Positions 1-64,000 of a stretch of 64,000 nt of DNA are shown here, in pieces. The notes below the pieces were generated by a model. The model worked only from the letters and a program-made list of their open reading frames with translations, was not told the DNA's origin and searched no databases. Origin of the DNA: Arcobacteraceae bacterium (GTDB lineage Bacteria > Campylobacterota > Campylobacteria > Campylobacterales > Arcobacteraceae); NCBI GenBank assembly GCA_963662945.1, contig OY759974.1:961436-1025435 (forward strand), written 5' to 3'. The translations under genes and the position numbers were made by a program. Position 1 is the first letter of the stretch; every line of letters starts with the position of its first letter.

Positions 1-3000
1 CACCCTCAGCGATATCTCCACCGTTTGCAGTTCCACTTACTGTGATTGTTGCTTCTCCACTTTCACTAGCATTGATAATATCATCTCCTGCAATTGTAGA
101 AACTGTTACTGTTCCTGCATCTGCTGTTGTATCTACTGTGATATCTCTTGCACCTTCACTTGTTACTGTGTTACCTGCTGCGTCTGTTGAAGAAACTGAT
201 ACTGCAACTGAGTTATCAGCTACTAAATCTGTTGTTGCTACATCTACTGAATAAGTTCCATCTGCACCAACTGTTGTTTCATAATCAGTTCCATTTACTG
301 TTACTGTTACTGTGTCACCCTCAGCGATATCTCCACCGTTTGCAGTTCCACTTACTGTGATTGTTGCTTCTCCACTTTCACTAGCATTGATAATATCATC
401 TCCTGCAATTGTAGAAACTGTTACTGTTCCTGCATCTGCTGTTGTATCTACTGTGATATCTCTTGCACCTTCACTTGTTACTGTGTTACCTGCTGCGTCT
501 GTTGAAGAAACTGATACTGCAACTGAGTTATCAGCTACTAAATCTGTTGTTGCTACATCTACTGAATAAGTTCCATCTGCACCAACTGTTGTTTCATAAT
601 CAGTTCCATTTACTGTTACTGTTACTGTGTCACCCTCAGCGATATCTCCACCGTTTGCAGTTCCACTTACTGTGATTGTTGCTTCTCCACTTTCACTAGC
701 ATTGATAATATCATCTCCTGCAATTGTAGAAACTGTTACTGTTCCTGCATCTGCTGTTGTATCTACTGTGATATCTCTTGCACCTTCACTTGTTACTGTG
801 TTACCTGCTGCGTCTGTTGAAGAAACTGATACTGCAACTGAGTTATCAGCTACTAAATCTGTTGTTGCTACATCTACTGAATAAGTTCCATCTGCACCAA
901 CTGTTGTTTCATAATCAGTTCCATTTACTGTTACTGTTACTGTGTCACCCTCAGCGATATCTCCACCGTTTGCAGTTCCACTTACTGTGATTGTTGCTTC
1001 TCCACTTTCACTAGCATTGATAATATCATCTCCTGCAATTGTAGAAACTGTTACTGTTCCTGCATCTGCTGTTGTATCTACTGTGATATCTCTTGCACCT
1101 TCACTTGTTACTGTGTTACCTGCTGCGTCTGTTGAAGAAACTGATACTGCAACTGAGTTATCAGCTACTAAATCTGTTGTTGCTACATCTACTGAATAAG
1201 TTCCATCTGCACCAACTGTTGTTTCATAATCAGTTCCATTTACTGTTACTGTTACTGTGTCACCCTCAGCGATATCTCCACCGTTTGCAGTTCCACTTAC
1301 TGTGATTGTTGCTTCTCCACTTTCACTAGCATTGATAATATCATCTCCTGCAATTGTAGAAACTGTTACTGTTCCTGCATCTGCTGTTGTATCTACTGTG
1401 ATATCTCTTGCACCTTCACTTGTTACTGTGTTACCTGCTGCGTCTGTTGAAGAAACTGATACTGCAACTGAGTTATCAGCTACTAAATCTGTTGTTGCTA
1501 CATCTACTGAATAAGTTCCATCTGCACCAACTGTTGTTTCATAATCAGTTCCATTTACTGTTACTGTTACTGTGTCACCCTCAGCGATATCTCCACCGTT
1601 TGCAGTTCCACTTACTGTGATTGTTGCTTCTCCACTTTCACTAGCATTGATAATATCATCTCCTGCAATTGTAGAAACTGTTACTGTTCCTGCATCTGCT
1701 GTTGTATCTACTGTGATATCTCTTGCACCTTCACTTGTTACTGTGTTACCTGCTGCGTCTGTTGAAGAAACTGATACTGCAACTGAGTTATCAGCTACTA
1801 AATCTGTTGTTGCTACATCTACTGAATAAGTTCCATCTGCACCAACTGTTGTTTCATAATCAGTTCCATTTACTGTTACTGTTACTGTGTCACCCTCAGC
1901 GATATCTCCACCGTTTGCAGTTCCACTTACTGTGATTGTTGCTTCTCCACTTTCACTAGCATTGATAATATCATCTCCTGCAATTGTAGAAACTGTTACT
2001 GTTCCTGCATCTGCTGTTGTATCTACTGTGATATCTCTTGCACCTTCACTTGTTACTGTGTTACCTGCTGCGTCTGTTGAAGAAACTGATACTGCAACTG
2101 AGTTATCAGCTACTAAATCTGTTGTTGCTACATCTACTGAATAAGTTCCATCTGCACCAACTGTTGTTTCATAATCAGTTCCATTTACTGTTACTGTTAC
2201 TGTGTCACCCTCAGCGATATCTCCACCGTTTGCAGTTCCACTTACTGTGATTGTTGCTTCTCCACTTTCACTAGCATTGATAATATCATCTCCTGCAATT
2301 GTAGAAACTGTTACTGTTCCTGCATCTGCTGTTGTATCTACTGTGATATCTCTTGCACCTTCACTTGTTACTGTGTTACCTGCTGCGTCTGTTGAAGAAA
2401 CTGATACTGCAACTGAGTTATCAGCTACTAAATCTGTTGTTGCTACATCTACTGAATAAGTTCCATCTGCACCAACTGTTGTTTCATAATCAGTTCCATT
2501 TACTGTTACTGTTACTGTGTCACCCTCAGCGATATCTCCACCGTTTGCAGTTCCACTTACTGTGATTGTTGCTTCTCCACTTTCACTAGCATTGATAATA
2601 TCATCTCCTGCAATTGTAGAAACTGTTACTGTTCCTGCATCTGCTGTTGTATCTACTGTGATATCTCTTGCACCTTCACTTGTTACTGTGTTACCTGCTG
2701 CGTCTGTTGAAGAAACTGATACTGCAACTGAGTTATCAGCTACTAAATCTGTTGTTGCTACATCTACTGAATAAGTTCCATCTGCACCAACTGTTGTTTC
2801 ATAATCAGTTCCATTTACTGTTACTGTTACTGTGTCACCCTCAGCGATATCTCCACCGTTTGCAGTTCCACTTACTGTGATTGTTGCTTCTCCACTTTCA
2901 CTAGCATTGATAATATCATCTCCTGCAATTGTAGAAACTGTTACTGTTCCTGCATCTGCTGTTGTATCTACTGTGATATCTCTTGCACCTTCACTTGTTA

Positions 3001-3284
3001 CTGTGTTACCTGCTGCGTCTGTTGAAGAAACTGATACTGCAACTGAGTTATCAGCTACTAAATCTGTTGTTGCTACATCTACTGAATAAGTTCCATCTGC
3101 ACCAACTGTTGTTTCATAATCAGTTCCATTTACTGTTACTGTTACTGTGTCACCCTCAGCGATATCTCCACCGTTTGCAGTTCCACTTACTGTGATTGTT
3201 GCTTCTCCACTTTCACTAGCATTGATAATATCATCTCCTGCAATTGTAGAAACTGTTACTGTTCCTGCATCTGCTGTTGTATCT
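1..3284. repeat. Tandem repeat, period 315 bp: 10 complete copies plus a 134-bp partial copy. All copies are identical at every position I compared. The array may continue beyond the left edge.
   Basis: Unit starts at 1, 316, 631, 946, 1261, 1576, 1891, 2206, 2521, 2836 and 3151. Sequence lines recur exactly every 1260 nt (4 units). The periodic + strand ORFs in the track all have identical translations. The first difference from the unit is at 3285 (g instead of a). Confidence 0.97.
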
Positions 3285-4095
3285 GCACTAAATGCAGTTG
3301 CACTTGCTGTTTCTGATATATTCCCTGCCTCATCTGAGAGTGTTGCTGTTACTGTTGATTCTGGATTAATATCTATTATTATTCCATTCTCTATATCTTC
3401 AGCTGTTAGTGTTACTGTTGTTTCTACTCCATCAACTGTATATGTTAATATATCTCCTACTTCACTTCCAGATACATCAATTGTTGCTGTTACTGTGCCA
3501 TCTTCGCCTAACTCATTTGCATTGTAAATGCCATCACCATTTATATCTGCTGCTTCAATTGTTACTGTTGGGGTACCGATTTGTGTATCTAATGACTGTT
3601 CTTCTGTAGGTACTGTTGGTTCTATATTATTATCTGTATTATTATCTGTATTATTGAAAGAACTTCTAGAGGTGTCTATTTCATTTAATTCTATAGATTG
3701 ATTATTTTCTTCTCCAACACCTATGTCATTATTCTCTTGATTAAACTCTACTCTTTGCTCTATGACTACATCATCATTTAATGTATTAAGTAACTGTATA
3801 TCATTTACTAAAGTTGCTTTTAAATCTGATATAGTTGTATCAGCAACCACAGTTTGTTCAAAATCATATTCTTGATTGAATTGTTCTAAATTTTGATTAT
3901 TCTCAAAATTATTCTGATTATTTTCAGGCTTTGTAGAATTTTTACTACCTTGATTTTCTCCATCTTCTTGGATAACACCAGATGTAACAAAATCTTCAAG
4001 AGATATTCCTAAACCACCTTGTTTACTTACCTGATCTTCTTCTCTTTCAATATCGTCAGATATTTGTTGTCCTAAAGTTTCATCAATATTTGCCA
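1..4095 (-). CDS. Giant repetitive surface protein, 5' part only. The N-terminus is at 4095 and the ORF runs off the left edge. An acidic, Asn/Gln-rich N-terminal region is followed by tandem 105-aa Ig-like adhesin modules. Probably a T1SS-type (BapA/VCBS-like) adhesin.
   Basis: Absent from the ORF track because there is no stop in the window. My reverse-complement translation starts at ATG 4095..4093, with AGGA 6 nt upstream. It reads MANIDETLGQQISDDIEREEDQVSKQGGLGISLEDFVTSGVIQEDGENQGSKNSTKPENNQNNFENNQNLEQFNQEYDFEQTVVADTTISDLK... and stayed open through everything I translated down into the repeats. The repeat unit reads ITVDTTADAGTVTVSTIAGDDIINASESGEATITVSGTANGGDIAEGDTVTVTVNGTDYETTVGADGTYSVDVATTDLVADNSVAVSVSSTDAAGNTVTSEGARD, the T/V/D/G-rich beta-strand pattern of bacterial Ig-like adhesin repeats. 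Confidence 0.75.
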
Positions 4096-4189
4096 TAATT
4101 CATCCTAGTATTAGATTTGTATATTTAATTCTAGAACAAATTAATAATTTTGTATAGTATACTTTGGTATAAATTTAGAAATTTTTTAC

Positions 4190-4729
4190 TTATTTTACCT
4201 TAGGTCTAAATGGTTTTATTACACTTTCATCACACTCTAAAAATGGACCTTCCATTAAATCAATGCAGTATGGAATTGCAGGGAAAACTGCATCAAGACA
4301 TTCTCTTATTGATTTTGGTTTTCCTGGAAGATTTACTACTAAACTACTTCCTCTTAGTCCTGCTGTTTGTCTTGACAGTATGGCTGTTGGAACAAATTTT
4401 AAAGACTCTTGCCTCATTAATTCCCCAAATCCTGGCATCATTCTATCACATACGGCTTCTGTAGCTTCCGGAGTTACATCTCTTTTAGCTGGTCCTGTTC
4501 CACCTGTAGTTACAACTAAACAACAACCACTATTATCAACCATATCTTTTATTGTATCTTCTATTATATTTTGTTCATCAGGGATAACTTTGTAAACTTC
4601 TTCCCAAGGTGATGTTAAATATTCATTTAATGTATCAATGATAGCTTTCCCACTAATATCATCATATATACCAGCACTTGCTCTATCACTTACTGTTATA
4701 ATTCCTATTTTTGCTATCTCTTTACTCAT
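4190..4729 (-). CDS. mog: Molybdopterin adenylyltransferase Mog (MogA/MoaB fold)
   Basis: 179 aa. Motifs ISDRASAGIYDD, TTGGTGPAKRDVTPEAT and LPGKPKSI. Near end-to-end resemblance to E. coli Mog as I remember it. Confidence 0.88.
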   Translation of the reverse strand: MSKEIAKIGIITVSDRASAGIYDDISGKAIIDTLNEYLTSPWEEVYKVIPDEQNIIEDTIKDMVDNSGCCLVVTTGGTGPAKRDVTPEATEAVCDRMMPGFGELMRQESLKFVPTAILSRQTAGLRGSSLVVNLPGKPKSIRECLDAVFPAIPYCIDLMEGPFLECDESVIKPFRPKVK

Positions 4730-5232
4730 AAAATATGCCCCTTATCTTTTATAAAATATACATCTCCAAATTTTTTAAAAAACTCTAAAGTTTCTTGTGA
4801 ATCAATAATTTTATCATTGCTTCCTAAATATATCTCTATTCTTATATTTTTATCAACCACTTGTTCTAATTTCTCTTCGTCCCAAACATAATTTAATAAA
4901 TTCTCAAGTTCTTCAAAACTACCTGCACTAAAATATTTATCGGCTAATTCTTTATCAAATCCACAATTAGTTAAAAAATTATTACAATACTGTTGAGTGT
5001 CTTTTTTAAAAAACATCAACTGCATTCTTTTATATTTAGTATCTTTATTATTAAAAAACGCAGGTGAAAAAAGTTGCAATAAATCTACTCTATTATCCGT
5101 AGAAATCACATATTCCACAGCTTTTTGTGCACCATAACTAAACCCAGATACAGTGAAATCATTTTCAACAATATACTCTTTGAAAAGTTCTTTTTCCCCT
5201 TTTAAAGAAAAACCACTAAAATACAACTTCAT
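4726..5232 (-). CDS. Small alpha/beta-fold serine esterase. Tentatively a BioG/BioV-type pimeloyl-ACP methyl ester esterase.
   Basis: 168 aa. GxSxG nucleophile elbow (GFSYG) about 30 aa from the N-terminus and a C-terminal KGHIL histidine. The stop overlaps the mog start (ATGA). Size and motif spacing fit small biotin-pathway esterases, but the family call is by eye only. Confidence 0.35.
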   Translation of the reverse strand: MKLYFSGFSLKGEKELFKEYIVENDFTVSGFSYGAQKAVEYVISTDNRVDLLQLFSPAFFNNKDTKYKRMQLMFFKKDTQQYCNNFLTNCGFDKELADKYFSAGSFEELENLLNYVWDEEKLEQVVDKNIRIEIYLGSNDKIIDSQETLEFFKKFGDVYFIKDKGHIL

Positions 5233-6709
5233 CCTTTAAAAGTTTTTCTTTTAACACTAATACTGCACCAATATTTGCGGCTATTTCATCTTTTAAATCA
5301 TCTTTAGCTTTTTGTATCACACTTTCTTGTGAACTTTTCATTTTATATACTTCTACAAGATTAGATGCTATTTTATAGGCTTCTTTAATCTCATCTTCAA
5401 ACACAACATAAGGTTCCCCTTTTATAACCTCTAATGCTATACTTCCTGACAAATATTTTTTAATTTGATTTTGAAGTTGCGTAAGTGATGGGTAAATCAA
5501 GTCTTCTTGTATAATACCATTTTCAAAAAGATTTACTTTTCCTTTTGTAATATATGCTTTTCCAGCTTGATAAGTAGCAAGAATATCTTTTTGTTCATCA
5601 TTCAATAAATGAATCTGTTTTTTACCATGTTGAATCTTTTGTTTTGCGATAGAAACATCCTCTTCTAAAACTGTATTTCCATCTCTTTTAATCATATTCA
5701 GCAATGATTCATTTACCAAAGTTGCCAGGGCAGCACTACTAAATCCACTTGTATCTGATGAGAGTTTTTCTATATCAAAATTGTATTTTTTATTTTTTAA
5801 ATAAAGATTTAAAATTTTTAGTCTATCTTCTTTTGATGGAAGTGATAAAAATACTCTTCTATCAAATCTACCTGCTCTTAAAAGTGCTTCGTCTAAAACT
5901 TCTATTTTATTGGTTGCTGCTATTACCATTACTCCACTATTTGACTCAAATCCATCCATTTGAGTTAAAAGTTCGTTTAAAGTAGCTTCTCTCTCATCAT
6001 TACTTCCAGTACCTCTACTTTTTCCAACAGCATCTATTTCATCAATAAAAATTATAGATGGTGCTTTTGCTTTTGCAGCTGTAAATAGTTCTCGTACTTT
6101 TTTTGCACCCATTCCTACATAAATATGTACAAAACTTGCTGCACTATGATAAAAAAATGGAGCATTTGCTTCCCCTGCAACTGCTTTTGCAATCAGTGTT
6201 TTTCCTACACCTGGAGGCCCCACTAATAATACCCCTTTAGGAAGAGAAATATTGTATTTTTGATATTTTTTAGGATTATTTAAAAAATCTACTACCTCTT
6301 CAAGTTCCTCTTTTATACTTTCTATTCCAGCTACATCTTTAAATGTTATATTAGAACTTATTGGAGTGATAGTACTATGATATTCTAGTGATTGTTTGAC
6401 ATGAATATTTTCATCATTTGTTGGATAAGTCTCTTTTGCTTTTTCTAATTCATTTGAAAATCTATTTTTTCCTAGTTTTTCTCTTATTTTATCTTTGTAT
6501 TTTTGCAAAGTAAAAGTAAGTATTAAAAGTATAAATAAAAAACCAACTCCTACATAATAACTTGAACCTTGTATTACATTATCTGTTTTTGTAAGCGTAT
6601 AAAGAAATAAAACGATTAATACAATAGCAGAGATACTCATCATTTTTAAATTTTTATCTATTGCTGACTGAGTTTCTTTTTCATTTTTTTTGTTAAAATT
6701 TAGAAACAT
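5216..6709 (-). CDS. FtsH-like membrane AAA+ ATPase lacking the zinc-protease HEXXH motif
   Basis: 497 aa. Two N-terminal hydrophobic helices, Walker A GPPGVGKT, Walker B IIFIDEIDAVG, and second region of homology ATNKIEVLDEALLRAGRFDRR. ATYQAGKAY stands where FtsH has AYHEAGHA. The start is uncertain; MMSISAIV is an alternative. Confidence 0.8.
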   Translation of the reverse strand: MFLNFNKKNEKETQSAIDKNLKMMSISAIVLIVLFLYTLTKTDNVIQGSSYYVGVGFLFILLILTFTLQKYKDKIREKLGKNRFSNELEKAKETYPTNDENIHVKQSLEYHSTITPISSNITFKDVAGIESIKEELEEVVDFLNNPKKYQKYNISLPKGVLLVGPPGVGKTLIAKAVAGEANAPFFYHSAASFVHIYVGMGAKKVRELFTAAKAKAPSIIFIDEIDAVGKSRGTGSNDEREATLNELLTQMDGFESNSGVMVIAATNKIEVLDEALLRAGRFDRRVFLSLPSKEDRLKILNLYLKNKKYNFDIEKLSSDTSGFSSAALATLVNESLLNMIKRDGNTVLEEDVSIAKQKIQHGKKQIHLLNDEQKDILATYQAGKAYITKGKVNLFENGIIQEDLIYPSLTQLQNQIKKYLSGSIALEVIKGEPYVVFEDEIKEAYKIASNLVEVYKMKSSQESVIQKAKDDLKDEIAANIGAVLVLKEKLLKDEVVF

Positions 6710-7943
6710 TAATGTTCTCCTTTACCTCATAGTCTTCACAAACTATCCAATCTCCTATAATATCACTCTTACTTGATACCTCTATTGGATTAAAAAACTG
6801 ATCATATCCAGTATATATTTCATTTTTTTGTGATTCAATAAGTATATCCAAACTTTTTTGTCTTTGTCTAAACTCAAAGTTTTTTTGTTTTATGATCTCT
6901 TCTAATTCTTTTAATCTTTGTTTCGCAACAGCTCCATTTATTTGTGGTTTCATTGTTGCACTTGGAGTCCCATCTCTTTTACTATACGTAAAACTATGAC
7001 AATGAGTAAGTGGAAATTTTTCTATATTACTCATGGCATCTTTCCAGATTTCATCACTCTCACCAGGATGCCCTACAATAAAATCCGTTCCTATTGCATA
7101 ACCTTTTGAAGCTAGAAATTCAAACAATTCCAAATCTTTATCAACTTGGTTTCGTCTATTCATAAGCTTTAACATCTCTTTATTTGTATGTTGTAACGCT
7201 ATATGAAGATGTTTACCCATCCAAGGCTCATCTAAAATTTCTTTGAATTGTTCTGTAATTTGTATAGGTTCAACACTTCCTAAACGGATTCTTCGTACAC
7301 CTCTTATTTGAGATATTTTTTTCAATAAAATTGCTAAACCATCGCGACCTTCAACACCTTTTCCATAAGACCCAAGATTTGTCCCTGTAAGAATAAATTC
7401 TCCAAAACCATTTGATGCAAGTTTTGTAATCTGTTCTAAAATTTTACTTTCATCATAACTTCTTGAATCTCCTCTTACATAAGGGATAATACAGTAACTA
7501 CATCTAAAATTGCATCCCTCTTGTATTTTTACAAAAGCTCTACTTTTTCCAACCATTTTTTCAATAATAGTTTCATCAATATGTTTTAAATCACCTGCTT
7601 GAAAAAATCGTGTTTCATCTTTAAGAAGTGTATTTATTTTCTCTTTCTCACTATGACCAAAGAGAGCGTCTATTTTATTTTCTTTAAAAAGATTTTCCCC
7701 TTTTGTCCACACTCCGCAACCAGTAAAAATAACACGAGGTTTTTTAGGAAGTTTTTGTAAAAAATTTATATAATTTCTAGCTGTACTGTCTGCACTATTT
7801 GTTACAGTACAAGAATTAATAACAACCATATCAGCATCAGATTCTTGTTGTGTCACTTCAAAATCTTTTAGATTACTCATCATTATTTGGGTATCAAAAA
7901 TATTTGTACGACACCCAAATGTTTTAAAAAAAACTTTTTTCAT
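6693..7943 (-). CDS. mtaB: Radical-SAM methylthiotransferase, MiaB/RimO family (MtaB-like)
   Basis: 416 aa. N-terminal UPF0004-type FKTFGCRTN...NSCTVT...GC cysteines and the radical-SAM CNFRCSYCIIP motif. Confidence 0.75.
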   Translation of the reverse strand: MKKVFFKTFGCRTNIFDTQIMMSNLKDFEVTQQESDADMVVINSCTVTNSADSTARNYINFLQKLPKKPRVIFTGCGVWTKGENLFKENKIDALFGHSEKEKINTLLKDETRFFQAGDLKHIDETIIEKMVGKSRAFVKIQEGCNFRCSYCIIPYVRGDSRSYDESKILEQITKLASNGFGEFILTGTNLGSYGKGVEGRDGLAILLKKISQIRGVRRIRLGSVEPIQITEQFKEILDEPWMGKHLHIALQHTNKEMLKLMNRRNQVDKDLELFEFLASKGYAIGTDFIVGHPGESDEIWKDAMSNIEKFPLTHCHSFTYSKRDGTPSATMKPQINGAVAKQRLKELEEIIKQKNFEFRQRQKSLDILIESQKNEIYTGYDQFFNPIEVSSKSDIIGDWIVCEDYEVKENINVSKF

Positions 7944-7946
7944 ATT

Positions 7947-9584
7947 CTAATTTGACAGAGGACCATCAAAGAGTCCGTTTGCACTTCCACCAGGCAATAA
8001 ATTTTCAGCTTCAGTTTGTGCATTTGATGATACTCGCAATGTTTGTGTTGGGTAAGCTATATGTATATCATCTGCTGCTTTAAAAGCTTCAAGTATTTCC
8101 ATACTAATCGTACTTCTTAAAGCTAAAGTTGCATAAGAGTTTGTATGATACCAAGCAGAGATTACAATACCATAAGGCTCAATAAAGGAGAATACTCTAG
8201 GCTCTGGATTTGCACTTCTTAAAACATATTTTCTTCTCATCTTTTGTAATCTTTTTTTAGTAAGATCAGTATACCCTTTTGCATGTGTTGAGACTATTGA
8301 TTTTGCCAACTCAACTGCTCTTTGATGATTTGAATCAAATGTGATATATACATCAATTCCATCCCACACTGTTCTTAGTTCATCAAAAGTATAATTTGCA
8401 ATCATATCTGTAAAAATATAGTTATTTGGTATAAAAAACACCCTTCCCGTTCTTCTATTTTTCATATAAGATGTAAGTGTAATATCTTCTCGTACTGCTA
8501 TTTTAAAAATAGATATATCAAGAACATCTCCAACTACTTCTGTTCCATCTCTTGTTACTTTTATTCTATCTCCAACAGAGATAGCTCCACTTGTCATAAT
8601 AGCCATCCAACCAAAGATAGACATAAACCAATCTTTTAGAGCAATAGCAATCCCAGCTGATGCAAATCCAAGAATAGTTACTAAATATGAAACATTGTCA
8701 ATGTATGAAAAAAGTAATATAAACACAACTAAAATGATAAAAATAAAATTAATCAATTTATTAGTAGTATAGTGTTTATCATCATCATCTACATATTTTT
8801 TAAATGCCCTTTTTGCTCCAAAAGAGATACCAAATAAAACAATAATAATAGAGAGTAATTTCACTGTATGCCAAATCTCATCAGTGATTGAGTTATGGAC
8901 TTCTTGTCTTGTTTGTAAAACTTTTTTTGTATAAACTTCATCTGTTGTTGAAACAATATCAACAACCATTGTAAAATCAGTAACTTCAGACTTTGTCTTT
9001 TCTAATAATTCTTGTACTTTCTCATCTTTATTAATCTCATAAATACTATTTAAAACTGTAATTTTTGACTGAAGATTTTCAAGTACATTTTGTAACTCTT
9101 TTTTTATACTTTTATAACTATCTACACTTTCATCCAATTGTTGAATATAAGTCATTGCTTCTATGATTGCAACGGGATTTGTTACTAATGGAATTTGTCC
9201 AATTGTATTTGGTGTAATTTGCTTACCTATTGGAGAATCTTTATATTCACTTATTAACTCTAACTCATTTTCTTTAATTTTTATTTTATTATATAACTGA
9301 TAGGAAAGTTCTTTATATTTTTCACCTTTCCATCCAGCATATTTTTTAGCGTCAGACTTTATTTTTTCTAACTCTTTTTCAAGTTTTCTATATGTTAAAT
9401 AGTTATTATATCTTGTAATCCAAATATTATTTGACAAATCATCATTAATTTCTACTAACTCTTTTTGTAAAGCAGCCATCTTTTGGGCTGTTATCTCTTG
9501 AGGAGTTTCAAGTTTTGTATCATCAGCAACTAATGATGATACCAATAAAATAGATAATGCTAAAGCTTTTAATATATTTTTCAA
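7947..9584 (-). CDS. Mechanosensitive ion channel, MscS family, with a long coiled-coil periplasmic N-terminal domain
   Basis: 545 aa. Signal peptide, TM helices at about residues 240-330, and an MscS beta-domain pattern GDRIKV..DGTEVVGDVLDISIFKIAVRED. Confidence 0.75.
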   Translation of the reverse strand: MKNILKALALSILLVSSLVADDTKLETPQEITAQKMAALQKELVEINDDLSNNIWITRYNNYLTYRKLEKELEKIKSDAKKYAGWKGEKYKELSYQLYNKIKIKENELELISEYKDSPIGKQITPNTIGQIPLVTNPVAIIEAMTYIQQLDESVDSYKSIKKELQNVLENLQSKITVLNSIYEINKDEKVQELLEKTKSEVTDFTMVVDIVSTTDEVYTKKVLQTRQEVHNSITDEIWHTVKLLSIIIVLFGISFGAKRAFKKYVDDDDKHYTTNKLINFIFIILVVFILLFSYIDNVSYLVTILGFASAGIAIALKDWFMSIFGWMAIMTSGAISVGDRIKVTRDGTEVVGDVLDISIFKIAVREDITLTSYMKNRRTGRVFFIPNNYIFTDMIANYTFDELRTVWDGIDVYITFDSNHQRAVELAKSIVSTHAKGYTDLTKKRLQKMRRKYVLRSANPEPRVFSFIEPYGIVISAWYHTNSYATLALRSTISMEILEAFKAADDIHIAYPTQTLRVSSNAQTEAENLLPGGSANGLFDGPLSN

Positions 9585-10615
9585 CTAAACTCCTTTAACA
9601 CTGAGATTACATCATTTTTTGAAACCTCATCAGTAATTTTACAATCGCCAATACCAATAGCAAGAATAAATTTAATTTTGTCATCTAATGATTTTTTATC
9701 TAAGAAAAAATGCTCATAAAAATCTTCAACATCTTTTATATTATAAGTTGTAGGAATATTATACTTTTGTAACTGTATCTCAATTCTTCTAGCTTCATCT
9801 TCTGTCATCAAGCCAAGTTTTACGGAAACTTTATTTGCCATCATTATCCCAATACCCACAGCTTCTCCATGTAAGTATGTATCATAATTAGTCTCATTTT
9901 CAACCACATGACCAAAAGTATGTCCATAGTTTAATGCTGCTCTTAAACCTTGCTCTTTCTCATCTTGAGATACAACCCATGCTTTTGTTTCTACTGATTT
10001 AGCAATGGCAACTTTAATATTATCCGTATCATTTAAATCATTATTTTCTATCCATTCAAAAAATTCTTTGTTAAAACAAACTGCCATTTTAATTATCTCA
10101 GCAACCCCAGCTCCAAATTCTCTTTTTGGCAAAGTAGCTAAAAAATATGGATCAATATATACAGCAATTGGTTGATGAAACGCACCTACAAGATTTTTTC
10201 CAAACTTATTATTTATACCTGTTTTCCCACCAACACTTGCATCAACTTGACTTAAAAGTGTAGTAGGAATTTGTATGAAGTCTATACCTCTTTGATAAAT
10301 ACTAGCAGCAAATCCTGTCATATCCCCTATAACACCGCCTCCAAATGCTATTAAAACTGAACTTCTATTTAATTTATGAGTAAAACAGTGTTCAAGAATA
10401 TCTTCTATCGTTTTCAACGTTTTATATTGTTCACCATCAGGTATTGTCACTACACTTAAATCTTTTGCCTTTATTTTTGTAAGCAAATAATCTAAATGTA
10501 GATTTGAGATCGTAGGATTTGTTACAATCACTACTTTTTTATCGATTGTTATTTCTTGTAAGTTGTCTATAGTTATATCATAAGAGGTGTCAGGGAGGGT
10601 GATATTTACAATCAT
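9581..10615 (-). CDS. aroB: 3-dehydroquinate synthase
   Basis: 344 aa. Motifs GGGVIGDMTGFAASIYQRGI, DASVGGKTGIN and HTFGHVVE...HGEAVGIGM. Confidence 0.9.
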   Translation of the reverse strand: MIVNITLPDTSYDITIDNLQEITIDKKVVIVTNPTISNLHLDYLLTKIKAKDLSVVTIPDGEQYKTLKTIEDILEHCFTHKLNRSSVLIAFGGGVIGDMTGFAASIYQRGIDFIQIPTTLLSQVDASVGGKTGINNKFGKNLVGAFHQPIAVYIDPYFLATLPKREFGAGVAEIIKMAVCFNKEFFEWIENNDLNDTDNIKVAIAKSVETKAWVVSQDEKEQGLRAALNYGHTFGHVVENETNYDTYLHGEAVGIGIMMANKVSVKLGLMTEDEARRIEIQLQKYNIPTTYNIKDVEDFYEHFFLDKKSLDDKIKFILAIGIGDCKITDEVSKNDVISVLKEFS

Positions 10616-10679
10616 TTCAGTCCTATTTTATTTAAAAGTATTTTTATCGATTTTACCTAAAATATGCTGAAATAAATTG

Positions 10680-11054
10680 CTAATGAAACAGTGAGTTTAA
10701 TAAATTTTGAATATCTTTTGTCAATTTTTTTACTTTGCCATCAACTACCAGTACCAATAAAACAGTTGTACTAAATAAAAGTTCTTTTTCTCTATAAATT
10801 TCATGAAAAAGTTCAAAAGAAGCACCTTTCATTTGTGTCACTTTTGTTGTTACTTCAATTACATCTCCGAACTTTGCACTAGATATAAAGTCACAACTCA
10901 TTTTACGAACAACAAAATGTGCTCCATCAACTATAGGCAACATCTCTTTTCTAAAAAAATACTCACTTCTAGCTCTCTCACAAAAGTTTAAATAATTGGA
11001 ATGATAAACTATTCCACCTGCGTCTGTATCTTCGTAATAAACTCTTATTTGCAC
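10680..11054 (-). CDS. ybgC: YbgC/FadM-type hotdog acyl-CoA thioesterase
   Basis: 124 aa. N-terminal RVYYEDTDAGGIVYHSNYLNFCERAR signature. Confidence 0.75.
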   Translation of the reverse strand: MQIRVYYEDTDAGGIVYHSNYLNFCERARSEYFFRKEMLPIVDGAHFVVRKMSCDFISSAKFGDVIEVTTKVTQMKGASFELFHEIYREKELLFSTTVLLVLVVDGKVKKLTKDIQNLLNSLFH

Positions 11055-11114
11055 TTTATAAATCCTTTATTTATTATTGTATTATTTTACTTCAACAATC
11101 TTTTAAATTGCAAA

Positions 11115-11567
11115 CTAAAGTATCTTAAATCTATATTTGCTAATAAATTGGGTAGGAAGTACAATCCCAATAGCAATAGCTCCAAATACCATCCATGTTC
11201 TTAACCCATAATGCAAAGATTGTATAATAATATCTTGATTCATAATCTGATGAGTTGATATTTGAATCAAACCTATCATAGCTTTATATGCATTGATTGT
11301 AGGAACTAAGACGATAGAACTACTAATAGCATAAACCAAAATTGGTATATTTTGTTTATGAGTGAAATATAAACACATAATCCCGATACAAAATGCTGCA
11401 ACAAATGTTGAAAATTCTAAACTAAAACCATATTTTAGCATATTTTTTTTAACAAGGACAGCAACTATTCCAATAAGAACAATAGGGATTAGTGCTCGCT
11501 TTGGGGCATTAAAAAGTATTGCAAAAGCCAAAGAAACAAATAAACCTATAAAAATATCAAGTATCAT
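11115..11567 (-). CDS. Threonine/serine exporter family protein (ThrE C-terminal/YjjB-like membrane subunit)
   Basis: 150 aa, four hydrophobic helices, 4-nt overlap with the upstream YjjP-like gene. Confidence 0.55.
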   Translation of the reverse strand: MILDIFIGLFVSLAFAILFNAPKRALIPIVLIGIVAVLVKKNMLKYGFSLEFSTFVAAFCIGIMCLYFTHKQNIPILVYAISSSIVLVPTINAYKAMIGLIQISTHQIMNQDIIIQSLHYGLRTWMVFGAIAIGIVLPTQFISKYRFKIL

Positions 11568-12325
11568 AAAAAATTCTCCACACCTAAAATATTTAATGCC
11601 AATGTTATCCCTATTGCAATAGCAAAAGAAACAATAACACCCCTTACTCCCCTAATAAAACCTGTAGTATAGTGTCGTTTTGTAAGATCGTTAACAGAAT
11701 TGATAAATGCAACACTTGGAACTAAAAAGAGTATTGAAGATGCAATAGCAATATGTGCTGTATCATTATGTAAATTCAAAAGACCAGAAATCATAGTTGT
11801 TGTAAATGCTACTAACATAATTACAATAAAAGGATTAAAGTATCGTTTTAACATAAAACCATTAAGATAAAATCCAATATAAGAAGCTATAAAAGTAGTG
11901 ATGAATATATAAATATCTCCACCGAAAAGTAAACTAAAAAAAGCACATCCAATACCTGCCATAATATTTCTTTGGTAATAAGGATAGATAAAACTGAAAT
12001 TGTTTTCATCTTTAAGTTTTGCTGTTAATTGTAGAATATCTGATGTAGCGTCCATATCTTCTATCATTGTTTCTACTTTATCAAGTGCACTAAAGTTTAC
12101 ATCTTGTCTCTCTGCCCTTTGTAATTTAACATTATAAACTGTTTCCTCCGAAGGAAGACTAAGCAATATAACATTAGGAAGAATAAGTATCTCAATATCA
12201 TTGTAAGCTAATTTTGAAGCAGCTTTTTTTATACTTGTTTCAACTAGTTCCGTCTCTGCACCGTGTTGTAAAAGTAATTTTCCTATTTGTGATAAGAAAT
12301 CTATTATTTGTTTCTCTTTGACCAT
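11564..12325 (-). CDS. Threonine/serine exporter family protein (ThrE/YjjP-like)
   Basis: 253 aa. Soluble N-terminal part (LLQHGAETELVE) followed by five hydrophobic helices. Paired with the small downstream subunit. Confidence 0.6.
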   Translation of the reverse strand: MVKEKQIIDFLSQIGKLLLQHGAETELVETSIKKAASKLAYNDIEILILPNVILLSLPSEETVYNVKLQRAERQDVNFSALDKVETMIEDMDATSDILQLTAKLKDENNFSFIYPYYQRNIMAGIGCAFFSLLFGGDIYIFITTFIASYIGFYLNGFMLKRYFNPFIVIMLVAFTTTMISGLLNLHNDTAHIAIASSILFLVPSVAFINSVNDLTKRHYTTGFIRGVRGVIVSFAIAIGITLALNILGVENFL

Positions 12326-12512
12326 TAAATCATGCCTTTTTATAAAAATGACATTATACTTGAAATTTTATACATAATCACCAAAAAAACTATTAATATA
12401 TATAAAAAATATTTTTTACATTTTCTGTAAATAAATTTTATAAGTTATTGTTGAAATAAGATATTTAAAGGTATAATTCGTTTATAAATTCTCAATATTT
12501 CAAGGTGTTTTT

Positions 12513-12902
12513 GTGTCTATTTTTGCTTTACAATCCTTAGCAGGTGGATTTTTAGATGAAGATTTAAACCACTTTAACAAAATTTTCGATGATTGGTGTG
12601 TTCAATTTGAGAGTTATGATGATGCAATGACCATATTACAAACTCTTGAAAATAAAGAAAATATAGTTGTTGTTGAGATAACACCATTAAGTTACCCAAA
12701 ATATTTTTTTAAATCTTTACAAGGTACCGTTTATTTAACACGACAAATTGAAGACAAAATTATCTGTGCTGTAGAACCATTTATGGGTTCTAGCTTTAAA
12801 ATTGCCATATGTGATCTTAAAACAAAAAATGTAAGATTTACAAAAACAAACTATAAAACTATTACAAGTATTGAAGCTGCTTTTAGCAACTTTAGTGAGT
12901 AA
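12513..12902 (+). CDS. Hypothetical protein (GTG start)
   Basis: 129-aa ORF with no recognised motif. It fills the gap, and no competing ORF is present. Confidence 0.4.
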   Translation: MSIFALQSLAGGFLDEDLNHFNKIFDDWCVQFESYDDAMTILQTLENKENIVVVEITPLSYPKYFFKSLQGTVYLTRQIEDKIICAVEPFMGSSFKIAICDLKTKNVRFTKTNYKTITSIEAAFSNFSE

Positions 12903-12981
12903 TAGTTTTCATTAAGGATGAAAGTAATATAGGTATGTTAATATCTAAACTATTAGTTATACAAAAAAACAAGGAGTTAAT

Positions 12982-13773
12982 ATGGATAAGAGGATTATTA
13001 ACGGTTTAGAGGTACAAACTTACGGTAAAGATATCAATCAATCTATAGTTTTCATACATGGATTTCCTTTTGACCATACACTTTGGAATAATGTAATCGA
13101 TGAACTTAAAGATGCATATTACTGTATATCTTATGATATCAGAGGTTTTGGTAACTCCGAGTATAATACAGGACAATACACAATGGAAAGTTATGTAGAA
13201 GATTTAGAGAACATAATCTCTAAATTAAAGTTAAATAAACCTATCATTTGTGGATTTTCTATGGGTGGATATATTGCACTAAGGATAAATGAAAAACAAC
13301 CAAAAAATTTTAAAGCATTAATACTTGCAAATACAACTACAACTAGTGATAACGATGATGCAAAACTAAAACGTTCTAGTGCTATTTCTAGTATTGATAA
13401 GGAGGGAATCGAACCTTTTTTAGAAACGTTTTTTTCAGTTGCTTTTAGTGAAAACTACACTAAAAATGAATCTCTAACACTTAAAAAACTTAAAGATAAA
13501 ATTATGAACTTTAATCCTCTGGGAATCAAAGGTGGTTTTTTGGCTATGATTAGTAGAATGGATACAACCGAAAGCTTAAAAAAGATCGAGATTCCTGTAC
13601 TGTTAATAACTGCAGAAAATGATAAAGTTATATCTCCAGATATTATGGAGCAAATGGCAAGCAAAATCAACAATAGTACCTTTGTATCTTTAAATAATAG
13701 TGGCCATTTAAGTATGCTTGAAAATCCAGTTCAATTTAATAATGCTATTAGTAAATTTTTAGAAACTATTTAG
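12982..13773 (+). CDS. Alpha/beta hydrolase
   Basis: 263 aa. HGFPFD oxyanion region, GFSMGG nucleophile elbow, C-terminal SGHLSMLE histidine. AAGGAG is upstream of the ATG. Confidence 0.8.
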   Translation: MDKRIINGLEVQTYGKDINQSIVFIHGFPFDHTLWNNVIDELKDAYYCISYDIRGFGNSEYNTGQYTMESYVEDLENIISKLKLNKPIICGFSMGGYIALRINEKQPKNFKALILANTTTTSDNDDAKLKRSSAISSIDKEGIEPFLETFFSVAFSENYTKNESLTLKKLKDKIMNFNPLGIKGGFLAMISRMDTTESLKKIEIPVLLITAENDKVISPDIMEQMASKINNSTFVSLNNSGHLSMLENPVQFNNAISKFLETI

Positions 13774-13869
13774 ACTTATTTGTACCTTATAAACCTTTTT
13801 ATAATAATATAATGATATTATTTCTAAAATTAGAGATTAAGTGAAACAATAATAAGGAAGGATTACCAC

Positions 13870-14394
13870 TTGAGAAATAAGTCAATTTTATTAAAAACTG
13901 TCATAATTATATTGTGTTCTTTTTTAATGACAGGTTGTTCAGATGATAAAAAAAGTGAAAAAAAGACAAAAGAATATAGTTATTTTTATCCTGCAAAAGA
14001 TACATTAAAAGAGATTACTAAACACGAAACTATTTATATACCTGTATATTCTCATGTTTATACTTCAGAAGAAAAATATGAAAGAATGGGAATCACTTTA
14101 AGTATACGAAATACTGATATGGCAGAAAATATGCTAGTAGAAAATATATCTTATTTCAATACAGCTGGTGATTTAATTGAAACATATATCTCTAAACCAC
14201 ATATATTAACACCTATGGCTTCGATTGATTTTGTGGTAGACTTAAAAGATATGAGAGGTGGTTCTGGAGCGAATTTCATTATCAAATGGGCTGCTTCAGA
14301 AACTCTTTCTAGACCAGTTATTCAAGCAGTTATGGTCAATAATTCTGGAAATAGAGCTTTCTCTTTTATTACAGATGGCACTATTGTTAAATAA
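13870..14394 (+). CDS. Lipoprotein, DUF3124-like
   Basis: 174 aa. Lipobox LMTGC and the motif IYIPVYSHVY, which I associate with DUF3124. TTG start as given in the track. Confidence 0.55.
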   Translation: MRNKSILLKTVIIILCSFLMTGCSDDKKSEKKTKEYSYFYPAKDTLKEITKHETIYIPVYSHVYTSEEKYERMGITLSIRNTDMAENMLVENISYFNTAGDLIETYISKPHILTPMASIDFVVDLKDMRGGSGANFIIKWAASETLSRPVIQAVMVNNSGNRAFSFITDGTIVK

Positions 14395-14407
14395 GCGTAA
14401 TAATAAA

Positions 14408-14809
14408 ATGAAGAAACTAATCATACTAACACTTATTTTAACCCAATCAATTTTTGCTGATGGACTAAAAACTATTAATGCAATTTCAGATATCCCAAAA
14501 AATAAAAATGTTGTGTTAATTTTTTCTATGCAATTTTGTCCTTATTGTATTAGACAAGAAAAAAGTATTTTAAATAAAGTACAGCCTCAATTCAGTAATA
14601 TTGAATATCTTAAAGTTATGAGAGGGACAAAAGTTTTTCAAGAACTTATTGAAACTGGAAATTTTGGAGAAGTTGAATATTATCCCACAACATTTATTTT
14701 AAAAGTTGATCAAGAAAATCAAATCGACGTAAAATTTCCATTTAAAGGATTTCAAAAATCTAGTAATCTTATCAATGTATTAAATGACAAAGAGATAATG
14801 ACAGATTAA
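14408..14809 (+). CDS. Periplasmic thioredoxin-fold protein (CxxC)
   Basis: Start moved to ATG 14408 (MKKLIILTLILTQSIFA signal peptide). CPYC redox motif within FSMQFCPYCIRQE. The 14258 start in the track would overlap the upstream gene. Confidence 0.65.
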   Translation: MKKLIILTLILTQSIFADGLKTINAISDIPKNKNVVLIFSMQFCPYCIRQEKSILNKVQPQFSNIEYLKVMRGTKVFQELIETGNFGEVEYYPTTFILKVDQENQIDVKFPFKGFQKSSNLINVLNDKEIMTD

Positions 14810-14812
14810 ATT

Positions 14813-15751
14813 TTATAGAAAATTTTTCAATGCTTTTTTAGTCAATGATGAAATTGGCATTGTATCAATTTCATCTAAATCAATCCAAATAATTTCATCT
14901 GTTAAATCCTCTACTTTATAAAGCTTAACACTTAAACGATATTTTGTATAGCTATGTTTAAATTCCCCTATAAAATTTTCCTCTATTGGGTCAACTGTTG
15001 GTAACTCTAACATCTCTTTATACATTTTTCCTGTTGTTTTTACTAGAGCTACTTTTCTATTTTGAGTATGGAGTGCATAAAATAAATCTAATGACTCATA
15101 CTCTTTTTTCTTTTTTTGTGTATAAAGTTCTGGATTAACTTTCCCACTACATTCCATATATAAAGGACACTCTTCACATAAAGGATTTGTAGGGGTACAA
15201 ACCATTGAACCTAAATCCATCAATGCTAGATTGTGTTTTGTTGGCTCTTTAATATTTAAAAACTTATCTGCATTTTCCCATATTAGTGTATCTACTACCT
15301 CAATAAGAGCAAAATAACGTTTCAAAACTCTTGCTATATTTGTATCAACTACACTTACTTTTTGATGATATCCAAAACTACAAATTGCACTTGCAGTATA
15401 TTTTCCAATACCTGGAAGTTTTTGAAGTGCATCCATATTACAAGGTATTGTATCCACGCATAGTTGTGCTGTTTTATGAAGATTACGAGCCCTTGAATAA
15501 TAACCAAGCCCACTCCAACAAGATAACACTTCATTTAAATTAGCATTTGAAAGAGATTGTAAAGTTGGAAATTTCTCTAAAAACCTTGGATAATATTCAC
15601 TTTCCACTCTATTCACTTGAGTTTGTTGAAGCATTATTTCACTTAAATAGATATGGTAAATTTCATTGGTATTTCGCCATAAAAGATGATGACGTCCAAA
15701 TTTTTCATACCATTCTAAGAGTCTTGTGTGTTCTTTTGAAAAATTATCCAT
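14813..15751 (-). CDS. mutY: A/G-specific adenine DNA glycosylase
   Basis: 312 aa. HhH-GPD region (LSEIMLQQTQV, LPGIGKYTA) and a 4Fe-4S cluster loop CTPTNPLCEECPLYMEC. Confidence 0.85.
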   Translation of the reverse strand: MDNFSKEHTRLLEWYEKFGRHHLLWRNTNEIYHIYLSEIMLQQTQVNRVESEYYPRFLEKFPTLQSLSNANLNEVLSCWSGLGYYSRARNLHKTAQLCVDTIPCNMDALQKLPGIGKYTASAICSFGYHQKVSVVDTNIARVLKRYFALIEVVDTLIWENADKFLNIKEPTKHNLALMDLGSMVCTPTNPLCEECPLYMECSGKVNPELYTQKKKKEYESLDLFYALHTQNRKVALVKTTGKMYKEMLELPTVDPIEENFIGEFKHSYTKYRLSVKLYKVEDLTDEIIWIDLDEIDTMPISSLTKKALKNFL

Positions 15752-15761
15752 ATAAATTTAA

Positions 15762-16319
15762 TTAACAAAAATCTGCTAATAATCCAGATTTTAAAGAGTT
15801 ATAAACCTCATCACCTTTGTATTTTTTCACAATGTAAAGAGCAAAACACATAGCAGTACCCGGACCTCTAGAAGTTAGGATATTCCCCTCTTCAACTATT
15901 TTCTCATCAGGATGATAACCATCTAATCTAATATCTTCCTCAACTGATGGATAACAAGTATAATTTTGAGATAATACACCCGCACTATTTAAAGCATAGG
16001 GTGCTGCACAAATTGCTGCTATATCTTTGTTTTTACTATTCATCTCTTTTAATAAGTTTTGAACAGAGCTATCTTGAGCTAATAACTTTGTACCACCCCA
16101 ACCACCAGGTAATAAAATCATATCAATATCTTCTGAAGTGATATTTTCAATACTCATATCTGCTATAACTTTTATATTATGAGCACCTTGAACTTCCAAA
16201 TTATCTTCTAACGATGCTGTAATAACATTAATTTCTGCTCGTCTTAAAACATCTATTAAACTTATAGCTTCTATCTCTTCAAACCCTGTAGCAATTGGTA
16301 TTAAAATAGTTTTCATCAT
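15762..16319 (-). CDS. DJ-1/PfpI family protein
   Basis: 185 aa. Nucleophile elbow AAICAAP and LPGG motif. Confidence 0.8.
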   Translation of the reverse strand: MMKTILIPIATGFEEIEAISLIDVLRRAEINVITASLEDNLEVQGAHNIKVIADMSIENITSEDIDMILLPGGWGGTKLLAQDSSVQNLLKEMNSKNKDIAAICAAPYALNSAGVLSQNYTCYPSVEEDIRLDGYHPDEKIVEEGNILTSRGPGTAMCFALYIVKKYKGDEVYNSLKSGLLADFC

Positions 16320-16343
16320 ATTCTCCTAGTTGTAAAAATACTA

Positions 16344-16934
16344 TTATATTAATAGTCCACTTCCAATTACATTATAGGTTACATTTAGTATCTTATCATC
16401 GATTTTTACACCGCCTATAGCACCAACTGGATGTTTTGATATTTTTGCTAAATATGAGATATTATCTCCTAAGATATGCGATACATCTTTAGTATTTGTA
16501 GCCCGATATGCACCAAGACCAATATAATCTAAATCTAATCTATTGGCTCTTAAAATCTCTTTTTCATTATGGGTAGAAAGACCAAAAATTTTATTTGGAT
16601 ATTTTTTTCGTAAAAATTTAAAGAGTAACTCTTCATTATTGATTTTCAACTCTTTATTTTTAACTCTTTCTAAATCCTCTTGCCCCAAATGCAATCCATC
16701 TGCTACTTCTAAAAGTTCTAATTTATCATTAATAATAGTAGGAATATTTGTAAGTGATTTTAATAAAAGAATATTTTGTTTTTGAACTTCAATAGAGTTT
16801 ATTTTATCTCTATATTGAATATATACGATGTTATATCTTGAAATATGCTGTAAATATTGAGAAAGTGTGAAATTGAATTTATTTAATAATTCAATATCAC
16901 ATAAAGCATAAATCGGTGTATTATGCAACGGCAT
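16344..16934 (-). CDS. thiE: Thiamine-phosphate synthase
   Basis: 196 aa. Motifs [27 protein letters not shown] and AIGG. Confidence 0.72.
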
Positions 16935-17808
16935 CTTTATAGAAAAGTTTTAATAAGTCATGTAAAGTTTGTTTCATCTCATTTCTTTGAGTTACCATAT
17001 CAATACTTCCATGTTCAAGTAAAAATTCTGCTTTTTGGAAACCATCTGGTAGATCTTTTCCAATTGTTTGTTTAATAACTCTTGCACCTGCAAAACCTAT
17101 TAGTGCTCCTGGTTCTGCCATAATAATATCACCAAGGAATGCAAAACTTGCACTCACCCCACCAAATGTTGGGTCAGTTAAAATTGAAATAAAAGGCAAT
17201 CCTTCATTATCAAGTTTTCTAAGTGCAGCACTTGTTTTAGCCATCTGCATTAAAGAAAAAGTAGATTCTTGCATTCTAGCTCCACCTGAAGCACTTACAA
17301 TAATCACACCTTGTCTTTTTTCAATAGCTCTATTACAAGCTCGAACTATCTTTTCACCTTCAACAGAACCTAAACTTCCACCTAAAAATGAAAAATCAAA
17401 AACTACAAGCTGTACTGCAACTCCACCAATAGTACATTCACCACCAACAACTGATGATGTTTTACCTGTTTTATGTAAAGCTTCTTCTAGTCTTTTTTGA
17501 TACGATTTACTATCTACAAAAGATAAAGGGTCTGTAGGGTGTAATTCACTATCAAACTCTACAAAACTTCCCTCATCTGCAAGTAAATCAATTCTTTTCT
17601 TTGCCCCAATTCTCATATGAAAATTACATTTAGGACATACATGATTTAAATTTTCAACCTCTTTAAAAAACATTAATGATTCACAAGATGGACACTTTAC
17701 CCAATGACTCTGATTTTCTATAAATTTAGGGTCATTTTTTTGTTTCTCTTGTTTTTCTAAAACTTCATTTTTTATTTTATTAAAAAAATTTTTTAAATTT
17801 AAATCCAT
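16921..17808 (-). CDS. accD: Acetyl-CoA carboxylase carboxyltransferase beta subunit
   Basis: 295 aa. Zinc ribbon CPSC...CPKC followed by the carboxyltransferase domain ([20 protein letters not shown]). Confidence 0.9.
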
Positions 17809-17839
17809 ATAGTTGCCTTTTATATTTTAGTGTGATATT

Positions 17840-19063
17840 TTATCTCAAATTTTGAAATTTTTCAAGTTCATCAAGTTTTTCCCACGGATAATCAGGTTGA
17901 CCAACTTGTCCTCTTGCAGCTACATCTGCATAAAGGAAAGTATCTGCACTTGGGTGGTCAAGATTAAACTTTCTTGTAATCCAATTTGGAGTAAGTGGAA
18001 AATTATTTTCAACAAATGTAGATAAGGCATCATCATTTAATGATGTATATGTTCCATAAGTATCCACTGCAACAGAAGTTGGACGTGCAACTCCAATTGC
18101 ATAAGAGATTTGTACTACACATTTTGTAGCAAGTCCAGCTGCAACTATATGTTTTGCAATATATCTTGCAGCATATAATCCACTTCTATCAACTTTTGTA
18201 TAGTCTTTAGAACTTTGAGCTCCTCCACCTATTGGAGAATATCCACCAAAACTATCAACGATAAGTTTTCTACCTGTTAAACCACTATCATGTAAACTAG
18301 AGTGAGATACATATTTTCCTGTTGGATTTATATGGATAATACACTCATCTTTATTATATAGTTCAGTTGGTAATCCTGTTTCATCAATAAGTTTTTGAAT
18401 TAAAATTCTTACTGTTTGAATATCCATAGATGCTACACAAGGTGCACTTACAACTATAGTATCTATTTTTTGTGGTTGTGATTTTTCAAAATTTTCTTTA
18501 CAACCATAATCCATAGTAACTTGTGTTTTAATATCAACACCAAGTTCACTTGGATTTGCTAAAGCATAGTCATATACTTTTTGCATTAACATTCTTGCAT
18601 ATGTAATAGCACTTGGCATATAGTTTTCAGTTTCACAATCTGCGTAACCAAACATAATACCTTGATCACCAGCACCTGTTTCACCATCTTCTTGATCAAC
18701 ACCTTGGTTAATGTCAGGTGATTGTCTGTTTAAAAGTACTTGTACTTCAACATCTTCAGGGTGTAAACACTCTTGCTTTGAAAAATATGGATTACCGTTG
18801 TATCCAATTTTTGCTAGTGCATCATGTACAATTTGTATATACTCTTCAGTTGTTACTTTTGTTGCACTTGTAACTTCTCCACCTATAACTACATGTTTTC
18901 CAGCCACAAATACTTCACTTGCAACTCTTGATTTAGCATCACCAATAATAAGTTTATCAACTATACTATCTGCTATAATATCTGCACATTTATCTGGATG
19001 TCCTGGGCTTACTACTTCACTTGTAAATAAGTAATGATTTTTTGCGTGTTGTTTGTTTTCCAT
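17840..19063 (-). CDS. metK: S-adenosylmethionine synthase
   Basis: YLFTSEVVSPGHPDKCADI near the N-terminus, GAGDQGIMFGYA and GGGAQSSKD. I prefer ATG 19063 (MENKQHAKNHYLFTSE) over the upstream TTG 19093 used in the track. Confidence 0.92.
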   Translation of the reverse strand: MENKQHAKNHYLFTSEVVSPGHPDKCADIIADSIVDKLIIGDAKSRVASEVFVAGKHVVIGGEVTSATKVTTEEYIQIVHDALAKIGYNGNPYFSKQECLHPEDVEVQVLLNRQSPDINQGVDQEDGETGAGDQGIMFGYADCETENYMPSAITYARMLMQKVYDYALANPSELGVDIKTQVTMDYGCKENFEKSQPQKIDTIVVSAPCVASMDIQTVRILIQKLIDETGLPTELYNKDECIIHINPTGKYVSHSSLHDSGLTGRKLIVDSFGGYSPIGGGAQSSKDYTKVDRSGLYAARYIAKHIVAAGLATKCVVQISYAIGVARPTSVAVDTYGTYTSLNDDALSTFVENNFPLTPNWITRKFNLDHPSADTFLYADVAARGQVGQPDYPWEKLDELEKFQNLR

Positions 19064-19164
19064 TTTTGTTTTCCATTCTTTTGTTTTCCGCAATAGTTTT
19101 TTTAAAAAATAAAAAAAGCCATCGTCTGTTTTCCATTCTTTTGTTTTCCATCTTTGTTTTCCAT
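19064..19164 (-). promoter_or_regulatory. metK leader with repeated ATGGAAAAC motifs, a 23-nt direct repeat and a 20-codon uORF (19164..19102)
   Basis: tgttttccattcttttgttttcc occurs at 19067-19089 and again at 19127-19149, exactly 60 nt apart. On the minus strand ATGGAAAAC occurs 5 times, with ATGs at 19164, 19151, 19136, 19076 and 19063. The uORF from 19164 reads MENKDGKQKNGKQTMAFFIF-stop. Confidence 0.35.
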
Positions 19165-19269
19165 TAATAATGAAAAGTAAAAATTTTAAATTAAAGTATG
19201 TATTCTACATAATTGTAAAAGTTTTGAATAGTAACAAAACAAAACTGTAAAATAGATTAGATGAAAAAA

Positions 19270-21081
19270 CTACTCTACAGTTACTGATTTTGCTAAATTT
19301 CTCGGCATATCCACATCATTACCAAGCCGTACACTTATCTCCATACTTAGAAGTTGTAATACAACTAACATTTCAAAAAATTCTAACATATAATGATCAG
19401 TTGGTTTTGTTTTAATAAAATCATCGCTAAGTTCAAACTCAAGTGGGCTAATAGCACATATTGTACTATCTCTAGCACTTAATTCTTCTACATTTGATTT
19501 AATTTTATCATAATGACAATGTTGTGGCATAAGTGCTATAGTAAAAAGTTCTGGGTCTGCTAAAGCTATTGGTCCGTGTTTCATCTCACCAGCAGGATAT
19601 CCTTCTGCATGAAGATAACTGATCTCTTTAAGTTTTAAAGCACCTTCTAGGGCAAGTGGATAAAATACATCTCGACCTATAAAGAAAAATCCATGTCCAT
19701 GAAGATATCTTTTTGATAGTCTTCTACACTTCTCATGTAATTTATCCTCAACAATAAGTGACTGTGGAACTTCTCTTAAAACTTTTAGTTGTTCTTGTAA
19801 TTCCTGTGTCGAGATTGTTTTATTTGCTTTCGCAAAATATAAAGCCATCATCCATAAAACAACTGTTTGTGTAGAAAATGCCTTTGTACTAGCTACCCCT
19901 TTTTCAATCCCTGCACGAGTTAGAACTGTTGCATCAGCTACTCTTGTCATAGAACTATTATCTACATTACAAACAGCTATACTTCTAAGTCCTGCTTTTT
20001 TTGCCATTTTTAAAGCTTCTAGTGTATCTGCTGTTTCACCACTTTGAGAAATAACAATAAAAAGTGTATCCTCTTTAAGCAATGGTTCTTTATATCTGAA
20101 TTCACTTGCAATTTCTACACTAGATCGTACTTTTGATAATCTTTCAAAAAGGTATGAAGCTGTTAATCCTGCATGATAAGAAGTACCGCAAGCACAAATT
20201 TTAATCTCATTAATACCTTTACAAATATCTTCTGTTAATTCTTCAAAATAGATTCCATCATCTTTTATACGTCCCAACATACTATCAGTTACCACATCAT
20301 GTTGCTCATAAATCTCTTTTTCCATAAAGAATCTAAAACCATCTTTTTGAGCAAACTGTTTTGAACTTGGTAATGTTGTCCATTTTACTTCTTGATTAAA
20401 TATAATATTTCCATCAACTGCATATCCACTTACTCCATCTTCTAAATAAACAACATCTTGTGCTAATCCAATCAATGGTGCATCTGAAGAAGCAAAAAGA
20501 ATTTCATCTTTATTATTTCCACGTGCTACAGCAAGTGGAGAACCGTGTTTCATAAAAAATATTGTATTTGGCTGTGATTTTGTAATAAGAAGTATTGAAT
20601 AAGCACCTTCAAGTCTAGCAATTGTATCTATAAAAGACTTTTTGGCATCATTTGTTTTATTAAAATAATATTCAAAAAGGTGTACTATAACTTCTGTATC
20701 TGTTTGAGATACAAACTTATGTCCTACACTTACAAGTTCATCTTTTAATTCTTTATAGTTTTCAATAATCCCATTGTGAACCACATAAGAATACTCTCCT
20801 AAATGTGGATGAGCATTCAGTTCAGTTGGTTTTCCATGAGTTGCCCATCGAGTGTGACCTATACCAATAGAAAAATTTATATTTTGTGAATCATAAGATG
20901 ATGTTTCTACTTTAGCTTCTAAATTTGCAATTTTTCCAACTGCTTTAAAAACATCTAGTTTGTCATTTTCTAATATTGCAATACCTGCACTATCATATCC
21001 TCTATATTCTAACTCTTTTAATCCATCTATTAATATTTTACTTGTATTTTGTTTTCCTATATATCCTACAATTCCACACAT
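19270..21081 (-). CDS. glmS: Glutamine--fructose-6-phosphate aminotransferase
   Basis: 603 aa. N-terminal MCGIVGY Ntn nucleophile, two SIS domains, C-terminal KSVTVE. Confidence 0.95.
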   Translation of the reverse strand: MCGIVGYIGKQNTSKILIDGLKELEYRGYDSAGIAILENDKLDVFKAVGKIANLEAKVETSSYDSQNINFSIGIGHTRWATHGKPTELNAHPHLGEYSYVVHNGIIENYKELKDELVSVGHKFVSQTDTEVIVHLFEYYFNKTNDAKKSFIDTIARLEGAYSILLITKSQPNTIFFMKHGSPLAVARGNNKDEILFASSDAPLIGLAQDVVYLEDGVSGYAVDGNIIFNQEVKWTTLPSSKQFAQKDGFRFFMEKEIYEQHDVVTDSMLGRIKDDGIYFEELTEDICKGINEIKICACGTSYHAGLTASYLFERLSKVRSSVEIASEFRYKEPLLKEDTLFIVISQSGETADTLEALKMAKKAGLRSIAVCNVDNSSMTRVADATVLTRAGIEKGVASTKAFSTQTVVLWMMALYFAKANKTISTQELQEQLKVLREVPQSLIVEDKLHEKCRRLSKRYLHGHGFFFIGRDVFYPLALEGALKLKEISYLHAEGYPAGEMKHGPIALADPELFTIALMPQHCHYDKIKSNVEELSARDSTICAISPLEFELSDDFIKTKPTDHYMLEFFEMLVVLQLLSMEISVRLGNDVDMPRNLAKSVTVE

Positions 21082-21144
21082 AATTGATAATACCTTTTAT
21101 AAAAATTAGGCTATTATACCCAAAAAAGAATTAATAGGTAGAAA

Positions 21145-21789
21145 ATGGACTGGAAAACTATTATAAATGAAGAACAACAAAAAGAGTACTATAAAAAATT
21201 AAAAGACTTCGTTGAATCAAGATATTTAACAACTACAGTATATCCTTCTAGAGAGAATATTTTTAAAGCATTTGAACTTTGTTCTTATGAAAATCTCAAA
21301 ATTGTAATACTAGGACAAGATCCTTATCATCAGCAGGGACAAGCACAAGGTTTAGCTTTTTCAACTCCAGCAAATGTTAAAAACCCACCATCAATGGTAA
21401 ATATTTTAAAAGAAATTTGTGATGATATAGGTTCATCTAACTGTCTTGATGGAGATTTAACACCTTGGGCAAAACAAGGGGTTTTACTTATTAACACTAT
21501 TTTAACTGTAGAGGATAGTAAACCAAAATCTCATGAAAATCAAGGTTGGGAAGTTTTTACAGACAATATTATCAAATATATTTCTACAAATAAAGAGAAT
21601 ATTATATTTATATTGTGGGGTGCCCCTGCTATCAAAAAAGCAAAACTTATTGATACTACTAAACATCATATTTTAACAGCACCTCATCCAAGCCCACTTT
21701 CAAGCTATAGAGGTTTTTTTGGTTGTAAACATTTTAGCCAAACAAACAACATCTTAAAAAGTTTGCAGAAAGAACCAATTATTTGGTAA
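21145..21789 (+). CDS. ung: Uracil-DNA glycosylase
   Basis: 214 aa. Motifs GQDPYH, GVLLINT and HPSPLS. Confidence 0.92.
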   Translation: MDWKTIINEEQQKEYYKKLKDFVESRYLTTTVYPSRENIFKAFELCSYENLKIVILGQDPYHQQGQAQGLAFSTPANVKNPPSMVNILKEICDDIGSSNCLDGDLTPWAKQGVLLINTILTVEDSKPKSHENQGWEVFTDNIIKYISTNKENIIFILWGAPAIKKAKLIDTTKHHILTAPHPSPLSSYRGFFGCKHFSQTNNILKSLQKEPIIW

Positions 21790-21790
21790 T

Positions 21791-21913
21791 CTATCCTAAT
21801 TGATGTTGCTGTTGTGTACTTGATTGTTCCATATAGCTTTGAAGATTTGTACATCCTGAAAATAAAGCTATTACAACAATTGAAATTATTGATAATAAAA
21901 TAACTCTTTTCAT
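21791..21913 (-). CDS. Small lipoprotein (40 aa), below the size cutoff of the ORF track
   Basis: My translation reads MKRVILLSIISIVVIALFSGCTNLQSYMEQSSTQQQHQLG-stop. It has a classic signal peptide plus the lipobox LFSGC. It sits in an otherwise empty 229-bp gap. Confidence 0.45.
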   Translation of the reverse strand: MKRVILLSIISIVVIALFSGCTNLQSYMEQSSTQQQHQLG

Positions 21914-22018
21914 TTTTTATCCTTTCATGATTTTATAAAATTATAGAACTTTGTGATGAATAAAATATGAATTTATTTTTATTTGGTATAATCTGATTTT
22001 ATAAAAAAGGTACTTGTA

Positions 22019-22576
22019 ATGAACTATTATTTAGGTTTAGATATTCTGTTTTTACTATTCACTATTTTTGCTTGTTATTATAGCTATCAAAGAAAAATAT
22101 ATCTCAAAATATTTGATTATTTTAAAATCTTTTTTATCATTACAGTTTCTGCAAAACTTTCAAGTTATACAGGCATATTATTACAAAAACTTTATATTAC
22201 AAAAGCAGATACTTATACAACACTTATTCTTATTGCTTTTGTGGTTAATCTTCTTATTATCTATTTTAGTTGGAAATATATTTTTCATTTTACTAGAAAA
22301 TATATAAACAATGAAAAACTCAAAATTTTATTTGCAAAAATTTTTACAGGTATTGAAGTATTAATCATCATTACTTTTTCTCTCTATATTTTAATGCAAA
22401 TTTATCTTGTAAAAGTGTATCTTCATCCTATTTTTAAAGAAACTTATTCTTACCCAAAAATAGAAAAATTCTATAAAAGTTTTTTAAATGATAATTTTGT
22501 CAATATGGTACTAGGTTCTGATACTGGTACAAACCATAAAGAAGTAATATTTAAAAGTTTTAAAAATAGTTTTTAA
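22019..22576 (+). CDS. Polytopic membrane protein, tentatively CvpA-like
   Basis: 185 aa with 4-5 hydrophobic helices. The N-terminal pattern resembles the CvpA family, but no strong motif is present. Confidence 0.4.
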   Translation: MNYYLGLDILFLLFTIFACYYSYQRKIYLKIFDYFKIFFIITVSAKLSSYTGILLQKLYITKADTYTTLILIAFVVNLLIIYFSWKYIFHFTRKYINNEKLKILFAKIFTGIEVLIIITFSLYILMQIYLVKVYLHPIFKETYSYPKIEKFYKSFLNDNFVNMVLGSDTGTNHKEVIFKSFKNSF

Positions 22577-22690
22577 AACTACTCTTTTTCTTATTCAATA
22601 CAATTAACTTACATTATATTAAATATAAAACTAACAAATAATTAACACTTCTCTTTTATAATGACAGCCAACTTAAAAAAAGGAGGCTTT

Positions 22691-24028
22691 ATGGATATTA
22701 TAGGACAATTTCCGTTGTTTTATTTTCCTGAATACGGAAGTGCTTGGATGATGGGAATGACGGGTACCATACACATCTTAGCATCACATACTTCTGTCGG
22801 TGCTGCAATGCTTTTTGCATTTTTAGCTTACAAAGCATATAAAGAGGATAGAAGTGATTTATATCCTTATATGAAAAAATACGGTATGTTTTTACTGATT
22901 TTCTCTTATGTTATAGGTTCTATCACTGGACCTGGGATTTGGTACACAGCAACTGCTGCAAGTCCAAGGGGTATTAGTGCATTGATACATAACTTTGTAT
23001 GGGTCTGGGCAACTGAGTGGGTATTTTTTGTGTATGAAGTTATAGGAGTTTTTGTTCTTGTATACTTTATAGATAAAATAGATAAAAAAACTCATCTAAA
23101 ACTCACATTTTCATTTGCATTAGCATCTGTAGGAACATTGGCACTTATTATTGGTATCATTAGTTTTATGATGTGGCCAGGTACTGAAGCGTATTATGCA
23201 ACAGGAAGTGCAAGTGATGCATTCTTTGGTACAAATACCTTCCCTCATATGTTCTTGCGAATTGGATTTATGATAATGCTTTCAGGTGTTATAGGTCTTG
23301 TAATTTCAAGTGCTATGAAAAAAGATAATCTAGAACTTTCTCGTGAACTCACTAAAAAAATGGGTTACATCAGTATGCTTGGTGGATTTTTAGTTCTATT
23401 TTTCTTTATGTGGTACATGGGAACACTCCCTGATAATGCACATGCAGTATTTAATGTAACAAAAGCAGATGTTATTCAAAGTAGAATTATTCTTACAATT
23501 GTTTTTTCATTGTATTTCTTAATAGCTATTGTGAAGCCTCAATTTATAAGTACACCACTAGCAAGTGTTATGATTTTTGTTATATTAATAGCAGGAATTT
23601 GGCCAGGTGAAAAACTACGAGAATCGATGAGAAAACCATATGTTGCTGGTCAATATATCTATTCAAATCAAATTATAAGTCGTGATGTTGAAGGAAAAGG
23701 TATCAAAAATGAGTTGCCTATAATAGCCGAAAAAGGTTTATTACAAGTAAATCCATTTGTTCCTGAGAATTTAAAAGTAATCACAGAAGAAAACAAAATT
23801 GAAGCTGGAAAACTTTTAACAAGAATGTCTTGTTCAAACTGTCATTCATTAGAAAAAACAGGAAAATTTAGACCTTTAAAAGATAGACTACAAGGTATGG
23901 ATAAAGAAGCTATTAAATCAACATTATACGCTATTGGTGATGGGGCATTTCCATATATGCCAAAACTCAAACTACCTGAACAAGAATATGATGCAATTGC
24001 AGAATATCTTGTATCGTTGAAATATTAA
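22691..24028 (+). CDS. Polytopic membrane protein with CydA-like (cytochrome bd subunit I superfamily) N-terminal features fused to a C-terminal monoheme cytochrome c domain
   Basis: Start moved to ATG 22691, with AGGAGG 4 nt upstream. About 9 hydrophobic helices. The helix-1 His (TGTIHILASHTSVG) and the ATEWVFFVYE acidic pair recall CydA H19 and E99/E107. The C-terminus has CSNCH plus PYMP (Met ligand). Confidence 0.55.
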   Translation: MDIIGQFPLFYFPEYGSAWMMGMTGTIHILASHTSVGAAMLFAFLAYKAYKEDRSDLYPYMKKYGMFLLIFSYVIGSITGPGIWYTATAASPRGISALIHNFVWVWATEWVFFVYEVIGVFVLVYFIDKIDKKTHLKLTFSFALASVGTLALIIGIISFMMWPGTEAYYATGSASDAFFGTNTFPHMFLRIGFMIMLSGVIGLVISSAMKKDNLELSRELTKKMGYISMLGGFLVLFFFMWYMGTLPDNAHAVFNVTKADVIQSRIILTIVFSLYFLIAIVKPQFISTPLASVMIFVILIAGIWPGEKLRESMRKPYVAGQYIYSNQIISRDVEGKGIKNELPIIAEKGLLQVNPFVPENLKVITEENKIEAGKLLTRMSCSNCHSLEKTGKFRPLKDRLQGMDKEAIKSTLYAIGDGAFPYMPKLKLPEQEYDAIAEYLVSLKY

Positions 24029-24037
24029 GGAGGAATT

Positions 24038-25228
24038 ATGGACGCATCAGTATTATTGGCTCTTAGAGACCCAGCGGGGGTACCATTTTATCCAGTTGTA
24101 TTTCAAGCATTGTATATCTTAACTTGGGCTTTACATGCGGCATTTGTTTTACTGGCATTGGGTTCTATGGGACTTTCACTTGTTGGAACATTGAAACAAG
24201 ATGATCCTACTTGGAAAATCTTAACGCCACATTTGATTCAAACTGGAAAAATAAGTATCTCAATACTTATTGTTTTAGGTGTTGCACCACTTTTATTTAC
24301 ACAAGTAATTTATGATCCAAATTGGTATGTAGCAAATACCTTATCTGGTATGTGGGTATTTATATTTATTTACACATTAGTTGTTGGTTATATTATGTAT
24401 TATTGGTATTACTATGCAAACAAAAAAACGCAAGGTGGTGGTAAACTTGTTGGTCTTATCTCATTTGCTATCTTAGTATTTGCAGGTGTACTTATGCATA
24501 ACTTTGCAGTAACTTCAATTATGCCAAATGATTGGATGAATATGTATGCACCAAATGGAATCGTTGACAATAGCGGTTGGACATTTAATGTAGATGTTAT
24601 CAGACTAGCTTTTATGGTAAGTTTAGCTATTCCAGTTGTTGGAATATTTTTACAAAACTATAGCAAGTTTTTAAGTACAAGACCAGACTTTAGTGAAGAA
24701 TTTATACAATACACTGCTTCTCTTGGAACAAAAATAGGAGTTACAGGTTTAATCATAAGTGCAGTTGCTTTTGCTTTATGGATGTTACAAATCAATTATT
24801 TGATGCATCCATTATCTTTGGCAATTGTTGTAGGTGTAGTTGTATTATTACTAATGGTTTTACAAAACAAAAACAGTTACATCACAACTGGTGTACTAGT
24901 AGTAGTGGCATTATTAATTTCTGCAATGAGAGAACTTATTAGATTTGATATTATGGCTAAATTAGGATATAGTATTTATGATTATCCAGTAAATCTTGAA
25001 ATACCTTCTATTACAATGTTTTTATTAACATTTCTAATAATGGGTGGTGTTGGAGTTGCATGGTTATTGACTATGGCTTGGAAAGTTGGTAAAAATCAAG
25101 GCGTTTTTGATGGTTCAAAAGATACAGCTGTAACTAAACTTGGTAATTACACACTTGCTATAATGGTTCTATGGATGGTAATATATTTTGGATGGGGTAT
25201 GACAATTTTATTTAATAATATACTTTAA
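24038..25228 (+). CDS. Polytopic membrane protein, partner subunit of the preceding gene
   Basis: 396 aa with about 9-10 hydrophobic helices. AGGAGG is upstream of the ATG. It starts 9 nt after the upstream stop. Confidence 0.5.
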   Translation: MDASVLLALRDPAGVPFYPVVFQALYILTWALHAAFVLLALGSMGLSLVGTLKQDDPTWKILTPHLIQTGKISISILIVLGVAPLLFTQVIYDPNWYVANTLSGMWVFIFIYTLVVGYIMYYWYYYANKKTQGGGKLVGLISFAILVFAGVLMHNFAVTSIMPNDWMNMYAPNGIVDNSGWTFNVDVIRLAFMVSLAIPVVGIFLQNYSKFLSTRPDFSEEFIQYTASLGTKIGVTGLIISAVAFALWMLQINYLMHPLSLAIVVGVVVLLLMVLQNKNSYITTGVLVVVALLISAMRELIRFDIMAKLGYSIYDYPVNLEIPSITMFLLTFLIMGGVGVAWLLTMAWKVGKNQGVFDGSKDTAVTKLGNYTLAIMVLWMVIYFGWGMTILFNNIL

Positions 25229-25251
25229 AATATTTATCAAAACAATGAAAT

Positions 25252-25283
25252 GCCGAAGAGTACACACTCTTTGGCTTTTATAG
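25252..25283 (+). terminator. Rho-independent terminator
   Basis: gccgaagagt-acac-actctttggc forms a 10-bp stem with one G-U pair, followed by ttttatagttt, immediately after the 24038..25228 gene. Confidence 0.6.
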
Positions 25284-25302
25284 TTTCAATAGAAGGGTAA
25301 CA

Positions 25303-25974
25303 ATGACCGGTACAAAAATACTTTTTTTAGAAGATGATATACTCTACCAAGAAAGCATAAAAGATCTTTTGGAAGAGGAAGAATTTATAGTTGAAACATG
25401 TAATGATGGAAATGATTTTTTAGATAAAATTTTTGATACAGTTTATGACTTATATATTCTTGATCTTAATGTTCCTCAAATAGATGGCTTTGAACTTATG
25501 AAAATACTCAAAGAGTATAAAGACACCACAATGAAACTAGTACTTACATCTAGAAATAACACACTTACACAATCATTTCACAATGGCTGTGATGAATATC
25601 TAAATAAAACTATAGATGCAGAGGAACTTTTAATTCGTATAAAAACACTTATTAAAAGAGGATACAACTCTTACGATGAATCTATTCATATATCTGAAGA
25701 TATTGATTATGATTTGTTTCACAAAAAAATATATAAAAACAAACAATGCATTGAACTTGAAGTTCGCTCTTTATTAATCTTGGATTATATGATTAAAAAA
25801 AGAGGAAAATTTATCTCAAGTGTAGAACTAGAAAAAAACACCTATCCTTGCAGTTGCGATTCCAAGTTAGATGTTATACGATACCATATTTGGAATTTAC
25901 GAAATCTTTTAGGGAAAGATATCATTGAATCAAAGAAAAGTCTTGGTTATAGAATAAAGCCACTAAGTGCTTAG
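25303..25974 (+). CDS. OmpR/PhoB-type response regulator with no adjacent histidine kinase
   Basis: 223 aa. Receiver domain (ILFLEDD, phospho-acceptor in YILDLNVP, conserved LTS and K) and a winged-helix C-terminus ending LGYRIK. Confidence 0.8.
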   Translation: MTGTKILFLEDDILYQESIKDLLEEEEFIVETCNDGNDFLDKIFDTVYDLYILDLNVPQIDGFELMKILKEYKDTTMKLVLTSRNNTLTQSFHNGCDEYLNKTIDAEELLIRIKTLIKRGYNSYDESIHISEDIDYDLFHKKIYKNKQCIELEVRSLLILDYMIKKRGKFISSVELEKNTYPCSCDSKLDVIRYHIWNLRNLLGKDIIESKKSLGYRIKPLSA

Positions 25975-26073
25975 TGACTTTAGGCGTTAGACTAAAAAAC
26001 CTTTAGGAGGAGATTGTTCTAACTTTTTGTAGGTAATAAAATCTTACCAAACAAGTGTTAATCGTTTGTTAGT

Positions 26074-26523
26074 TTACAATTTCTTTTTTACATATTCTCC
26101 ATTTACCTTGATTGGCTTAAATGTATCAAATACCCAAGGAACTAAAACCTCTAATTCTTTTTCAGATAAAAATCCTTTTAAAGATGGCATTCTTCCAAAA
26201 TTTTTTACTACAAAATCTTCACAGTTTGTTTTATCTGGTGATGGATTATATAAATAATCTTTTAAAAATTTAATAGACTCTTCTTTTAACTCTTCATCTT
26301 TAAAAGGACCATCAACTGCATCTATAGTAATAACAACACTAGACATAGCTACATCTATAGGTGGTGCCACCATTTTCATTCTTTCTGCTTGATTTTTTGG
26401 TTTTCCAATATTGTGACACATTGCACACTTTTTTTCAAAAATTTGTTCAGGGCTTCTAGGCTCTTGTGCAAAAGTTATTGTTGATAATAAAGCTATACTT
26501 GTAGCTAAAGTTATTAGTTTCAT
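26074..26523 (-). CDS. Periplasmic monoheme cytochrome c
   Basis: 149 aa. Signal peptide MKLITLATSIALLSTITFAQE, CAMCH heme motif, and a downstream Met (GRMPSL). Confidence 0.75.
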   Translation of the reverse strand: MKLITLATSIALLSTITFAQEPRSPEQIFEKKCAMCHNIGKPKNQAERMKMVAPPIDVAMSSVVITIDAVDGPFKDEELKEESIKFLKDYLYNPSPDKTNCEDFVVKNFGRMPSLKGFLSEKELEVLVPWVFDTFKPIKVNGEYVKKKL

Positions 26524-26649
26524 AAATTACTCCTTCTATAAGAGATAATTATAAGGGATTAAGTTTAAAAAGAATTAAAATCTATTACTTTAAATTATAT
26601 CTTGGTACGAATCTTGCATTTATATTTAGATAAAATTTAAGGATATACT

Positions 26650-27027
26650 ATGGAAGAAAATATTTACCAAAAAGCTTACAACTGGGCAACAACACACACT
26701 TTTGAACCAATAGAGATAGAATATGCATCAAAACTAGCACTTAAAATGTTAGATAACTCTTGTAATATGTCCCATGAGGATAGAAAAGTATTCTTTTATG
26801 TTTATGATGCGCTAACAGATAGAAGTGATATAAAACTTGAAGATGATGTAAATCAGCTGATACAATTAGCACGAAATAGAGAAACGATATTCTCAAAACC
26901 AGAATTTGCACCAATTGTCCATGCTTGTAAAATGGAAGTGATGCCAACAATGGAAAAAAAATATATGAAAAGATATAAAAAAATGGTGAGAAAAAATTTA
27001 GGGATGTTAGAAACTGAAGATGAGTAA
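26650..27027 (+). CDS. Hypothetical protein
   Basis: 125-aa ORF, no recognised motif. Confidence 0.4.
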   Translation: MEENIYQKAYNWATTHTFEPIEIEYASKLALKMLDNSCNMSHEDRKVFFYVYDALTDRSDIKLEDDVNQLIQLARNRETIFSKPEFAPIVHACKMEVMPTMEKKYMKRYKKMVRKNLGMLETEDE

Positions 27028-27035
27028 AAAACTCA

Positions 27036-28865
27036 TTACAGCATCTCTAATTTCTTATCATACTCATGTGTGATCTCTTCAAGTTTTAACTGATTCTCTT
27101 CAAGTAGTTCAAACTTATCTTCAACCTCTTTTTCATATTTTACTATGATGGAAGAGAGTTCTATAATTTTACTATTATCTCCACTATTTGAAGCAATTAC
27201 AAGCTCAGCTTGTTTTTTTTCTATCAAATCTTCAATCTCTATGATACTATTTTCTAGCTTTTCTACCTCTTTTTTCAAAGGGGTTGCTAATTTGTTTTTT
27301 TCAGTGATTAAAGCTGCTCTTAGTTTTTTATTCTCTTTTTTATCCACTTTAGGAGTTTTTTTAGCCTTTTGTTCAAACTCTTCATCTTCCCAACCGATTT
27401 TTTCTAAAAACTCATCATAAGTTCCATTGAAATAATCAGCACCGCTTGAAGAAAATACTATCAATCTATCACAAACTTCTCTTAAAAGTTTTTCACTATG
27501 GGTTACTACTATACAAGAACCTTTAAACTTTTTAATAGCTTTTGTTAAAGAATCAATCGATTGCATATCAAGATGATTTGTAGGCTCATCAAGAAACAAG
27601 AGATTCACATCTTTTGCCAAAATTTGCCCAAGCATCACTCTACTTTTTTCCCCACCTGATAAAAGAGATATTTTTTTCTTCGCATCATCCCCACTAAACA
27701 TCATAGAACCACAAATACCTCGAACTGTTGATTCTGCTAATTTAGAATTAACGCTATAAATTTCATCCATAATAGTATTTTTTGGATTTAAATGTGCAAT
27801 ATTTGTTTGTCCAAAATGTCCAAAAGATGTTGAAAGATGGTAATCAACTGTTCCACTTATCTGTTTTAACTCTTTTGCAATAGTATTTAATAAGGTAGAT
27901 TTCCCTTTCCCATTTTTACCTATGATTCCAAGAGTTTCTCCCTTTTCAAGAGTAAATGAGATATCTTTAAATAAAATATTATCAGCTGTGTATCCAAAAC
28001 TCAAATCTTTCACATCAAGTAAGACTTTTGCAGGTGTATCTTTGTAGTTAAAATCAAACTCTAAGTTAGCATCATCCACTATTGAGTCCATATCATCCAT
28101 CTTTTCTAGGAGTTTCACTTTTGATTGTGCTTGAGCTGCTGTTGAGGCTCTAGCTTTATTTTTAGCTATAAATTCTTCTAGCTCTTTTCTTTTTTTATCT
28201 TGGGCTATTTTTTGTTTTTCATGATGTTCATCATCTGCAGCTAACTGTTCATAAAACTTATACGTATCCCCTTTTATAGTAAATAGATTTTTTCTGATTA
28301 TCCCCATGGTATGGGTTGAAACAGCATCCATAAAATCTCTATCATGGGTGATGAGGATAACTTCCCCATCAAAGTTTTGTAAAAAGTTTTTTAACCATCG
28401 AAGTGAAAGGATATCAAGATAGTTTGTTGGCTCATCTAAAAGCAAGAGATTTGGTTCCGTTATAAGCAGTTTTGCAAGATTTATACGGATTTGATACCCA
28501 CCAGAAAAAGACAAAGGGTCTTTTTCTAAATCTGCATCACTAAATCCCAAACCAAATAATATCTTCTCAACTTTATAGATACTAAACTTATCATCTTCAC
28601 TTAAAGCTAAGGCTGTTTCATCTCTCAATGTTGCTTCACTAAACTCCAAATGTTGCTTTAAAGCCCCTATTTTATACCCTTTAGGGATAGAGATCTCCCC
28701 CTCATCTGGATGCTCTTCATCAAGTATCAGTTTAAATAAAGTTGATTTACCTGTACCGTTTCTCCCTACAAGCCCTACTCTATCTCCTGAATTTAATCGA
28801 AAGTTTAAATTTGAAAAAAGTTCTTTTGTGCCAAAATGTTTTGAAATATTTGTTAGTTGTATCAT
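27036..28865 (-). CDS. ABC-F family ATPase (Uup/YbiT-like) with a C-terminal coiled coil
   Basis: 609 aa. Two ABC cassettes (GRNGTGKST / LSGGYQIR / LLLDEPTNYLD, and GKNGKGKST / LSGGEKSR / LFLDEPTNHLD). No membrane domain. Confidence 0.88.
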   Translation of the reverse strand: MIQLTNISKHFGTKELFSNLNFRLNSGDRVGLVGRNGTGKSTLFKLILDEEHPDEGEISIPKGYKIGALKQHLEFSEATLRDETALALSEDDKFSIYKVEKILFGLGFSDADLEKDPLSFSGGYQIRINLAKLLITEPNLLLLDEPTNYLDILSLRWLKNFLQNFDGEVILITHDRDFMDAVSTHTMGIIRKNLFTIKGDTYKFYEQLAADDEHHEKQKIAQDKKRKELEEFIAKNKARASTAAQAQSKVKLLEKMDDMDSIVDDANLEFDFNYKDTPAKVLLDVKDLSFGYTADNILFKDISFTLEKGETLGIIGKNGKGKSTLLNTIAKELKQISGTVDYHLSTSFGHFGQTNIAHLNPKNTIMDEIYSVNSKLAESTVRGICGSMMFSGDDAKKKISLLSGGEKSRVMLGQILAKDVNLLFLDEPTNHLDMQSIDSLTKAIKKFKGSCIVVTHSEKLLREVCDRLIVFSSSGADYFNGTYDEFLEKIGWEDEEFEQKAKKTPKVDKKENKKLRAALITEKNKLATPLKKEVEKLENSIIEIEDLIEKKQAELVIASNSGDNSKIIELSSIIVKYEKEVEDKFELLEENQLKLEEITHEYDKKLEML

Positions 28866-28958
28866 AATGCTCTTTGCTGTAAGTGATTTTTAAAAAGTGA
28901 TTATAGGATAATATTGGTTATAGTTACTTATAACATCAAATTGATTTACTGCTTTCTC

Positions 28959-29480
28959 CTAATTTTCAAGTAAAGCATCTCTTGCTTGTGTAAGTTTCAC
29001 AAACATTTCATGGCTTCCACCAACATCTGGGTGGGCTTTTTTAGCAACTTTTTTGTAGGCTGTTTTTATTTGTGTGATTTCAAGTACACCTTCAAGGGGC
29101 AAAGATAAAAGTTCTCTATACTCTTTTTCACTAAATAAAGATTGGGTTTGCATAAATTGTTGTCGTTTTTTATTGTGAGATTTTATCTCTTCATTGAGTT
29201 CTCTTTGTATTCTACAATGTTGTGTAAAAACCTCTTGTTGAAATACTTTTTTTCCCTCTTGCCATCTTTGTTGTGTCATCACAATACAAGCAGCAAAACT
29301 AATCTGACCACAACTTATAAGTTCATCCAAACTAAAAGGCCCTACCATCTCATAAGGCTCATCTAGCCATGCTGTATTGTTTTTGGAATCTATCTCTCCA
29401 AGAGTAACAAAATCTCTAACACCAAGAGTACCATTCCATATAATAAAATCTTCCTCTAGATACACTGTATTATCTTGCAT
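28959..29480 (-). CDS. J-domain (DnaJ-like) protein with an unknown N-terminal domain
   Basis: 173 aa. C-terminal J domain with YKKVAKKAHPDVGG (HPD motif). Confidence 0.7.
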   Translation of the reverse strand: MQDNTVYLEEDFIIWNGTLGVRDFVTLGEIDSKNNTAWLDEPYEMVGPFSLDELISCGQISFAACIVMTQQRWQEGKKVFQQEVFTQHCRIQRELNEEIKSHNKKRQQFMQTQSLFSEKEYRELLSLPLEGVLEITQIKTAYKKVAKKAHPDVGGSHEMFVKLTQARDALLEN

Positions 29481-29571
29481 ATAACAGCCCCTTTTTATAA
29501 TATATGCAAAAAGTGTACTCTTTTGATTTTATTCTATGTTATAATTATTTATCAACAAAATAAGAGAAAAG

Positions 29572-30201
29572 ATGAATTTAGAAAAATTAAAAGATATTGA
29601 ATCAGAATTTTTAGAGAGATACCCAAAAGGTTTTGAGGATGCACACTTTTTCCCTACAATGAAAAAGTTTAAACCTGAAAAGCTAGAAGAGTTTGCAAAA
29701 GAGGCTCTTAAAAAAGAGAACTTCTCAAATCCAAATCTAGTAGTAGATGGCTTTTTTAAAACTATACAAAAGTCAGTTATGGTTTCACTCTTTGATAAGT
29801 TAAAATTAAAAGATACGATTATGAGTTTAAATTCATACGAAAAAGATATGCTAAGTATTGAGATATATGAACTTTTGTATGGGGATAAAAAAGAGGGCTT
29901 TGAGGGTTTAATAGAATTTTTGGCTCAATATAACTTAGCAAAATGGACTCTTCTTAGTGTAGTTCCATATAGTATAAATAGACAAAAAGACTACTTCATC
30001 AAACCAACTACTACCAAAAATATCATCAAATATTTTGAACTTGAAAGTTTAATCTATAAACCAAAACCGAGTTTTGAGTTTTATGAAAAATATACTAAAG
30101 TTTTAGATGAAATGAAATCAAATGTAGATGACTCACTTACATTTGATAATGCAGCTTTTACTGGTTTTTTAAAAATTGGGATTGAGCTTTGTGAAGATTA
30201 A
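29572..30201 (+). CDS. Hypothetical protein
   Basis: 209-aa ORF, no recognised motif. Confidence 0.45.
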   Translation: MNLEKLKDIESEFLERYPKGFEDAHFFPTMKKFKPEKLEEFAKEALKKENFSNPNLVVDGFFKTIQKSVMVSLFDKLKLKDTIMSLNSYEKDMLSIEIYELLYGDKKEGFEGLIEFLAQYNLAKWTLLSVVPYSINRQKDYFIKPTTTKNIIKYFELESLIYKPKPSFEFYEKYTKVLDEMKSNVDDSLTFDNAAFTGFLKIGIELCED

Positions 30202-30548
30202 TCGTATTCATTCTCTTCAAACTGTCTTATTTTTTCATCAATAAGTGATAAAAGATACTCATTTTGTGGAATTTTTGATTTTATCTTTTGAAGCTCTTTA
30301 CAATTGTGTTTTGAAAAATCATCATATATTAATTCAGAACATTCATCAATCGATTCTATACTCTTTTTGAGGTTTTGTAACTCTTGGACAAGATGGGTAT
30401 CGAAAAGTGTTCTATCCTCTTTGTATAAATTTCTAAGTTTATTTAGTGTAGTTAATCCATCAATTACCACATCATCTATCTCACTAGATGTTATAAGGTC
30501 AGATTTTAATGCTTCTATAGTGTTGTAAATATCTTCTTTTGTTTTCAT
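30198..30548 (-). CDS. Hypothetical protein (predicted helical, acidic)
   Basis: 116-aa ORF, convergent with the previous gene and overlapping it by 4 nt. Confidence 0.4.
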   Translation of the reverse strand: MKTKEDIYNTIEALKSDLITSSEIDDVVIDGLTTLNKLRNLYKEDRTLFDTHLVQELQNLKKSIESIDECSELIYDDFSKHNCKELQKIKSKIPQNEYLLSLIDEKIRQFEENEYD

Positions 30549-30993
30549 AGATAGAATTTTATCTGAATTAGAATCAAAAAAAGGTTACTTATGTTATGTA
30601 ATTATGAAGTTAATGTTATCATAAAATGTGATACGCTTGAAGTTGTAAATTGCGACTTCAAGTTTTGAACTGGTCACAATTTTTGACTGCTTAAAAATAA
30701 AGTGCTTTTGTGCACTTGAACTTTTATCTAGTCTGTTGTCACTACTTGGTTTGCTTTCCATTCTTTTTGTGCTTTCAGGATTTAGTCGCTTCTCTCCAGC
30801 ATCAATGAAAAAAAAGAACCCTTGTGCTTGCACTCTCTTTGAGAAAAATTCTTTTTTTAGTTGCTGTCGCCCTCAATTTTCTTTGCTGTTGTTTTGGTTT
30901 TTATTGGTATAACAATAGTGCCTGATATCTTTGTCCTTTCAACTTTTCTGAAGTAGAGAATTAAAAAAATAGGATAGAATACAATTATCTATT

Positions 30994-31308
30994 TTATAGA
31001 CCACTCTTTATTGCTTGTTTAATGATAGGTGCAACTGAATCTGGTGTAATATTTCGTTCTTGACAATATTTTGATTGAAGCCAAACTGAAAGTTGTTTTT
31101 GCCCCTTGCTTGCATTACAACCACAACAACAAAGAGCAATATTTTCTTTTGTAATTATTTTTGCATCATTAATTATATGTTCCCAACTTGCAGCAGTTTT
31201 TTTAGAGATTTTAGTTGGTGTAAATTCAACACCACAATATACACATACTTTATCTCTTAATCTTATCTCTTGCTCAAGTTCTTTTGGAATATTCCAATTA
31301 TTAGCCAT
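30994..31308 (-). CDS. Small stand-alone HNH endonuclease-family protein
   Basis: 104 aa. CVYCG ... WEHIIND ... CCCGCNASKG, the Cys pairs plus His/Asn of an HNH zinc-finger nuclease fold. Confidence 0.6.
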   Translation of the reverse strand: MANNWNIPKELEQEIRLRDKVCVYCGVEFTPTKISKKTAASWEHIINDAKIITKENIALCCCGCNASKGQKQLSVWLQSKYCQERNITPDSVAPIIKQAIKSGL

Positions 31309-31372
31309 TTTAAATCCTTACTATGTTTGATAAAAATGATTTACAATGATTAGATTTCAAAATAAATCAAGG

Positions 31373-31429
31373 AAAAAAGAATTTCATTCGTAGGAGCATA
31401 CTTCAGTATGTGACTAGAATGTAATTCTT
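31373..31429 (-). terminator. Rho-independent terminator downstream of purH
   Basis: On the minus strand AAGAATTACATTC pairs with GAATGAAATTCTT (one mismatch). There is an inner CATAC-TGAA-GTATG hairpin, followed by TTTTTT. Confidence 0.6.
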
Positions 31430-31475
31430 TCTAACGCAGAGTTATGAAGAAAGGTGATTATTTAAATCACTTTTT

Positions 31476-33008
31476 TTAGTGTAGGAAGTGTCTTTTCCCT
31501 GAGAAATACAACGCCATACCGAACTCATTTGCCGCTTGGATAACCTCATCATCTCTCACGCTACCACCTGGTTCAATAACACATTTCACACCAGCCTCAG
31601 CCGCTGCATCAATACTATCTCTAAATGGAAAAAATGCTTCAGATGCTAGAACTGAACCTGTTGTATCAAGTCCCATATCATTTGCTTTTCTAAGTGCTGC
31701 TTTTGCTGCATCTACACGTGATGTCATACCCATACCAACAGCTACCATTGCAGAATTTTTTACATACACTACACAGTTTGATTTAGTTAAAGAAGCTACT
31801 TTGTAAGCTATCTCCATATCTTTCATCTCTTGCTCAGATGCAGCTCTTGTAGTTTTAAGTTCACTATTTGCAACTTCACCATCTTCAACTTTATCGCTAT
31901 CTTGGTAAACAAATCCACCATCTACGATTTTAAAGTTAAAATCATCGTTTGCAAGTTCTAATTTTTTTGTACCTTGTTTAAATAGTTTGATTCTATTTTT
32001 TCTACTTAGTTCAACTTCTGCTTCTGCTGTAAAATCTGCTGCAAACACAACTTCTAAAAAGATTTCATTCATCTTTACTGCTAAGTCTAAATCTACTATA
32101 CCATTAACTGCTACAACTCCACCAAAAGCTGAAACTGGATCACATTTTAGTGCTTCTGTGTAACTTTCTAATAGTGTATCTTTGATAGCAAATCCACATG
32201 GATTTCCATGTTTTACAATACATACTGCGTTATCTTCACCAAAAGCAGATGCTATTTTAGCAGCTCCTGAGATATCTCCCATATTGTTAAAACTAGCTTC
32301 ACCTTTTACTGTGATAAATTTACTTGATAGGTGTTTATCAAATTCATATAATGCACCTTTTTGATGTGGGTTTTCACCGTATCTTGTATCAAATACTTTC
32401 TCACCTACGATAAATTGTTTATCTCCAAATCCACCATTGAATCTTTTGTTCATATAGTTTGCTATCATTGAATCATACGCCGCTGTATGTTCATAAGCTT
32501 TTATCATCATATCTCTTCTAAACTCAACTGTATTTGTGTCGTTTTTTAGATTGTTAAGAACTAAATCATAATCAGCTACATCAGTTACGATGATAACAGA
32601 ATCGAAGTTTTTAGCAGCACTTCTAACCATAGCAGGTCCACCGATGTCGATGTTTTCAATAATCTCTTCAAAATCATCTGTTTTTTCAATAGTAGCTTTA
32701 AATGGATACAAATTTACACATACTAAATCAATCCCTTCTACACCTAACTCTTTTGCTTGGTCTAAGTGTGATTGTTTGTCTCTTCTATGTAAGATACCAC
32801 CATGGATAAATGGATTTAAAGTTTTTACTCTTCCTTCAAAACACTCTGGAAATTTTGTCACTTCGTTTGCTTCAATTACAGCTATTCCAGCATTTTGTAA
32901 CGCTTTGTATGTTCCACCTGTACTTATTATCTCATATCCTAAAGATACTAACTCTTTTGCAAAATTCTCAACACCACTCTTATCACTAACACTAATTAAT
33001 GCTCTCAA
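31476..33008 (-). CDS. purH: Bifunctional AICAR transformylase / IMP cyclohydrolase
   Basis: 510 aa. [16 protein letters not shown]-like N-terminus and C-terminal ...GKRHFLH. Confidence 0.95.
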
Positions 33009-33080
33009 TTTTCTTTCCTTTTTTTGAATATTAAATTATTTATTGAAATGAATCATATTTTTATAACTCATCTCAACAAA

Positions 33081-34037
33081 TCAACCACCAGTTTCGTAAA
33101 AAGCTCTATCAGATTGATTTTCACTTCCCCATTTGTTTTTTTCTGGTTTATTTTGTAATACTTTTCGTAATATCTCTTTTGCACTATCTATATCTTTTGC
33201 TTTTATAGCATCTGCTATACTTAATGCATCTTCAAAATATAAACATGGAATCAAATACCCCTCAGCTGTAATTCGTAAACGATTACAATCGCTGCAAAAA
33301 TCATCAAGATGTGGCTCTATGATTCCAAACTTATAACCATCTTCTAAAGTATAACTTTGGGAAGGGCTATTCCCTTCTCTCTCATTTTTCGTAAAGTTAT
33401 ATTTTGATTTGATAATCTCTTGTATTTGGGCAGAATTAAGACCTTTTTTTACAGAAGCATGGGAATTTTCCATAAACTCTATAAATCGTACCTCATATCC
33501 TTTTTCTTTACAAAACTCTAATATATCAAGTAGCTCAGTATCGTTTACATCTTTCATAGGAACACAGTTGATTTTTACTTTGAGTCCAACATCACTAGCT
33601 TTTTGAATACCTGCTAATACATTGGCTAAAACATCTTTTTGTGCTATATGATGTGCAACTTCTGGTTTAAGACTATCAAGAGAGATATTGATTCTTTTAA
33701 GACCTGCTTCTTTTAACTTTTGTGCTGCATCTTCTAGTAAAAAAGCATTTGTAGTAAGAGATAAGTCAAGATTAGGTGCATAATCAGCTATCATTTTTAC
33801 AAAGTTTTCAAGCCCATGTCTTAACAGTGGCTCGCCCCCTGTAAGACGAACTTTTTTTACACCCTCATCAACTGCAACTTTAATAAACTCAAACATATCC
33901 TCATAAGATAAAAGCTTCTCATGAGGCACCCAAGAAAATGGTTTCTCAGGCATACAATATTGACATCGAAAATTACATCTTTCTGTTACAGAAACTCGTA
34001 AGTAGTCTACTTTTCTTCCATGTCCGTCTATTAACAA
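33081..34037 (-). CDS. moaA: GTP 3',8-cyclase (molybdenum cofactor biosynthesis protein A)
   Basis: 318 aa. Radical-SAM CNFRCQYC, C-terminal [13 protein letters not shown] second cluster, terminal GG. Confidence 0.9.
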
Positions 34038-34052
34038 ATCTGTATTCGCTTC

Positions 34053-36266
34053 TTATAAATCTTGTTCAATAATTTTTTTGAAAGTATTAAAATAGATATC
34101 TTTTAATGTTGAAACTTCCATATGGATTGTATTGTTAATAGAGAATTCATCTCCACCTACAACACCAACATTTGCACAAGTAACACCCATTGAATGAGCC
34201 ATAGCTTCAAATGCATCACAATTTTTTGGATCAACTTCAACAATTGCTCTACTTAAACTCTCAGCGAACATATCTCTTTGGTCTAAAAGTACAACATCTA
34301 CATCTAAACCTTTACTTCCAACTGCTGCCATTTTTGCTAATGCTATCGCTAATCCACCAACACCAATATCTTTTGCAGCTACTAGTAAATCTTTTTTGTT
34401 TGCTTCAATTACTAAATTCCAAAGATTTAACTCTTTTTCAAAATTTACTTCAGGGTGTGTTCCAGCTACTTTTCCAAAGATTTTCTTTAAAAATAAACTT
34501 CCACCAAACTCACCTTTTGTATCACCTAAAATATAGATAATATTTCCATCTTTTTGTAAAGCACTTGGTAATACTTTATTCATATCATCATTTACACCAA
34601 CAGTTGCAATTGCTGGTGTTGGGAAAACTCCCACTCCATTTGTTTCATTGTATAAAGATACATTTCCACCAATAACAGGAGTATTTAATTCTTTACAAGC
34701 TTTTTTAATCCCTTCACAAGACATCATAAATTGCCACATAACTTCTGGGTTTTGTGGGTTTCCAAAGTTAAGACAATCTGTGATAGCTTTTGGAGTTGCA
34801 CCAGTCATAGCTACATTTCTTCCAGCTTCCATAACTGCTGCACTACTTCCAAGTTCTGGGTCTATATAACAAAATCTTGTATTACAATCAGCACTCATAG
34901 CTAACGCTCGTCCAGTTTCTTTGATACGAATTACTGAACCATCTAGTTTACCAGGACCTTTGATAGTATTTGTTTGTACCATAGAATCGTATTGTTCATA
35001 TATCCAAGATTTATCTACAACTTCCATATCGCTTAAAAGTGCTTCAAATGTATCTTCAATATTTACATCTTCATCCATAAAATCTACATTTTTGATAGTT
35101 TTTAAATATTCTGGTTCTTTCACTGGTCTATCTAAAACAGGAGCTTCTTCTGAAAGTGGTTGGATAGGTATATCAGCACATTTTTCACCATGCCAAAATA
35201 GTTCCATATTTCCAGTATTTGTAACTTCTCCAATAACAGCAGCATCTAGTTCCCACTTATGGAAAATATCAATTACAGCTTGTTCACACCCTTTTTTAGC
35301 ACAAATAAGCATTCTCTCTTGAGATTCACTTAACATAAAATCATAAGGAGTCATACCCTCTTCTCTTGCAGGTACTTTATCTAAATGCATAATCATACCA
35401 GACCCAGTTCTTCCAGCCATCTCAAAAGAAGAACTAGTAAGTCCTGCAGCACCCATATCTTGAATACCGATAATTAAATCTTTTTTAAATAATTCCATAC
35501 AAGCTTCAAGTAAAAGCTTCTCTGTAAATGGATCTCCAACTTGAACTGTTGGTCTTTTTGACTCCGAATCTTCATCAAAAGCAGCTGATGACATAACAGC
35601 CCCACCAAGACCATCTCGTCCTGTTTTAGACCCTACATACATTACAGGATTTCCAATACCTTCAGCACGTCCTAAAAATATCTCATCTGATTTACAAATA
35701 CCAAGGTTAAAAGCATTTACAAGGTTATTTCCAGCATAACACTCTTCAAAACCGGTTTGTCCACCAATAGTTGGAACACCCATACAGTTACCATAACCAC
35801 CAATACCTTCAACAACACCTCTTAGTAAAAATCTATGTTTTTTAGCAGTATCAGTATCTCCATCGATTGAAGCAAATTGAATAAGATTTAAAGAAGCAAC
35901 AGGTCGAGCACCCATTGTAAAAACATCTCTCATAATACCACCAACACCAGTTGCAGCACCTTGATATGGCTCTATAAAACTTGGGTGGTTGTGTGACTCC
36001 ATTTTAAATACTGCTGCATATCCATCACCAATATCAATAACTCCAGCATTTTCCCCAGGTCCTTGTATAACCCATGGTGCTTTTGTTGGAAATCCATTTA
36101 AGTATTTTTTACTTGATTTATAAGAACAATGTTCAGACCACATAGCAGAGATAATACCTATCTCAGTATAATTAGGCTCTCGTCCTAAAATCTTCACTGT
36201 ATTGTGATACTCTTCTTCAGTCATAGAGTGTGCTAATGCTATCTCTAATGGTGTTTGTTGTGACAT
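34053..36266 (-). CDS. purL: Phosphoribosylformylglycinamidine synthase subunit PurL
   Basis: 737 aa. SEHCSYK, ESHNHPS and duplicated AIR-synthase-like domains. Confidence 0.93.
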
Positions 36267-36353
36267 ATTTATTTACCTTAAATATATAATTTTAGAGGAT
36301 TATATCTAAAAAGTTTTTAGGAGATGGTTAAATAAAAATTTAGTAGATTTTTT

Positions 36354-37325
36354 TCATATATTTTCTAAAAGAATCTTATGAATATTTTCTATTACTATTT
36401 GTGAATGTAATATGGAGGTATGGGTTTCATTGTATCCAAATACTTTATAGGCATTCTCTTGTCTTTCTTGTTTTAATTGACTCTCTAATGATATAACACC
36501 ATCATTACTAATACCTGCTGTTAAAGTGATTTTCCCTTTATAACCAAAAAACAAATAATGTTTTATGATACTTGAAATCTCTTTATGATTAAGTTCATTT
36601 AAAAATTCACTTTGTGGTTTCATATCAACCCAATATGGTAAAGTATAGTCTAATGAAGAAGCTCTATTGGCTAATTTATCTCCATCCCAAGGTGTAGAAA
36701 TAGTAATAAATTTTTGAACTACTTTTTGTTCTTGTAAAGTCATTTTTGAAATAACATCTTTCATAACCAAACCACCCATACTATGAGCAACAATTGGCAT
36801 ATATTGAAAATGATATTTTTTCATTAGATATGATAATGCATTGTAAATTACTTCTGAACTTTGAGAAAGTCTCATACCAGAAGCATACGAAACCACAATT
36901 ATTTGAAATTTATCTTTTAATGTATTAATTAAAGTTTCCCATTCTCGCGGATGCCCACCTGCTCCATGAACTAAAACTATTGGAATTTTATTTGAAGAGA
37001 AAGAATCTAAAAAATAAACCCCACCGCCAATATTTTCAATAAACTTCATTGGCAACCATAAACCAGTTTTGCCAAATGAAGGATCAAACCTATAATCATT
37101 TAATTCAGTAACTACATCATAAGTAAAATTTTCTCTATAAAATGACAGTTGTTTTTCTATCTGTATTGTATTTAACTTTTCATTTTCATTATAATTAAGA
37201 GATGCCACTACATCTTGCTTTAAACCTTTAATAGAGTTTACAAATCCACAACCTGTAAAAATACAAATACCAAAAACAAAAATGCCAATATTTAATAAAA
37301 ATCTATTCATCCTATTATTGTACAA
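36354..37325 (-). CDS. Lipoprotein alpha/beta hydrolase (lipase/esterase-like)
   Basis: 323 aa. Lipobox IFTGC, HGAGGHPREW oxyanion region, AHSMGG nucleophile elbow. Confidence 0.6.
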   Translation of the reverse strand: MYNNRMNRFLLNIGIFVFGICIFTGCGFVNSIKGLKQDVVASLNYNENEKLNTIQIEKQLSFYRENFTYDVVTELNDYRFDPSFGKTGLWLPMKFIENIGGGVYFLDSFSSNKIPIVLVHGAGGHPREWETLINTLKDKFQIIVVSYASGMRLSQSSEVIYNALSYLMKKYHFQYMPIVAHSMGGLVMKDVISKMTLQEQKVVQKFITISTPWDGDKLANRASSLDYTLPYWVDMKPQSEFLNELNHKEISSIIKHYLFFGYKGKITLTAGISNDGVISLESQLKQERQENAYKVFGYNETHTSILHSQIVIENIHKILLENI

Positions 37326-37424
37326 AATTGTTTTAAAAAAAGGGTTAAATTATTAGCTTATCAAATTTTAAATATAAACATACTATAATAAATTCAAATT
37401 AAGCACTAAGTAAATGGATAGATT

Positions 37425-38381
37425 TTGAAAAAAAAGATTTTAGTTATATCATATTCTCAAACCGGACAGCTTGATAATGTTGTCAAAAATTTCATCAAAC
37501 CTCTTGAACAAAATGAAGATACAATACAAGTAACTTGTAAACATATAGAACCAATTAAACCTTATCCTTTTCCGTGGGATGTAATGACATTTATGGACAC
37601 ATTTCCAGAATCAGTGCATCTTAATGGCTGTGAGATTAAAAAATTTGAAAAAGATGAAACAGAATATGATTTGATTATACTTGCTTATCAAGTATGGTTT
37701 CTATCTCCATCAATTCCAATAACAGCTTTTTTAAAATCAAACTATGCAAAACAAAAACTTCAAAATAAACCTGTCATCACCCTTATTGGATGTAGAAATA
37801 TGTGGATTATGGCACAAGAGAAAGTTAAAAAACTTTTAAATGATATTGGAGCAAAACTTATTGATAATGTTGTATTAATAGATAGAGGAAACTCGCTTGA
37901 AACATTTATCACAACTCCTCGTTGGATGTTAACAGGGAAAACCAATTCTTTATGGGGAATGAGTGAAGCTGGAATTGATCCATTAGAGATAAATAATGCA
38001 AATAGATTTGGGAAGGCACTTCTTGAAGCCTTAAGAAATGACAAAGAAAAAGAGTGTATTCCACTACTTCAAGGCTTAAAAGCTGTAGAGGTAAATACAA
38101 AACTTATACGAAGTGAAAAAATTGCAACAAAAAGTTTTCACATTTGGGGTAAACTTATACAAAAACTTGGTGAACCTGGAGATATTAAAAGAAAACCAGT
38201 AGTTATATTATATTTAATCTTTTTACTACTTATTATTCTGACCATTGTACCAATTAATATGATTGTTCAATCAATTTTAAGAAAAATAAATAAAGAGAAA
38301 GTACTCCAAGAAAAAGAATACTATGAATTACCCTCTGGTAATGGGGATGAAAGAATAAAGGAATTTATGATTAATGAATAA
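37425..38381 (+). CDS. darA: DarA-like protein (dialkylresorcinol biosynthesis): flavodoxin-like N-terminus and a C-terminal TM helix
   Basis: 318 aa. KKILVISYSQTGQL flavodoxin-like start and a C-terminal hydrophobic helix VVILYLIFLLLIILTIV. It overlaps the start of the FabH-like gene by 8 nt. The call rests mainly on the conserved darA-darB pairing. Confidence 0.5.
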   Translation: MKKKILVISYSQTGQLDNVVKNFIKPLEQNEDTIQVTCKHIEPIKPYPFPWDVMTFMDTFPESVHLNGCEIKKFEKDETEYDLIILAYQVWFLSPSIPITAFLKSNYAKQKLQNKPVITLIGCRNMWIMAQEKVKKLLNDIGAKLIDNVVLIDRGNSLETFITTPRWMLTGKTNSLWGMSEAGIDPLEINNANRFGKALLEALRNDKEKECIPLLQGLKAVEVNTKLIRSEKIATKSFHIWGKLIQKLGEPGDIKRKPVVILYLIFLLLIILTIVPINMIVQSILRKINKEKVLQEKEYYELPSGNGDERIKEFMINE

Positions 38382-39516
38382 TGTATATATCAATCAAATA
38401 GAAAAGTTTATGCCTAATGAACCTGTTAGTAATGAGGAGATAGAAGAATATCTTGGATATATTGGCGGCAAAAAATCAAAAGCTAAGAATATAGTTTTAA
38501 AAAGCAATGGAATACAAACACGTTACTATGTCCTTGAAAAAGGAACAGAACGACCACTTTTTTCAAATGCTCAACTTACAGCTAATGCAATTAAAAAACT
38601 TGAAAATGACAAATTTTCTTTAAATGATATAGAATGTCTTGCCTGTGGAACAACATCACCTGATCAACTTATGCCAAACCATACACTTATGGTACAAGGC
38701 GAGTTAAAAATAAATGAGATAGAAACTATAAGTGCAAGTGGAATTTGTCTTAGTGGAATCAATGCTTTAAAATATATTTATTATGGTATTAAATGTGGTG
38801 ATTTATCATGTGCAATTGCAACGGGAAGTGAAACTTCTTCTCCAATTTTAAGTGCTAAAAACTTTCAAAAAGAATCAGAACATCTAATCGATGAACTCAA
38901 AAAAAATACAAGTATTGCTTTTGAGAAAGATTTTTTACGATGGATGCTTTCTGATGGTGCAGGAGCTATGAAACTTGAAAATAAACCAAATGAAAATAAA
39001 CTTTCTTTAAAGATAGATTTCATAGATGTACTTTCTTATGCAGGTGAAATGCCTGTATGTATGTATAGTGGACTTAATGTGGAAGGTAATAAAGTTACAT
39101 CATGGAGAGCTTATTCACAAGATGAAGTGATGGCGAAATCACTTCTTTCTGTAAAACAAGATGTAAAACTACTCAATGAAAATATCATTGAATATACAGT
39201 AACAAAACCTATTATCAAAATTGCACAAAAAAGGGATTTAACTGCAGAAAAGTTTGATTATTTTCTACCACATTACTCTTCAACATATTTTAGAGATAAA
39301 CTTTATGAAGGACTCAAAAAAGCTAATTTTGAAATACCTTACGAAAAATGGTTTACAAATCTTACAAAATTTGGAAATACAGGAAGTGCTTCTATGTATA
39401 TTATGTTAGAAGAACTTTTTAATAGTAATACTTTACAAAAAGGTCAAAAAATTCTTTGCTACATACCTGAGAGTGGAAGATTTTCTACTGCATTCATGGC
39501 TTTAGAGGTAGTATGA
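38374..39516 (+). CDS. darB: FabH-like beta-ketoacyl synthase III, DarB-type
   Basis: 380 aa. Candidate Cys-His-Asn triad: SASGICLSG, FLPHYSS, FGNTGSASMY. Confidence 0.7.
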   Translation: MNNVYINQIEKFMPNEPVSNEEIEEYLGYIGGKKSKAKNIVLKSNGIQTRYYVLEKGTERPLFSNAQLTANAIKKLENDKFSLNDIECLACGTTSPDQLMPNHTLMVQGELKINEIETISASGICLSGINALKYIYYGIKCGDLSCAIATGSETSSPILSAKNFQKESEHLIDELKKNTSIAFEKDFLRWMLSDGAGAMKLENKPNENKLSLKIDFIDVLSYAGEMPVCMYSGLNVEGNKVTSWRAYSQDEVMAKSLLSVKQDVKLLNENIIEYTVTKPIIKIAQKRDLTAEKFDYFLPHYSSTYFRDKLYEGLKKANFEIPYEKWFTNLTKFGNTGSASMYIMLEELFNSNTLQKGQKILCYIPESGRFSTAFMALEVV

Positions 39517-39914
39517 AACAGATCACAATTCCCCAAGAGGAAAATAGTACTTTAAATGGCTATCAAAAGGTAATGTATGCACCTAATTCAAATGGTGAGT
39601 TTCAAACATTTAATTACGGAAGTCATGTAGAAGAGTACGCAACAAAACTTGCAGTGGAAGAATATGAAATACTTAAGCAAGAATGTTTAGAAAATATTAA
39701 AAATAATATATCTTCACCAATTGAATATTATATGTATCACAATAGAATGGATATACCAACTTTAGCTTCTGTTGTTGGTTTTTTTCAATTTAGAGTTAAA
39801 AGACACTTACAAGCAAAACATTTTAAAAAACTCAATGATAAAATTCTTCAAAAATATAGTGATGTTTTTGGTATAACACTTGATCAACTAAAAGGTTTTA
39901 ATAATGGAAAATAA
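39513..39914 (+). CDS. Small protein with a possible C-terminal XRE-like helix-turn-helix
   Basis: 133 aa. RMDIPTLASVVGFFQFRVKRHL...LNDKILQKYSDVFGITLDQL follows the XRE HTH spacing by eye. ATGA overlap with darB. Confidence 0.4.
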   Translation: MKQITIPQEENSTLNGYQKVMYAPNSNGEFQTFNYGSHVEEYATKLAVEEYEILKQECLENIKNNISSPIEYYMYHNRMDIPTLASVVGFFQFRVKRHLQAKHFKKLNDKILQKYSDVFGITLDQLKGFNNGK

Positions 39915-40896
39915 TTTTAAGCACAATCAATTTGCACATTGTGAAAGTGGCGTAATATCAACATTATTATCAAACTATGGTCTAAAAATAAGTGAACCTA
40001 TGGCATTTGGAATTACACATTCTTTATCATTTTTTTACTTTCCTCTAATCAAGCTTAACAATATGCCATTAATTGCATATAGGGAAATACCAAAAAACAT
40101 TATCAAAAATATTGATAAAAGACTTGGTGTAAAAATTTATAAAAAACAATATAATGAGCCAATAGTGGCAAATGATGAACTTACTCGTTTAGTTGTTGAT
40201 GAAAAAAAACTTGTTGGTCTACAAACATCTGTTTACTACCTTCCATATATGCCAGAAGATATGAGATTTCATTTTAATGCACATAACTTACTTGTATATG
40301 GGAAAGAAGACGATGAGTATCTTATTTCAGACCCTGTATTTGAAGATGTAGTAAGAGCAAATGAAAATAAATTAACAATTGCAAGATTTGCAAAAGGGGT
40401 TTTTGCACCCAAAGGATTTTTATATTATCCTAAAAGTATTCCTCAAAATATTGATTATGAAACTATACTCAAAAAATCAATCAAAAAAAATGCAAAAACG
40501 ATGACAACACCCTTCCCTTTTGCTGGAGTTAAAGGGATGAGAAAACTAGCAAATGCTGTTGAAAGAATTCAAAACAATCCAAATGAACGATATGTAAAAA
40601 ACTATCTTACACATATTGTTCGTATGCAAGAGGAGATAGGCACTGGTGGCGGTGGTTTTAGATTCTTATACTCTGCATTTTTACAAGAAGCAACACAGTA
40701 TAATTTAGATAAACAAAAACTACAAACAGCAAGTGAACTTATCACACAATCAGGAGATATACTTAGAGAATTTGCTCTAAGATGTGTAATGGGTGCAAAA
40801 CATATTGACAAATTAGATTCAAAAGAGATTGCTACATTTTTAATTGAAGCATCAAAAATAGAAGAGGAAGCTTTTACAATTTTAAAGTCAATCTAA
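39904..40896 (+). CDS. BtrH N-terminal domain (papain-like ACP:acceptor acyltransferase fold) protein
   Basis: 330 aa. N-terminal FAHCESGVISTLLSNYGLKISEPMAFGI matches the HCESG...SE.M.FG signature I associate with BtrH_N/DUF4872 proteins. Confidence 0.6.
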   Translation: MENNFKHNQFAHCESGVISTLLSNYGLKISEPMAFGITHSLSFFYFPLIKLNNMPLIAYREIPKNIIKNIDKRLGVKIYKKQYNEPIVANDELTRLVVDEKKLVGLQTSVYYLPYMPEDMRFHFNAHNLLVYGKEDDEYLISDPVFEDVVRANENKLTIARFAKGVFAPKGFLYYPKSIPQNIDYETILKKSIKKNAKTMTTPFPFAGVKGMRKLANAVERIQNNPNERYVKNYLTHIVRMQEEIGTGGGGFRFLYSAFLQEATQYNLDKQKLQTASELITQSGDILREFALRCVMGAKHIDKLDSKEIATFLIEASKIEEEAFTILKSI

Positions 40897-40959
40897 TTCG
40901 ATAATAAGTAAGTATGTTATAAAATATCGCAGTAATTAATAGAAAAAAAAAGGTAATAA

Positions 40960-41214
40960 ATGGTAAGTAATACAGAGTTAAAAGAGGTTTTAATTAAATA
41001 TCTAAATCTTGAAGATATAGAAGCTAATGAGATAGATGATAACGATCCATTATTTGGAGATGATGGTTTGGGTTTAGATTCTGTTGATTCTATCGAACTT
41101 GTTTTAGCTATTGAAAAAGAGTATGGTGTAAAAATTACCGATTCAACACAATACGATAAAATATTTGCAACAATCTCATCTCTTTTAAACTATATCAATG
41201 ACAATAAAAAATAA
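40960..41214 (+). CDS. Acyl carrier protein 1
   Basis: 84 aa, acidic. Phosphopantetheine site LGLDSVDSIELV. Confidence 0.85.
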   Translation: MVSNTELKEVLIKYLNLEDIEANEIDDNDPLFGDDGLGLDSVDSIELVLAIEKEYGVKITDSTQYDKIFATISSLLNYINDNKK

Positions 41215-42310
41215 AGCTTATATAACAAATACAGCTTTAATTTGTTGTTCTGGAGAAAATGAAGAGCAATTATTTCACAATATTTGTACTGGGAATAGTT
41301 TTATAAAAACTGATACAGACTATTTTCAAAATATACCAGCTGCAATTGGGAAAATCTCTTCTGAACAAACTTTTTTTAATAATCTTCTTCTTAAATGTGA
41401 AGAAATTTTAAATAATAGTAACCTACAAAACTTTGAAGATACGCTTCTTATTATTGGTTCATCTGTAGGTGGAATAGCTATAACTGAAGAGAGTTATTTA
41501 AAAAATGGCAACTATTCACAAATAGACCCAAACTATCATAATATCCATACAATACAAACTATACTTGAAAAAAAATTTAAATTTTCCGATGGGGTTTCTT
41601 TTTCTACAGCTTGTACTTCAAGTGCAAATGCTTTAGGATATGCATATGAAGTTATTACAAAAGGTTTATATCAAAATGTACTAGTACTTGGTGTTGATCA
41701 GTTATCTCAAACTACTGTTGGGGGTTTTTTATCTTTGGGTGTTCTTTCAAGTGAACCTTGTAAACCTTTTGATATAAATAGAGATGGAATGAATGTGGCA
41801 GAAGCAATCGCTTGTCTTTTAATTCAATCAAAACCAAATAACAACAGTATTGAGATTTGTGGAGTGGGATATAGTTCTGATGCTTACCATATGACACATC
41901 CTCATCCTGATGGATTAGGAGCAAAAAGTGCGATGGAAAAAGCACTATCACAAGCGAATATATCTGAAAAAAATATTGACTATATTAATGCTCATGGAAC
42001 AGGTACTGGAGCAAATGACTCTGCTGAAGCAAATGCAATTGCAAATTTATTTACAAATGCCCCTTATGTTAGTTCTACAAAATCTATAACGGGTCATACT
42101 CTAGGAGCTGCTGGTGCTTTAGAAGCGATTATTTGTAAATTAGTCATAAACAATCAAACTATACCAACAAGTACAAACTTAACAAACATTGAGAATGAGC
42201 AAATTAATCTAACAATGCAAAATATAGAAAAAGAGATTAATTATGTAATAAGTAACTCTTTTGCATTTGGTGGTAATAACTGTAGTTTAGTATTTGGGAA
42301 AGTACAATGA
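41198..42310 (+). CDS. Beta-ketoacyl-ACP synthase (FabF/KAS II-like), KS1
   Basis: 370 aa. Cys-His-His triad: STACTSSANALGYA, SDAYHMTHPHPDG, NAHGTGT. Also GHTLGAAG. Confidence 0.88.
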   Translation: MTIKNKAYITNTALICCSGENEEQLFHNICTGNSFIKTDTDYFQNIPAAIGKISSEQTFFNNLLLKCEEILNNSNLQNFEDTLLIIGSSVGGIAITEESYLKNGNYSQIDPNYHNIHTIQTILEKKFKFSDGVSFSTACTSSANALGYAYEVITKGLYQNVLVLGVDQLSQTTVGGFLSLGVLSSEPCKPFDINRDGMNVAEAIACLLIQSKPNNNSIEICGVGYSSDAYHMTHPHPDGLGAKSAMEKALSQANISEKNIDYINAHGTGTGANDSAEANAIANLFTNAPYVSSTKSITGHTLGAAGALEAIICKLVINNQTIPTSTNLTNIENEQINLTMQNIEKEINYVISNSFAFGGNNCSLVFGKVQ

Positions 42311-42951
42311 TAAATTTAGAAATTATAGATGCTGCCTTCATATATGATTCAAAAGAAATAGAAAACCTTCAAACCAAAGAATTAGTTCCAAAAATGGTAA
42401 CAAGAAGAAGATTAACAAGAGCAGCTAAAATTGCCATCTATTTAGCGAATGCTGTTAACTTTACAACAGGACGAATAGTATATGGAAGTAGTTTTGGTGA
42501 GATTCCTGCTACTGCTAGTATATTAAAAAGTATTAAAGATAAAGAGACTATAAGTCCAACAGATTTTCAAAATTCTGTTTATAATACAGCTGCATCTTAT
42601 CTTTCAATGCTATATGGAAATCAAAGTGAGATAATGACTCTCTCTAGTGGAGATAATACCTCTAAAAGTTTACTAAAAATGGGAGCTGTAAAAGCATTAG
42701 ATGGAGATGAAATTCTACTTATTGCTACTGAGACACTTAATATTCCACATATTGAAGAAGTTAATAAGTGTATAGACTACTTAGAATGTGGTGTTGCCTT
42801 GAAAATAAAAGTAACTCAACTGTCACCAAATTTTGATACTATAAATAATGATAATGATTTTTTAAAAGTTCCAAATTCATTAAAAGAGTTATTTAACATT
42901 GCAAAACAATTTAAAGAAACCGAGCAAAATATACTTGAGATTACAATATGA
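42307..42951 (+). CDS. KS-like chain-length-factor partner (no active-site Cys), CLF1
   Basis: 214 aa. RRLTRAAKIAIYLA and TDFQNSVYNTAASYLSMLYG occupy the KS active-site region, but there is no Cys/His/His triad. ATGA overlap with KS1. Confidence 0.6.
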   Translation: MINLEIIDAAFIYDSKEIENLQTKELVPKMVTRRRLTRAAKIAIYLANAVNFTTGRIVYGSSFGEIPATASILKSIKDKETISPTDFQNSVYNTAASYLSMLYGNQSEIMTLSSGDNTSKSLLKMGAVKALDGDEILLIATETLNIPHIEEVNKCIDYLECGVALKIKVTQLSPNFDTINNDNDFLKVPNSLKELFNIAKQFKETEQNILEITI

Positions 42952-43307
42952 AATTACCCCATTTAGAACCTTTAATATTTGCTAAAAAAATTGTAGAAAA
43001 GAATGAAAATAATACTATAGTATTATGTGAATTTCAAGAGATACCAACATTTACAACTTTTATCGAAGCTGCTGCTCAATCAAGTTCATCATTTGTTGAC
43101 CAAGAGAAACCAAAACTAGGTTTTTTAGCTACAGTAAAAAATATTGAACAACATAAAGAATTTGACCAATTACAATATCATATACATTTAAAACTTGAAG
43201 CTCAAATTGCTGAATTTAAACAATTTTATTTTGAAGTTTTTAAGCTTAATAACAATACAGAAGCATACATCTCTGGTAACTTCAGTGTTATTATCAAAGA
43301 AGCATAA
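42948..43307 (+). CDS. Small hotdog-fold protein (FabZ-like N-terminal and central-helix motifs, no HFP catalytic motif)
   Basis: 119 aa. KLPHLEPLIFAKKIV resembles the FabZ LPHRxPFLxVD motif, and FIEAAAQSS resembles the ExxAQ central helix. Confidence 0.45.
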   Translation: MKLPHLEPLIFAKKIVEKNENNTIVLCEFQEIPTFTTFIEAAAQSSSSFVDQEKPKLGFLATVKNIEQHKEFDQLQYHIHLKLEAQIAEFKQFYFEVFKLNNNTEAYISGNFSVIIKEA

Positions 43308-43320
43308 AGGATAGATACAC

Positions 43321-43635
43321 TTGCTAAAAGATTTATTTACTATAGTACAAAATACAGATACACAAATAATTGTGAAACTAAGTGATGAAAATCATCCTAT
43401 ATTTAAAGCACATTTTCCAAACTATCCAATACTTCCAGGTTTTTTACTGATTGAAATTGTAGTCAATGTATTAGAGGATACTATAAAAAAAATTCATTCT
43501 GCAAAATTTATAGCTCATACCTTACCTAATGATACTATTATTTATAATATCAATAAAGATGCCTTAAAAACTAAAATCAAAATTGTAAAAGATGATGAAC
43601 AAAATAGTAAAATTGCAGAGATAATCTATGAGTAA
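43321..43635 (+). CDS. 3-hydroxyacyl-ACP dehydratase, FabZ/FabA-like small hotdog
   Basis: 104 aa, TTG start. HFPNYPILPGFLLIEIV is the catalytic His/PG/Glu motif. Confidence 0.7.
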   Translation: MLKDLFTIVQNTDTQIIVKLSDENHPIFKAHFPNYPILPGFLLIEIVVNVLEDTIKKIHSAKFIAHTLPNDTIIYNINKDALKTKIKIVKDDEQNSKIAEIIYE

Positions 43636-44323
43636 ACAAGACACAATAGTAGTAGTACCTACATATAATAACCCTAAAACTATAAAACAAGTGGTTGATG
43701 ATATTTTAAATAATCATTATGAAGTAATAGTAGTTGATGATGGTTCTCTAAATAGTGTAGAAAATATTTTATCTGATGAAAAATATAAAAATGTTCATAT
43801 TGAAACACATTCTGTCAACATAGGGAAAGGTCAAGCAATACTTACTGGTGCAAAAAAAGCGAAACAATTAGGATATAAAAATATTGTTAGCATGGATGGT
43901 GATGGTCAGCACTTAGCAAGTGAAGTTATAAAACTTATAGAAACAAATACAATTGAAAATCAAATCGTCATAGGCTCAAGAAATTTTAATATAGATAACA
44001 TTCCAAAAAAATCTAAAATCGGAAGAGCCTTTCATAACTTTTGGATTAAATTAAATAGTGGATTTAATATTGAAGATTCATTAAGTGGTTTTAGACTTTA
44101 TCCTGTTTCAATTATAGATTTAGGAACTAAAAAAGTGGGTTTTAGTTTTGAAATAGAAGTTTTAGTCAAACATCTTTGGAAATATCAACATATGACACAA
44201 GCTACAATTGAATGTTTTTATCCAAAACCAGAAGATAGGGTAAGTCATTTTGATAACTATAAAGATACTCTTAGATTTATCCTCTTACATTTACAATTAT
44301 TTTTTTTAAAATTTTTAAAATAA
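43628..44323 (+). CDS. Family 2 glycosyltransferase
   Basis: 231 aa. Motifs VVVPTYNN, VIVVDDGS and DGDGQH. Confidence 0.8.
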   Translation: MSKQDTIVVVPTYNNPKTIKQVVDDILNNHYEVIVVDDGSLNSVENILSDEKYKNVHIETHSVNIGKGQAILTGAKKAKQLGYKNIVSMDGDGQHLASEVIKLIETNTIENQIVIGSRNFNIDNIPKKSKIGRAFHNFWIKLNSGFNIEDSLSGFRLYPVSIIDLGTKKVGFSFEIEVLVKHLWKYQHMTQATIECFYPKPEDRVSHFDNYKDTLRFILLHLQLFFLKFLK

Positions 44324-44402
44324 AATTAATTATTTTTATTAAAACATAAAAATAATTCAAGTATCATATGTTCTCATAAAATTAAACTTCAAGGACTCAG
44401 TA

Positions 44403-45362
44403 ATGAAAAATATTTTTAAGTATATTGGTACTGCATTATTTGTATTGATATTAACAGGATGTGGTGGTACAGCTATTTACAATATTGACAATAGTAATAC
44501 AATAGCAGGTAAAACTTCAATGAAACAAATTGAAACTGCTATTAAAAAAGGTGCTTTAAGAAAAAATTGGTCTGTTAAAAAGGAAAAAGAGGGGTTACTT
44601 ACAGCTACAGTTAACGTAAGAGGAAAACATATTGCTGTTGTTTCAATCTCATACGATACAAAAGGTTATAAAATTGATTATAAAGACAGTCAAGGTTTAG
44701 ATTATGATGCATCTTCTAATACTATCCACAAAAATTATAATAAATGGATATCTAACTTAGAAAGAAATATCAACTATGAATTAGCACAAATAGGTTTACA
44801 GCAAACTAGTTCAGCTATTCAAACAACAAATCCTACATCACAACCCGTTGCAACAAAACCTGCAACTGTTACAACTACAAATGTAAAAAAGGCTGGTGAT
44901 TTAAGTCTTGGGGGTAAAACAGTATATATTAAAAGTGTTATCCCTTATGCCCCTACAGCACCTGTTGCTCCAAACATCAAAGCAGAATGTATTATAGATC
45001 AACAACTCAGTGAGTTTATAGTTAAATCAGCACAAGCAAGTGGTCTAAATGTGGTGGTAAAAAATGATATTGGGAAAAATGATATAGAACTAAAAGTTGA
45101 AATTGCTGATGCAGTAAGTCAAGGTGGTGCATTTAGAGGACATAATAAATATGTTGCAATCAATGGTGCTTTAGTTCAAGGAGATAAACAATTTCAATCT
45201 TTCAAAGCAGCTAGAATTTCTGGTGGAGGTTTCTGGGGTGCATACAAAAGTTCTTGTGCTGTGTTAGGAAGAACAGTAGAGGCATTAGGTAAAGATGTTG
45301 GTGTATGGTTATCAAGTCCTATTGATGGTGCTAGACTTGGCGATACTTACCTCATAAGATAA
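44403..45362 (+). CDS. Lipoprotein of unknown function: two domains joined by a T/P/Q-rich linker
   Basis: 319 aa. Lipobox ILTGCGG and linker QQTSSAIQTTNPTSQPVATKPATVTTTN. Confidence 0.55.
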   Translation: MKNIFKYIGTALFVLILTGCGGTAIYNIDNSNTIAGKTSMKQIETAIKKGALRKNWSVKKEKEGLLTATVNVRGKHIAVVSISYDTKGYKIDYKDSQGLDYDASSNTIHKNYNKWISNLERNINYELAQIGLQQTSSAIQTTNPTSQPVATKPATVTTTNVKKAGDLSLGGKTVYIKSVIPYAPTAPVAPNIKAECIIDQQLSEFIVKSAQASGLNVVVKNDIGKNDIELKVEIADAVSQGGAFRGHNKYVAINGALVQGDKQFQSFKAARISGGGFWGAYKSSCAVLGRTVEALGKDVGVWLSSPIDGARLGDTYLIR

Positions 45363-45366
45363 TAAA

Positions 45367-45978
45367 ATGAAAAATTTAATAACTATCTTCTTCTTAAGTA
45401 TATTTACTTTTATATTCAGTGGTTGTAACAATGATAAGTTACAATTAGATAATTCCCAAATGAAAACGACATATTACACACAAGTTAATATGTGGTATCA
45501 TAAAAAAGTTACACAAACAGACCCTACAAATGATGGATTAACACACTCAAAAGGGGAATATGCTGAATATACAATTTATTCAACTAATTATAACAATGGT
45601 ACATTACTTCCTTTAAATTCTGAAGTAACAATAACATATCTTGATAGAAATATTATTTTCTTTGAATATAACAATAAAGTTTTTGCACTCAAAAGAACAA
45701 ATCATAGTAAACATATTAGTTTAGAGGGGATATTTAAAAGAACTTTTGCAACTCAAAAAATCTCTTTAGAAAAATATGATGCATTGACACAACACAGTAT
45801 TCTTAACGCAGAGGTAAAACAAGATATGTCAAAAGATGCAATTATCTTATCAAGAGGATACCCACCTGAGCACAGAACTCGAACACTAGATGCCAACACA
45901 TGGTACTATTGGTCAAGTACACATAATAAACAAGCTTTATCTTTTAAAGATAATAAACTTGAATCAATTAGAGATTAA
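45367..45978 (+). CDS. Lipoprotein of unknown function (C-terminal SmpA/OmlA, BamE-like motif by eye)
   Basis: 203 aa. Lipobox IFSGCNN. MSKDAIILSRGYPPEHRTRTLDANTWYYW resembles the BamE-type pattern. Confidence 0.5.
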   Translation: MKNLITIFFLSIFTFIFSGCNNDKLQLDNSQMKTTYYTQVNMWYHKKVTQTDPTNDGLTHSKGEYAEYTIYSTNYNNGTLLPLNSEVTITYLDRNIIFFEYNNKVFALKRTNHSKHISLEGIFKRTFATQKISLEKYDALTQHSILNAEVKQDMSKDAIILSRGYPPEHRTRTLDANTWYYWSSTHNKQALSFKDNKLESIRD

Positions 45979-45999
45979 AACTTTTAAAGTTTTAATCTT

Positions 46000-47214
46000 T
46001 TATGAACACAAACTTACAAGAGTGTCAATTTTTTCTTTTGTATTTGTTGTAAAATAATTATCTTCATCCCAAACATACCCAGAAAGAATCGAAGCGATAG
46101 ATTTCTTAATTGTTTCAGCTTTTTTAGGACAGTAAAAAATTTTTCTTAATTTTCCTTCATACCAAGCATATACAAACTCTCTAAATACATTAATACCTAT
46201 CATCATATACTCTTCGTAATCTTTTTCCCAATCTGGATTTTCACCTTTAAGTTCTTTGATAATCATATCCGCAACTCTGTCTGAAGATTCTAAAGCAAGT
46301 GTAACACCTGAAGAAAAAACTGGATCTAGAAACTCTGTTGCATTTCCACTAAGTGCAAAACCTTTCCCATACATTTTTTTAATCGCTGATGAATACCCTT
46401 CTATAATTCCAACAGGCTGTAATTTTACTGCATTTTCTAATTTTTCTTTTAAATATGGATGTGTATCAACAACTTTATCAAAAAAATCTTCTAAAGAGAG
46501 TTGTGTATTTTTAAAATATGATTCTTCACATACAATTCCCATAGAAGTTGTACCATCACTAAAAGGTATTATCCAAAGCCAAGCTTGATTGTCATCATGA
46601 ATTACTATGTCTATAAATCCCTCTTTTTCTTCTTCTCTTCTTTTTTCACCTTTTATTCGAGTAAAGATTGCATTTCTGAGTTTTAAATCTGAAGGGATAT
46701 CTAAATTTAATAATTTTGGTAATACTCTTCCATAACCAGAAGCATCTAAAACAAATTTTGCTTTAAAAGTATGTAAAATATTTGTGTCATCTACTGCTGT
46801 AATAATATTTGCATTATTGTCATAATCAGTTACTGTATATTTATGAAGTACAACTGCACCAAGTTTTTTTGCAGTTTCTAAAAGTACGTTATCAAATTCT
46901 TCTCTTTTAACTTGAAAGCTTGTTCCCCATTTTTGTCCAAGATTCTTAGTAAAATCAATTACTTCTTCCCTTTTTTCTTCATCAATAAAAATAGCCCCTC
47001 CCTTTACAATATAACCTTGTTCTTTTATAATATCAATTAAACCATTTTTATCTAAAAGTTCATTACATCTAGGTAGTAATGATTCTCCAATAACAAATCT
47101 TGGAAACTCTAACCTTTCAAGTATAGTTACACTATATCCTGCTTTTAAAAGTTTACATGCTGCAAGTGAACCACTTGGACCTCCACCAATTATAACTACA
47201 TCAGTATTTACCAT
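46000..47214 (-). CDS. Flavin-dependent halogenase
   Basis: Start moved to ATG 47214 (MVNTDVVIIGGGPSGS), with AGGAGA upstream. GxGxxG motif; WxWxIP motif as WLWIIP; FxxPxxSxG motif as FLDPVFSSG. Candidate catalytic Lys in GYIVKGGAIF, about 27 residues after IGESLLP. Confidence 0.72.
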   Translation of the reverse strand: MVNTDVVIIGGGPSGSLAACKLLKAGYSVTILERLEFPRFVIGESLLPRCNELLDKNGLIDIIKEQGYIVKGGAIFIDEEKREEVIDFTKNLGQKWGTSFQVKREEFDNVLLETAKKLGAVVLHKYTVTDYDNNANIITAVDDTNILHTFKAKFVLDASGYGRVLPKLLNLDIPSDLKLRNAIFTRIKGEKRREEEKEGFIDIVIHDDNQAWLWIIPFSDGTTSMGIVCEESYFKNTQLSLEDFFDKVVDTHPYLKEKLENAVKLQPVGIIEGYSSAIKKMYGKGFALSGNATEFLDPVFSSGVTLALESSDRVADMIIKELKGENPDWEKDYEEYMMIGINVFREFVYAWYEGKLRKIFYCPKKAETIKKSIASILSGYVWDEDNYFTTNTKEKIDTLVSLCS

Positions 47215-47316
47215 TATTTCTCCTAAATTAAAGCATAATCTTATCATATAATTAGTTAACTTTAGTTATAATTTAGATTATTAAAATTAATATATTATAT
47301 ATAGGAAAAGTTCTTT

Positions 47317-48183
47317 ATGGCTCAGAAACAAAGAGTTGGTGGTGTTATTGTAAAAACTCTTTATAAATTATACAAACTTTTTGGATATAAATTTGTCTAT
47401 TATAGTTTGCACTTGGTAGTTTTATACTATTTTTTATTTGCCAGAAATGTACGAGACTCTTTAAAGATATATTATAAACATCTCAATATACCTTTTTCAA
47501 ATAAATTATATTTTCAGCATCTATTGCACTATGCTATTGCAACTTCAGATAGATTTATATCTAAATCTGACCCAGAGTTATATCAATTTGAAAATAAAAA
47601 AAGAGAAACTCTTCTAAAAGAGATAAAAAGTGGTTCAATAATACTTGCAAATCATTTTGGAGGTTGGGCAACTTCAACAAATTATTTTCGAGATAATGAA
47701 ACTAGTATTCATGTTGTTATGAGTGAAGCAATGTTAAACAGTGCCAAAGAGTTTGAAGATATTATTGATAGAAAGCATACAAAAAATATTAATATCATAG
47801 ATCTTTCAAAAGGTTTAATTCATGCATATATAACTATTGCAAATGCTCTTTTAGACAATGAATCAGTAGCACTTATGGGTGATAGAACTTTAGATTCAAA
47901 ACATAATTACCAAGTGAAGTTTTTTGGAGAACAAGCGAATTTCAATAAAAATCCATTTGTTATAGCATATAAAACACAAAAACCTATTATCTTAATTTTT
48001 GTAATTTATAAAGAATTACTCAAATATGAGGTAAAATTTCACAAAATAGAACTAGACTACAATCTTGCGCTAGAAGAAGCAATCGATCAAAGTATAAAAC
48101 AATACGTAGAATACTTATCAAATACCTTGATCCAATACCCTACTCAGTGGTTCAATTTTTACAATTTTTGGGAGAATAAATAA
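47317..48183 (+). CDS. Lysophospholipid/lipid A-type (LPLAT, LpxL-like) acyltransferase
   Basis: 288 aa. N-terminal TM helix and ANHFGGW in the position of the HX4(D/E) acyltransferase motif. Size and context fit ApeD-like proteins. Confidence 0.55.
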   Translation: MAQKQRVGGVIVKTLYKLYKLFGYKFVYYSLHLVVLYYFLFARNVRDSLKIYYKHLNIPFSNKLYFQHLLHYAIATSDRFISKSDPELYQFENKKRETLLKEIKSGSIILANHFGGWATSTNYFRDNETSIHVVMSEAMLNSAKEFEDIIDRKHTKNINIIDLSKGLIHAYITIANALLDNESVALMGDRTLDSKHNYQVKFFGEQANFNKNPFVIAYKTQKPIILIFVIYKELLKYEVKFHKIELDYNLALEEAIDQSIKQYVEYLSNTLIQYPTQWFNFYNFWENK

Positions 48184-48186
48184 TAT

Positions 48187-49707
48187 ATGAAATTAACAAT
48201 AGATAAAAGAACGATATCTTTAGAAGAGATTACAAAAGCTACAAATATAGAAATTTCAAAAGATGAAAATTTTATAACTTTTATGAATCACACACATGAT
48301 TTTATGATGAATACAATTAAAGCTGGTAAACCAATATATGGTATTACTACAGGATATGGTGCAAGTGGTAAAAACTATGTTAGTTATGATGATGCAGCAA
48401 CATTACAAACAAATTTATTTCGTTTTCATGGGTGTGGTATAGGTGCAAACTTAAATTATGAAGTATGTAGATATGCAGTTATTTGTAGAACTATCTCTTT
48501 AAGTAAAGCTCGATCTGGAGTTTCTATGAATCTTTTACATAGATTAGAGATGCTTATCCAAAAAGATATTATTCCTGTAATACCTTCTCAAGGGAGCGTT
48601 GGTGCAAGTGGAGATTTAACACCACTTTCATATATCGCAGCAGTTATTGCAGGGGAAAGAGAAGTATATTATAAAGGTGAGATAAGAGATGTAATGGAAG
48701 TTTACAATGAACTGAGTATCACACCATATAAATTTGAACCAAAAGAAGCCTTAGCTATCATGAATGGTACTACAATTATGAGTGCAATTGCCCTAAAAGC
48801 TATTGAAGAGTTTGAAGTTATTGTAGATTCTATGGAATCTTATGTATCTGGGATGTTTGAAGTACTTTTGGGAGATGATACTCCAGTTGCAGATTTTGTA
48901 CATGATTCAAAACCATTTAGCGGACAAATAAAAGCTGCCAAAAATATTCAAACAAAAATTGCAGGTTCTAAACTTACTCATGGAAGAGATGATAGATATG
49001 ATAAGTTTTTTGCAGACAATGACTTAAATATTCAAGATACATATTCTATGCGATGTGCACCACAAGTTTTAGGGGTGATTAGAGACAATCTAGAAATATC
49101 TAAAAACTGGGTGGAAACAGAGATAAACAGTGTAAATGATAATCCACTAATAGATGGAGAAAATCAAAAAATATATACCTCAGGAAACTTTTATGGTGGG
49201 TATGTAGCTCATGCTATGGATACACTTAAAATTTGTGCTGCAAATTTAGCTGACTTGTTAGATAAAGAGTTTGCACTTTTAGTTGATCATAAATTCAACC
49301 GTGGTTTAGGGGAAAATTTAAAACTTTCAAATGAACCATTTTTTCATGGGTTTAAAGCTATGCAAATTAGTCTTAGTTCATTGAGTGCTGATGTTATCAA
49401 AAATACAACAGCAGCTTCAATTCACTCAAGACCAACAGAATCACTTAATCAAGATAAAGTATCTATGGGGACAACTGCTGCAAATGATTTTGCTAAAATG
49501 ATTCCAGAACTTCATAATATGCTTTCAATTGCCTTTATAGGTATGGCTCAGGCCGTTGATATAAGAGGAGTAAGTGAAGTATCACCACATCTTGCAAATA
49601 TATATAAGGAAATAAGAACCATTGTAAAACCTCTTTATGAAGATAGAAGAATGGATATTGATATTAAAAATATTAAAAAAATTCTCCAAGAAGCGAAATT
49701 TATCTAA
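48187..49707 (+). CDS. MIO-dependent aromatic amino acid ammonia-lyase (HAL/PAL/TAL family)
   Basis: 506 aa. YGITTGYG, MIO triad in GSVGASGDLTPLS, SMRCAPQV, NDNPLI and NQDKVSMG. Confidence 0.88.
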   Translation: MKLTIDKRTISLEEITKATNIEISKDENFITFMNHTHDFMMNTIKAGKPIYGITTGYGASGKNYVSYDDAATLQTNLFRFHGCGIGANLNYEVCRYAVICRTISLSKARSGVSMNLLHRLEMLIQKDIIPVIPSQGSVGASGDLTPLSYIAAVIAGEREVYYKGEIRDVMEVYNELSITPYKFEPKEALAIMNGTTIMSAIALKAIEEFEVIVDSMESYVSGMFEVLLGDDTPVADFVHDSKPFSGQIKAAKNIQTKIAGSKLTHGRDDRYDKFFADNDLNIQDTYSMRCAPQVLGVIRDNLEISKNWVETEINSVNDNPLIDGENQKIYTSGNFYGGYVAHAMDTLKICAANLADLLDKEFALLVDHKFNRGLGENLKLSNEPFFHGFKAMQISLSSLSADVIKNTTAASIHSRPTESLNQDKVSMGTTAANDFAKMIPELHNMLSIAFIGMAQAVDIRGVSEVSPHLANIYKEIRTIVKPLYEDRRMDIDIKNIKKILQEAKFI

Positions 49708-49717
49708 GAAGTAAAAA

Positions 49718-50422
49718 ATGGAATTAAAAAAAGTATTAGTAACAGGTGCAACAGGAAGTATTGGAGAATCGATAGTAAAAGAGTTTGCTAAAAATGGTTA
49801 TTTTGTCTATATTCACTATAACTCAAATAAAGAAAAAGCACTCAAAATTCTTGAAGATATAGAAAGTTGTGGGGAACTAATCACTTTTAATATCAAAGAT
49901 AAAAACTCTATAAGAGAAGCTTTAGAGGGTATAAGTGTTGATGTACTTATAAACAATGCTGGAATTATCAAAGATAATCTTTTTTTCTTTATGGAAGATG
50001 CTGAGTTTGAAGATGTGATTGATACAAACTTAAAAGGGTTGTATTATGTGACAAAAACTCTTTCAAAAAATATGATGATGAACAAAAATGGAAGTATCGT
50101 AAATATGGCTTCCATCTCTGGACTTATAGGTAACAGTGGTCAAGCCAATTATTCAGCTTCTAAAGGTGGTATTGTAGCCCTAACAAAAACTTTGGCTATA
50201 GAACTTGGAAGATATAAAATTAGAGTCAATACAATTGCTCCAGGTATCATCGAGTCAGAGATGATAGAAAATATTCCAAATGTAAAAGAGATGAAAAAAG
50301 CAATACCTCTTAATAGATTTGGAAAACCAGAAGAGGTAGCAAAAGCAACTTATTTTATGGCTGTTGATGCTACATTTGTCACAGGAGAGACACTTAATAT
50401 CAGTGGTGGTATGGTTCGATAA
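49718..50422 (+). CDS. fabG: 3-oxoacyl-ACP reductase (SDR, FabG-like)
   Basis: 234 aa. TGATGSIG, NNAG, and the catalytic S...YSASK. Confidence 0.85.
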   Translation: MELKKVLVTGATGSIGESIVKEFAKNGYFVYIHYNSNKEKALKILEDIESCGELITFNIKDKNSIREALEGISVDVLINNAGIIKDNLFFFMEDAEFEDVIDTNLKGLYYVTKTLSKNMMMNKNGSIVNMASISGLIGNSGQANYSASKGGIVALTKTLAIELGRYKIRVNTIAPGIIESEMIENIPNVKEMKKAIPLNRFGKPEEVAKATYFMAVDATFVTGETLNISGGMVR

Positions 50423-50424
50423 AG

Positions 50425-50949
50425 ATGCATATATTATTTTCGCTTCTTTATGCACCTTTTGTTTTTTTATCTTTACGATATTTTAATTTAAAAGTTGTTT
50501 CAATTATCATTTTTATAATCTCTTTAGGGTGGTTTTTATTAGTATTTAAAAAAGGTTTTAAAGAGATACTTTTCCCTAGTTTTTATCTTGGAGTTTCATT
50601 TTGTGCTTTTGTATTTAATGATTTTATTCTCTTAAAAAGTTTACCTCTTATTCTTTCTATCCTTGTAAGCCTCTATTTTTTTTACAGTTACTTTACAAAA
50701 AACTCTTTTATTTTGCATTTATTAAACAAATTAAAAAAAGAGATAGATGAAGAGGAAAAAAACTATATACAAAAAGCAACACTATTTTGGGCTTTGGTGT
50801 CTATTGTAAATATCGCTTTACACCTCTTTGTTTTATATAATGATAATATAAATTATTGGATAATATACACTTCTATTGGATGGTATTTTGTATTTGGAGT
50901 AGCATTTGTAATACAGATGATACATAAAAAAATATATTTAAAAAAATAA
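50425..50949 (+). CDS. Small polytopic membrane protein (ApeG/COG4648-like by position)
   Basis: 174 aa with 5 hydrophobic helices. It starts 2 nt after the fabG stop. Confidence 0.45.
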   Translation: MHILFSLLYAPFVFLSLRYFNLKVVSIIIFIISLGWFLLVFKKGFKEILFPSFYLGVSFCAFVFNDFILLKSLPLILSILVSLYFFYSYFTKNSFILHLLNKLKKEIDEEEKNYIQKATLFWALVSIVNIALHLFVLYNDNINYWIIYTSIGWYFVFGVAFVIQMIHKKIYLKK

Positions 50950-50951
50950 TC

Positions 50952-51371
50952 CTAAGGATATAACTCTTCAATTAATTCTCTAATTTTATTATCAGCATTA
51001 ATAAATTTTCCCATATTAGCTCCTCCAGATAAAGAATCATATAGTGCCTCTCCTATTAACTTGTCATTTTGAAAAACAGAGATTTTTGCGTATGCCATAT
51101 ACATAGCTAAATCCCATCTCCAGTTTGCAACATAAGTTGACTTAACAAAACATGTTTGTAAATCATCTGAGTTTCTTTCTTTTATAATTACTTTATAGTT
51201 TTTACCTTCAAGTGTAGAACGATAAGTTTCTAAAAAAGTATCTCTTACTTTATCATTTTTCACAATACAAACTTCTTTTGAATCAAGATTTTTAATACTT
51301 TTAACTTCTTGCTTTATTGAGCACCCAGTGAAAAAAACACTAAACAAAACTATTATTAATACATACTTCAT
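50952..51371 (-). CDS. Lipoprotein of unknown function (opposite strand within the cluster)
   Basis: 139 aa. Lipobox FFTGCSIK. Confidence 0.5.
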   Translation of the reverse strand: MKYVLIIVLFSVFFTGCSIKQEVKSIKNLDSKEVCIVKNDKVRDTFLETYRSTLEGKNYKVIIKERNSDDLQTCFVKSTYVANWRWDLAMYMAYAKISVFQNDKLIGEALYDSLSGGANMGKFINADNKIRELIEELYP

Positions 51372-51476
51372 TATAACCCTTTATTTTAAGTCACTGATTT
51401 TAGCATGTTATTTTAAAACTTAACTTTAGTCTGTATAATTTTTTGCTAGAATTCAAACAAAATAAAAGGATTTATT

Positions 51477-51959
51477 TTGCAAAAGAAATATGTATTTATA
51501 TTATTATTTTTATCTAATATATTATTTTCAAAAGAGGTACACTTCAATGAAACTAAATATATCTATGCACTTGATAATAAGTTTAGTAAAGTTGGTACTT
51601 TAAATATAGAAGATGCTAAAGTTACCTTGCACTACAAAAATAGTGATAAAAAAGTTATATACACAGATGAAAATATACAAATTATAACTTCAAATACAAC
51701 TGAAATTTATACCCATGAAGAGAGTCTAGAATACAATATATTTTTCCAACTTGTTCTTGGTATATATACAAACAACACCTCACAATTAGGTGAAAATTTC
51801 ACACTAAAACAAGATAAAAACCTTGTTACTTTGATACCAAATGAATATCTCTCTTCAGTTATTGAGACAATCGAATATGAAAAAAACAATAACACACTCA
51901 AATTTCTTAAAATAAATTTTACAAATCAAGATAGGATTACTATTGAAGAGACTAAGTAA
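51477..51959 (+). CDS. LolA-like outer-membrane lipoprotein carrier family protein (tentative)
   Basis: 160 aa, TTG start, signal peptide. All-beta-looking sequence immediately upstream of and overlapping the MMPL gene, as in ape clusters. Confidence 0.45.
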   Translation: MQKKYVFILLFLSNILFSKEVHFNETKYIYALDNKFSKVGTLNIEDAKVTLHYKNSDKKVIYTDENIQIITSNTTEIYTHEESLEYNIFFQLVLGIYTNNTSQLGENFTLKQDKNLVTLIPNEYLSSVIETIEYEKNNNTLKFLKINFTNQDRITIEETK

Positions 51960-54018
51960 CTACATCAATTTTATTATCCTATCCATACTACTTGCTATAT
52001 TTTTTATAACAAATATTCCCAGTCATATCTCTACACAAATCACAAGTATCCTTCCAAATGGAGAAAATAAAGCACTGTTGAAAGAGTTTGAAAAACTCAA
52101 TACAACCAAACAACTTTTTGTAGCCTACAAGGGTGACAATACTATAACACTTGATAAACTTAAAAATATAGAACGTATGCTTTTAAAACACAAAAATATT
52201 CATCCTTTTACGCAAACAAGTGCCAATAAAATCTTTGAAAAAAAGTATTACTATCTGACTCATAAATTCAATGAAACTAAATATAACTCACTAGATATAG
52301 TAACTGAACTTTCTTTATTACATAAACAAATTCTCACTTCACCTTTTAGTGTTTCTCTTGATACAACTGATCCACTTAATCTTTTTGAAAAAAACTCAAC
52401 CCTTCGAACCTCTTATGTAAAAATAAAAAACTATGGATATTTAACAATTTTACAACTTGATAAAAGTATTAATAATTTTACTGCTTATAAAGAGATATAT
52501 GATTTTGCTCAAAATTTGAAAAAGACAGATACAAATATAGAGGTATTTTCTACTTTGTTTTATTTTGTGGAAAATCAAGAAAAAATCAAAAATGATGTCA
52601 ATATCATCATCACTTTTGCATTGAGTATATTATTTATTTTATATATTGTGATTTTAAGAGATATAAAACTTCTTATTCAAACTATTACTACTCTTGGCTC
52701 ATCTATTATTTTTGCTATACTTATTAGTATTTTACTATTTGATGAAATATCAATATTTACTATGATTTTTGGTATCTCTATCTCAACTATTGCTATTGAT
52801 TATATGTTCCATAATTATATGCATGGATATTATGAACAAAATAAAGTTACACTCAATAAAGATGTTTTTTTTGGGATGAGTACAACTGTTGGGGCTCTTT
52901 TAATACTCTCCTTTGTTGATTTCAGTTTTATTCAACAACTCACAGTTTTTTCAATATGTGCATTACTCTTTTCATATATTCTATTTACTTTTTTATTTCC
53001 TTACTTAAATATACAACCACAAAAACCATCAAAACTCATACAAAATAAATTTACAATCAAACCATTGTATATAACGATAATTTCAATAATTTTAATCACC
53101 CTTGCAATCTCAAATCTAAAAATTGATTTTAATATTAAAAATCTTGATATTGATAATAAAGAGTTACAATCTTTAGATAACTTTTTTAATAAACATATAA
53201 ACAAAGATAAAAAAACAGCTGTATTACTCTATGCATCTTCTATAGAAGAATTAGTAAACTATTCACATAACTTACAAATAAAATATCCCAAGATTCAAAA
53301 TCCACTTGCAAATATTCCAACATCTAATAGTTTTGAAATCTTTGATACAAAAAGATTGAAAGAATTGAACAAAAAACTCAATGAAAATGCCAATAAAATT
53401 GGCTTTCGAAAAAACTTTTTTCAAAATAGTTATATAGTTCCACAAAATACTCCACAATACACACTTGAAGCACTTGCAGAATTTCCTATAAGTCAATATA
53501 AAAACCTTTTTATAAGTTATGCAATAGTAGCTAACAATGACTATAAAAATATTATTCAAGAACCTTATATCAAAGCTTTAAGTTTTAAAGAATTATTTCA
53601 AAAAGATTTAACAAAGTCTCTAAAAACTTTACAGTATTTATCATTTGTTGCACTACTATTTATATTAATTATGCTCTATATTGCTGTAAGAAATAACTTC
53701 ATGAAAGCTTTAAATTATATTTTATTTCCAATTGCCATAACATTGTTAGTCTCCTTTTTTATAGAATTAAATATTTTACATATTTTTATGATGATCATTG
53801 TAATCTCAATAAGTATTGACTATGGAATTTATATGAGTAATACAAACCTAAGTAGTAATACGCAAAAAGCGATATTTTATTCTTTACTTTCTACTTTTGC
53901 TGGATTCGGTGTTTTAATTTTTTCTAAGGTAAATGCCCTATTTTCAATTGGTCTTATAGCAACTCTTGGTATAGTGTCACTTATAATTTTATTATTAACA
54001 CATAAGGTTCCTCGATGA
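51943..54018 (+). CDS. MMPL/RND-superfamily exporter
   Basis: 691 aa, TTG start. Two blocks of about 5-6 TM helices (residues ~210-360 and ~570-690), each preceded by a large soluble loop. Confidence 0.65.
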   Translation: MKRLSNYINFIILSILLAIFFITNIPSHISTQITSILPNGENKALLKEFEKLNTTKQLFVAYKGDNTITLDKLKNIERMLLKHKNIHPFTQTSANKIFEKKYYYLTHKFNETKYNSLDIVTELSLLHKQILTSPFSVSLDTTDPLNLFEKNSTLRTSYVKIKNYGYLTILQLDKSINNFTAYKEIYDFAQNLKKTDTNIEVFSTLFYFVENQEKIKNDVNIIITFALSILFILYIVILRDIKLLIQTITTLGSSIIFAILISILLFDEISIFTMIFGISISTIAIDYMFHNYMHGYYEQNKVTLNKDVFFGMSTTVGALLILSFVDFSFIQQLTVFSICALLFSYILFTFLFPYLNIQPQKPSKLIQNKFTIKPLYITIISIILITLAISNLKIDFNIKNLDIDNKELQSLDNFFNKHINKDKKTAVLLYASSIEELVNYSHNLQIKYPKIQNPLANIPTSNSFEIFDTKRLKELNKKLNENANKIGFRKNFFQNSYIVPQNTPQYTLEALAEFPISQYKNLFISYAIVANNDYKNIIQEPYIKALSFKELFQKDLTKSLKTLQYLSFVALLFILIMLYIAVRNNFMKALNYILFPIAITLLVSFFIELNILHIFMMIIVISISIDYGIYMSNTNLSSNTQKAIFYSLLSTFAGFGVLIFSKVNALFSIGLIATLGIVSLIILLLTHKVPR

Positions 54019-55199
54019 CACTCAAAGTTTACAATGATAATGGTTCAATAACAGAACATATTATCTGCAAAGATACACTATCAAAAACAACTTTAGAAAA
54101 TGAAATTACTCATATTGGGTTAAGTACAAAAGAGGAAAATATTTTAAATATTTTTAAAACTTATTTTAATAATTCAAAAGCGATACTTTTTGATAAAAAC
54201 AATAAAGCAATCATCGAAAAAATAAAACAAGTTGATTTTAAAGATTTTGATCAATTTGACTTTTCATTTATCTATTTTACTTCAGGGACTACAGGTTCCC
54301 CTGTTGGTGCTTTCAAAACAAAAGAAAATTTTTTAAGTGAGATTAAACAACTTACAAAACTTTTTGAAAAATATACAATTAAAAGAGTTATTGTAACTGT
54401 TCCTTTTATCCATTTTTACGGTTCACTTTTAGGGGCAATTTATCCTTTGATAAATGATATTGATATTATCATCAAAGAACATTTTTTACCTCATGATTTA
54501 TTGGAGTTAGTAGATGAATACTCAATGGTAGTTACCACACCATTGTATATCAAATCATTAAATAAACTTGAGACAAAAAAAGATTTAAGTAAATCAATTT
54601 TTATAAGTTCTACTGCACCTCTTTTCCCTGATGTAGCACAAGAGTTTCATACAAATTTTTCCACTGATGTAATTCAAATTTTTGGTTCAACCGAAACAGG
54701 TGGTATCGCTTACAAATACAATGATGATGAAAAGTGGACCCCAATGGATAGTGTTGAAATATCTCAAAATGAGGAAGGGGAACTTAAAGTAAAATCCCCT
54801 TTTATCTCCAATGTTCTTTATGAAGATGAATTTAAAATCACAAACCATACGATTCAAACATTTGATTATGTGGAGATTGAAAATAATCAATTCAAACTAG
54901 TAGGAAGAAGTTCTCAAATAATAAAACTAGCTGGAAAAAGATATTCTACGGTACAAATAGAAAATATTCTTGAAGCGCAACCAAATATAGAAAAAGCGGT
55001 TGTATTTGTAAGTACCCACAAAGATAATTTACGAGGAGAAGAACTTAATATCACCCTTCAAACAAAAGAAAATATTCTTGTAAAAGATATAAAAACACTT
55101 CTTAAAAAAGAGTTGTCTAATATGCGATTTAATATTAATCTCAAATTAGTTGATGAGATAAAAACAACGCTCGTTGGAAAAAAGATGTTGATACAATAG
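54015..55199 (+). CDS. Adenylate-forming acyl/aryl-CoA or -ACP ligase (AMP-binding)
   Basis: 394 aa. Motifs YFTSGTTGSPVGAFKT, IFGSTETGG, VGRSSQIIKLAGKRYS and a C-terminal GKK. Confidence 0.85.
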   Translation: MTLKVYNDNGSITEHIICKDTLSKTTLENEITHIGLSTKEENILNIFKTYFNNSKAILFDKNNKAIIEKIKQVDFKDFDQFDFSFIYFTSGTTGSPVGAFKTKENFLSEIKQLTKLFEKYTIKRVIVTVPFIHFYGSLLGAIYPLINDIDIIIKEHFLPHDLLELVDEYSMVVTTPLYIKSLNKLETKKDLSKSIFISSTAPLFPDVAQEFHTNFSTDVIQIFGSTETGGIAYKYNDDEKWTPMDSVEISQNEEGELKVKSPFISNVLYEDEFKITNHTIQTFDYVEIENNQFKLVGRSSQIIKLAGKRYSTVQIENILEAQPNIEKAVVFVSTHKDNLRGEELNITLQTKENILVKDIKTLLKKELSNMRFNINLKLVDEIKTTLVGKKMLIQ

Positions 55200-55201
55200 A
55201 T

Positions 55202-56062
55202 ATGGCAATAGAGATAAAAAACTTAACTAAATCCTATAAAAACAACAAGGTACTTGATGCCCTTTCATTAAATATCAAAGAGGGTTCTCTTTTTGGACTT
55301 TTAGGACCAAATGGGGCAGGAAAAACCACTTTAGTATCCATTATGAATTATCTTCAATCTTATGATAGTGGAACCATAAATATTTTTGGATACGATTATG
55401 AAAAAGAGAAAAAACAAATCAAACAAATAAGTTCTTATGTACCACAAACATATGCCTTTTATCCAAATCTAACTGCATATGAAAATCTTGAATTTTTTGG
55501 AGCGTTGTATGGATTGCAAAATACCCAACTAAAAAAAAGAATTAATGAGTGTATCGAGATAACCTCTTTAGAAAAATTTTTAGATAAACGAGCACACACA
55601 TATTCAGGTGGAGTAAAAAGAAGATTAAATATTGCAATTGGACTACTTAATAGTCCAAAAATCCTTTACCTAGATGAACCAACTGTTGGGATTGACCCAC
55701 AATCAAGGAAATATATTCTTGATGTTATAAAGCAAATTAATAAAGAGGATAAAACAACTATTATTTATACTTCACATTATATGGAGGAGATAGAATATCT
55801 TTGTGATGATATTGCAATTCTTGATAATCAAAAAATTATTTTACACGAAACCAAAGAATTACTTTTAGATAAAAGCTCTTTACTTACAATCAAAACGGCA
55901 GAAAAAGAGATACAAGTTGATGTAAAAAATGGGTATGATAATTTACTTGATACACTCAATCTTCTTAAAAAGCAAAATATATCTATAGAAAATATTGCTT
56001 TTAATAATAAAAATTTAGAAGAGCTATTTTTAAATCTAACAAAAGGGAATTTAAGAGACTAA
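55202..56062 (+). CDS. ABC transporter ATP-binding protein
   Basis: 286 aa. Motifs GPNGAGKTT, YSGGVKRRL and LYLDEPTVGID. Confidence 0.9.
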   Translation: MAIEIKNLTKSYKNNKVLDALSLNIKEGSLFGLLGPNGAGKTTLVSIMNYLQSYDSGTINIFGYDYEKEKKQIKQISSYVPQTYAFYPNLTAYENLEFFGALYGLQNTQLKKRINECIEITSLEKFLDKRAHTYSGGVKRRLNIAIGLLNSPKILYLDEPTVGIDPQSRKYILDVIKQINKEDKTTIIYTSHYMEEIEYLCDDIAILDNQKIILHETKELLLDKSSLLTIKTAEKEIQVDVKNGYDNLLDTLNLLKKQNISIENIAFNNKNLEELFLNLTKGNLRD

Positions 56063-57225
56063 TGTTTAAATATATTTTAAAAAAAGAATTTTTATTGCTT
56101 AGTCGAGATATTCATGCACTTTTAGTATTGTTTATTATGCCTACACTTTTTATTATCATTATGTCATTAGCACTACAAAATACCTATTCAAATAGTGTTG
56201 ATACAAAATTTAAAGTAGCAATCAATACAATAAGCAATAAAGACACAGCCTTTATAACACAAGAGATAAATAAAAATAACTATTTTCAAGCACAAATCGT
56301 AAATAATGAAAAAATAAAAGAACTTATATATACACAAAATTTTGATTTAATTGTCAATATAGTTCAAGAGTACAAAACTGATATTAATACAAATAAAAAG
56401 GATTTTCACATAGATATTTTTATCAATCCTAATCTTTCTTTACAAAATCAATTATTATTTAAAAATCTATTAACAGAAATTATTTCAAAACAAATTATGA
56501 AAGAGTATTTTATAAAAAATAAAATAGATGCTAAAACTTTATCTACTTTAAATAAAAAGATGACAATTATTCCAACATATAAAGAAGAAAAATTTACTAT
56601 AAAACCAACTTCTGTACAATACAGTGTACCATCTTGGCTTGTTTTTTCAATGTTTTTTATCCTCATTCCAATTTCAAATGCTTTTATAAATGAGAGAAAT
56701 TTTGGAACCATACAGAGATTAAAAAGTATGAATATTCCTTTTATTTTAATAATTTTAGGTAAAATGGTACCATACTTTATAATAAACCAGATTCAAGTGT
56801 TATTTATGATACTAGTTGGAATTTATGTTGTACCTTTATTAAATGGAGATACACTTCAAATAAATGGTAATTATGGTTTAATTTTTACAATGAGTGGTGC
56901 AATTTCATTTGCAGCTATCTCTTTTGCAATATTTATAGCAAATATTAGTAGTACTTCAGAAGAAGCAACTACAATTGGCGGTGTCTCAAATATAATTTTA
57001 GCGGCACTTGGTGGTATTATGGTACCAAAATTTGTGATGCCAGAATTTATGCAAAATATTACAATTTTTTCACCTATGAACTGGGGACTTGAAGGGTTAT
57101 TGGAAATTTTTGTAATAGGTGGTAATTTTAATGATATTAAGGCTTACATCCTTTATCTAATGATATTTGGATGTTGCTTTTTATTTTTATCGTATCTATT
57201 TTTAAAGAAAAAGGAAAATTTATAA
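56062..57225 (+). CDS. ABC-2 type transporter permease
   Basis: 387 aa. One N-terminal TM helix, a large extracytoplasmic loop, then 5 C-terminal TM helices. The start abuts the ATPase stop. Confidence 0.75.
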   Translation: MFKYILKKEFLLLSRDIHALLVLFIMPTLFIIIMSLALQNTYSNSVDTKFKVAINTISNKDTAFITQEINKNNYFQAQIVNNEKIKELIYTQNFDLIVNIVQEYKTDINTNKKDFHIDIFINPNLSLQNQLLFKNLLTEIISKQIMKEYFIKNKIDAKTLSTLNKKMTIIPTYKEEKFTIKPTSVQYSVPSWLVFSMFFILIPISNAFINERNFGTIQRLKSMNIPFILIILGKMVPYFIINQIQVLFMILVGIYVVPLLNGDTLQINGNYGLIFTMSGAISFAAISFAIFIANISSTSEEATTIGGVSNIILAALGGIMVPKFVMPEFMQNITIFSPMNWGLEGLLEIFVIGGNFNDIKAYILYLMIFGCCFLFLSYLFLKKKENL

Positions 57226-57491
57226 TGTCAAGTTTTGACACAGAAGAACTAAAAGAAGAGCTTAAACAACTTATTATTGATGAGTGTGAAAAAGATTATG
57301 AAGCTTCAGATATAACAAACGATGAGATACTTTTTGGATCTGATTCTAAACTTCAACTTGACTCTTTAGACGCATTACAAATTTCACTTGCTTTAAACAA
57401 AAAATATAATCTTAATACGACAGATAGTAAAGAACTTCGTAAAATAATGGTTTCTATCAACTCTTTAGCAGAACATATTCAATCAATATAA
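57225..57491 (+). CDS. Acyl carrier protein 2
   Basis: Start moved to ATG 57225 (MSSFDTEELKEE...), which gives a TAATG overlap with the permease stop. Phosphopantetheine site LQLDSLDALQISL. Confidence 0.8.
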   Translation: MSSFDTEELKEELKQLIIDECEKDYEASDITNDEILFGSDSKLQLDSLDALQISLALNKKYNLNTTDSKELRKIMVSINSLAEHIQSI

Positions 57492-58639
57492 TGAAAAAAG
57501 TTTATATAACTGGTTCCTCATTAATTTGTGCGCTAGGTAATGATAAATTTCAAAGCATACAAACTGCAACACAAATAGAAAATAAAAACTACAAAAATTT
57601 TTTCCAAGACAATCATGATGGTTTTAATTTTTTTAAAATAAAGCAAACTTTTTCAAGTGAAAAAGAGAAATTTTATACAATATTACAAGATGCTGTATCT
57701 CAAGCTATAAAAGATGCAAATCTATCAATAGAGGAACAAAAAGAGCTACATATATTTATAGGCTCAACTTCTATGTCAATATCTATTAATGAAGAGCAAA
57801 GTCAACTTTATTATGATAATCAATCTAAAAAAATGCTTGCAGAAATTGGTTATGGAAACATAGGTACATTTGTTGAAAAAATTGTAAATTCAAAATATAA
57901 AGCAACTATACTGCAAACTGCTTGTACTTCAACAGCAAACTCTATAGCCTATGCAACTGAATTTATACAAGCAAATAAAATAAAAAAAGCTTTAATAGTA
58001 GGTTTAGAACTTTTTAACAAATCAACATATAAAGGTTTTGAATCCTTAATGCTTTTAAGTAAAAATGGTATCTACAAACCTTTTGATAAAGAAAGTGATG
58101 GTTTAATTTTAGGGGAAGCCTGTTCAGCGATTATTTTAGATACGAATAAAGTTGAAGATTCTAATTTTCAAGTTTTATCATCAAATACCTCTTTTGATAA
58201 TTATTCTATAACTGGTTCAAATCCCACAGGGGAAACTACTTGTGCATCTATGAAGCAAGCTTTAGAAAAAGCAAATCTTCGTATCAAAGATTTAACGTGT
58301 ATTAAAGCCCATGCAACAGGGAGTGAAAATTCAAATCTTTCTGAAGCAAAAGCACTTGATACACTTTTTAAAATATACAATGAAAAAACTGATGTAGTAA
58401 TTTTAAAACCATTTTTAGGACATTCACTTGGAGCTTGTGGTACAGCTGAAACTGTTTTGCTTTGTGAATTTATAAATAAGGGATTTATCCCAAAAACACT
58501 TAACTATAAAAATGGTTATGAAGATATATCTTTTGAACCTTTATTAGAAAATAAACCTGTTACTAATGCTACAATTTTATTGCAGTTCATAGGTTTTGGC
58601 GGAAGTAATGTAACTTTAATATTAAGTAATAAAGGTTAA
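57491..58639 (+). CDS. Beta-ketoacyl-ACP synthase (FabF-like), KS2, with an atypical Cys-Ser-His set
   Basis: 382 aa. QTACTSTANSIAYA (Cys), KAHATGS (second His) and GHSLGACG. An ungapped by-eye alignment to KS1 places FDNYSITGSNPTG opposite SDAYHMTHPHPDG, so Ser replaces the first catalytic His. Confidence 0.8.
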   Translation: MKKVYITGSSLICALGNDKFQSIQTATQIENKNYKNFFQDNHDGFNFFKIKQTFSSEKEKFYTILQDAVSQAIKDANLSIEEQKELHIFIGSTSMSISINEEQSQLYYDNQSKKMLAEIGYGNIGTFVEKIVNSKYKATILQTACTSTANSIAYATEFIQANKIKKALIVGLELFNKSTYKGFESLMLLSKNGIYKPFDKESDGLILGEACSAIILDTNKVEDSNFQVLSSNTSFDNYSITGSNPTGETTCASMKQALEKANLRIKDLTCIKAHATGSENSNLSEAKALDTLFKIYNEKTDVVILKPFLGHSLGACGTAETVLLCEFINKGFIPKTLNYKNGYEDISFEPLLENKPVTNATILLQFIGFGGSNVTLILSNKG

Positions 58640-58643
58640 ATTT

Positions 58644-59477
58644 ATGTATATTAGCGCAACTTTTAATGAAACTTTTCAAAATCATTCAACTAAAGAATAT
58701 AAACAACTTCTCAAACAACTTACTTCAAAACAATTTAGAAGAGTATCAAAGTTCAATATTATGGCTATTTATGGTGCTCTTAAATGTCTTGAAAATAAAA
58801 CTTATACTACAGATATCAATATTTATACAGCAAGTGAATATGGTTGTATTGAAGATATGAATACAGTACTTATGCAAGTAAGTAAAAAAGATGAAATAGT
58901 AATGCCTTTTGATTTTTTAAATATCAATGGAAACAATGTAGGTTTTTTAATCTCAGAAGCACTTAATACTCTAGGAAATAACTTTTATATAACTGCGGAA
59001 GATGTTTCTTTTGAACAAGCATTTCACTTATCCTATTTTGATCTTTCAATCAATAAAATAAAAGAAGCCTTAGTTGGTGCTGTTGATGAATCACTTGATT
59101 CTGTTACAAATGTAAATAGTATGATTAAAAATCCTGAAGGTTACAAAATTTGTGATGGAACAGCTTGGTTTTTACTTTCTAAAAATAAAAATAATGCTAT
59201 TGCTAAAATAGAGCATCTAGAAACATTTAGCAATCTTGAAGAATTAAATAGCTTTTTACAAAATTTACAATACGATTATCTCAGTTTAAATCTTTCTGCA
59301 AAAAAAAATATAACTCATCTAAACATAGTTCAAAAAAAAATTATATCTCAAAATGAAATATTTTTTGGAACATATAGTGCTATGTATATAAGCCATCTTT
59401 TAAACTATAAAGGGAAACTTCTCCATATAAGTTTAGATGAAAATTATAGAGCTTATCTTTTCTACTTTAATAAATAA
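58644..59477 (+). CDS. KS-like chain-length-factor-type partner (no active-site Cys), CLF2
   Basis: 277 aa. FRRVSKFNIMAIYGAL and FDFLNINGNNVGFLISEAL parallel CLF1 (RRLTRAAKIAIYLA, TDFQNSVYNTAASYLSML). No Cys/His/His triad. Confidence 0.5.
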   Translation: MYISATFNETFQNHSTKEYKQLLKQLTSKQFRRVSKFNIMAIYGALKCLENKTYTTDINIYTASEYGCIEDMNTVLMQVSKKDEIVMPFDFLNINGNNVGFLISEALNTLGNNFYITAEDVSFEQAFHLSYFDLSINKIKEALVGAVDESLDSVTNVNSMIKNPEGYKICDGTAWFLLSKNKNNAIAKIEHLETFSNLEELNSFLQNLQYDYLSLNLSAKKNITHLNIVQKKIISQNEIFFGTYSAMYISHLLNYKGKLLHISLDENYRAYLFYFNK

Positions 59478-59532
59478 TCAACTCTAAATCAATAATTTTG
59501 TATAATATCCTAATTTTATACAAAGGTTTTTC

Positions 59533-60291
59533 ATGTTTGATATCATATCCCAAAGTAGCACAAGAATAAAAACAGGTGTTGTTTTAGTTATTGCACTCTT
59601 ATTGATTGGCTTAATTGATTCTTTCTTTCTTATTTGGCTTTTATTTGGCGGATTAATGCTAGTTGCTCTATATGAAGCTATGAATCTATTTAATATCAAT
59701 GATGACAAAATTTATATTTATGCTATTTGCATATGGATTGTTGCCTTATTTTATCCAAAACCAGAAGATATAGTATTTGTAGTGGGAATTATTTTTGCTT
59801 CTATTTTAGCATATACAAAAAATTTGAATAAAGAATTATTTCTCCCATTAATGTATCCTATTGCATCATATTTATTTTTACTTTCACTTTATATTTCATT
59901 TGGAATAGAAAGCTTACTATGGTTACTTGTTGTAGTAGCTGGTGCTGATGTGGGTGCATATTTTGTTGGGAAAAGTTTTGGTTCAACTCCCTTTTGTGCA
60001 ACAAGTCCAAATAAAACTTTAGAAGGTGTATTTGGGGGAATTGCAACTGCCGCTATTCTTGGAGTTACCTTTAGTTTAGATTCCGTTGGATTTTGGTATG
60101 CATTAATTATTTCAGTTATTGTTGCAATTGCATCTGTTTTTGGTGATCTATTTGAAAGTTACTTAAAAAGAGAAGCTGATGTAAAAGATAGTGGAGATAT
60201 ACTCCCAGGTCACGGTGGAATTTTGGATAGAACTGATGGATATTTATTTGGTGGTATTGTGATGTTAGTATTATTAAGGCTAGTTAGTTGA
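59533..60291 (+). CDS. cdsA: Phosphatidate cytidylyltransferase
   Basis: 252 aa, polytopic. Signature SYLKREADVKDSGDILPGHGGILDRTD. Confidence 0.87.
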   Translation: MFDIISQSSTRIKTGVVLVIALLLIGLIDSFFLIWLLFGGLMLVALYEAMNLFNINDDKIYIYAICIWIVALFYPKPEDIVFVVGIIFASILAYTKNLNKELFLPLMYPIASYLFLLSLYISFGIESLLWLLVVVAGADVGAYFVGKSFGSTPFCATSPNKTLEGVFGGIATAAILGVTFSLDSVGFWYALIISVIVAIASVFGDLFESYLKREADVKDSGDILPGHGGILDRTDGYLFGGIVMLVLLRLVS

Positions 60292-61358
60292 TAGTATTAG
60301 GAACTACTGGTTCAATTGGTGTCAATACTTTAGAAATTGCAAAAAAATTTAATCTCGATATTGAAGTAATGGTTGCTGGAAATAATATAGAACTACTCAA
60401 TGAACAATTAAAATATTTTTCTCCAGAAATTGTTATTATAGCTCAAGAAAAAGATATTCATAAAGTAAATCATCACAATGTAAAAGCTGGTGAATTAGCA
60501 ATTTTAGAAGCTATAGAGGAATCATCTTCAAACCTTGTTGTTAATGCACTTGTTGGTTTTTTTGGACTACAACCAACTTTAAGAGCTATTCATTGTGGCA
60601 AAAGAGTTGCTCTTGCAAATAAAGAATCACTTGTAGTTGCGGGACAATTCATTGATACTTCATACATAACTCCAATAGATAGTGAACATTTTGGATTATG
60701 GTATTTAATGGATACTCAAAAATCAATAGCAAGTTTAACAGTTACCGCAAGTGGAGGGAGTTTTAGAGACTATCCAATAGAAAAACTTTCTAATGTTACT
60801 ATCAAAGAGGCTCTAAATCATCCAAATTGGTCTATGGGAAATAAAATTACTATTGATAGTGCAACAATGACAAATAAACTCTTTGAACTTATAGAAGCTA
60901 GATGGCTTTTTGATACAACTTCTTGTGATGCAATTATTGAAACAAAATCTATTATTCATGCTATGATTAACTACAAAGATGGGAGTACAACAGCACATTT
61001 AGCCAATGCAAATATGCAATTGCCTATAGCTTATGCTATAATGGGAGAGGTCAAAGAACAAATTTTAAAACCTGTGAATCTTTTAGAATTACAAAATTTG
61101 GAATTTAAAGAGATAAAACAAGAGAGATATCCTATTTGGGAAATCAAAAATGAAGTTCTGCATAACAAAGATTTAGGTGTAGTGTTAAATGCTGCAAATG
61201 AAGTAGCAGTTGCAAAGTTTTTACAAGGGGAAATTGGATTTTTAGATATTGCTAAAAAAACTCTTGATGCTATGAACAAGTTTCATAGTCCAAAAATAGA
61301 ATATATTGATGATATATTCCAAGTTGATAAAGAAGTAAGGAGATATGTAAATGGATAG
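60288..61358 (+). CDS. dxr: 1-deoxy-D-xylulose 5-phosphate reductoisomerase
   Basis: 356 aa, TTG start. Motifs GTTGSIG, LANKES, DSEH and NHPNWSMG. Confidence 0.92.
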   Translation: MIVLGTTGSIGVNTLEIAKKFNLDIEVMVAGNNIELLNEQLKYFSPEIVIIAQEKDIHKVNHHNVKAGELAILEAIEESSSNLVVNALVGFFGLQPTLRAIHCGKRVALANKESLVVAGQFIDTSYITPIDSEHFGLWYLMDTQKSIASLTVTASGGSFRDYPIEKLSNVTIKEALNHPNWSMGNKITIDSATMTNKLFELIEARWLFDTTSCDAIIETKSIIHAMINYKDGSTTAHLANANMQLPIAYAIMGEVKEQILKPVNLLELQNLEFKEIKQERYPIWEIKNEVLHNKDLGVVLNAANEVAVAKFLQGEIGFLDIAKKTLDAMNKFHSPKIEYIDDIFQVDKEVRRYVNG

Positions 61359-61626
61359 TATGATGATACCTTTTATTATGCTTCTTATTATCACAATAGC
61401 TTTAATATTAGAAAGACGATATCATGAAGATAAGATTGTAAATATTTATGAAGATAAATTTGAACAATGGAAACAACATTCAACGCATCAAGAGGAAAAA
61501 CAAAAACCTAAAGAATTAGTTGGATTAGTATTTTTAGAAGATGAACAATTAAATATTGAATTATTAGATAATAAAGTATTAGATAGACTTGAAAGAAAAA
61601 AATACTCTATAAAACAAAAGGGGTAA
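61351..61626 (+). CDS. Hypothetical small membrane-anchored protein
   Basis: 91 aa. One N-terminal TM helix and a charged C-terminus. Overlaps the dxr stop. Confidence 0.35.
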   Translation: MDSMMIPFIMLLIITIALILERRYHEDKIVNIYEDKFEQWKQHSTHQEEKQKPKELVGLVFLEDEQLNIELLDNKVLDRLERKKYSIKQKG

Positions 61627-61629
61627 TCT

Positions 61630-62064
61630 ATGAAGGTATTATATTTTTTATTAATCTTTGCTAATTTATTATTGGCAAACAAACTTACAAAAAGTGGTGA
61701 TTATGTTATAGATGATGCTAATAAATTAATGTGGCAAGATACCTATGATAATGTTAAACATCGATATACTCAAGAACAAGCAGTGGAATATTGTGAAAAC
61801 CTTGTTTTAAGTGGCTTCTCAGATTGGTATCTTCCAACTGCAGATAATTATAGAACCATAATAGATAAAACAAGAGTTAAAGAAGAACTTATGATTAATC
61901 GTGCATTTAAATACATCTTACCCGATAATTATTGGACAAGCGACAGAACATGGATAAGAAATTTTGGGCTGTATGGATATTTTGTATTTTTTAAAAGTGG
62001 TGCCATATACTATCAAAATAGAAACTATAAGAAATTTGCACGATGCGTAAGAGAAATTAAATAA
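61630..62064 (+). CDS. Secreted DUF1566 (Lcl C-terminal domain-like) protein
   Basis: 144 aa. Signal peptide. LMWQD and DWYLPTADNY motifs typical of DUF1566. Confidence 0.6.
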   Translation: MKVLYFLLIFANLLLANKLTKSGDYVIDDANKLMWQDTYDNVKHRYTQEQAVEYCENLVLSGFSDWYLPTADNYRTIIDKTRVKEELMINRAFKYILPDNYWTSDRTWIRNFGLYGYFVFFKSGAIYYQNRNYKKFARCVREIK

Positions 62065-62603
62065 TGAAAAAAGTTTTAATCCTTCATGGTTGGGGAGGAA
62101 GCCACGAACCTCATTGGCAATGGTGGCTAAATCAGGAACTTCCAAAACATAATTTTAAAGTTTCATTTCCAAGTTTACCAAATGAGGACTATCCTCAGCT
62201 TGAACAATGGTTAGAATTCTTAAAAAATGAATTTAACAGATTTCAACCTGATATTGTAGTATGTCATTCTTTAGCAAATATTTTATGGTTTCATTTTGTA
62301 GAAAAGTTTTCTATCAAAGAAATTGAAAAACTAATGCTTGTAGCACCTGTAAGAAAAAATTGCAACATAAAAGAGTTACAAACATTTTTTCCATATCCAA
62401 TTCCTACAGATTTAAAAGCAAAAGAGATAATCATGGTAGCTAGTGATAATGATATTTATCTTAATGTAGAAGAAGCAATAAAACTTCAAAGTAAACTGAA
62501 TGTTGGACTAAAAATACTAGAAAATGCAGGTCACATAAATGCTGATAGTGGTTTTGGAGAACTTCCTTGTGCAGTAGATTGGATAAAAAGAGAAATTGAA
62601 TAA
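62064..62603 (+). CDS. YdeN/RBBP9-type serine hydrolase
   Basis: 179 aa. ILHGWGGSHEPHWQWWL N-terminus, CHSLAN nucleophile region, C-terminal AGHIN. Confidence 0.7.
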   Translation: MKKVLILHGWGGSHEPHWQWWLNQELPKHNFKVSFPSLPNEDYPQLEQWLEFLKNEFNRFQPDIVVCHSLANILWFHFVEKFSIKEIEKLMLVAPVRKNCNIKELQTFFPYPIPTDLKAKEIIMVASDNDIYLNVEEAIKLQSKLNVGLKILENAGHINADSGFGELPCAVDWIKREIE

Positions 62604-63608
62604 ATGATATTAAGTATAGAATCAAGTTGCGATGATAGTAGTATTGCAATTACTGAAATAAAAACAAAAAAATTGATATTTCATAAAAAAATATCACAAG
62701 AGATACAACATAGTATTTATGGTGGAGTTGTTCCAGAATTAGCAGCTAGACTTCATATCGAAGCTTTACCAAAAATACTAGAAGAGTGTCAACCTTTTTT
62801 TAAAGATTTAAAAGCTATTGCCGTTACAAATGCACCTGGTCTCTCTGTTACACTTACAGAAGGTGTAACTATGGCAAAAGCTTTAAGTATAAGCTTACAT
62901 TTACCTCTTATTGCAGTAAACCATCTAAAAGGTCATATATATTCACTTTTCATAGAAAAAGAAGCAAAATTTCCTTGTACTATTTTACTAGTTTCGGGTG
63001 GTCACACACAACTTATAGAAGCAAAAAATTTTAATGATATGAAAATCATAGGTTCTACAATTGATGATAGTTTTGGAGAAAGTTTTGATAAAGTATCTAA
63101 AATGTTAGGTCTGGGATATCCAGGAGGTCCTATTGTGCAAGAAAAAGCACTTCAAGGTAATAATACTACTTATGATTTTCCAATTCCACTAAGACAAAGT
63201 CCACATATAGAATTTAGTTATAGTGGATTGAAAAATGCCGTAAGAATGGCAATTGAAAAAGAGGAAAATAACAATAACCTCAATGGACAAACTATAGCAA
63301 ATATCTGTGCTAGTTTTCAAACTACTGCTGTTGCACATATAGTTATGAAACTCAAAAAATATTTTAAAACAAATCCACCTACAACTTTTGCCATAGTTGG
63401 AGGGGCTAGTGCAAATGTTGAACTAAGAAGCACTATTGAAACGTTATGTAAAAAATATGATGCAAAACTTTTACTCTCTTCTTTAGAATTTTGTAGTGAT
63501 AATGCAGCTATGATAGGGAGAGTTGCGGTGGAGCAATATTTAGAAAATGATTTTGTATCCTATAACGATATAGATGTTCAAAGTAGAATCAAAGAGAGAA
63601 CTTTTTAG
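62604..63608 (+). CDS. tsaD: tRNA N6-adenosine threonylcarbamoyltransferase
   Basis: 334 aa. Motifs [32 protein letters not shown] and GGASAN. Confidence 0.92.
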
Positions 63609-63617
63609 TTCATTATT

Positions 63618-64000
63618 CTAAAAATCTCTAGGATTGTTTAAAGCCTCTTCTACAAAAGAAAGATATTCTTCTCTTAATATATTTTTTGCTCCAAAAGAAG
63701 CTAAATAATCTGTATAAATTTGACTATCTATAAGTGCAAATCCATTTTTTTTCAATCTTTCTACAAGTTCTACAAAAGCTACTTTACTTGCATCACTTTT
63801 AAGAGCAAACATTGATTCTCCACAAAAAATATTACCTATAACTACTCCATAACCGCCACCCACAAGTTTGCCATCAAAATAAGATTCAAAACTGTGTGCA
63901 TGCCCTGCTTGATGTAAATCACAATATGCCTCAATCATATCATCAGTAATCCAAGTCCCCTCTTGATCTGGTCTTTTTGCTTTAGCACACTCTTTTATGA
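63618..64000 (-). CDS. aat: Leucyl/phenylalanyl-tRNA--protein transferase (3' part; the N-terminus lies beyond the right edge)
   Basis: GESMFALKSDASKVAFVELVERLKKNGFALIDSQIYTDYLASFGAKNILREEY. The frame stays open upstream of the track's internal Met, reading IKECAKAKRPDQEGTWITDDMIEAY up to position 64000. Confidence 0.85.
   Translation of the reverse strand, partial: IKECAKAKRPDQEGTWITDDMIEAYCDLHQAGHAHSFESYFDGKLVGGGYGVVIGNIFCGESMFALKSDASKVAFVELVERLKKNGFALIDSQIYTDYLASFGAKNILREEYLSFVEEALNNPRDF

Follow-up and report, generated by a model that had tools for sequence, protein, structure and literature searches.

A composite aryl-polyene and dialkylresorcinol gene cluster of flexirubin-like type in an Arcobacteraceae bacterium

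Does a dense run of genes in an Arcobacteraceae chromosome form a true biosynthetic cluster, and if so, what might it make and how long has it been there? We analyzed a window of 64,000 nucleotides (the whole stretch of DNA, from contig OY759974.1), in which a sequence-only reading had proposed a pigment cluster of about 26 genes. The ORF map bears out this layout: positions 37425-59477 (~22 kb) hold 26 tightly packed ORFs, 24 on the + strand and 2 on the - strand, separated by -17 to +105 bp. The block runs mostly in one direction with overlapping genes, and all of the junctions listed earlier are present, namely 4-bp ATGA overlaps at 39513, 42307, 42948, and 54015 and TAATG junctions at 57225 and 57491; there is another TAATG at 56062. 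The setting is also as first described: HMM searches identified the flanking genes as purL, cdsA, and dxr, GC content stays between 0.25 and 0.31 along the window with no shift, and the window contains no tRNA. Rfam matches were likewise absent from the window. Two of the flanking genes, cdsA and dxr, are core lipid and isoprenoid genes.

We identified the parts with profile HMMs, searches against solved structures, and two AF2 structure predictions compared by Foldseek, which recovered nearly every part named from the sequence. The translations contain the quoted motifs, DSVDS and DSLDA in the ACPs, HFPNYPILPGFLLIE, and ASG in the MIO lyase. None of the 26 ORFs matched enoyl reductase, thioesterase, methyltransferase, or phosphopantetheinyl transferase (PPTase) families by HMM search, as had been noted from the sequence. 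With the gene identities and module structure thus established, the block is a real gene cluster and a recognizable member of the known aryl-polyene plus dialkylresorcinol (flexirubin-like) family. The dialkylresorcinol (dar) genes lie at both ends of the block:

37425..38381, + strand: DarA, dialkylresorcinol aromatase/oxidase type (homologue names and predicted fold)
38374..39516, + strand: DarB, StlD/DarB-family FabH-like ketosynthase/cyclase (NF005293, 601 bits, cutoff 450)
39513..39914, + strand: DarG-family protein (NF053536, 139.7 bits, cutoff 70)
39904..40896, + strand: DarH, BtrH-related acyltransferase (NF053550, 463 bits, cutoff 300)
55202..56062, + strand: ABC ATPase, equivalent of Azoarcus DarF (ABC_tran; DrrA subfamily, 259 bits)
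56062..57225, + strand: ABC-2 permease, DarI equivalent (ABC2_membrane_3, E=5e-27)
57225..57491, + strand: ACP2 (DSLDA), DarC equivalent (PP-binding, E=0.005)
57491..58639, + strand: KS2, FabF-type ketosynthase, DarJ equivalent (Ketoacyl-synt N and C domains)
58644..59477, + strand: CLF-like partner of KS2 (277 aa), DarK equivalent (predicted fold and hhalign)

DarA has no Pfam or NCBIfam match, and its assignment comes from 6462 homologues, some of which (in Arcobacter, Malaciobacter, and Aliarcobacter) bear the NCBI name "dialkylrecorsinol condensing enzyme," and from a model (AF2 pLDDT 91) for which Foldseek found flavodoxin/WrbA-like folds. Its hydrophobic segment (residues 253-288) corresponds to C-terminal membrane helices beside the flavodoxin-like domain. 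DarB scored 496 bits against the resorcinol_DarB model (under its cutoff of 550), and DarG 114 bits against the flexirubin_DarG equivalog (under 170). DarH consists of Pfam BtrH_N and DUF4872 domains and, in our locus comparison, always travels with DarAB; it is the best candidate for joining an ACP-bound polyene to the resorcinol.

At the 3' end, the ATG of ACP2 at 57225 overlaps the stop of the upstream gene, and ACP2 scored 49 bits against PRK09184, under the cutoff of 70. KS2 has C145, H274, and H311 invariant in 21 homologues. Its 277-aa partner has no HMM match but is predicted to have a CLF-like fold: the AF2 model (pLDDT 91.9, pTM 0.90) brings CLF chains to the top of the Foldseek list (6kxe_B, TM 0.78; 6smo; 6qsp_B), hhalign aligns it with CLF1 at E=3.4e-4, and it is 26% identical to the CLF of the Bacteroidota flexirubin-type locus L069 (E=1e-7). 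The sequence-only reading described two FabF-type ketosynthases with Cys-less partners. Both pairs are there, while the idea that the KS2 pair is a second polyene KS:CLF is rejected. The ABC pair, ACP2, KS2, and the 277-aa protein instead belong to the dialkylresorcinol module, since the same set occurs as Azoarcus darF/I/C/J/K and since they are present only where DarABGH occur, as seen for the ATPase and permease in our locus comparison.

The polyene module lies between the two dar blocks:

40960..41214, + strand: ACP1 (DSVDS; PP-binding, E=2.5e-11; PRK09184, 74 bits, cutoff 70)
41198..42310, + strand: KS1, polyene-elongating ketosynthase (Ketoacyl-synt N and C domains; Cys-His-His motifs present)
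42307..42951, + strand: CLF1, short chain-length factor pairing with KS1 (Pfam Ketoacyl-synt_2, E=5.6e-20)
42948..43307, + strand: DH1, probable hotdog dehydratase subunit (weak FabZ profile matches)
43321..43635, + strand: DH2, ApeI/FabZ-like hotdog dehydratase subunit (HFPNYPILPG; Pfam FabA, E=5e-6)
46000..47247, - strand: flavin-dependent halogenase-like enzyme, accessory (Trp_halogenase, E=7.5e-23)
48187..49707, + strand: MIO aromatic amino-acid ammonia-lyase (Lyase_aromatic, 475 bits)
49718..50422, + strand: FabG-like ketoreductase, KR (adh_short and KR)
54015..55199, + strand: short adenylating ligase, starter-acid activation (AMP-binding, E=7.8e-20)

KS1 and CLF1 are closest to heterodimers of the ApeO:ApeC type (6qsp, 7f28), with 9s5h_B, 7f28_B, and 6qsp_A (ApeO) as the best PDB relatives of KS1 (E=1e-51 to 1e-56) and 7f28_A and 6qsp_B (ApeC) matching CLF1. 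DH1 has no HMM match and always adjoins CLF1; its profile weakly matches FabZ (E=0.05) across an EAAAQ-type motif, and H5, E40, and Q44 do not vary among 28 homologues, consistent with a hotdog dehydratase subunit. DH2 matches FabZ and 6qsr among solved structures, and an identical protein carries a precomputed Pfam ApeI-like (PF22818) assignment. The ketoreductase scored 246 bits against 3-oxoacyl-ACP reductase and 245 bits against FlxB (cutoff 340), both under cutoff, while the ligase gave a partial, under-cutoff match (73 bits) to the 386-aa 4-coumarate-CoA ligase model TIGR02372. The halogenase-like enzyme carries GGGPSG and WLWIIP (WxWxIP) motifs; its top NCBIfam match, CmlS, reached 160 bits, far under that model's cutoff.

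The ammonia-lyase is 69-97% identical across the Campylobacterota, and TAL, HAL, and FlxA models all scored under cutoff (FlxA 354 bits versus 700). Its motifs are FH and YGG, compared with FL/LGQ in AvPAL and SH/HGE in HAL, so that the two sites from which HAL, PAL, or TAL specificity is predicted are occupied by Phe-His and Gly. Because of these residues, the substrate cannot be read off the motifs, and that the enzyme is a tyrosine ammonia-lyase making the starter acid is our assumption.

The remaining genes suggest anchoring and export:

43628..44323, + strand: GT2 glycosyltransferase, polyprenol-phosphate-sugar synthase type (Glycos_transf_2, E=1.2e-19)
44403..45362, + strand: lipoprotein, 319 aa (LTGC lipobox)
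45367..45978, + strand: lipoprotein, 203 aa, lineage-specific (FSGC lipobox)
47317..48183, + strand: LPLAT/LpxL-type acyltransferase (Lip_A_acyltrans, E=1.1e-12)
50425..50949, + strand: small polytopic membrane protein (several hydrophobic segments)
50952..51371, - strand: Sbal_3080-family lipoprotein (NF040519, 119 bits, cutoff 80; FTGC lipobox)
51477..51959, + strand: LolA-like periplasmic lipid carrier (profile match to LolA-family structure)
51943..54018, + strand: RND/MMPL-like inner-membrane exporter (profile, homologue, and topology evidence)

GT2 and LPLAT are 38% and 28% identical to their Bacteroidota cluster counterparts (for GT2, that of L069), and LPLAT homologues carry that name. 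A profile of 31 LolA-like homologues matches the LolA-family structure 8t5j (E=8e-7, residues 21-156). The exporter has a 1+5/1+5 transmembrane topology with two large loops, a profile match to HpnN (6wu0, E=4.9e-4), a Pfam MMPL assignment in three of 32 homologues, and a tblastn match to the Pfam-MMPL gene of L069 (E=1e-9). The small membrane protein, a weak VC0807-family match (E=1.5e-4), keeps its place between KR and LolA. Neither the 319-aa nor the 203-aa lipoprotein has a family match by HMM search; the former has a conserved C-terminal half and is matched by tblastn in over 20 loci (29-60%), while the latter has no homologue in the other loci. The Sbal_3080-family lipoprotein occurs in only three other loci.

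Several of these proteins match FabF, FabG, FabZ, and LpxL-type models, and with cdsA and dxr alongside, the block could be taken for ordinary fatty-acid, phospholipid, or lipid A genes brought together by chance. We regard this as very improbable. As the HMM check proposed earlier revealed, each housekeeping equivalog is missed by far (FabF, by KS1, 225 bits against a cutoff of 494; FabZ 32/113; LpxL 40/248), whereas DarB, DarG, and DarH models are passed, and CLF proteins, an MIO lyase, and a halogenase are foreign to primary lipid synthesis. The HMM scores and the PDB relatives of KS1 and CLF1 effectively refute the ordinary-lipid reading.

Another candidate product is a non-pigment made by a highly reducing type II PKS, e.g., an ishigamide-like polyene amide or a cispentacin-like compound. 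KS1 and ACP1 have sub-threshold matches to the cispentacin AmcF and AmcB models, and the predicted fold of the KS2 partner is structurally closest to the ishigamide CLF. However, the cispentacin scores are all well under family cutoffs, KS1 and CLF1 lie closest to ApeO:ApeC-type pairs, and the ammonia-lyase, ligase, LolA/MMPL/GT2/LPLAT set, and DarAB are aryl-polyene/flexirubin hallmarks. Such a product seems improbable.

The cluster is a composite of two modules. Our preferred reading, which we consider fairly likely, is that their joint product is a flexirubin-like pigment, an aryl-polyene carboxylic acid esterified to a dialkylresorcinol in the outer membrane. From family assignments we infer the polyene-module steps; substrates, ester formation, halogenation, and localization are likewise inferred. 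The ammonia-lyase would deaminate an aromatic amino acid (presumably tyrosine, giving 4-coumarate), and the ligase would activate and load this starter acid. KS1:CLF1, the ketoreductase, and the DH1:DH2 pair would then extend it on ACP1 with malonyl units; with no enoyl reduction, the chain would stay a conjugated polyene. The halogenase, where present, may chlorinate or brominate the ring. Beta-ketoacyl precursors would come from KS2, its CLF-like partner, and ACP2, with two acyl chains cyclized by DarB and the ring aromatized by the flavodoxin-like DarA. DarH would move the polyene from ACP to a resorcinol hydroxyl, and this would account for the missing thioesterase. GT2, LPLAT, the small membrane protein, the LolA-like and RND/MMPL-like proteins, and the lipoproteins may anchor the pigment and move it to the outer membrane. 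The missed equivalog cutoffs (FlxA, FlxB, flexirubin_DarG, resorcinol_DarB) speak against a flexirubin assignment. We also counted the weak evidence for DH1 and the lack of a thioesterase, methyltransferase, and PPTase against the ester-pigment model.

Flexirubin loci are known from Bacteroidota, in Flavobacterium johnsoniae (Fjoh_1075-1110) and Chitinophaga pinensis (flxA-flxY plus darAB), the Chitinophaga pathway having TAL and ligase initiation and a LolA/GT/acyltransferase/exporter set (PMC3992019). Our cluster shares ammonia-lyase and ligase initiation, type II FAS-like KS/CLF/KR/DH without enoyl reductase, DarA/DarB with DarG- and DarH-family proteins, and the LolA, GT2, LPLAT, and MMPL-type export set. 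The proposed comparison with a Bacteroidota locus, L069, found ammonia-lyase-KR adjacency and ACP, KS, KR, GT2, LPLAT, MMPL, and CLF homologues at 25-47% identity. Thus HMMs, the structural relatives of KS1/CLF1, and this comparison agree with the original proposal of an aryl-polyene plus darAB module with ammonia-lyase/ligase initiation. There are differences: our cluster has one polyene KS:CLF pair, as against the three to five KS genes of L069 and Chitinophaga; it lacks a 4HBT thioesterase, methyltransferase, and polysaccharide deacetylase; its MMPL-like protein has diverged much further; its lyase has FH/YGG rather than the SH/HGD of L069; and the phylum differs.

Outside Bacteroidota, the precedent for a polyene-dialkylresorcinol hybrid is arcuflavin, the xanthomonadin-dialkylresorcinol hybrid of Azoarcus sp. 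BH72, whose dar genes are darA, B, D, E (BtrH-like), F, I, C, J, and K (PMC3949708). Both have darA, darB, a conserved hypothetical, a BtrH-like protein, ABC ATPase and permease, ACP, KS, and a hypothetical partner, as well as a halogenase, LolA, exporter, GT, and acyltransferase. Azoarcus differs in starting from chorismate, with a XanB2-type enzyme giving 3- or 4-hydroxybenzoate, while our cluster has an ammonia-lyase in place of a XanB2-type gene; the Azoarcus genes lie in three separate regions rather than one block. The ape clusters of E. coli CFT073, Xenorhabdus doucetiae, and Vibrio fischeri share the ApeO:ApeC-like KS1:CLF1, an ApeI/ApeP-type hotdog pair, KR, ACPs, an adenylating ligase, LPLAT, GT2, LolA-like and MMPL-like proteins, a small membrane protein, and lipoproteins. 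Compared with them, our cluster lacks an ApeK-type thioesterase, a second stand-alone initiation KS in the polyene module, and a methyltransferase, and adds the ammonia-lyase, halogenase, and full dar module.

Scanning genomes, we found 65 related loci, every one of them in Campylobacterota. Polyene genes occur in 49 of these, 27 of which also have the dar module and 18 the halogenase, an accessory gene. In about 15 Campylobacterota loci, among them L034 of Sulfurospirillum arcachonense and several from Sulfurovum, a complete polyene module stands without a dar module beside it; thus, the modules can work apart and an ester is not guaranteed. This favors a rival with two independent products. 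One would be an aryl polyene like those of E. coli and Vibrio, made via LPLAT and GT2 with a lipid or glycolipid anchor and exported by the LolA-like and RND/MMPL-like proteins; the other would be free, unesterified dialkylresorcinol that leaves through the ABC-2 pair and serves as a signal or antioxidant. LPLAT and GT2 are kept in every polyene locus, and the dar module has its own transporter and KS:CLF:ACP set and moves as a unit in rearrangements. Against this, physical linkage of the modules is seen in 27 loci from several Campylobacterota families, and here they form one co-directional, overlapping block; DarH is of the BtrH type, a kind of acyltransferase that accepts acyl groups bound to ACP; and the characterized relatives, flexirubin and arcuflavin, are esters (PMC3992019, PMC3949708). 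On balance, we judge two separate products unlikely, if a serious contender, and keep to the ester pigment.

As for origin, the choice had been left between an ancient locus and an AT-rich donor. We favor the former, an old cluster in Campylobacterota rather than a recent import, because polyene genes are present in 49/65 loci, often in the same neighborhood (many adjoin cdsA-dxr or purL), cluster proteins diverge in step with housekeeping genes and to a similar degree, and identity to named relatives from other phyla is only 25-47%. Our literature search found no description of such a cluster or pigment in Campylobacterota, in line with the earlier suggestion; its novelty is modest, since public annotation already auto-names several of the genes.

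One gene outside the proposed boundaries may possibly be an accessory member, a lipoprotein alpha/beta hydrolase:

36354..37325, - strand: lipoprotein alpha/beta hydrolase, DUF915 (Pfam DUF915, E=2.8e-15)

It has weaker PGAP1, LCAT, and Palm_thioest matches and carries an FTGC lipobox and an AHSMGG nucleophile elbow. In two other loci (L027 and L038), a homologue with 39-44% identity sits immediately upstream of ACP1 and is read in the same direction.

At window positions 37425-59477 lies a block of 26 ORFs (minimum length 70 aa), 24 of them on the + strand, with spacings between neighboring genes of -17 to +105 bp. The coupled junctions described in the sequence-only reading are all present: 4-bp ATGA overlaps at 39513, 42307, 42948, and 54015, and TAATG at 57225 and 57491, plus one more TAATG at 56062; the peptide motifs it quoted were also found in the translations. 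The cluster is flanked by purL and a DUF915 hydrolase on one side and by cdsA-dxr on the other, and GC is 0.25-0.31 over the block and its flanks. The window comes from a metagenome-assembled Arcobacteraceae genome, in which its contig is 2.5 Mb long. Searches across the window returned neither tRNA genes nor Rfam matches, and a promoter and terminator scan yielded sites no more numerous than in shuffled sequence, which is uninformative in such AT-rich DNA. At positions 2-4099 (- strand), an ORF of >1366 aa runs past the window start; it consists of near-identical ~100-aa tandem repeats rich in T, V, D, and G, and resembles a giant repetitive adhesin. This repetitive ORF accounts for the GC of 0.40 and strong skew in the first 4 kb.

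The cluster belongs to the aryl-polyene (APE) and DarAB families and would work like a flexirubin or arcuflavin cluster. In the polyene module, KS1 (ketoacyl-synt N and C domains) and CLF1 (Pfam Ketoacyl-synt_2) are encoded by genes overlapping by 4 bp and make up a ketosynthase with a short, Cys-less chain-length factor of the ApeO:ApeC type. The nearest PDB relatives of the two are both chains of 7f28 and of 6qsp, the latter being Xenorhabdus ApeO:ApeC. A FabG-like ketoreductase (KR; SDR by Pfam) is accompanied by a two-subunit hotdog dehydratase without an enoyl reductase. DH2 is ApeI-like/FabZ-like and a FabA-like hotdog by Pfam. DH1 (119 aa) adjoins CLF1 in every locus and shows weak profile similarity to FabZ (E=0.05); single-sequence PDB searches with it gave no match. 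A profile-profile comparison of DH1 with DH2 was not significant, so the identity of DH1 rests on the weak FabZ similarity and synteny. ACP1 scores 74 bits, above the PRK09184 cutoff of 70, and the ligase, with an AMP-binding domain and a partial match to a short 4-coumarate ligase model, is predicted to activate the starter. From their sequences, these two proteins would serve as the dedicated ACP and the adenylating enzyme for an aromatic starter.

HMM searches of the 26 ORFs bear out two absences proposed in the first reading, as no enoyl reductase family and no thioesterase or 4HBT family was matched. An ApeK-type thioesterase, a feature not universal among APE clusters, is therefore lacking among these ORFs, unlike the Bacteroidota flexirubin-type locus used for comparison (L069), which has a thioesterase. 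That reading had also named assignment to ordinary fatty-acid or lipid A metabolism as one outcome that would count against it. The HMM searches gave no such assignment: housekeeping equivalog cutoffs were widely missed (FabF, 225 bits versus 494; FabZ, 32 versus 113), so the block is not primary lipid metabolism.

The predicted export and anchoring set of APE clusters is complete, comprising LPLAT, GT2, LolA-like, and MMPL/RND-like proteins. Pfam identifies the LPLAT (Lip_A_acyltrans, LpxL-type) and the GT2. Eight of the cluster's ORFs had no family match, and six of these were followed up by profile, fold, topology, or lipobox. The 160-aa protein is LolA-like (profile match to 8t5j, E=8e-7). 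The 691-aa protein is RND/MMPL-like, with a profile match to HpnN (E=5e-4), a match to a Pfam-MMPL gene of the Bacteroidota cluster (E=1e-9), and a 1+5/1+5 transmembrane topology; Pfam MMPL is found in 3/32 of its homologs. Lipoboxes are present on the 319-aa, 203-aa, and Sbal_3080-family proteins. The DUF915 alpha/beta hydrolase that abuts the cluster (36354-37325, - strand) is also a lipoprotein, with an AHSMGG motif and an FTGC lipobox. In two other lineages, a homolog (39-44% identical) lies ~55 bp 5' of ACP1 on the same strand (L027, 47-961; L038, 1630-2544). This hydrolase, which is no cytoplasmic thioesterase, may serve the pathway in the periplasm as an esterase or acyltransferase.

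The MIO ammonia-lyase (48187-49707; Pfam aromatic lyase, 475 bits) is better conserved than any other protein of the cluster, with full-length identities of 69-97% across families (homologs in related loci L004-L068). At its two specificity positions it carries Phe-His (Phe-Leu in AvPAL, Ser-His in HAL) and the Gly of Tyr-Gly-Gly (Glu in HAL, Gln in AvPAL). Both are invariant or nearly so in 47 homologs, and neither of them fits the HAL, PAL, or TAL class. The lyase of the Bacteroidota cluster is also atypical, with SH/D in place of the FH/G of the window. The characterized FlxA has been reported as atypical as well, and motif-based prediction of its substrate failed. We therefore abandoned prediction from the two published specificity motifs, and the lyase substrate is assumed rather than predicted. 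A XanB2-type chorismatase, which would supply a 3- or 4-hydroxybenzoate starter, was sought in the 26 ORFs and not found; the cluster has the ammonia-lyase instead, and in this it differs from the xanthomonadin/arcuflavin type. In L044, a Sulfurospirillaceae locus, the polyene module is in its usual order with no lyase detectable between LPLAT and KR, which suggests a different source of the starter acid there.

The candidate halogenase matches Trp_halogenase (Pfam E=7.5e-23) and also a geranylgeranyl-reductase family (120 bits). It contains the GGGPSG (GxGxxG FAD) and WLWIIP (WxWxIP) motifs; the catalytic lysine was not located. Among the related loci, the gene lies either between DH1 and DH2 or beside ACP1, a pattern that fits repeated gain or loss of an accessory tailoring gene.

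In the dialkylresorcinol (dar) module, DarB exceeds the cutoff of the StlD/DarB family (NF005293, 601 bits versus 450) and falls under that of the narrower resorcinol_DarB model (496 versus 550). It is preceded immediately by darA, with an 8-bp overlap, and the accessory proteins DarG (140 bits versus 70) and DarH (BtrH-related acyltransferase model, 463 versus 300) are recognized by NCBIfam. DarA (37425-38381), for which no curated HMM gave a match, has 6462 homologs, many named "dialkylrecorsinol condensing enzyme" by NCBI (Arcobacter, Malaciobacter, Aliarcobacter). DarA thus already has a name in public records, as DarB, DarG, and DarH have matching NCBIfam models. The confident structural model of DarA (pLDDT 91) has a flavodoxin/WrbA-like domain and C-terminal membrane helices, a predicted fold that would suit its reported role as an oxidative aromatase. 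A tblastn search with DarH against plasmids recovered only distant BtrH_N proteins (24-29% identity; Streptomyces, Bacillus, Acinetobacter), whose context was not useful.

At the 3' end of the cluster, Pfam names an ABC/ABC-2 pair, ACP2, and KS2, followed by a 277-aa protein (58644-59477). This KS2 partner aligns with CLF1 (hhalign E=3.4e-4); a profile-profile comparison with KS2 was not significant. Its model (pLDDT 91.9, pTM 0.90) is nearest to the CLF chains of the ishigamide, anthraquinone, and ApeO:ApeC systems (TM up to 0.78). The Azoarcus arcuflavin dar cluster consists of darA, darB, a conserved hypothetical, a BtrH-like gene, ABC ATPase, ABC permease, ACP, KS, and a hypothetical protein (PMC3949708). 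The window contains exactly this set, except that it is divided, with DarA/B/G/H at the 5' end and the ABC, ABC-2, ACP2, KS2, and partner genes at the 3' end; A. nitrofigilis and A. cryaerophilus have both halves in one uninterrupted stretch. In no case among 65 related loci does the 3' set occur without DarABGH. Together with the Azoarcus gene set, this indicates that the second KS pair belongs to the resorcinol module, where it probably makes dedicated beta-ketoacyl precursors rather than acting as a second polyene KS:CLF.

These 65 loci, every one from Campylobacterota, come from a scan in which a single genome stood for each GTDB species and the query was an alignment of the RND/MMPL-like protein; the scan rested on two peptide patterns, from which absence in other genomes does not follow. 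They include Arcobacter, Aliarcobacter, Halarcobacter, Poseidonibacter lekithochrous, Marinarcus, Sulfurovum, Sulfurospirillum, and Sulfuricurvum. Polyene genes are present in 49/65 loci, and in 27 of those 49 the dar module adjoins them; about 15 loci have space after the ligase, yet the dar module is not there. Eighteen loci have the halogenase. The commonest layout is a block [DH1 CLF1 KS1 ACP1] divergent from [DH2 GT2 LPLAT AL KR membrane LolA MMPL ligase ABC ABC-2 ACP2 KS2 partner], where AL is the ammonia-lyase, with an inverted DarH-G-B-A 3' of the latter. A rearranged, wholly co-directional layout is seen in the window and in the three loci most closely related to it. Three blocks, ACP1-DH1, DH2-to-partner, and DarA-H, are repeatedly rearranged relative to the window (L002, L003, L009, and others). 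The LolA/MMPL-like pair stands alone, without polyene genes and at 30-37% identity, in 14 loci (L035, L043, L064, L029, L033, L036, L039-L042, L051, L056, L059, L065). In L035, L043, and L064 it adjoins cdsA-dxr, the neighborhood of the full cluster. The pair could be the leftover of a lost cluster or an older paralogous pair.

The first reading had considered the locus either ancient or acquired from a similarly AT-rich donor. Protein identities to relatives outside the window's own lineage bear on this choice.

Median identity to the window protein, relatives outside the window's own lineage
Ammonia-lyase: 83%
purL: 83%
dxr: 77%
DarB: 75%
cdsA: 63%
KS1: 56%
MMPL-like exporter: 37%

In several genera, cdsA-dxr or purL lies next to the cluster. 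Relatives outside the phylum are distant: DarH relatives from named groups (Bacteroidota, Holophagaceae, Oligoflexales) are 36-41% identical, and the proteins of L069 are 25-47% identical to those of the window. Cluster identities on par with housekeeping genes, kept neighbors, and distant outsiders all point to long residence in the phylum. Recent horizontal transfer, the other option, was rejected, as there is no composition shift, mobile-element gene, or tRNA, neighbors are conserved, and extra-phylum relatives are at most 47% identical.

The Bacteroidota flexirubin equivalog cutoffs were missed (FlxA, 354 bits versus 700; FlxB, 245 versus 340; flexirubin_DarG, 114 versus 170); the cluster resembles the flexirubin family in its working but does not belong to it at equivalog level. 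On the model of flexirubin (PMC3992019), the lyase and ligase would furnish an activated aromatic acid, and KS1:CLF1, KR, and DH1:DH2 would assemble the polyene while it is held by ACP1. The resorcinol would come from the dar module, DarH is the best candidate for joining the two, and the LPLAT, GT2, LolA, and MMPL set would provide anchoring and export. The alternative, that polyene and resorcinol are two separate products, is less likely in our view, though the existence of polyene-only loci speaks for it.

A broader interpretation, which we consider unlikely when taken whole, is an old, modular Campylobacterota pigment system in which the dar module is an optional addition to a lipid-anchored aryl polyene. 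The dar module would then comprise DarABGH, a previously unrecognized dedicated KS:CLF:ACP set, and an ABC-2 exporter, and DarH would be the enzyme, long looked for, that forms the ester in flexirubin-type pigments. The highly conserved lyase, whose Glu/Gln specificity position is occupied by Gly, may act on something other than plain tyrosine and so give a new head group. If so, a natural knockout series would be at hand in sister lineages that have or lack the dar module or the halogenase.

Aryl polyenes are regarded as the most widespread biosynthetic cluster family of Gram-negative bacteria and protect against oxidative stress in other bacteria. If the product is made, Campylobacterota, whose members are microaerophiles and sulfur oxidizers, would gain their first assigned pigment pathway. 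Literature searches combining Arcobacter or Campylobacterota with flexirubin or aryl polyene found no paper describing such a cluster, and no usable information came from those on the colony color of P. lekithochrous and A. cryaerophilus. The former owes its name to an egg-yolk color and colonies of the latter have been called yellowish, which are leads rather than evidence. The natural variants across the phylum (polyene only or polyene plus dialkylresorcinol, each with or without halogenase) could be used to probe ester-bond formation in flexirubin-type pigments and the function of the additional KS:CLF:ACP set in dar clusters. Otherwise the cluster is an expected member of the aryl-polyene family, and standard cluster-mining tools should flag it.

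Some database labels look wrong. The contig of L049 (CAMCYD010000005.1) has the title "Helicobacter pylori PMSS1," and its cluster is Arcobacteraceae-like, the lyase being 89% identical. Among the KS2-partner homolog records P0415 and P0395-P0397 are a protein labeled Rickettsiales and the JGI family name "GTP:adenosylcobinamide-phosphate guanylyltransferase."
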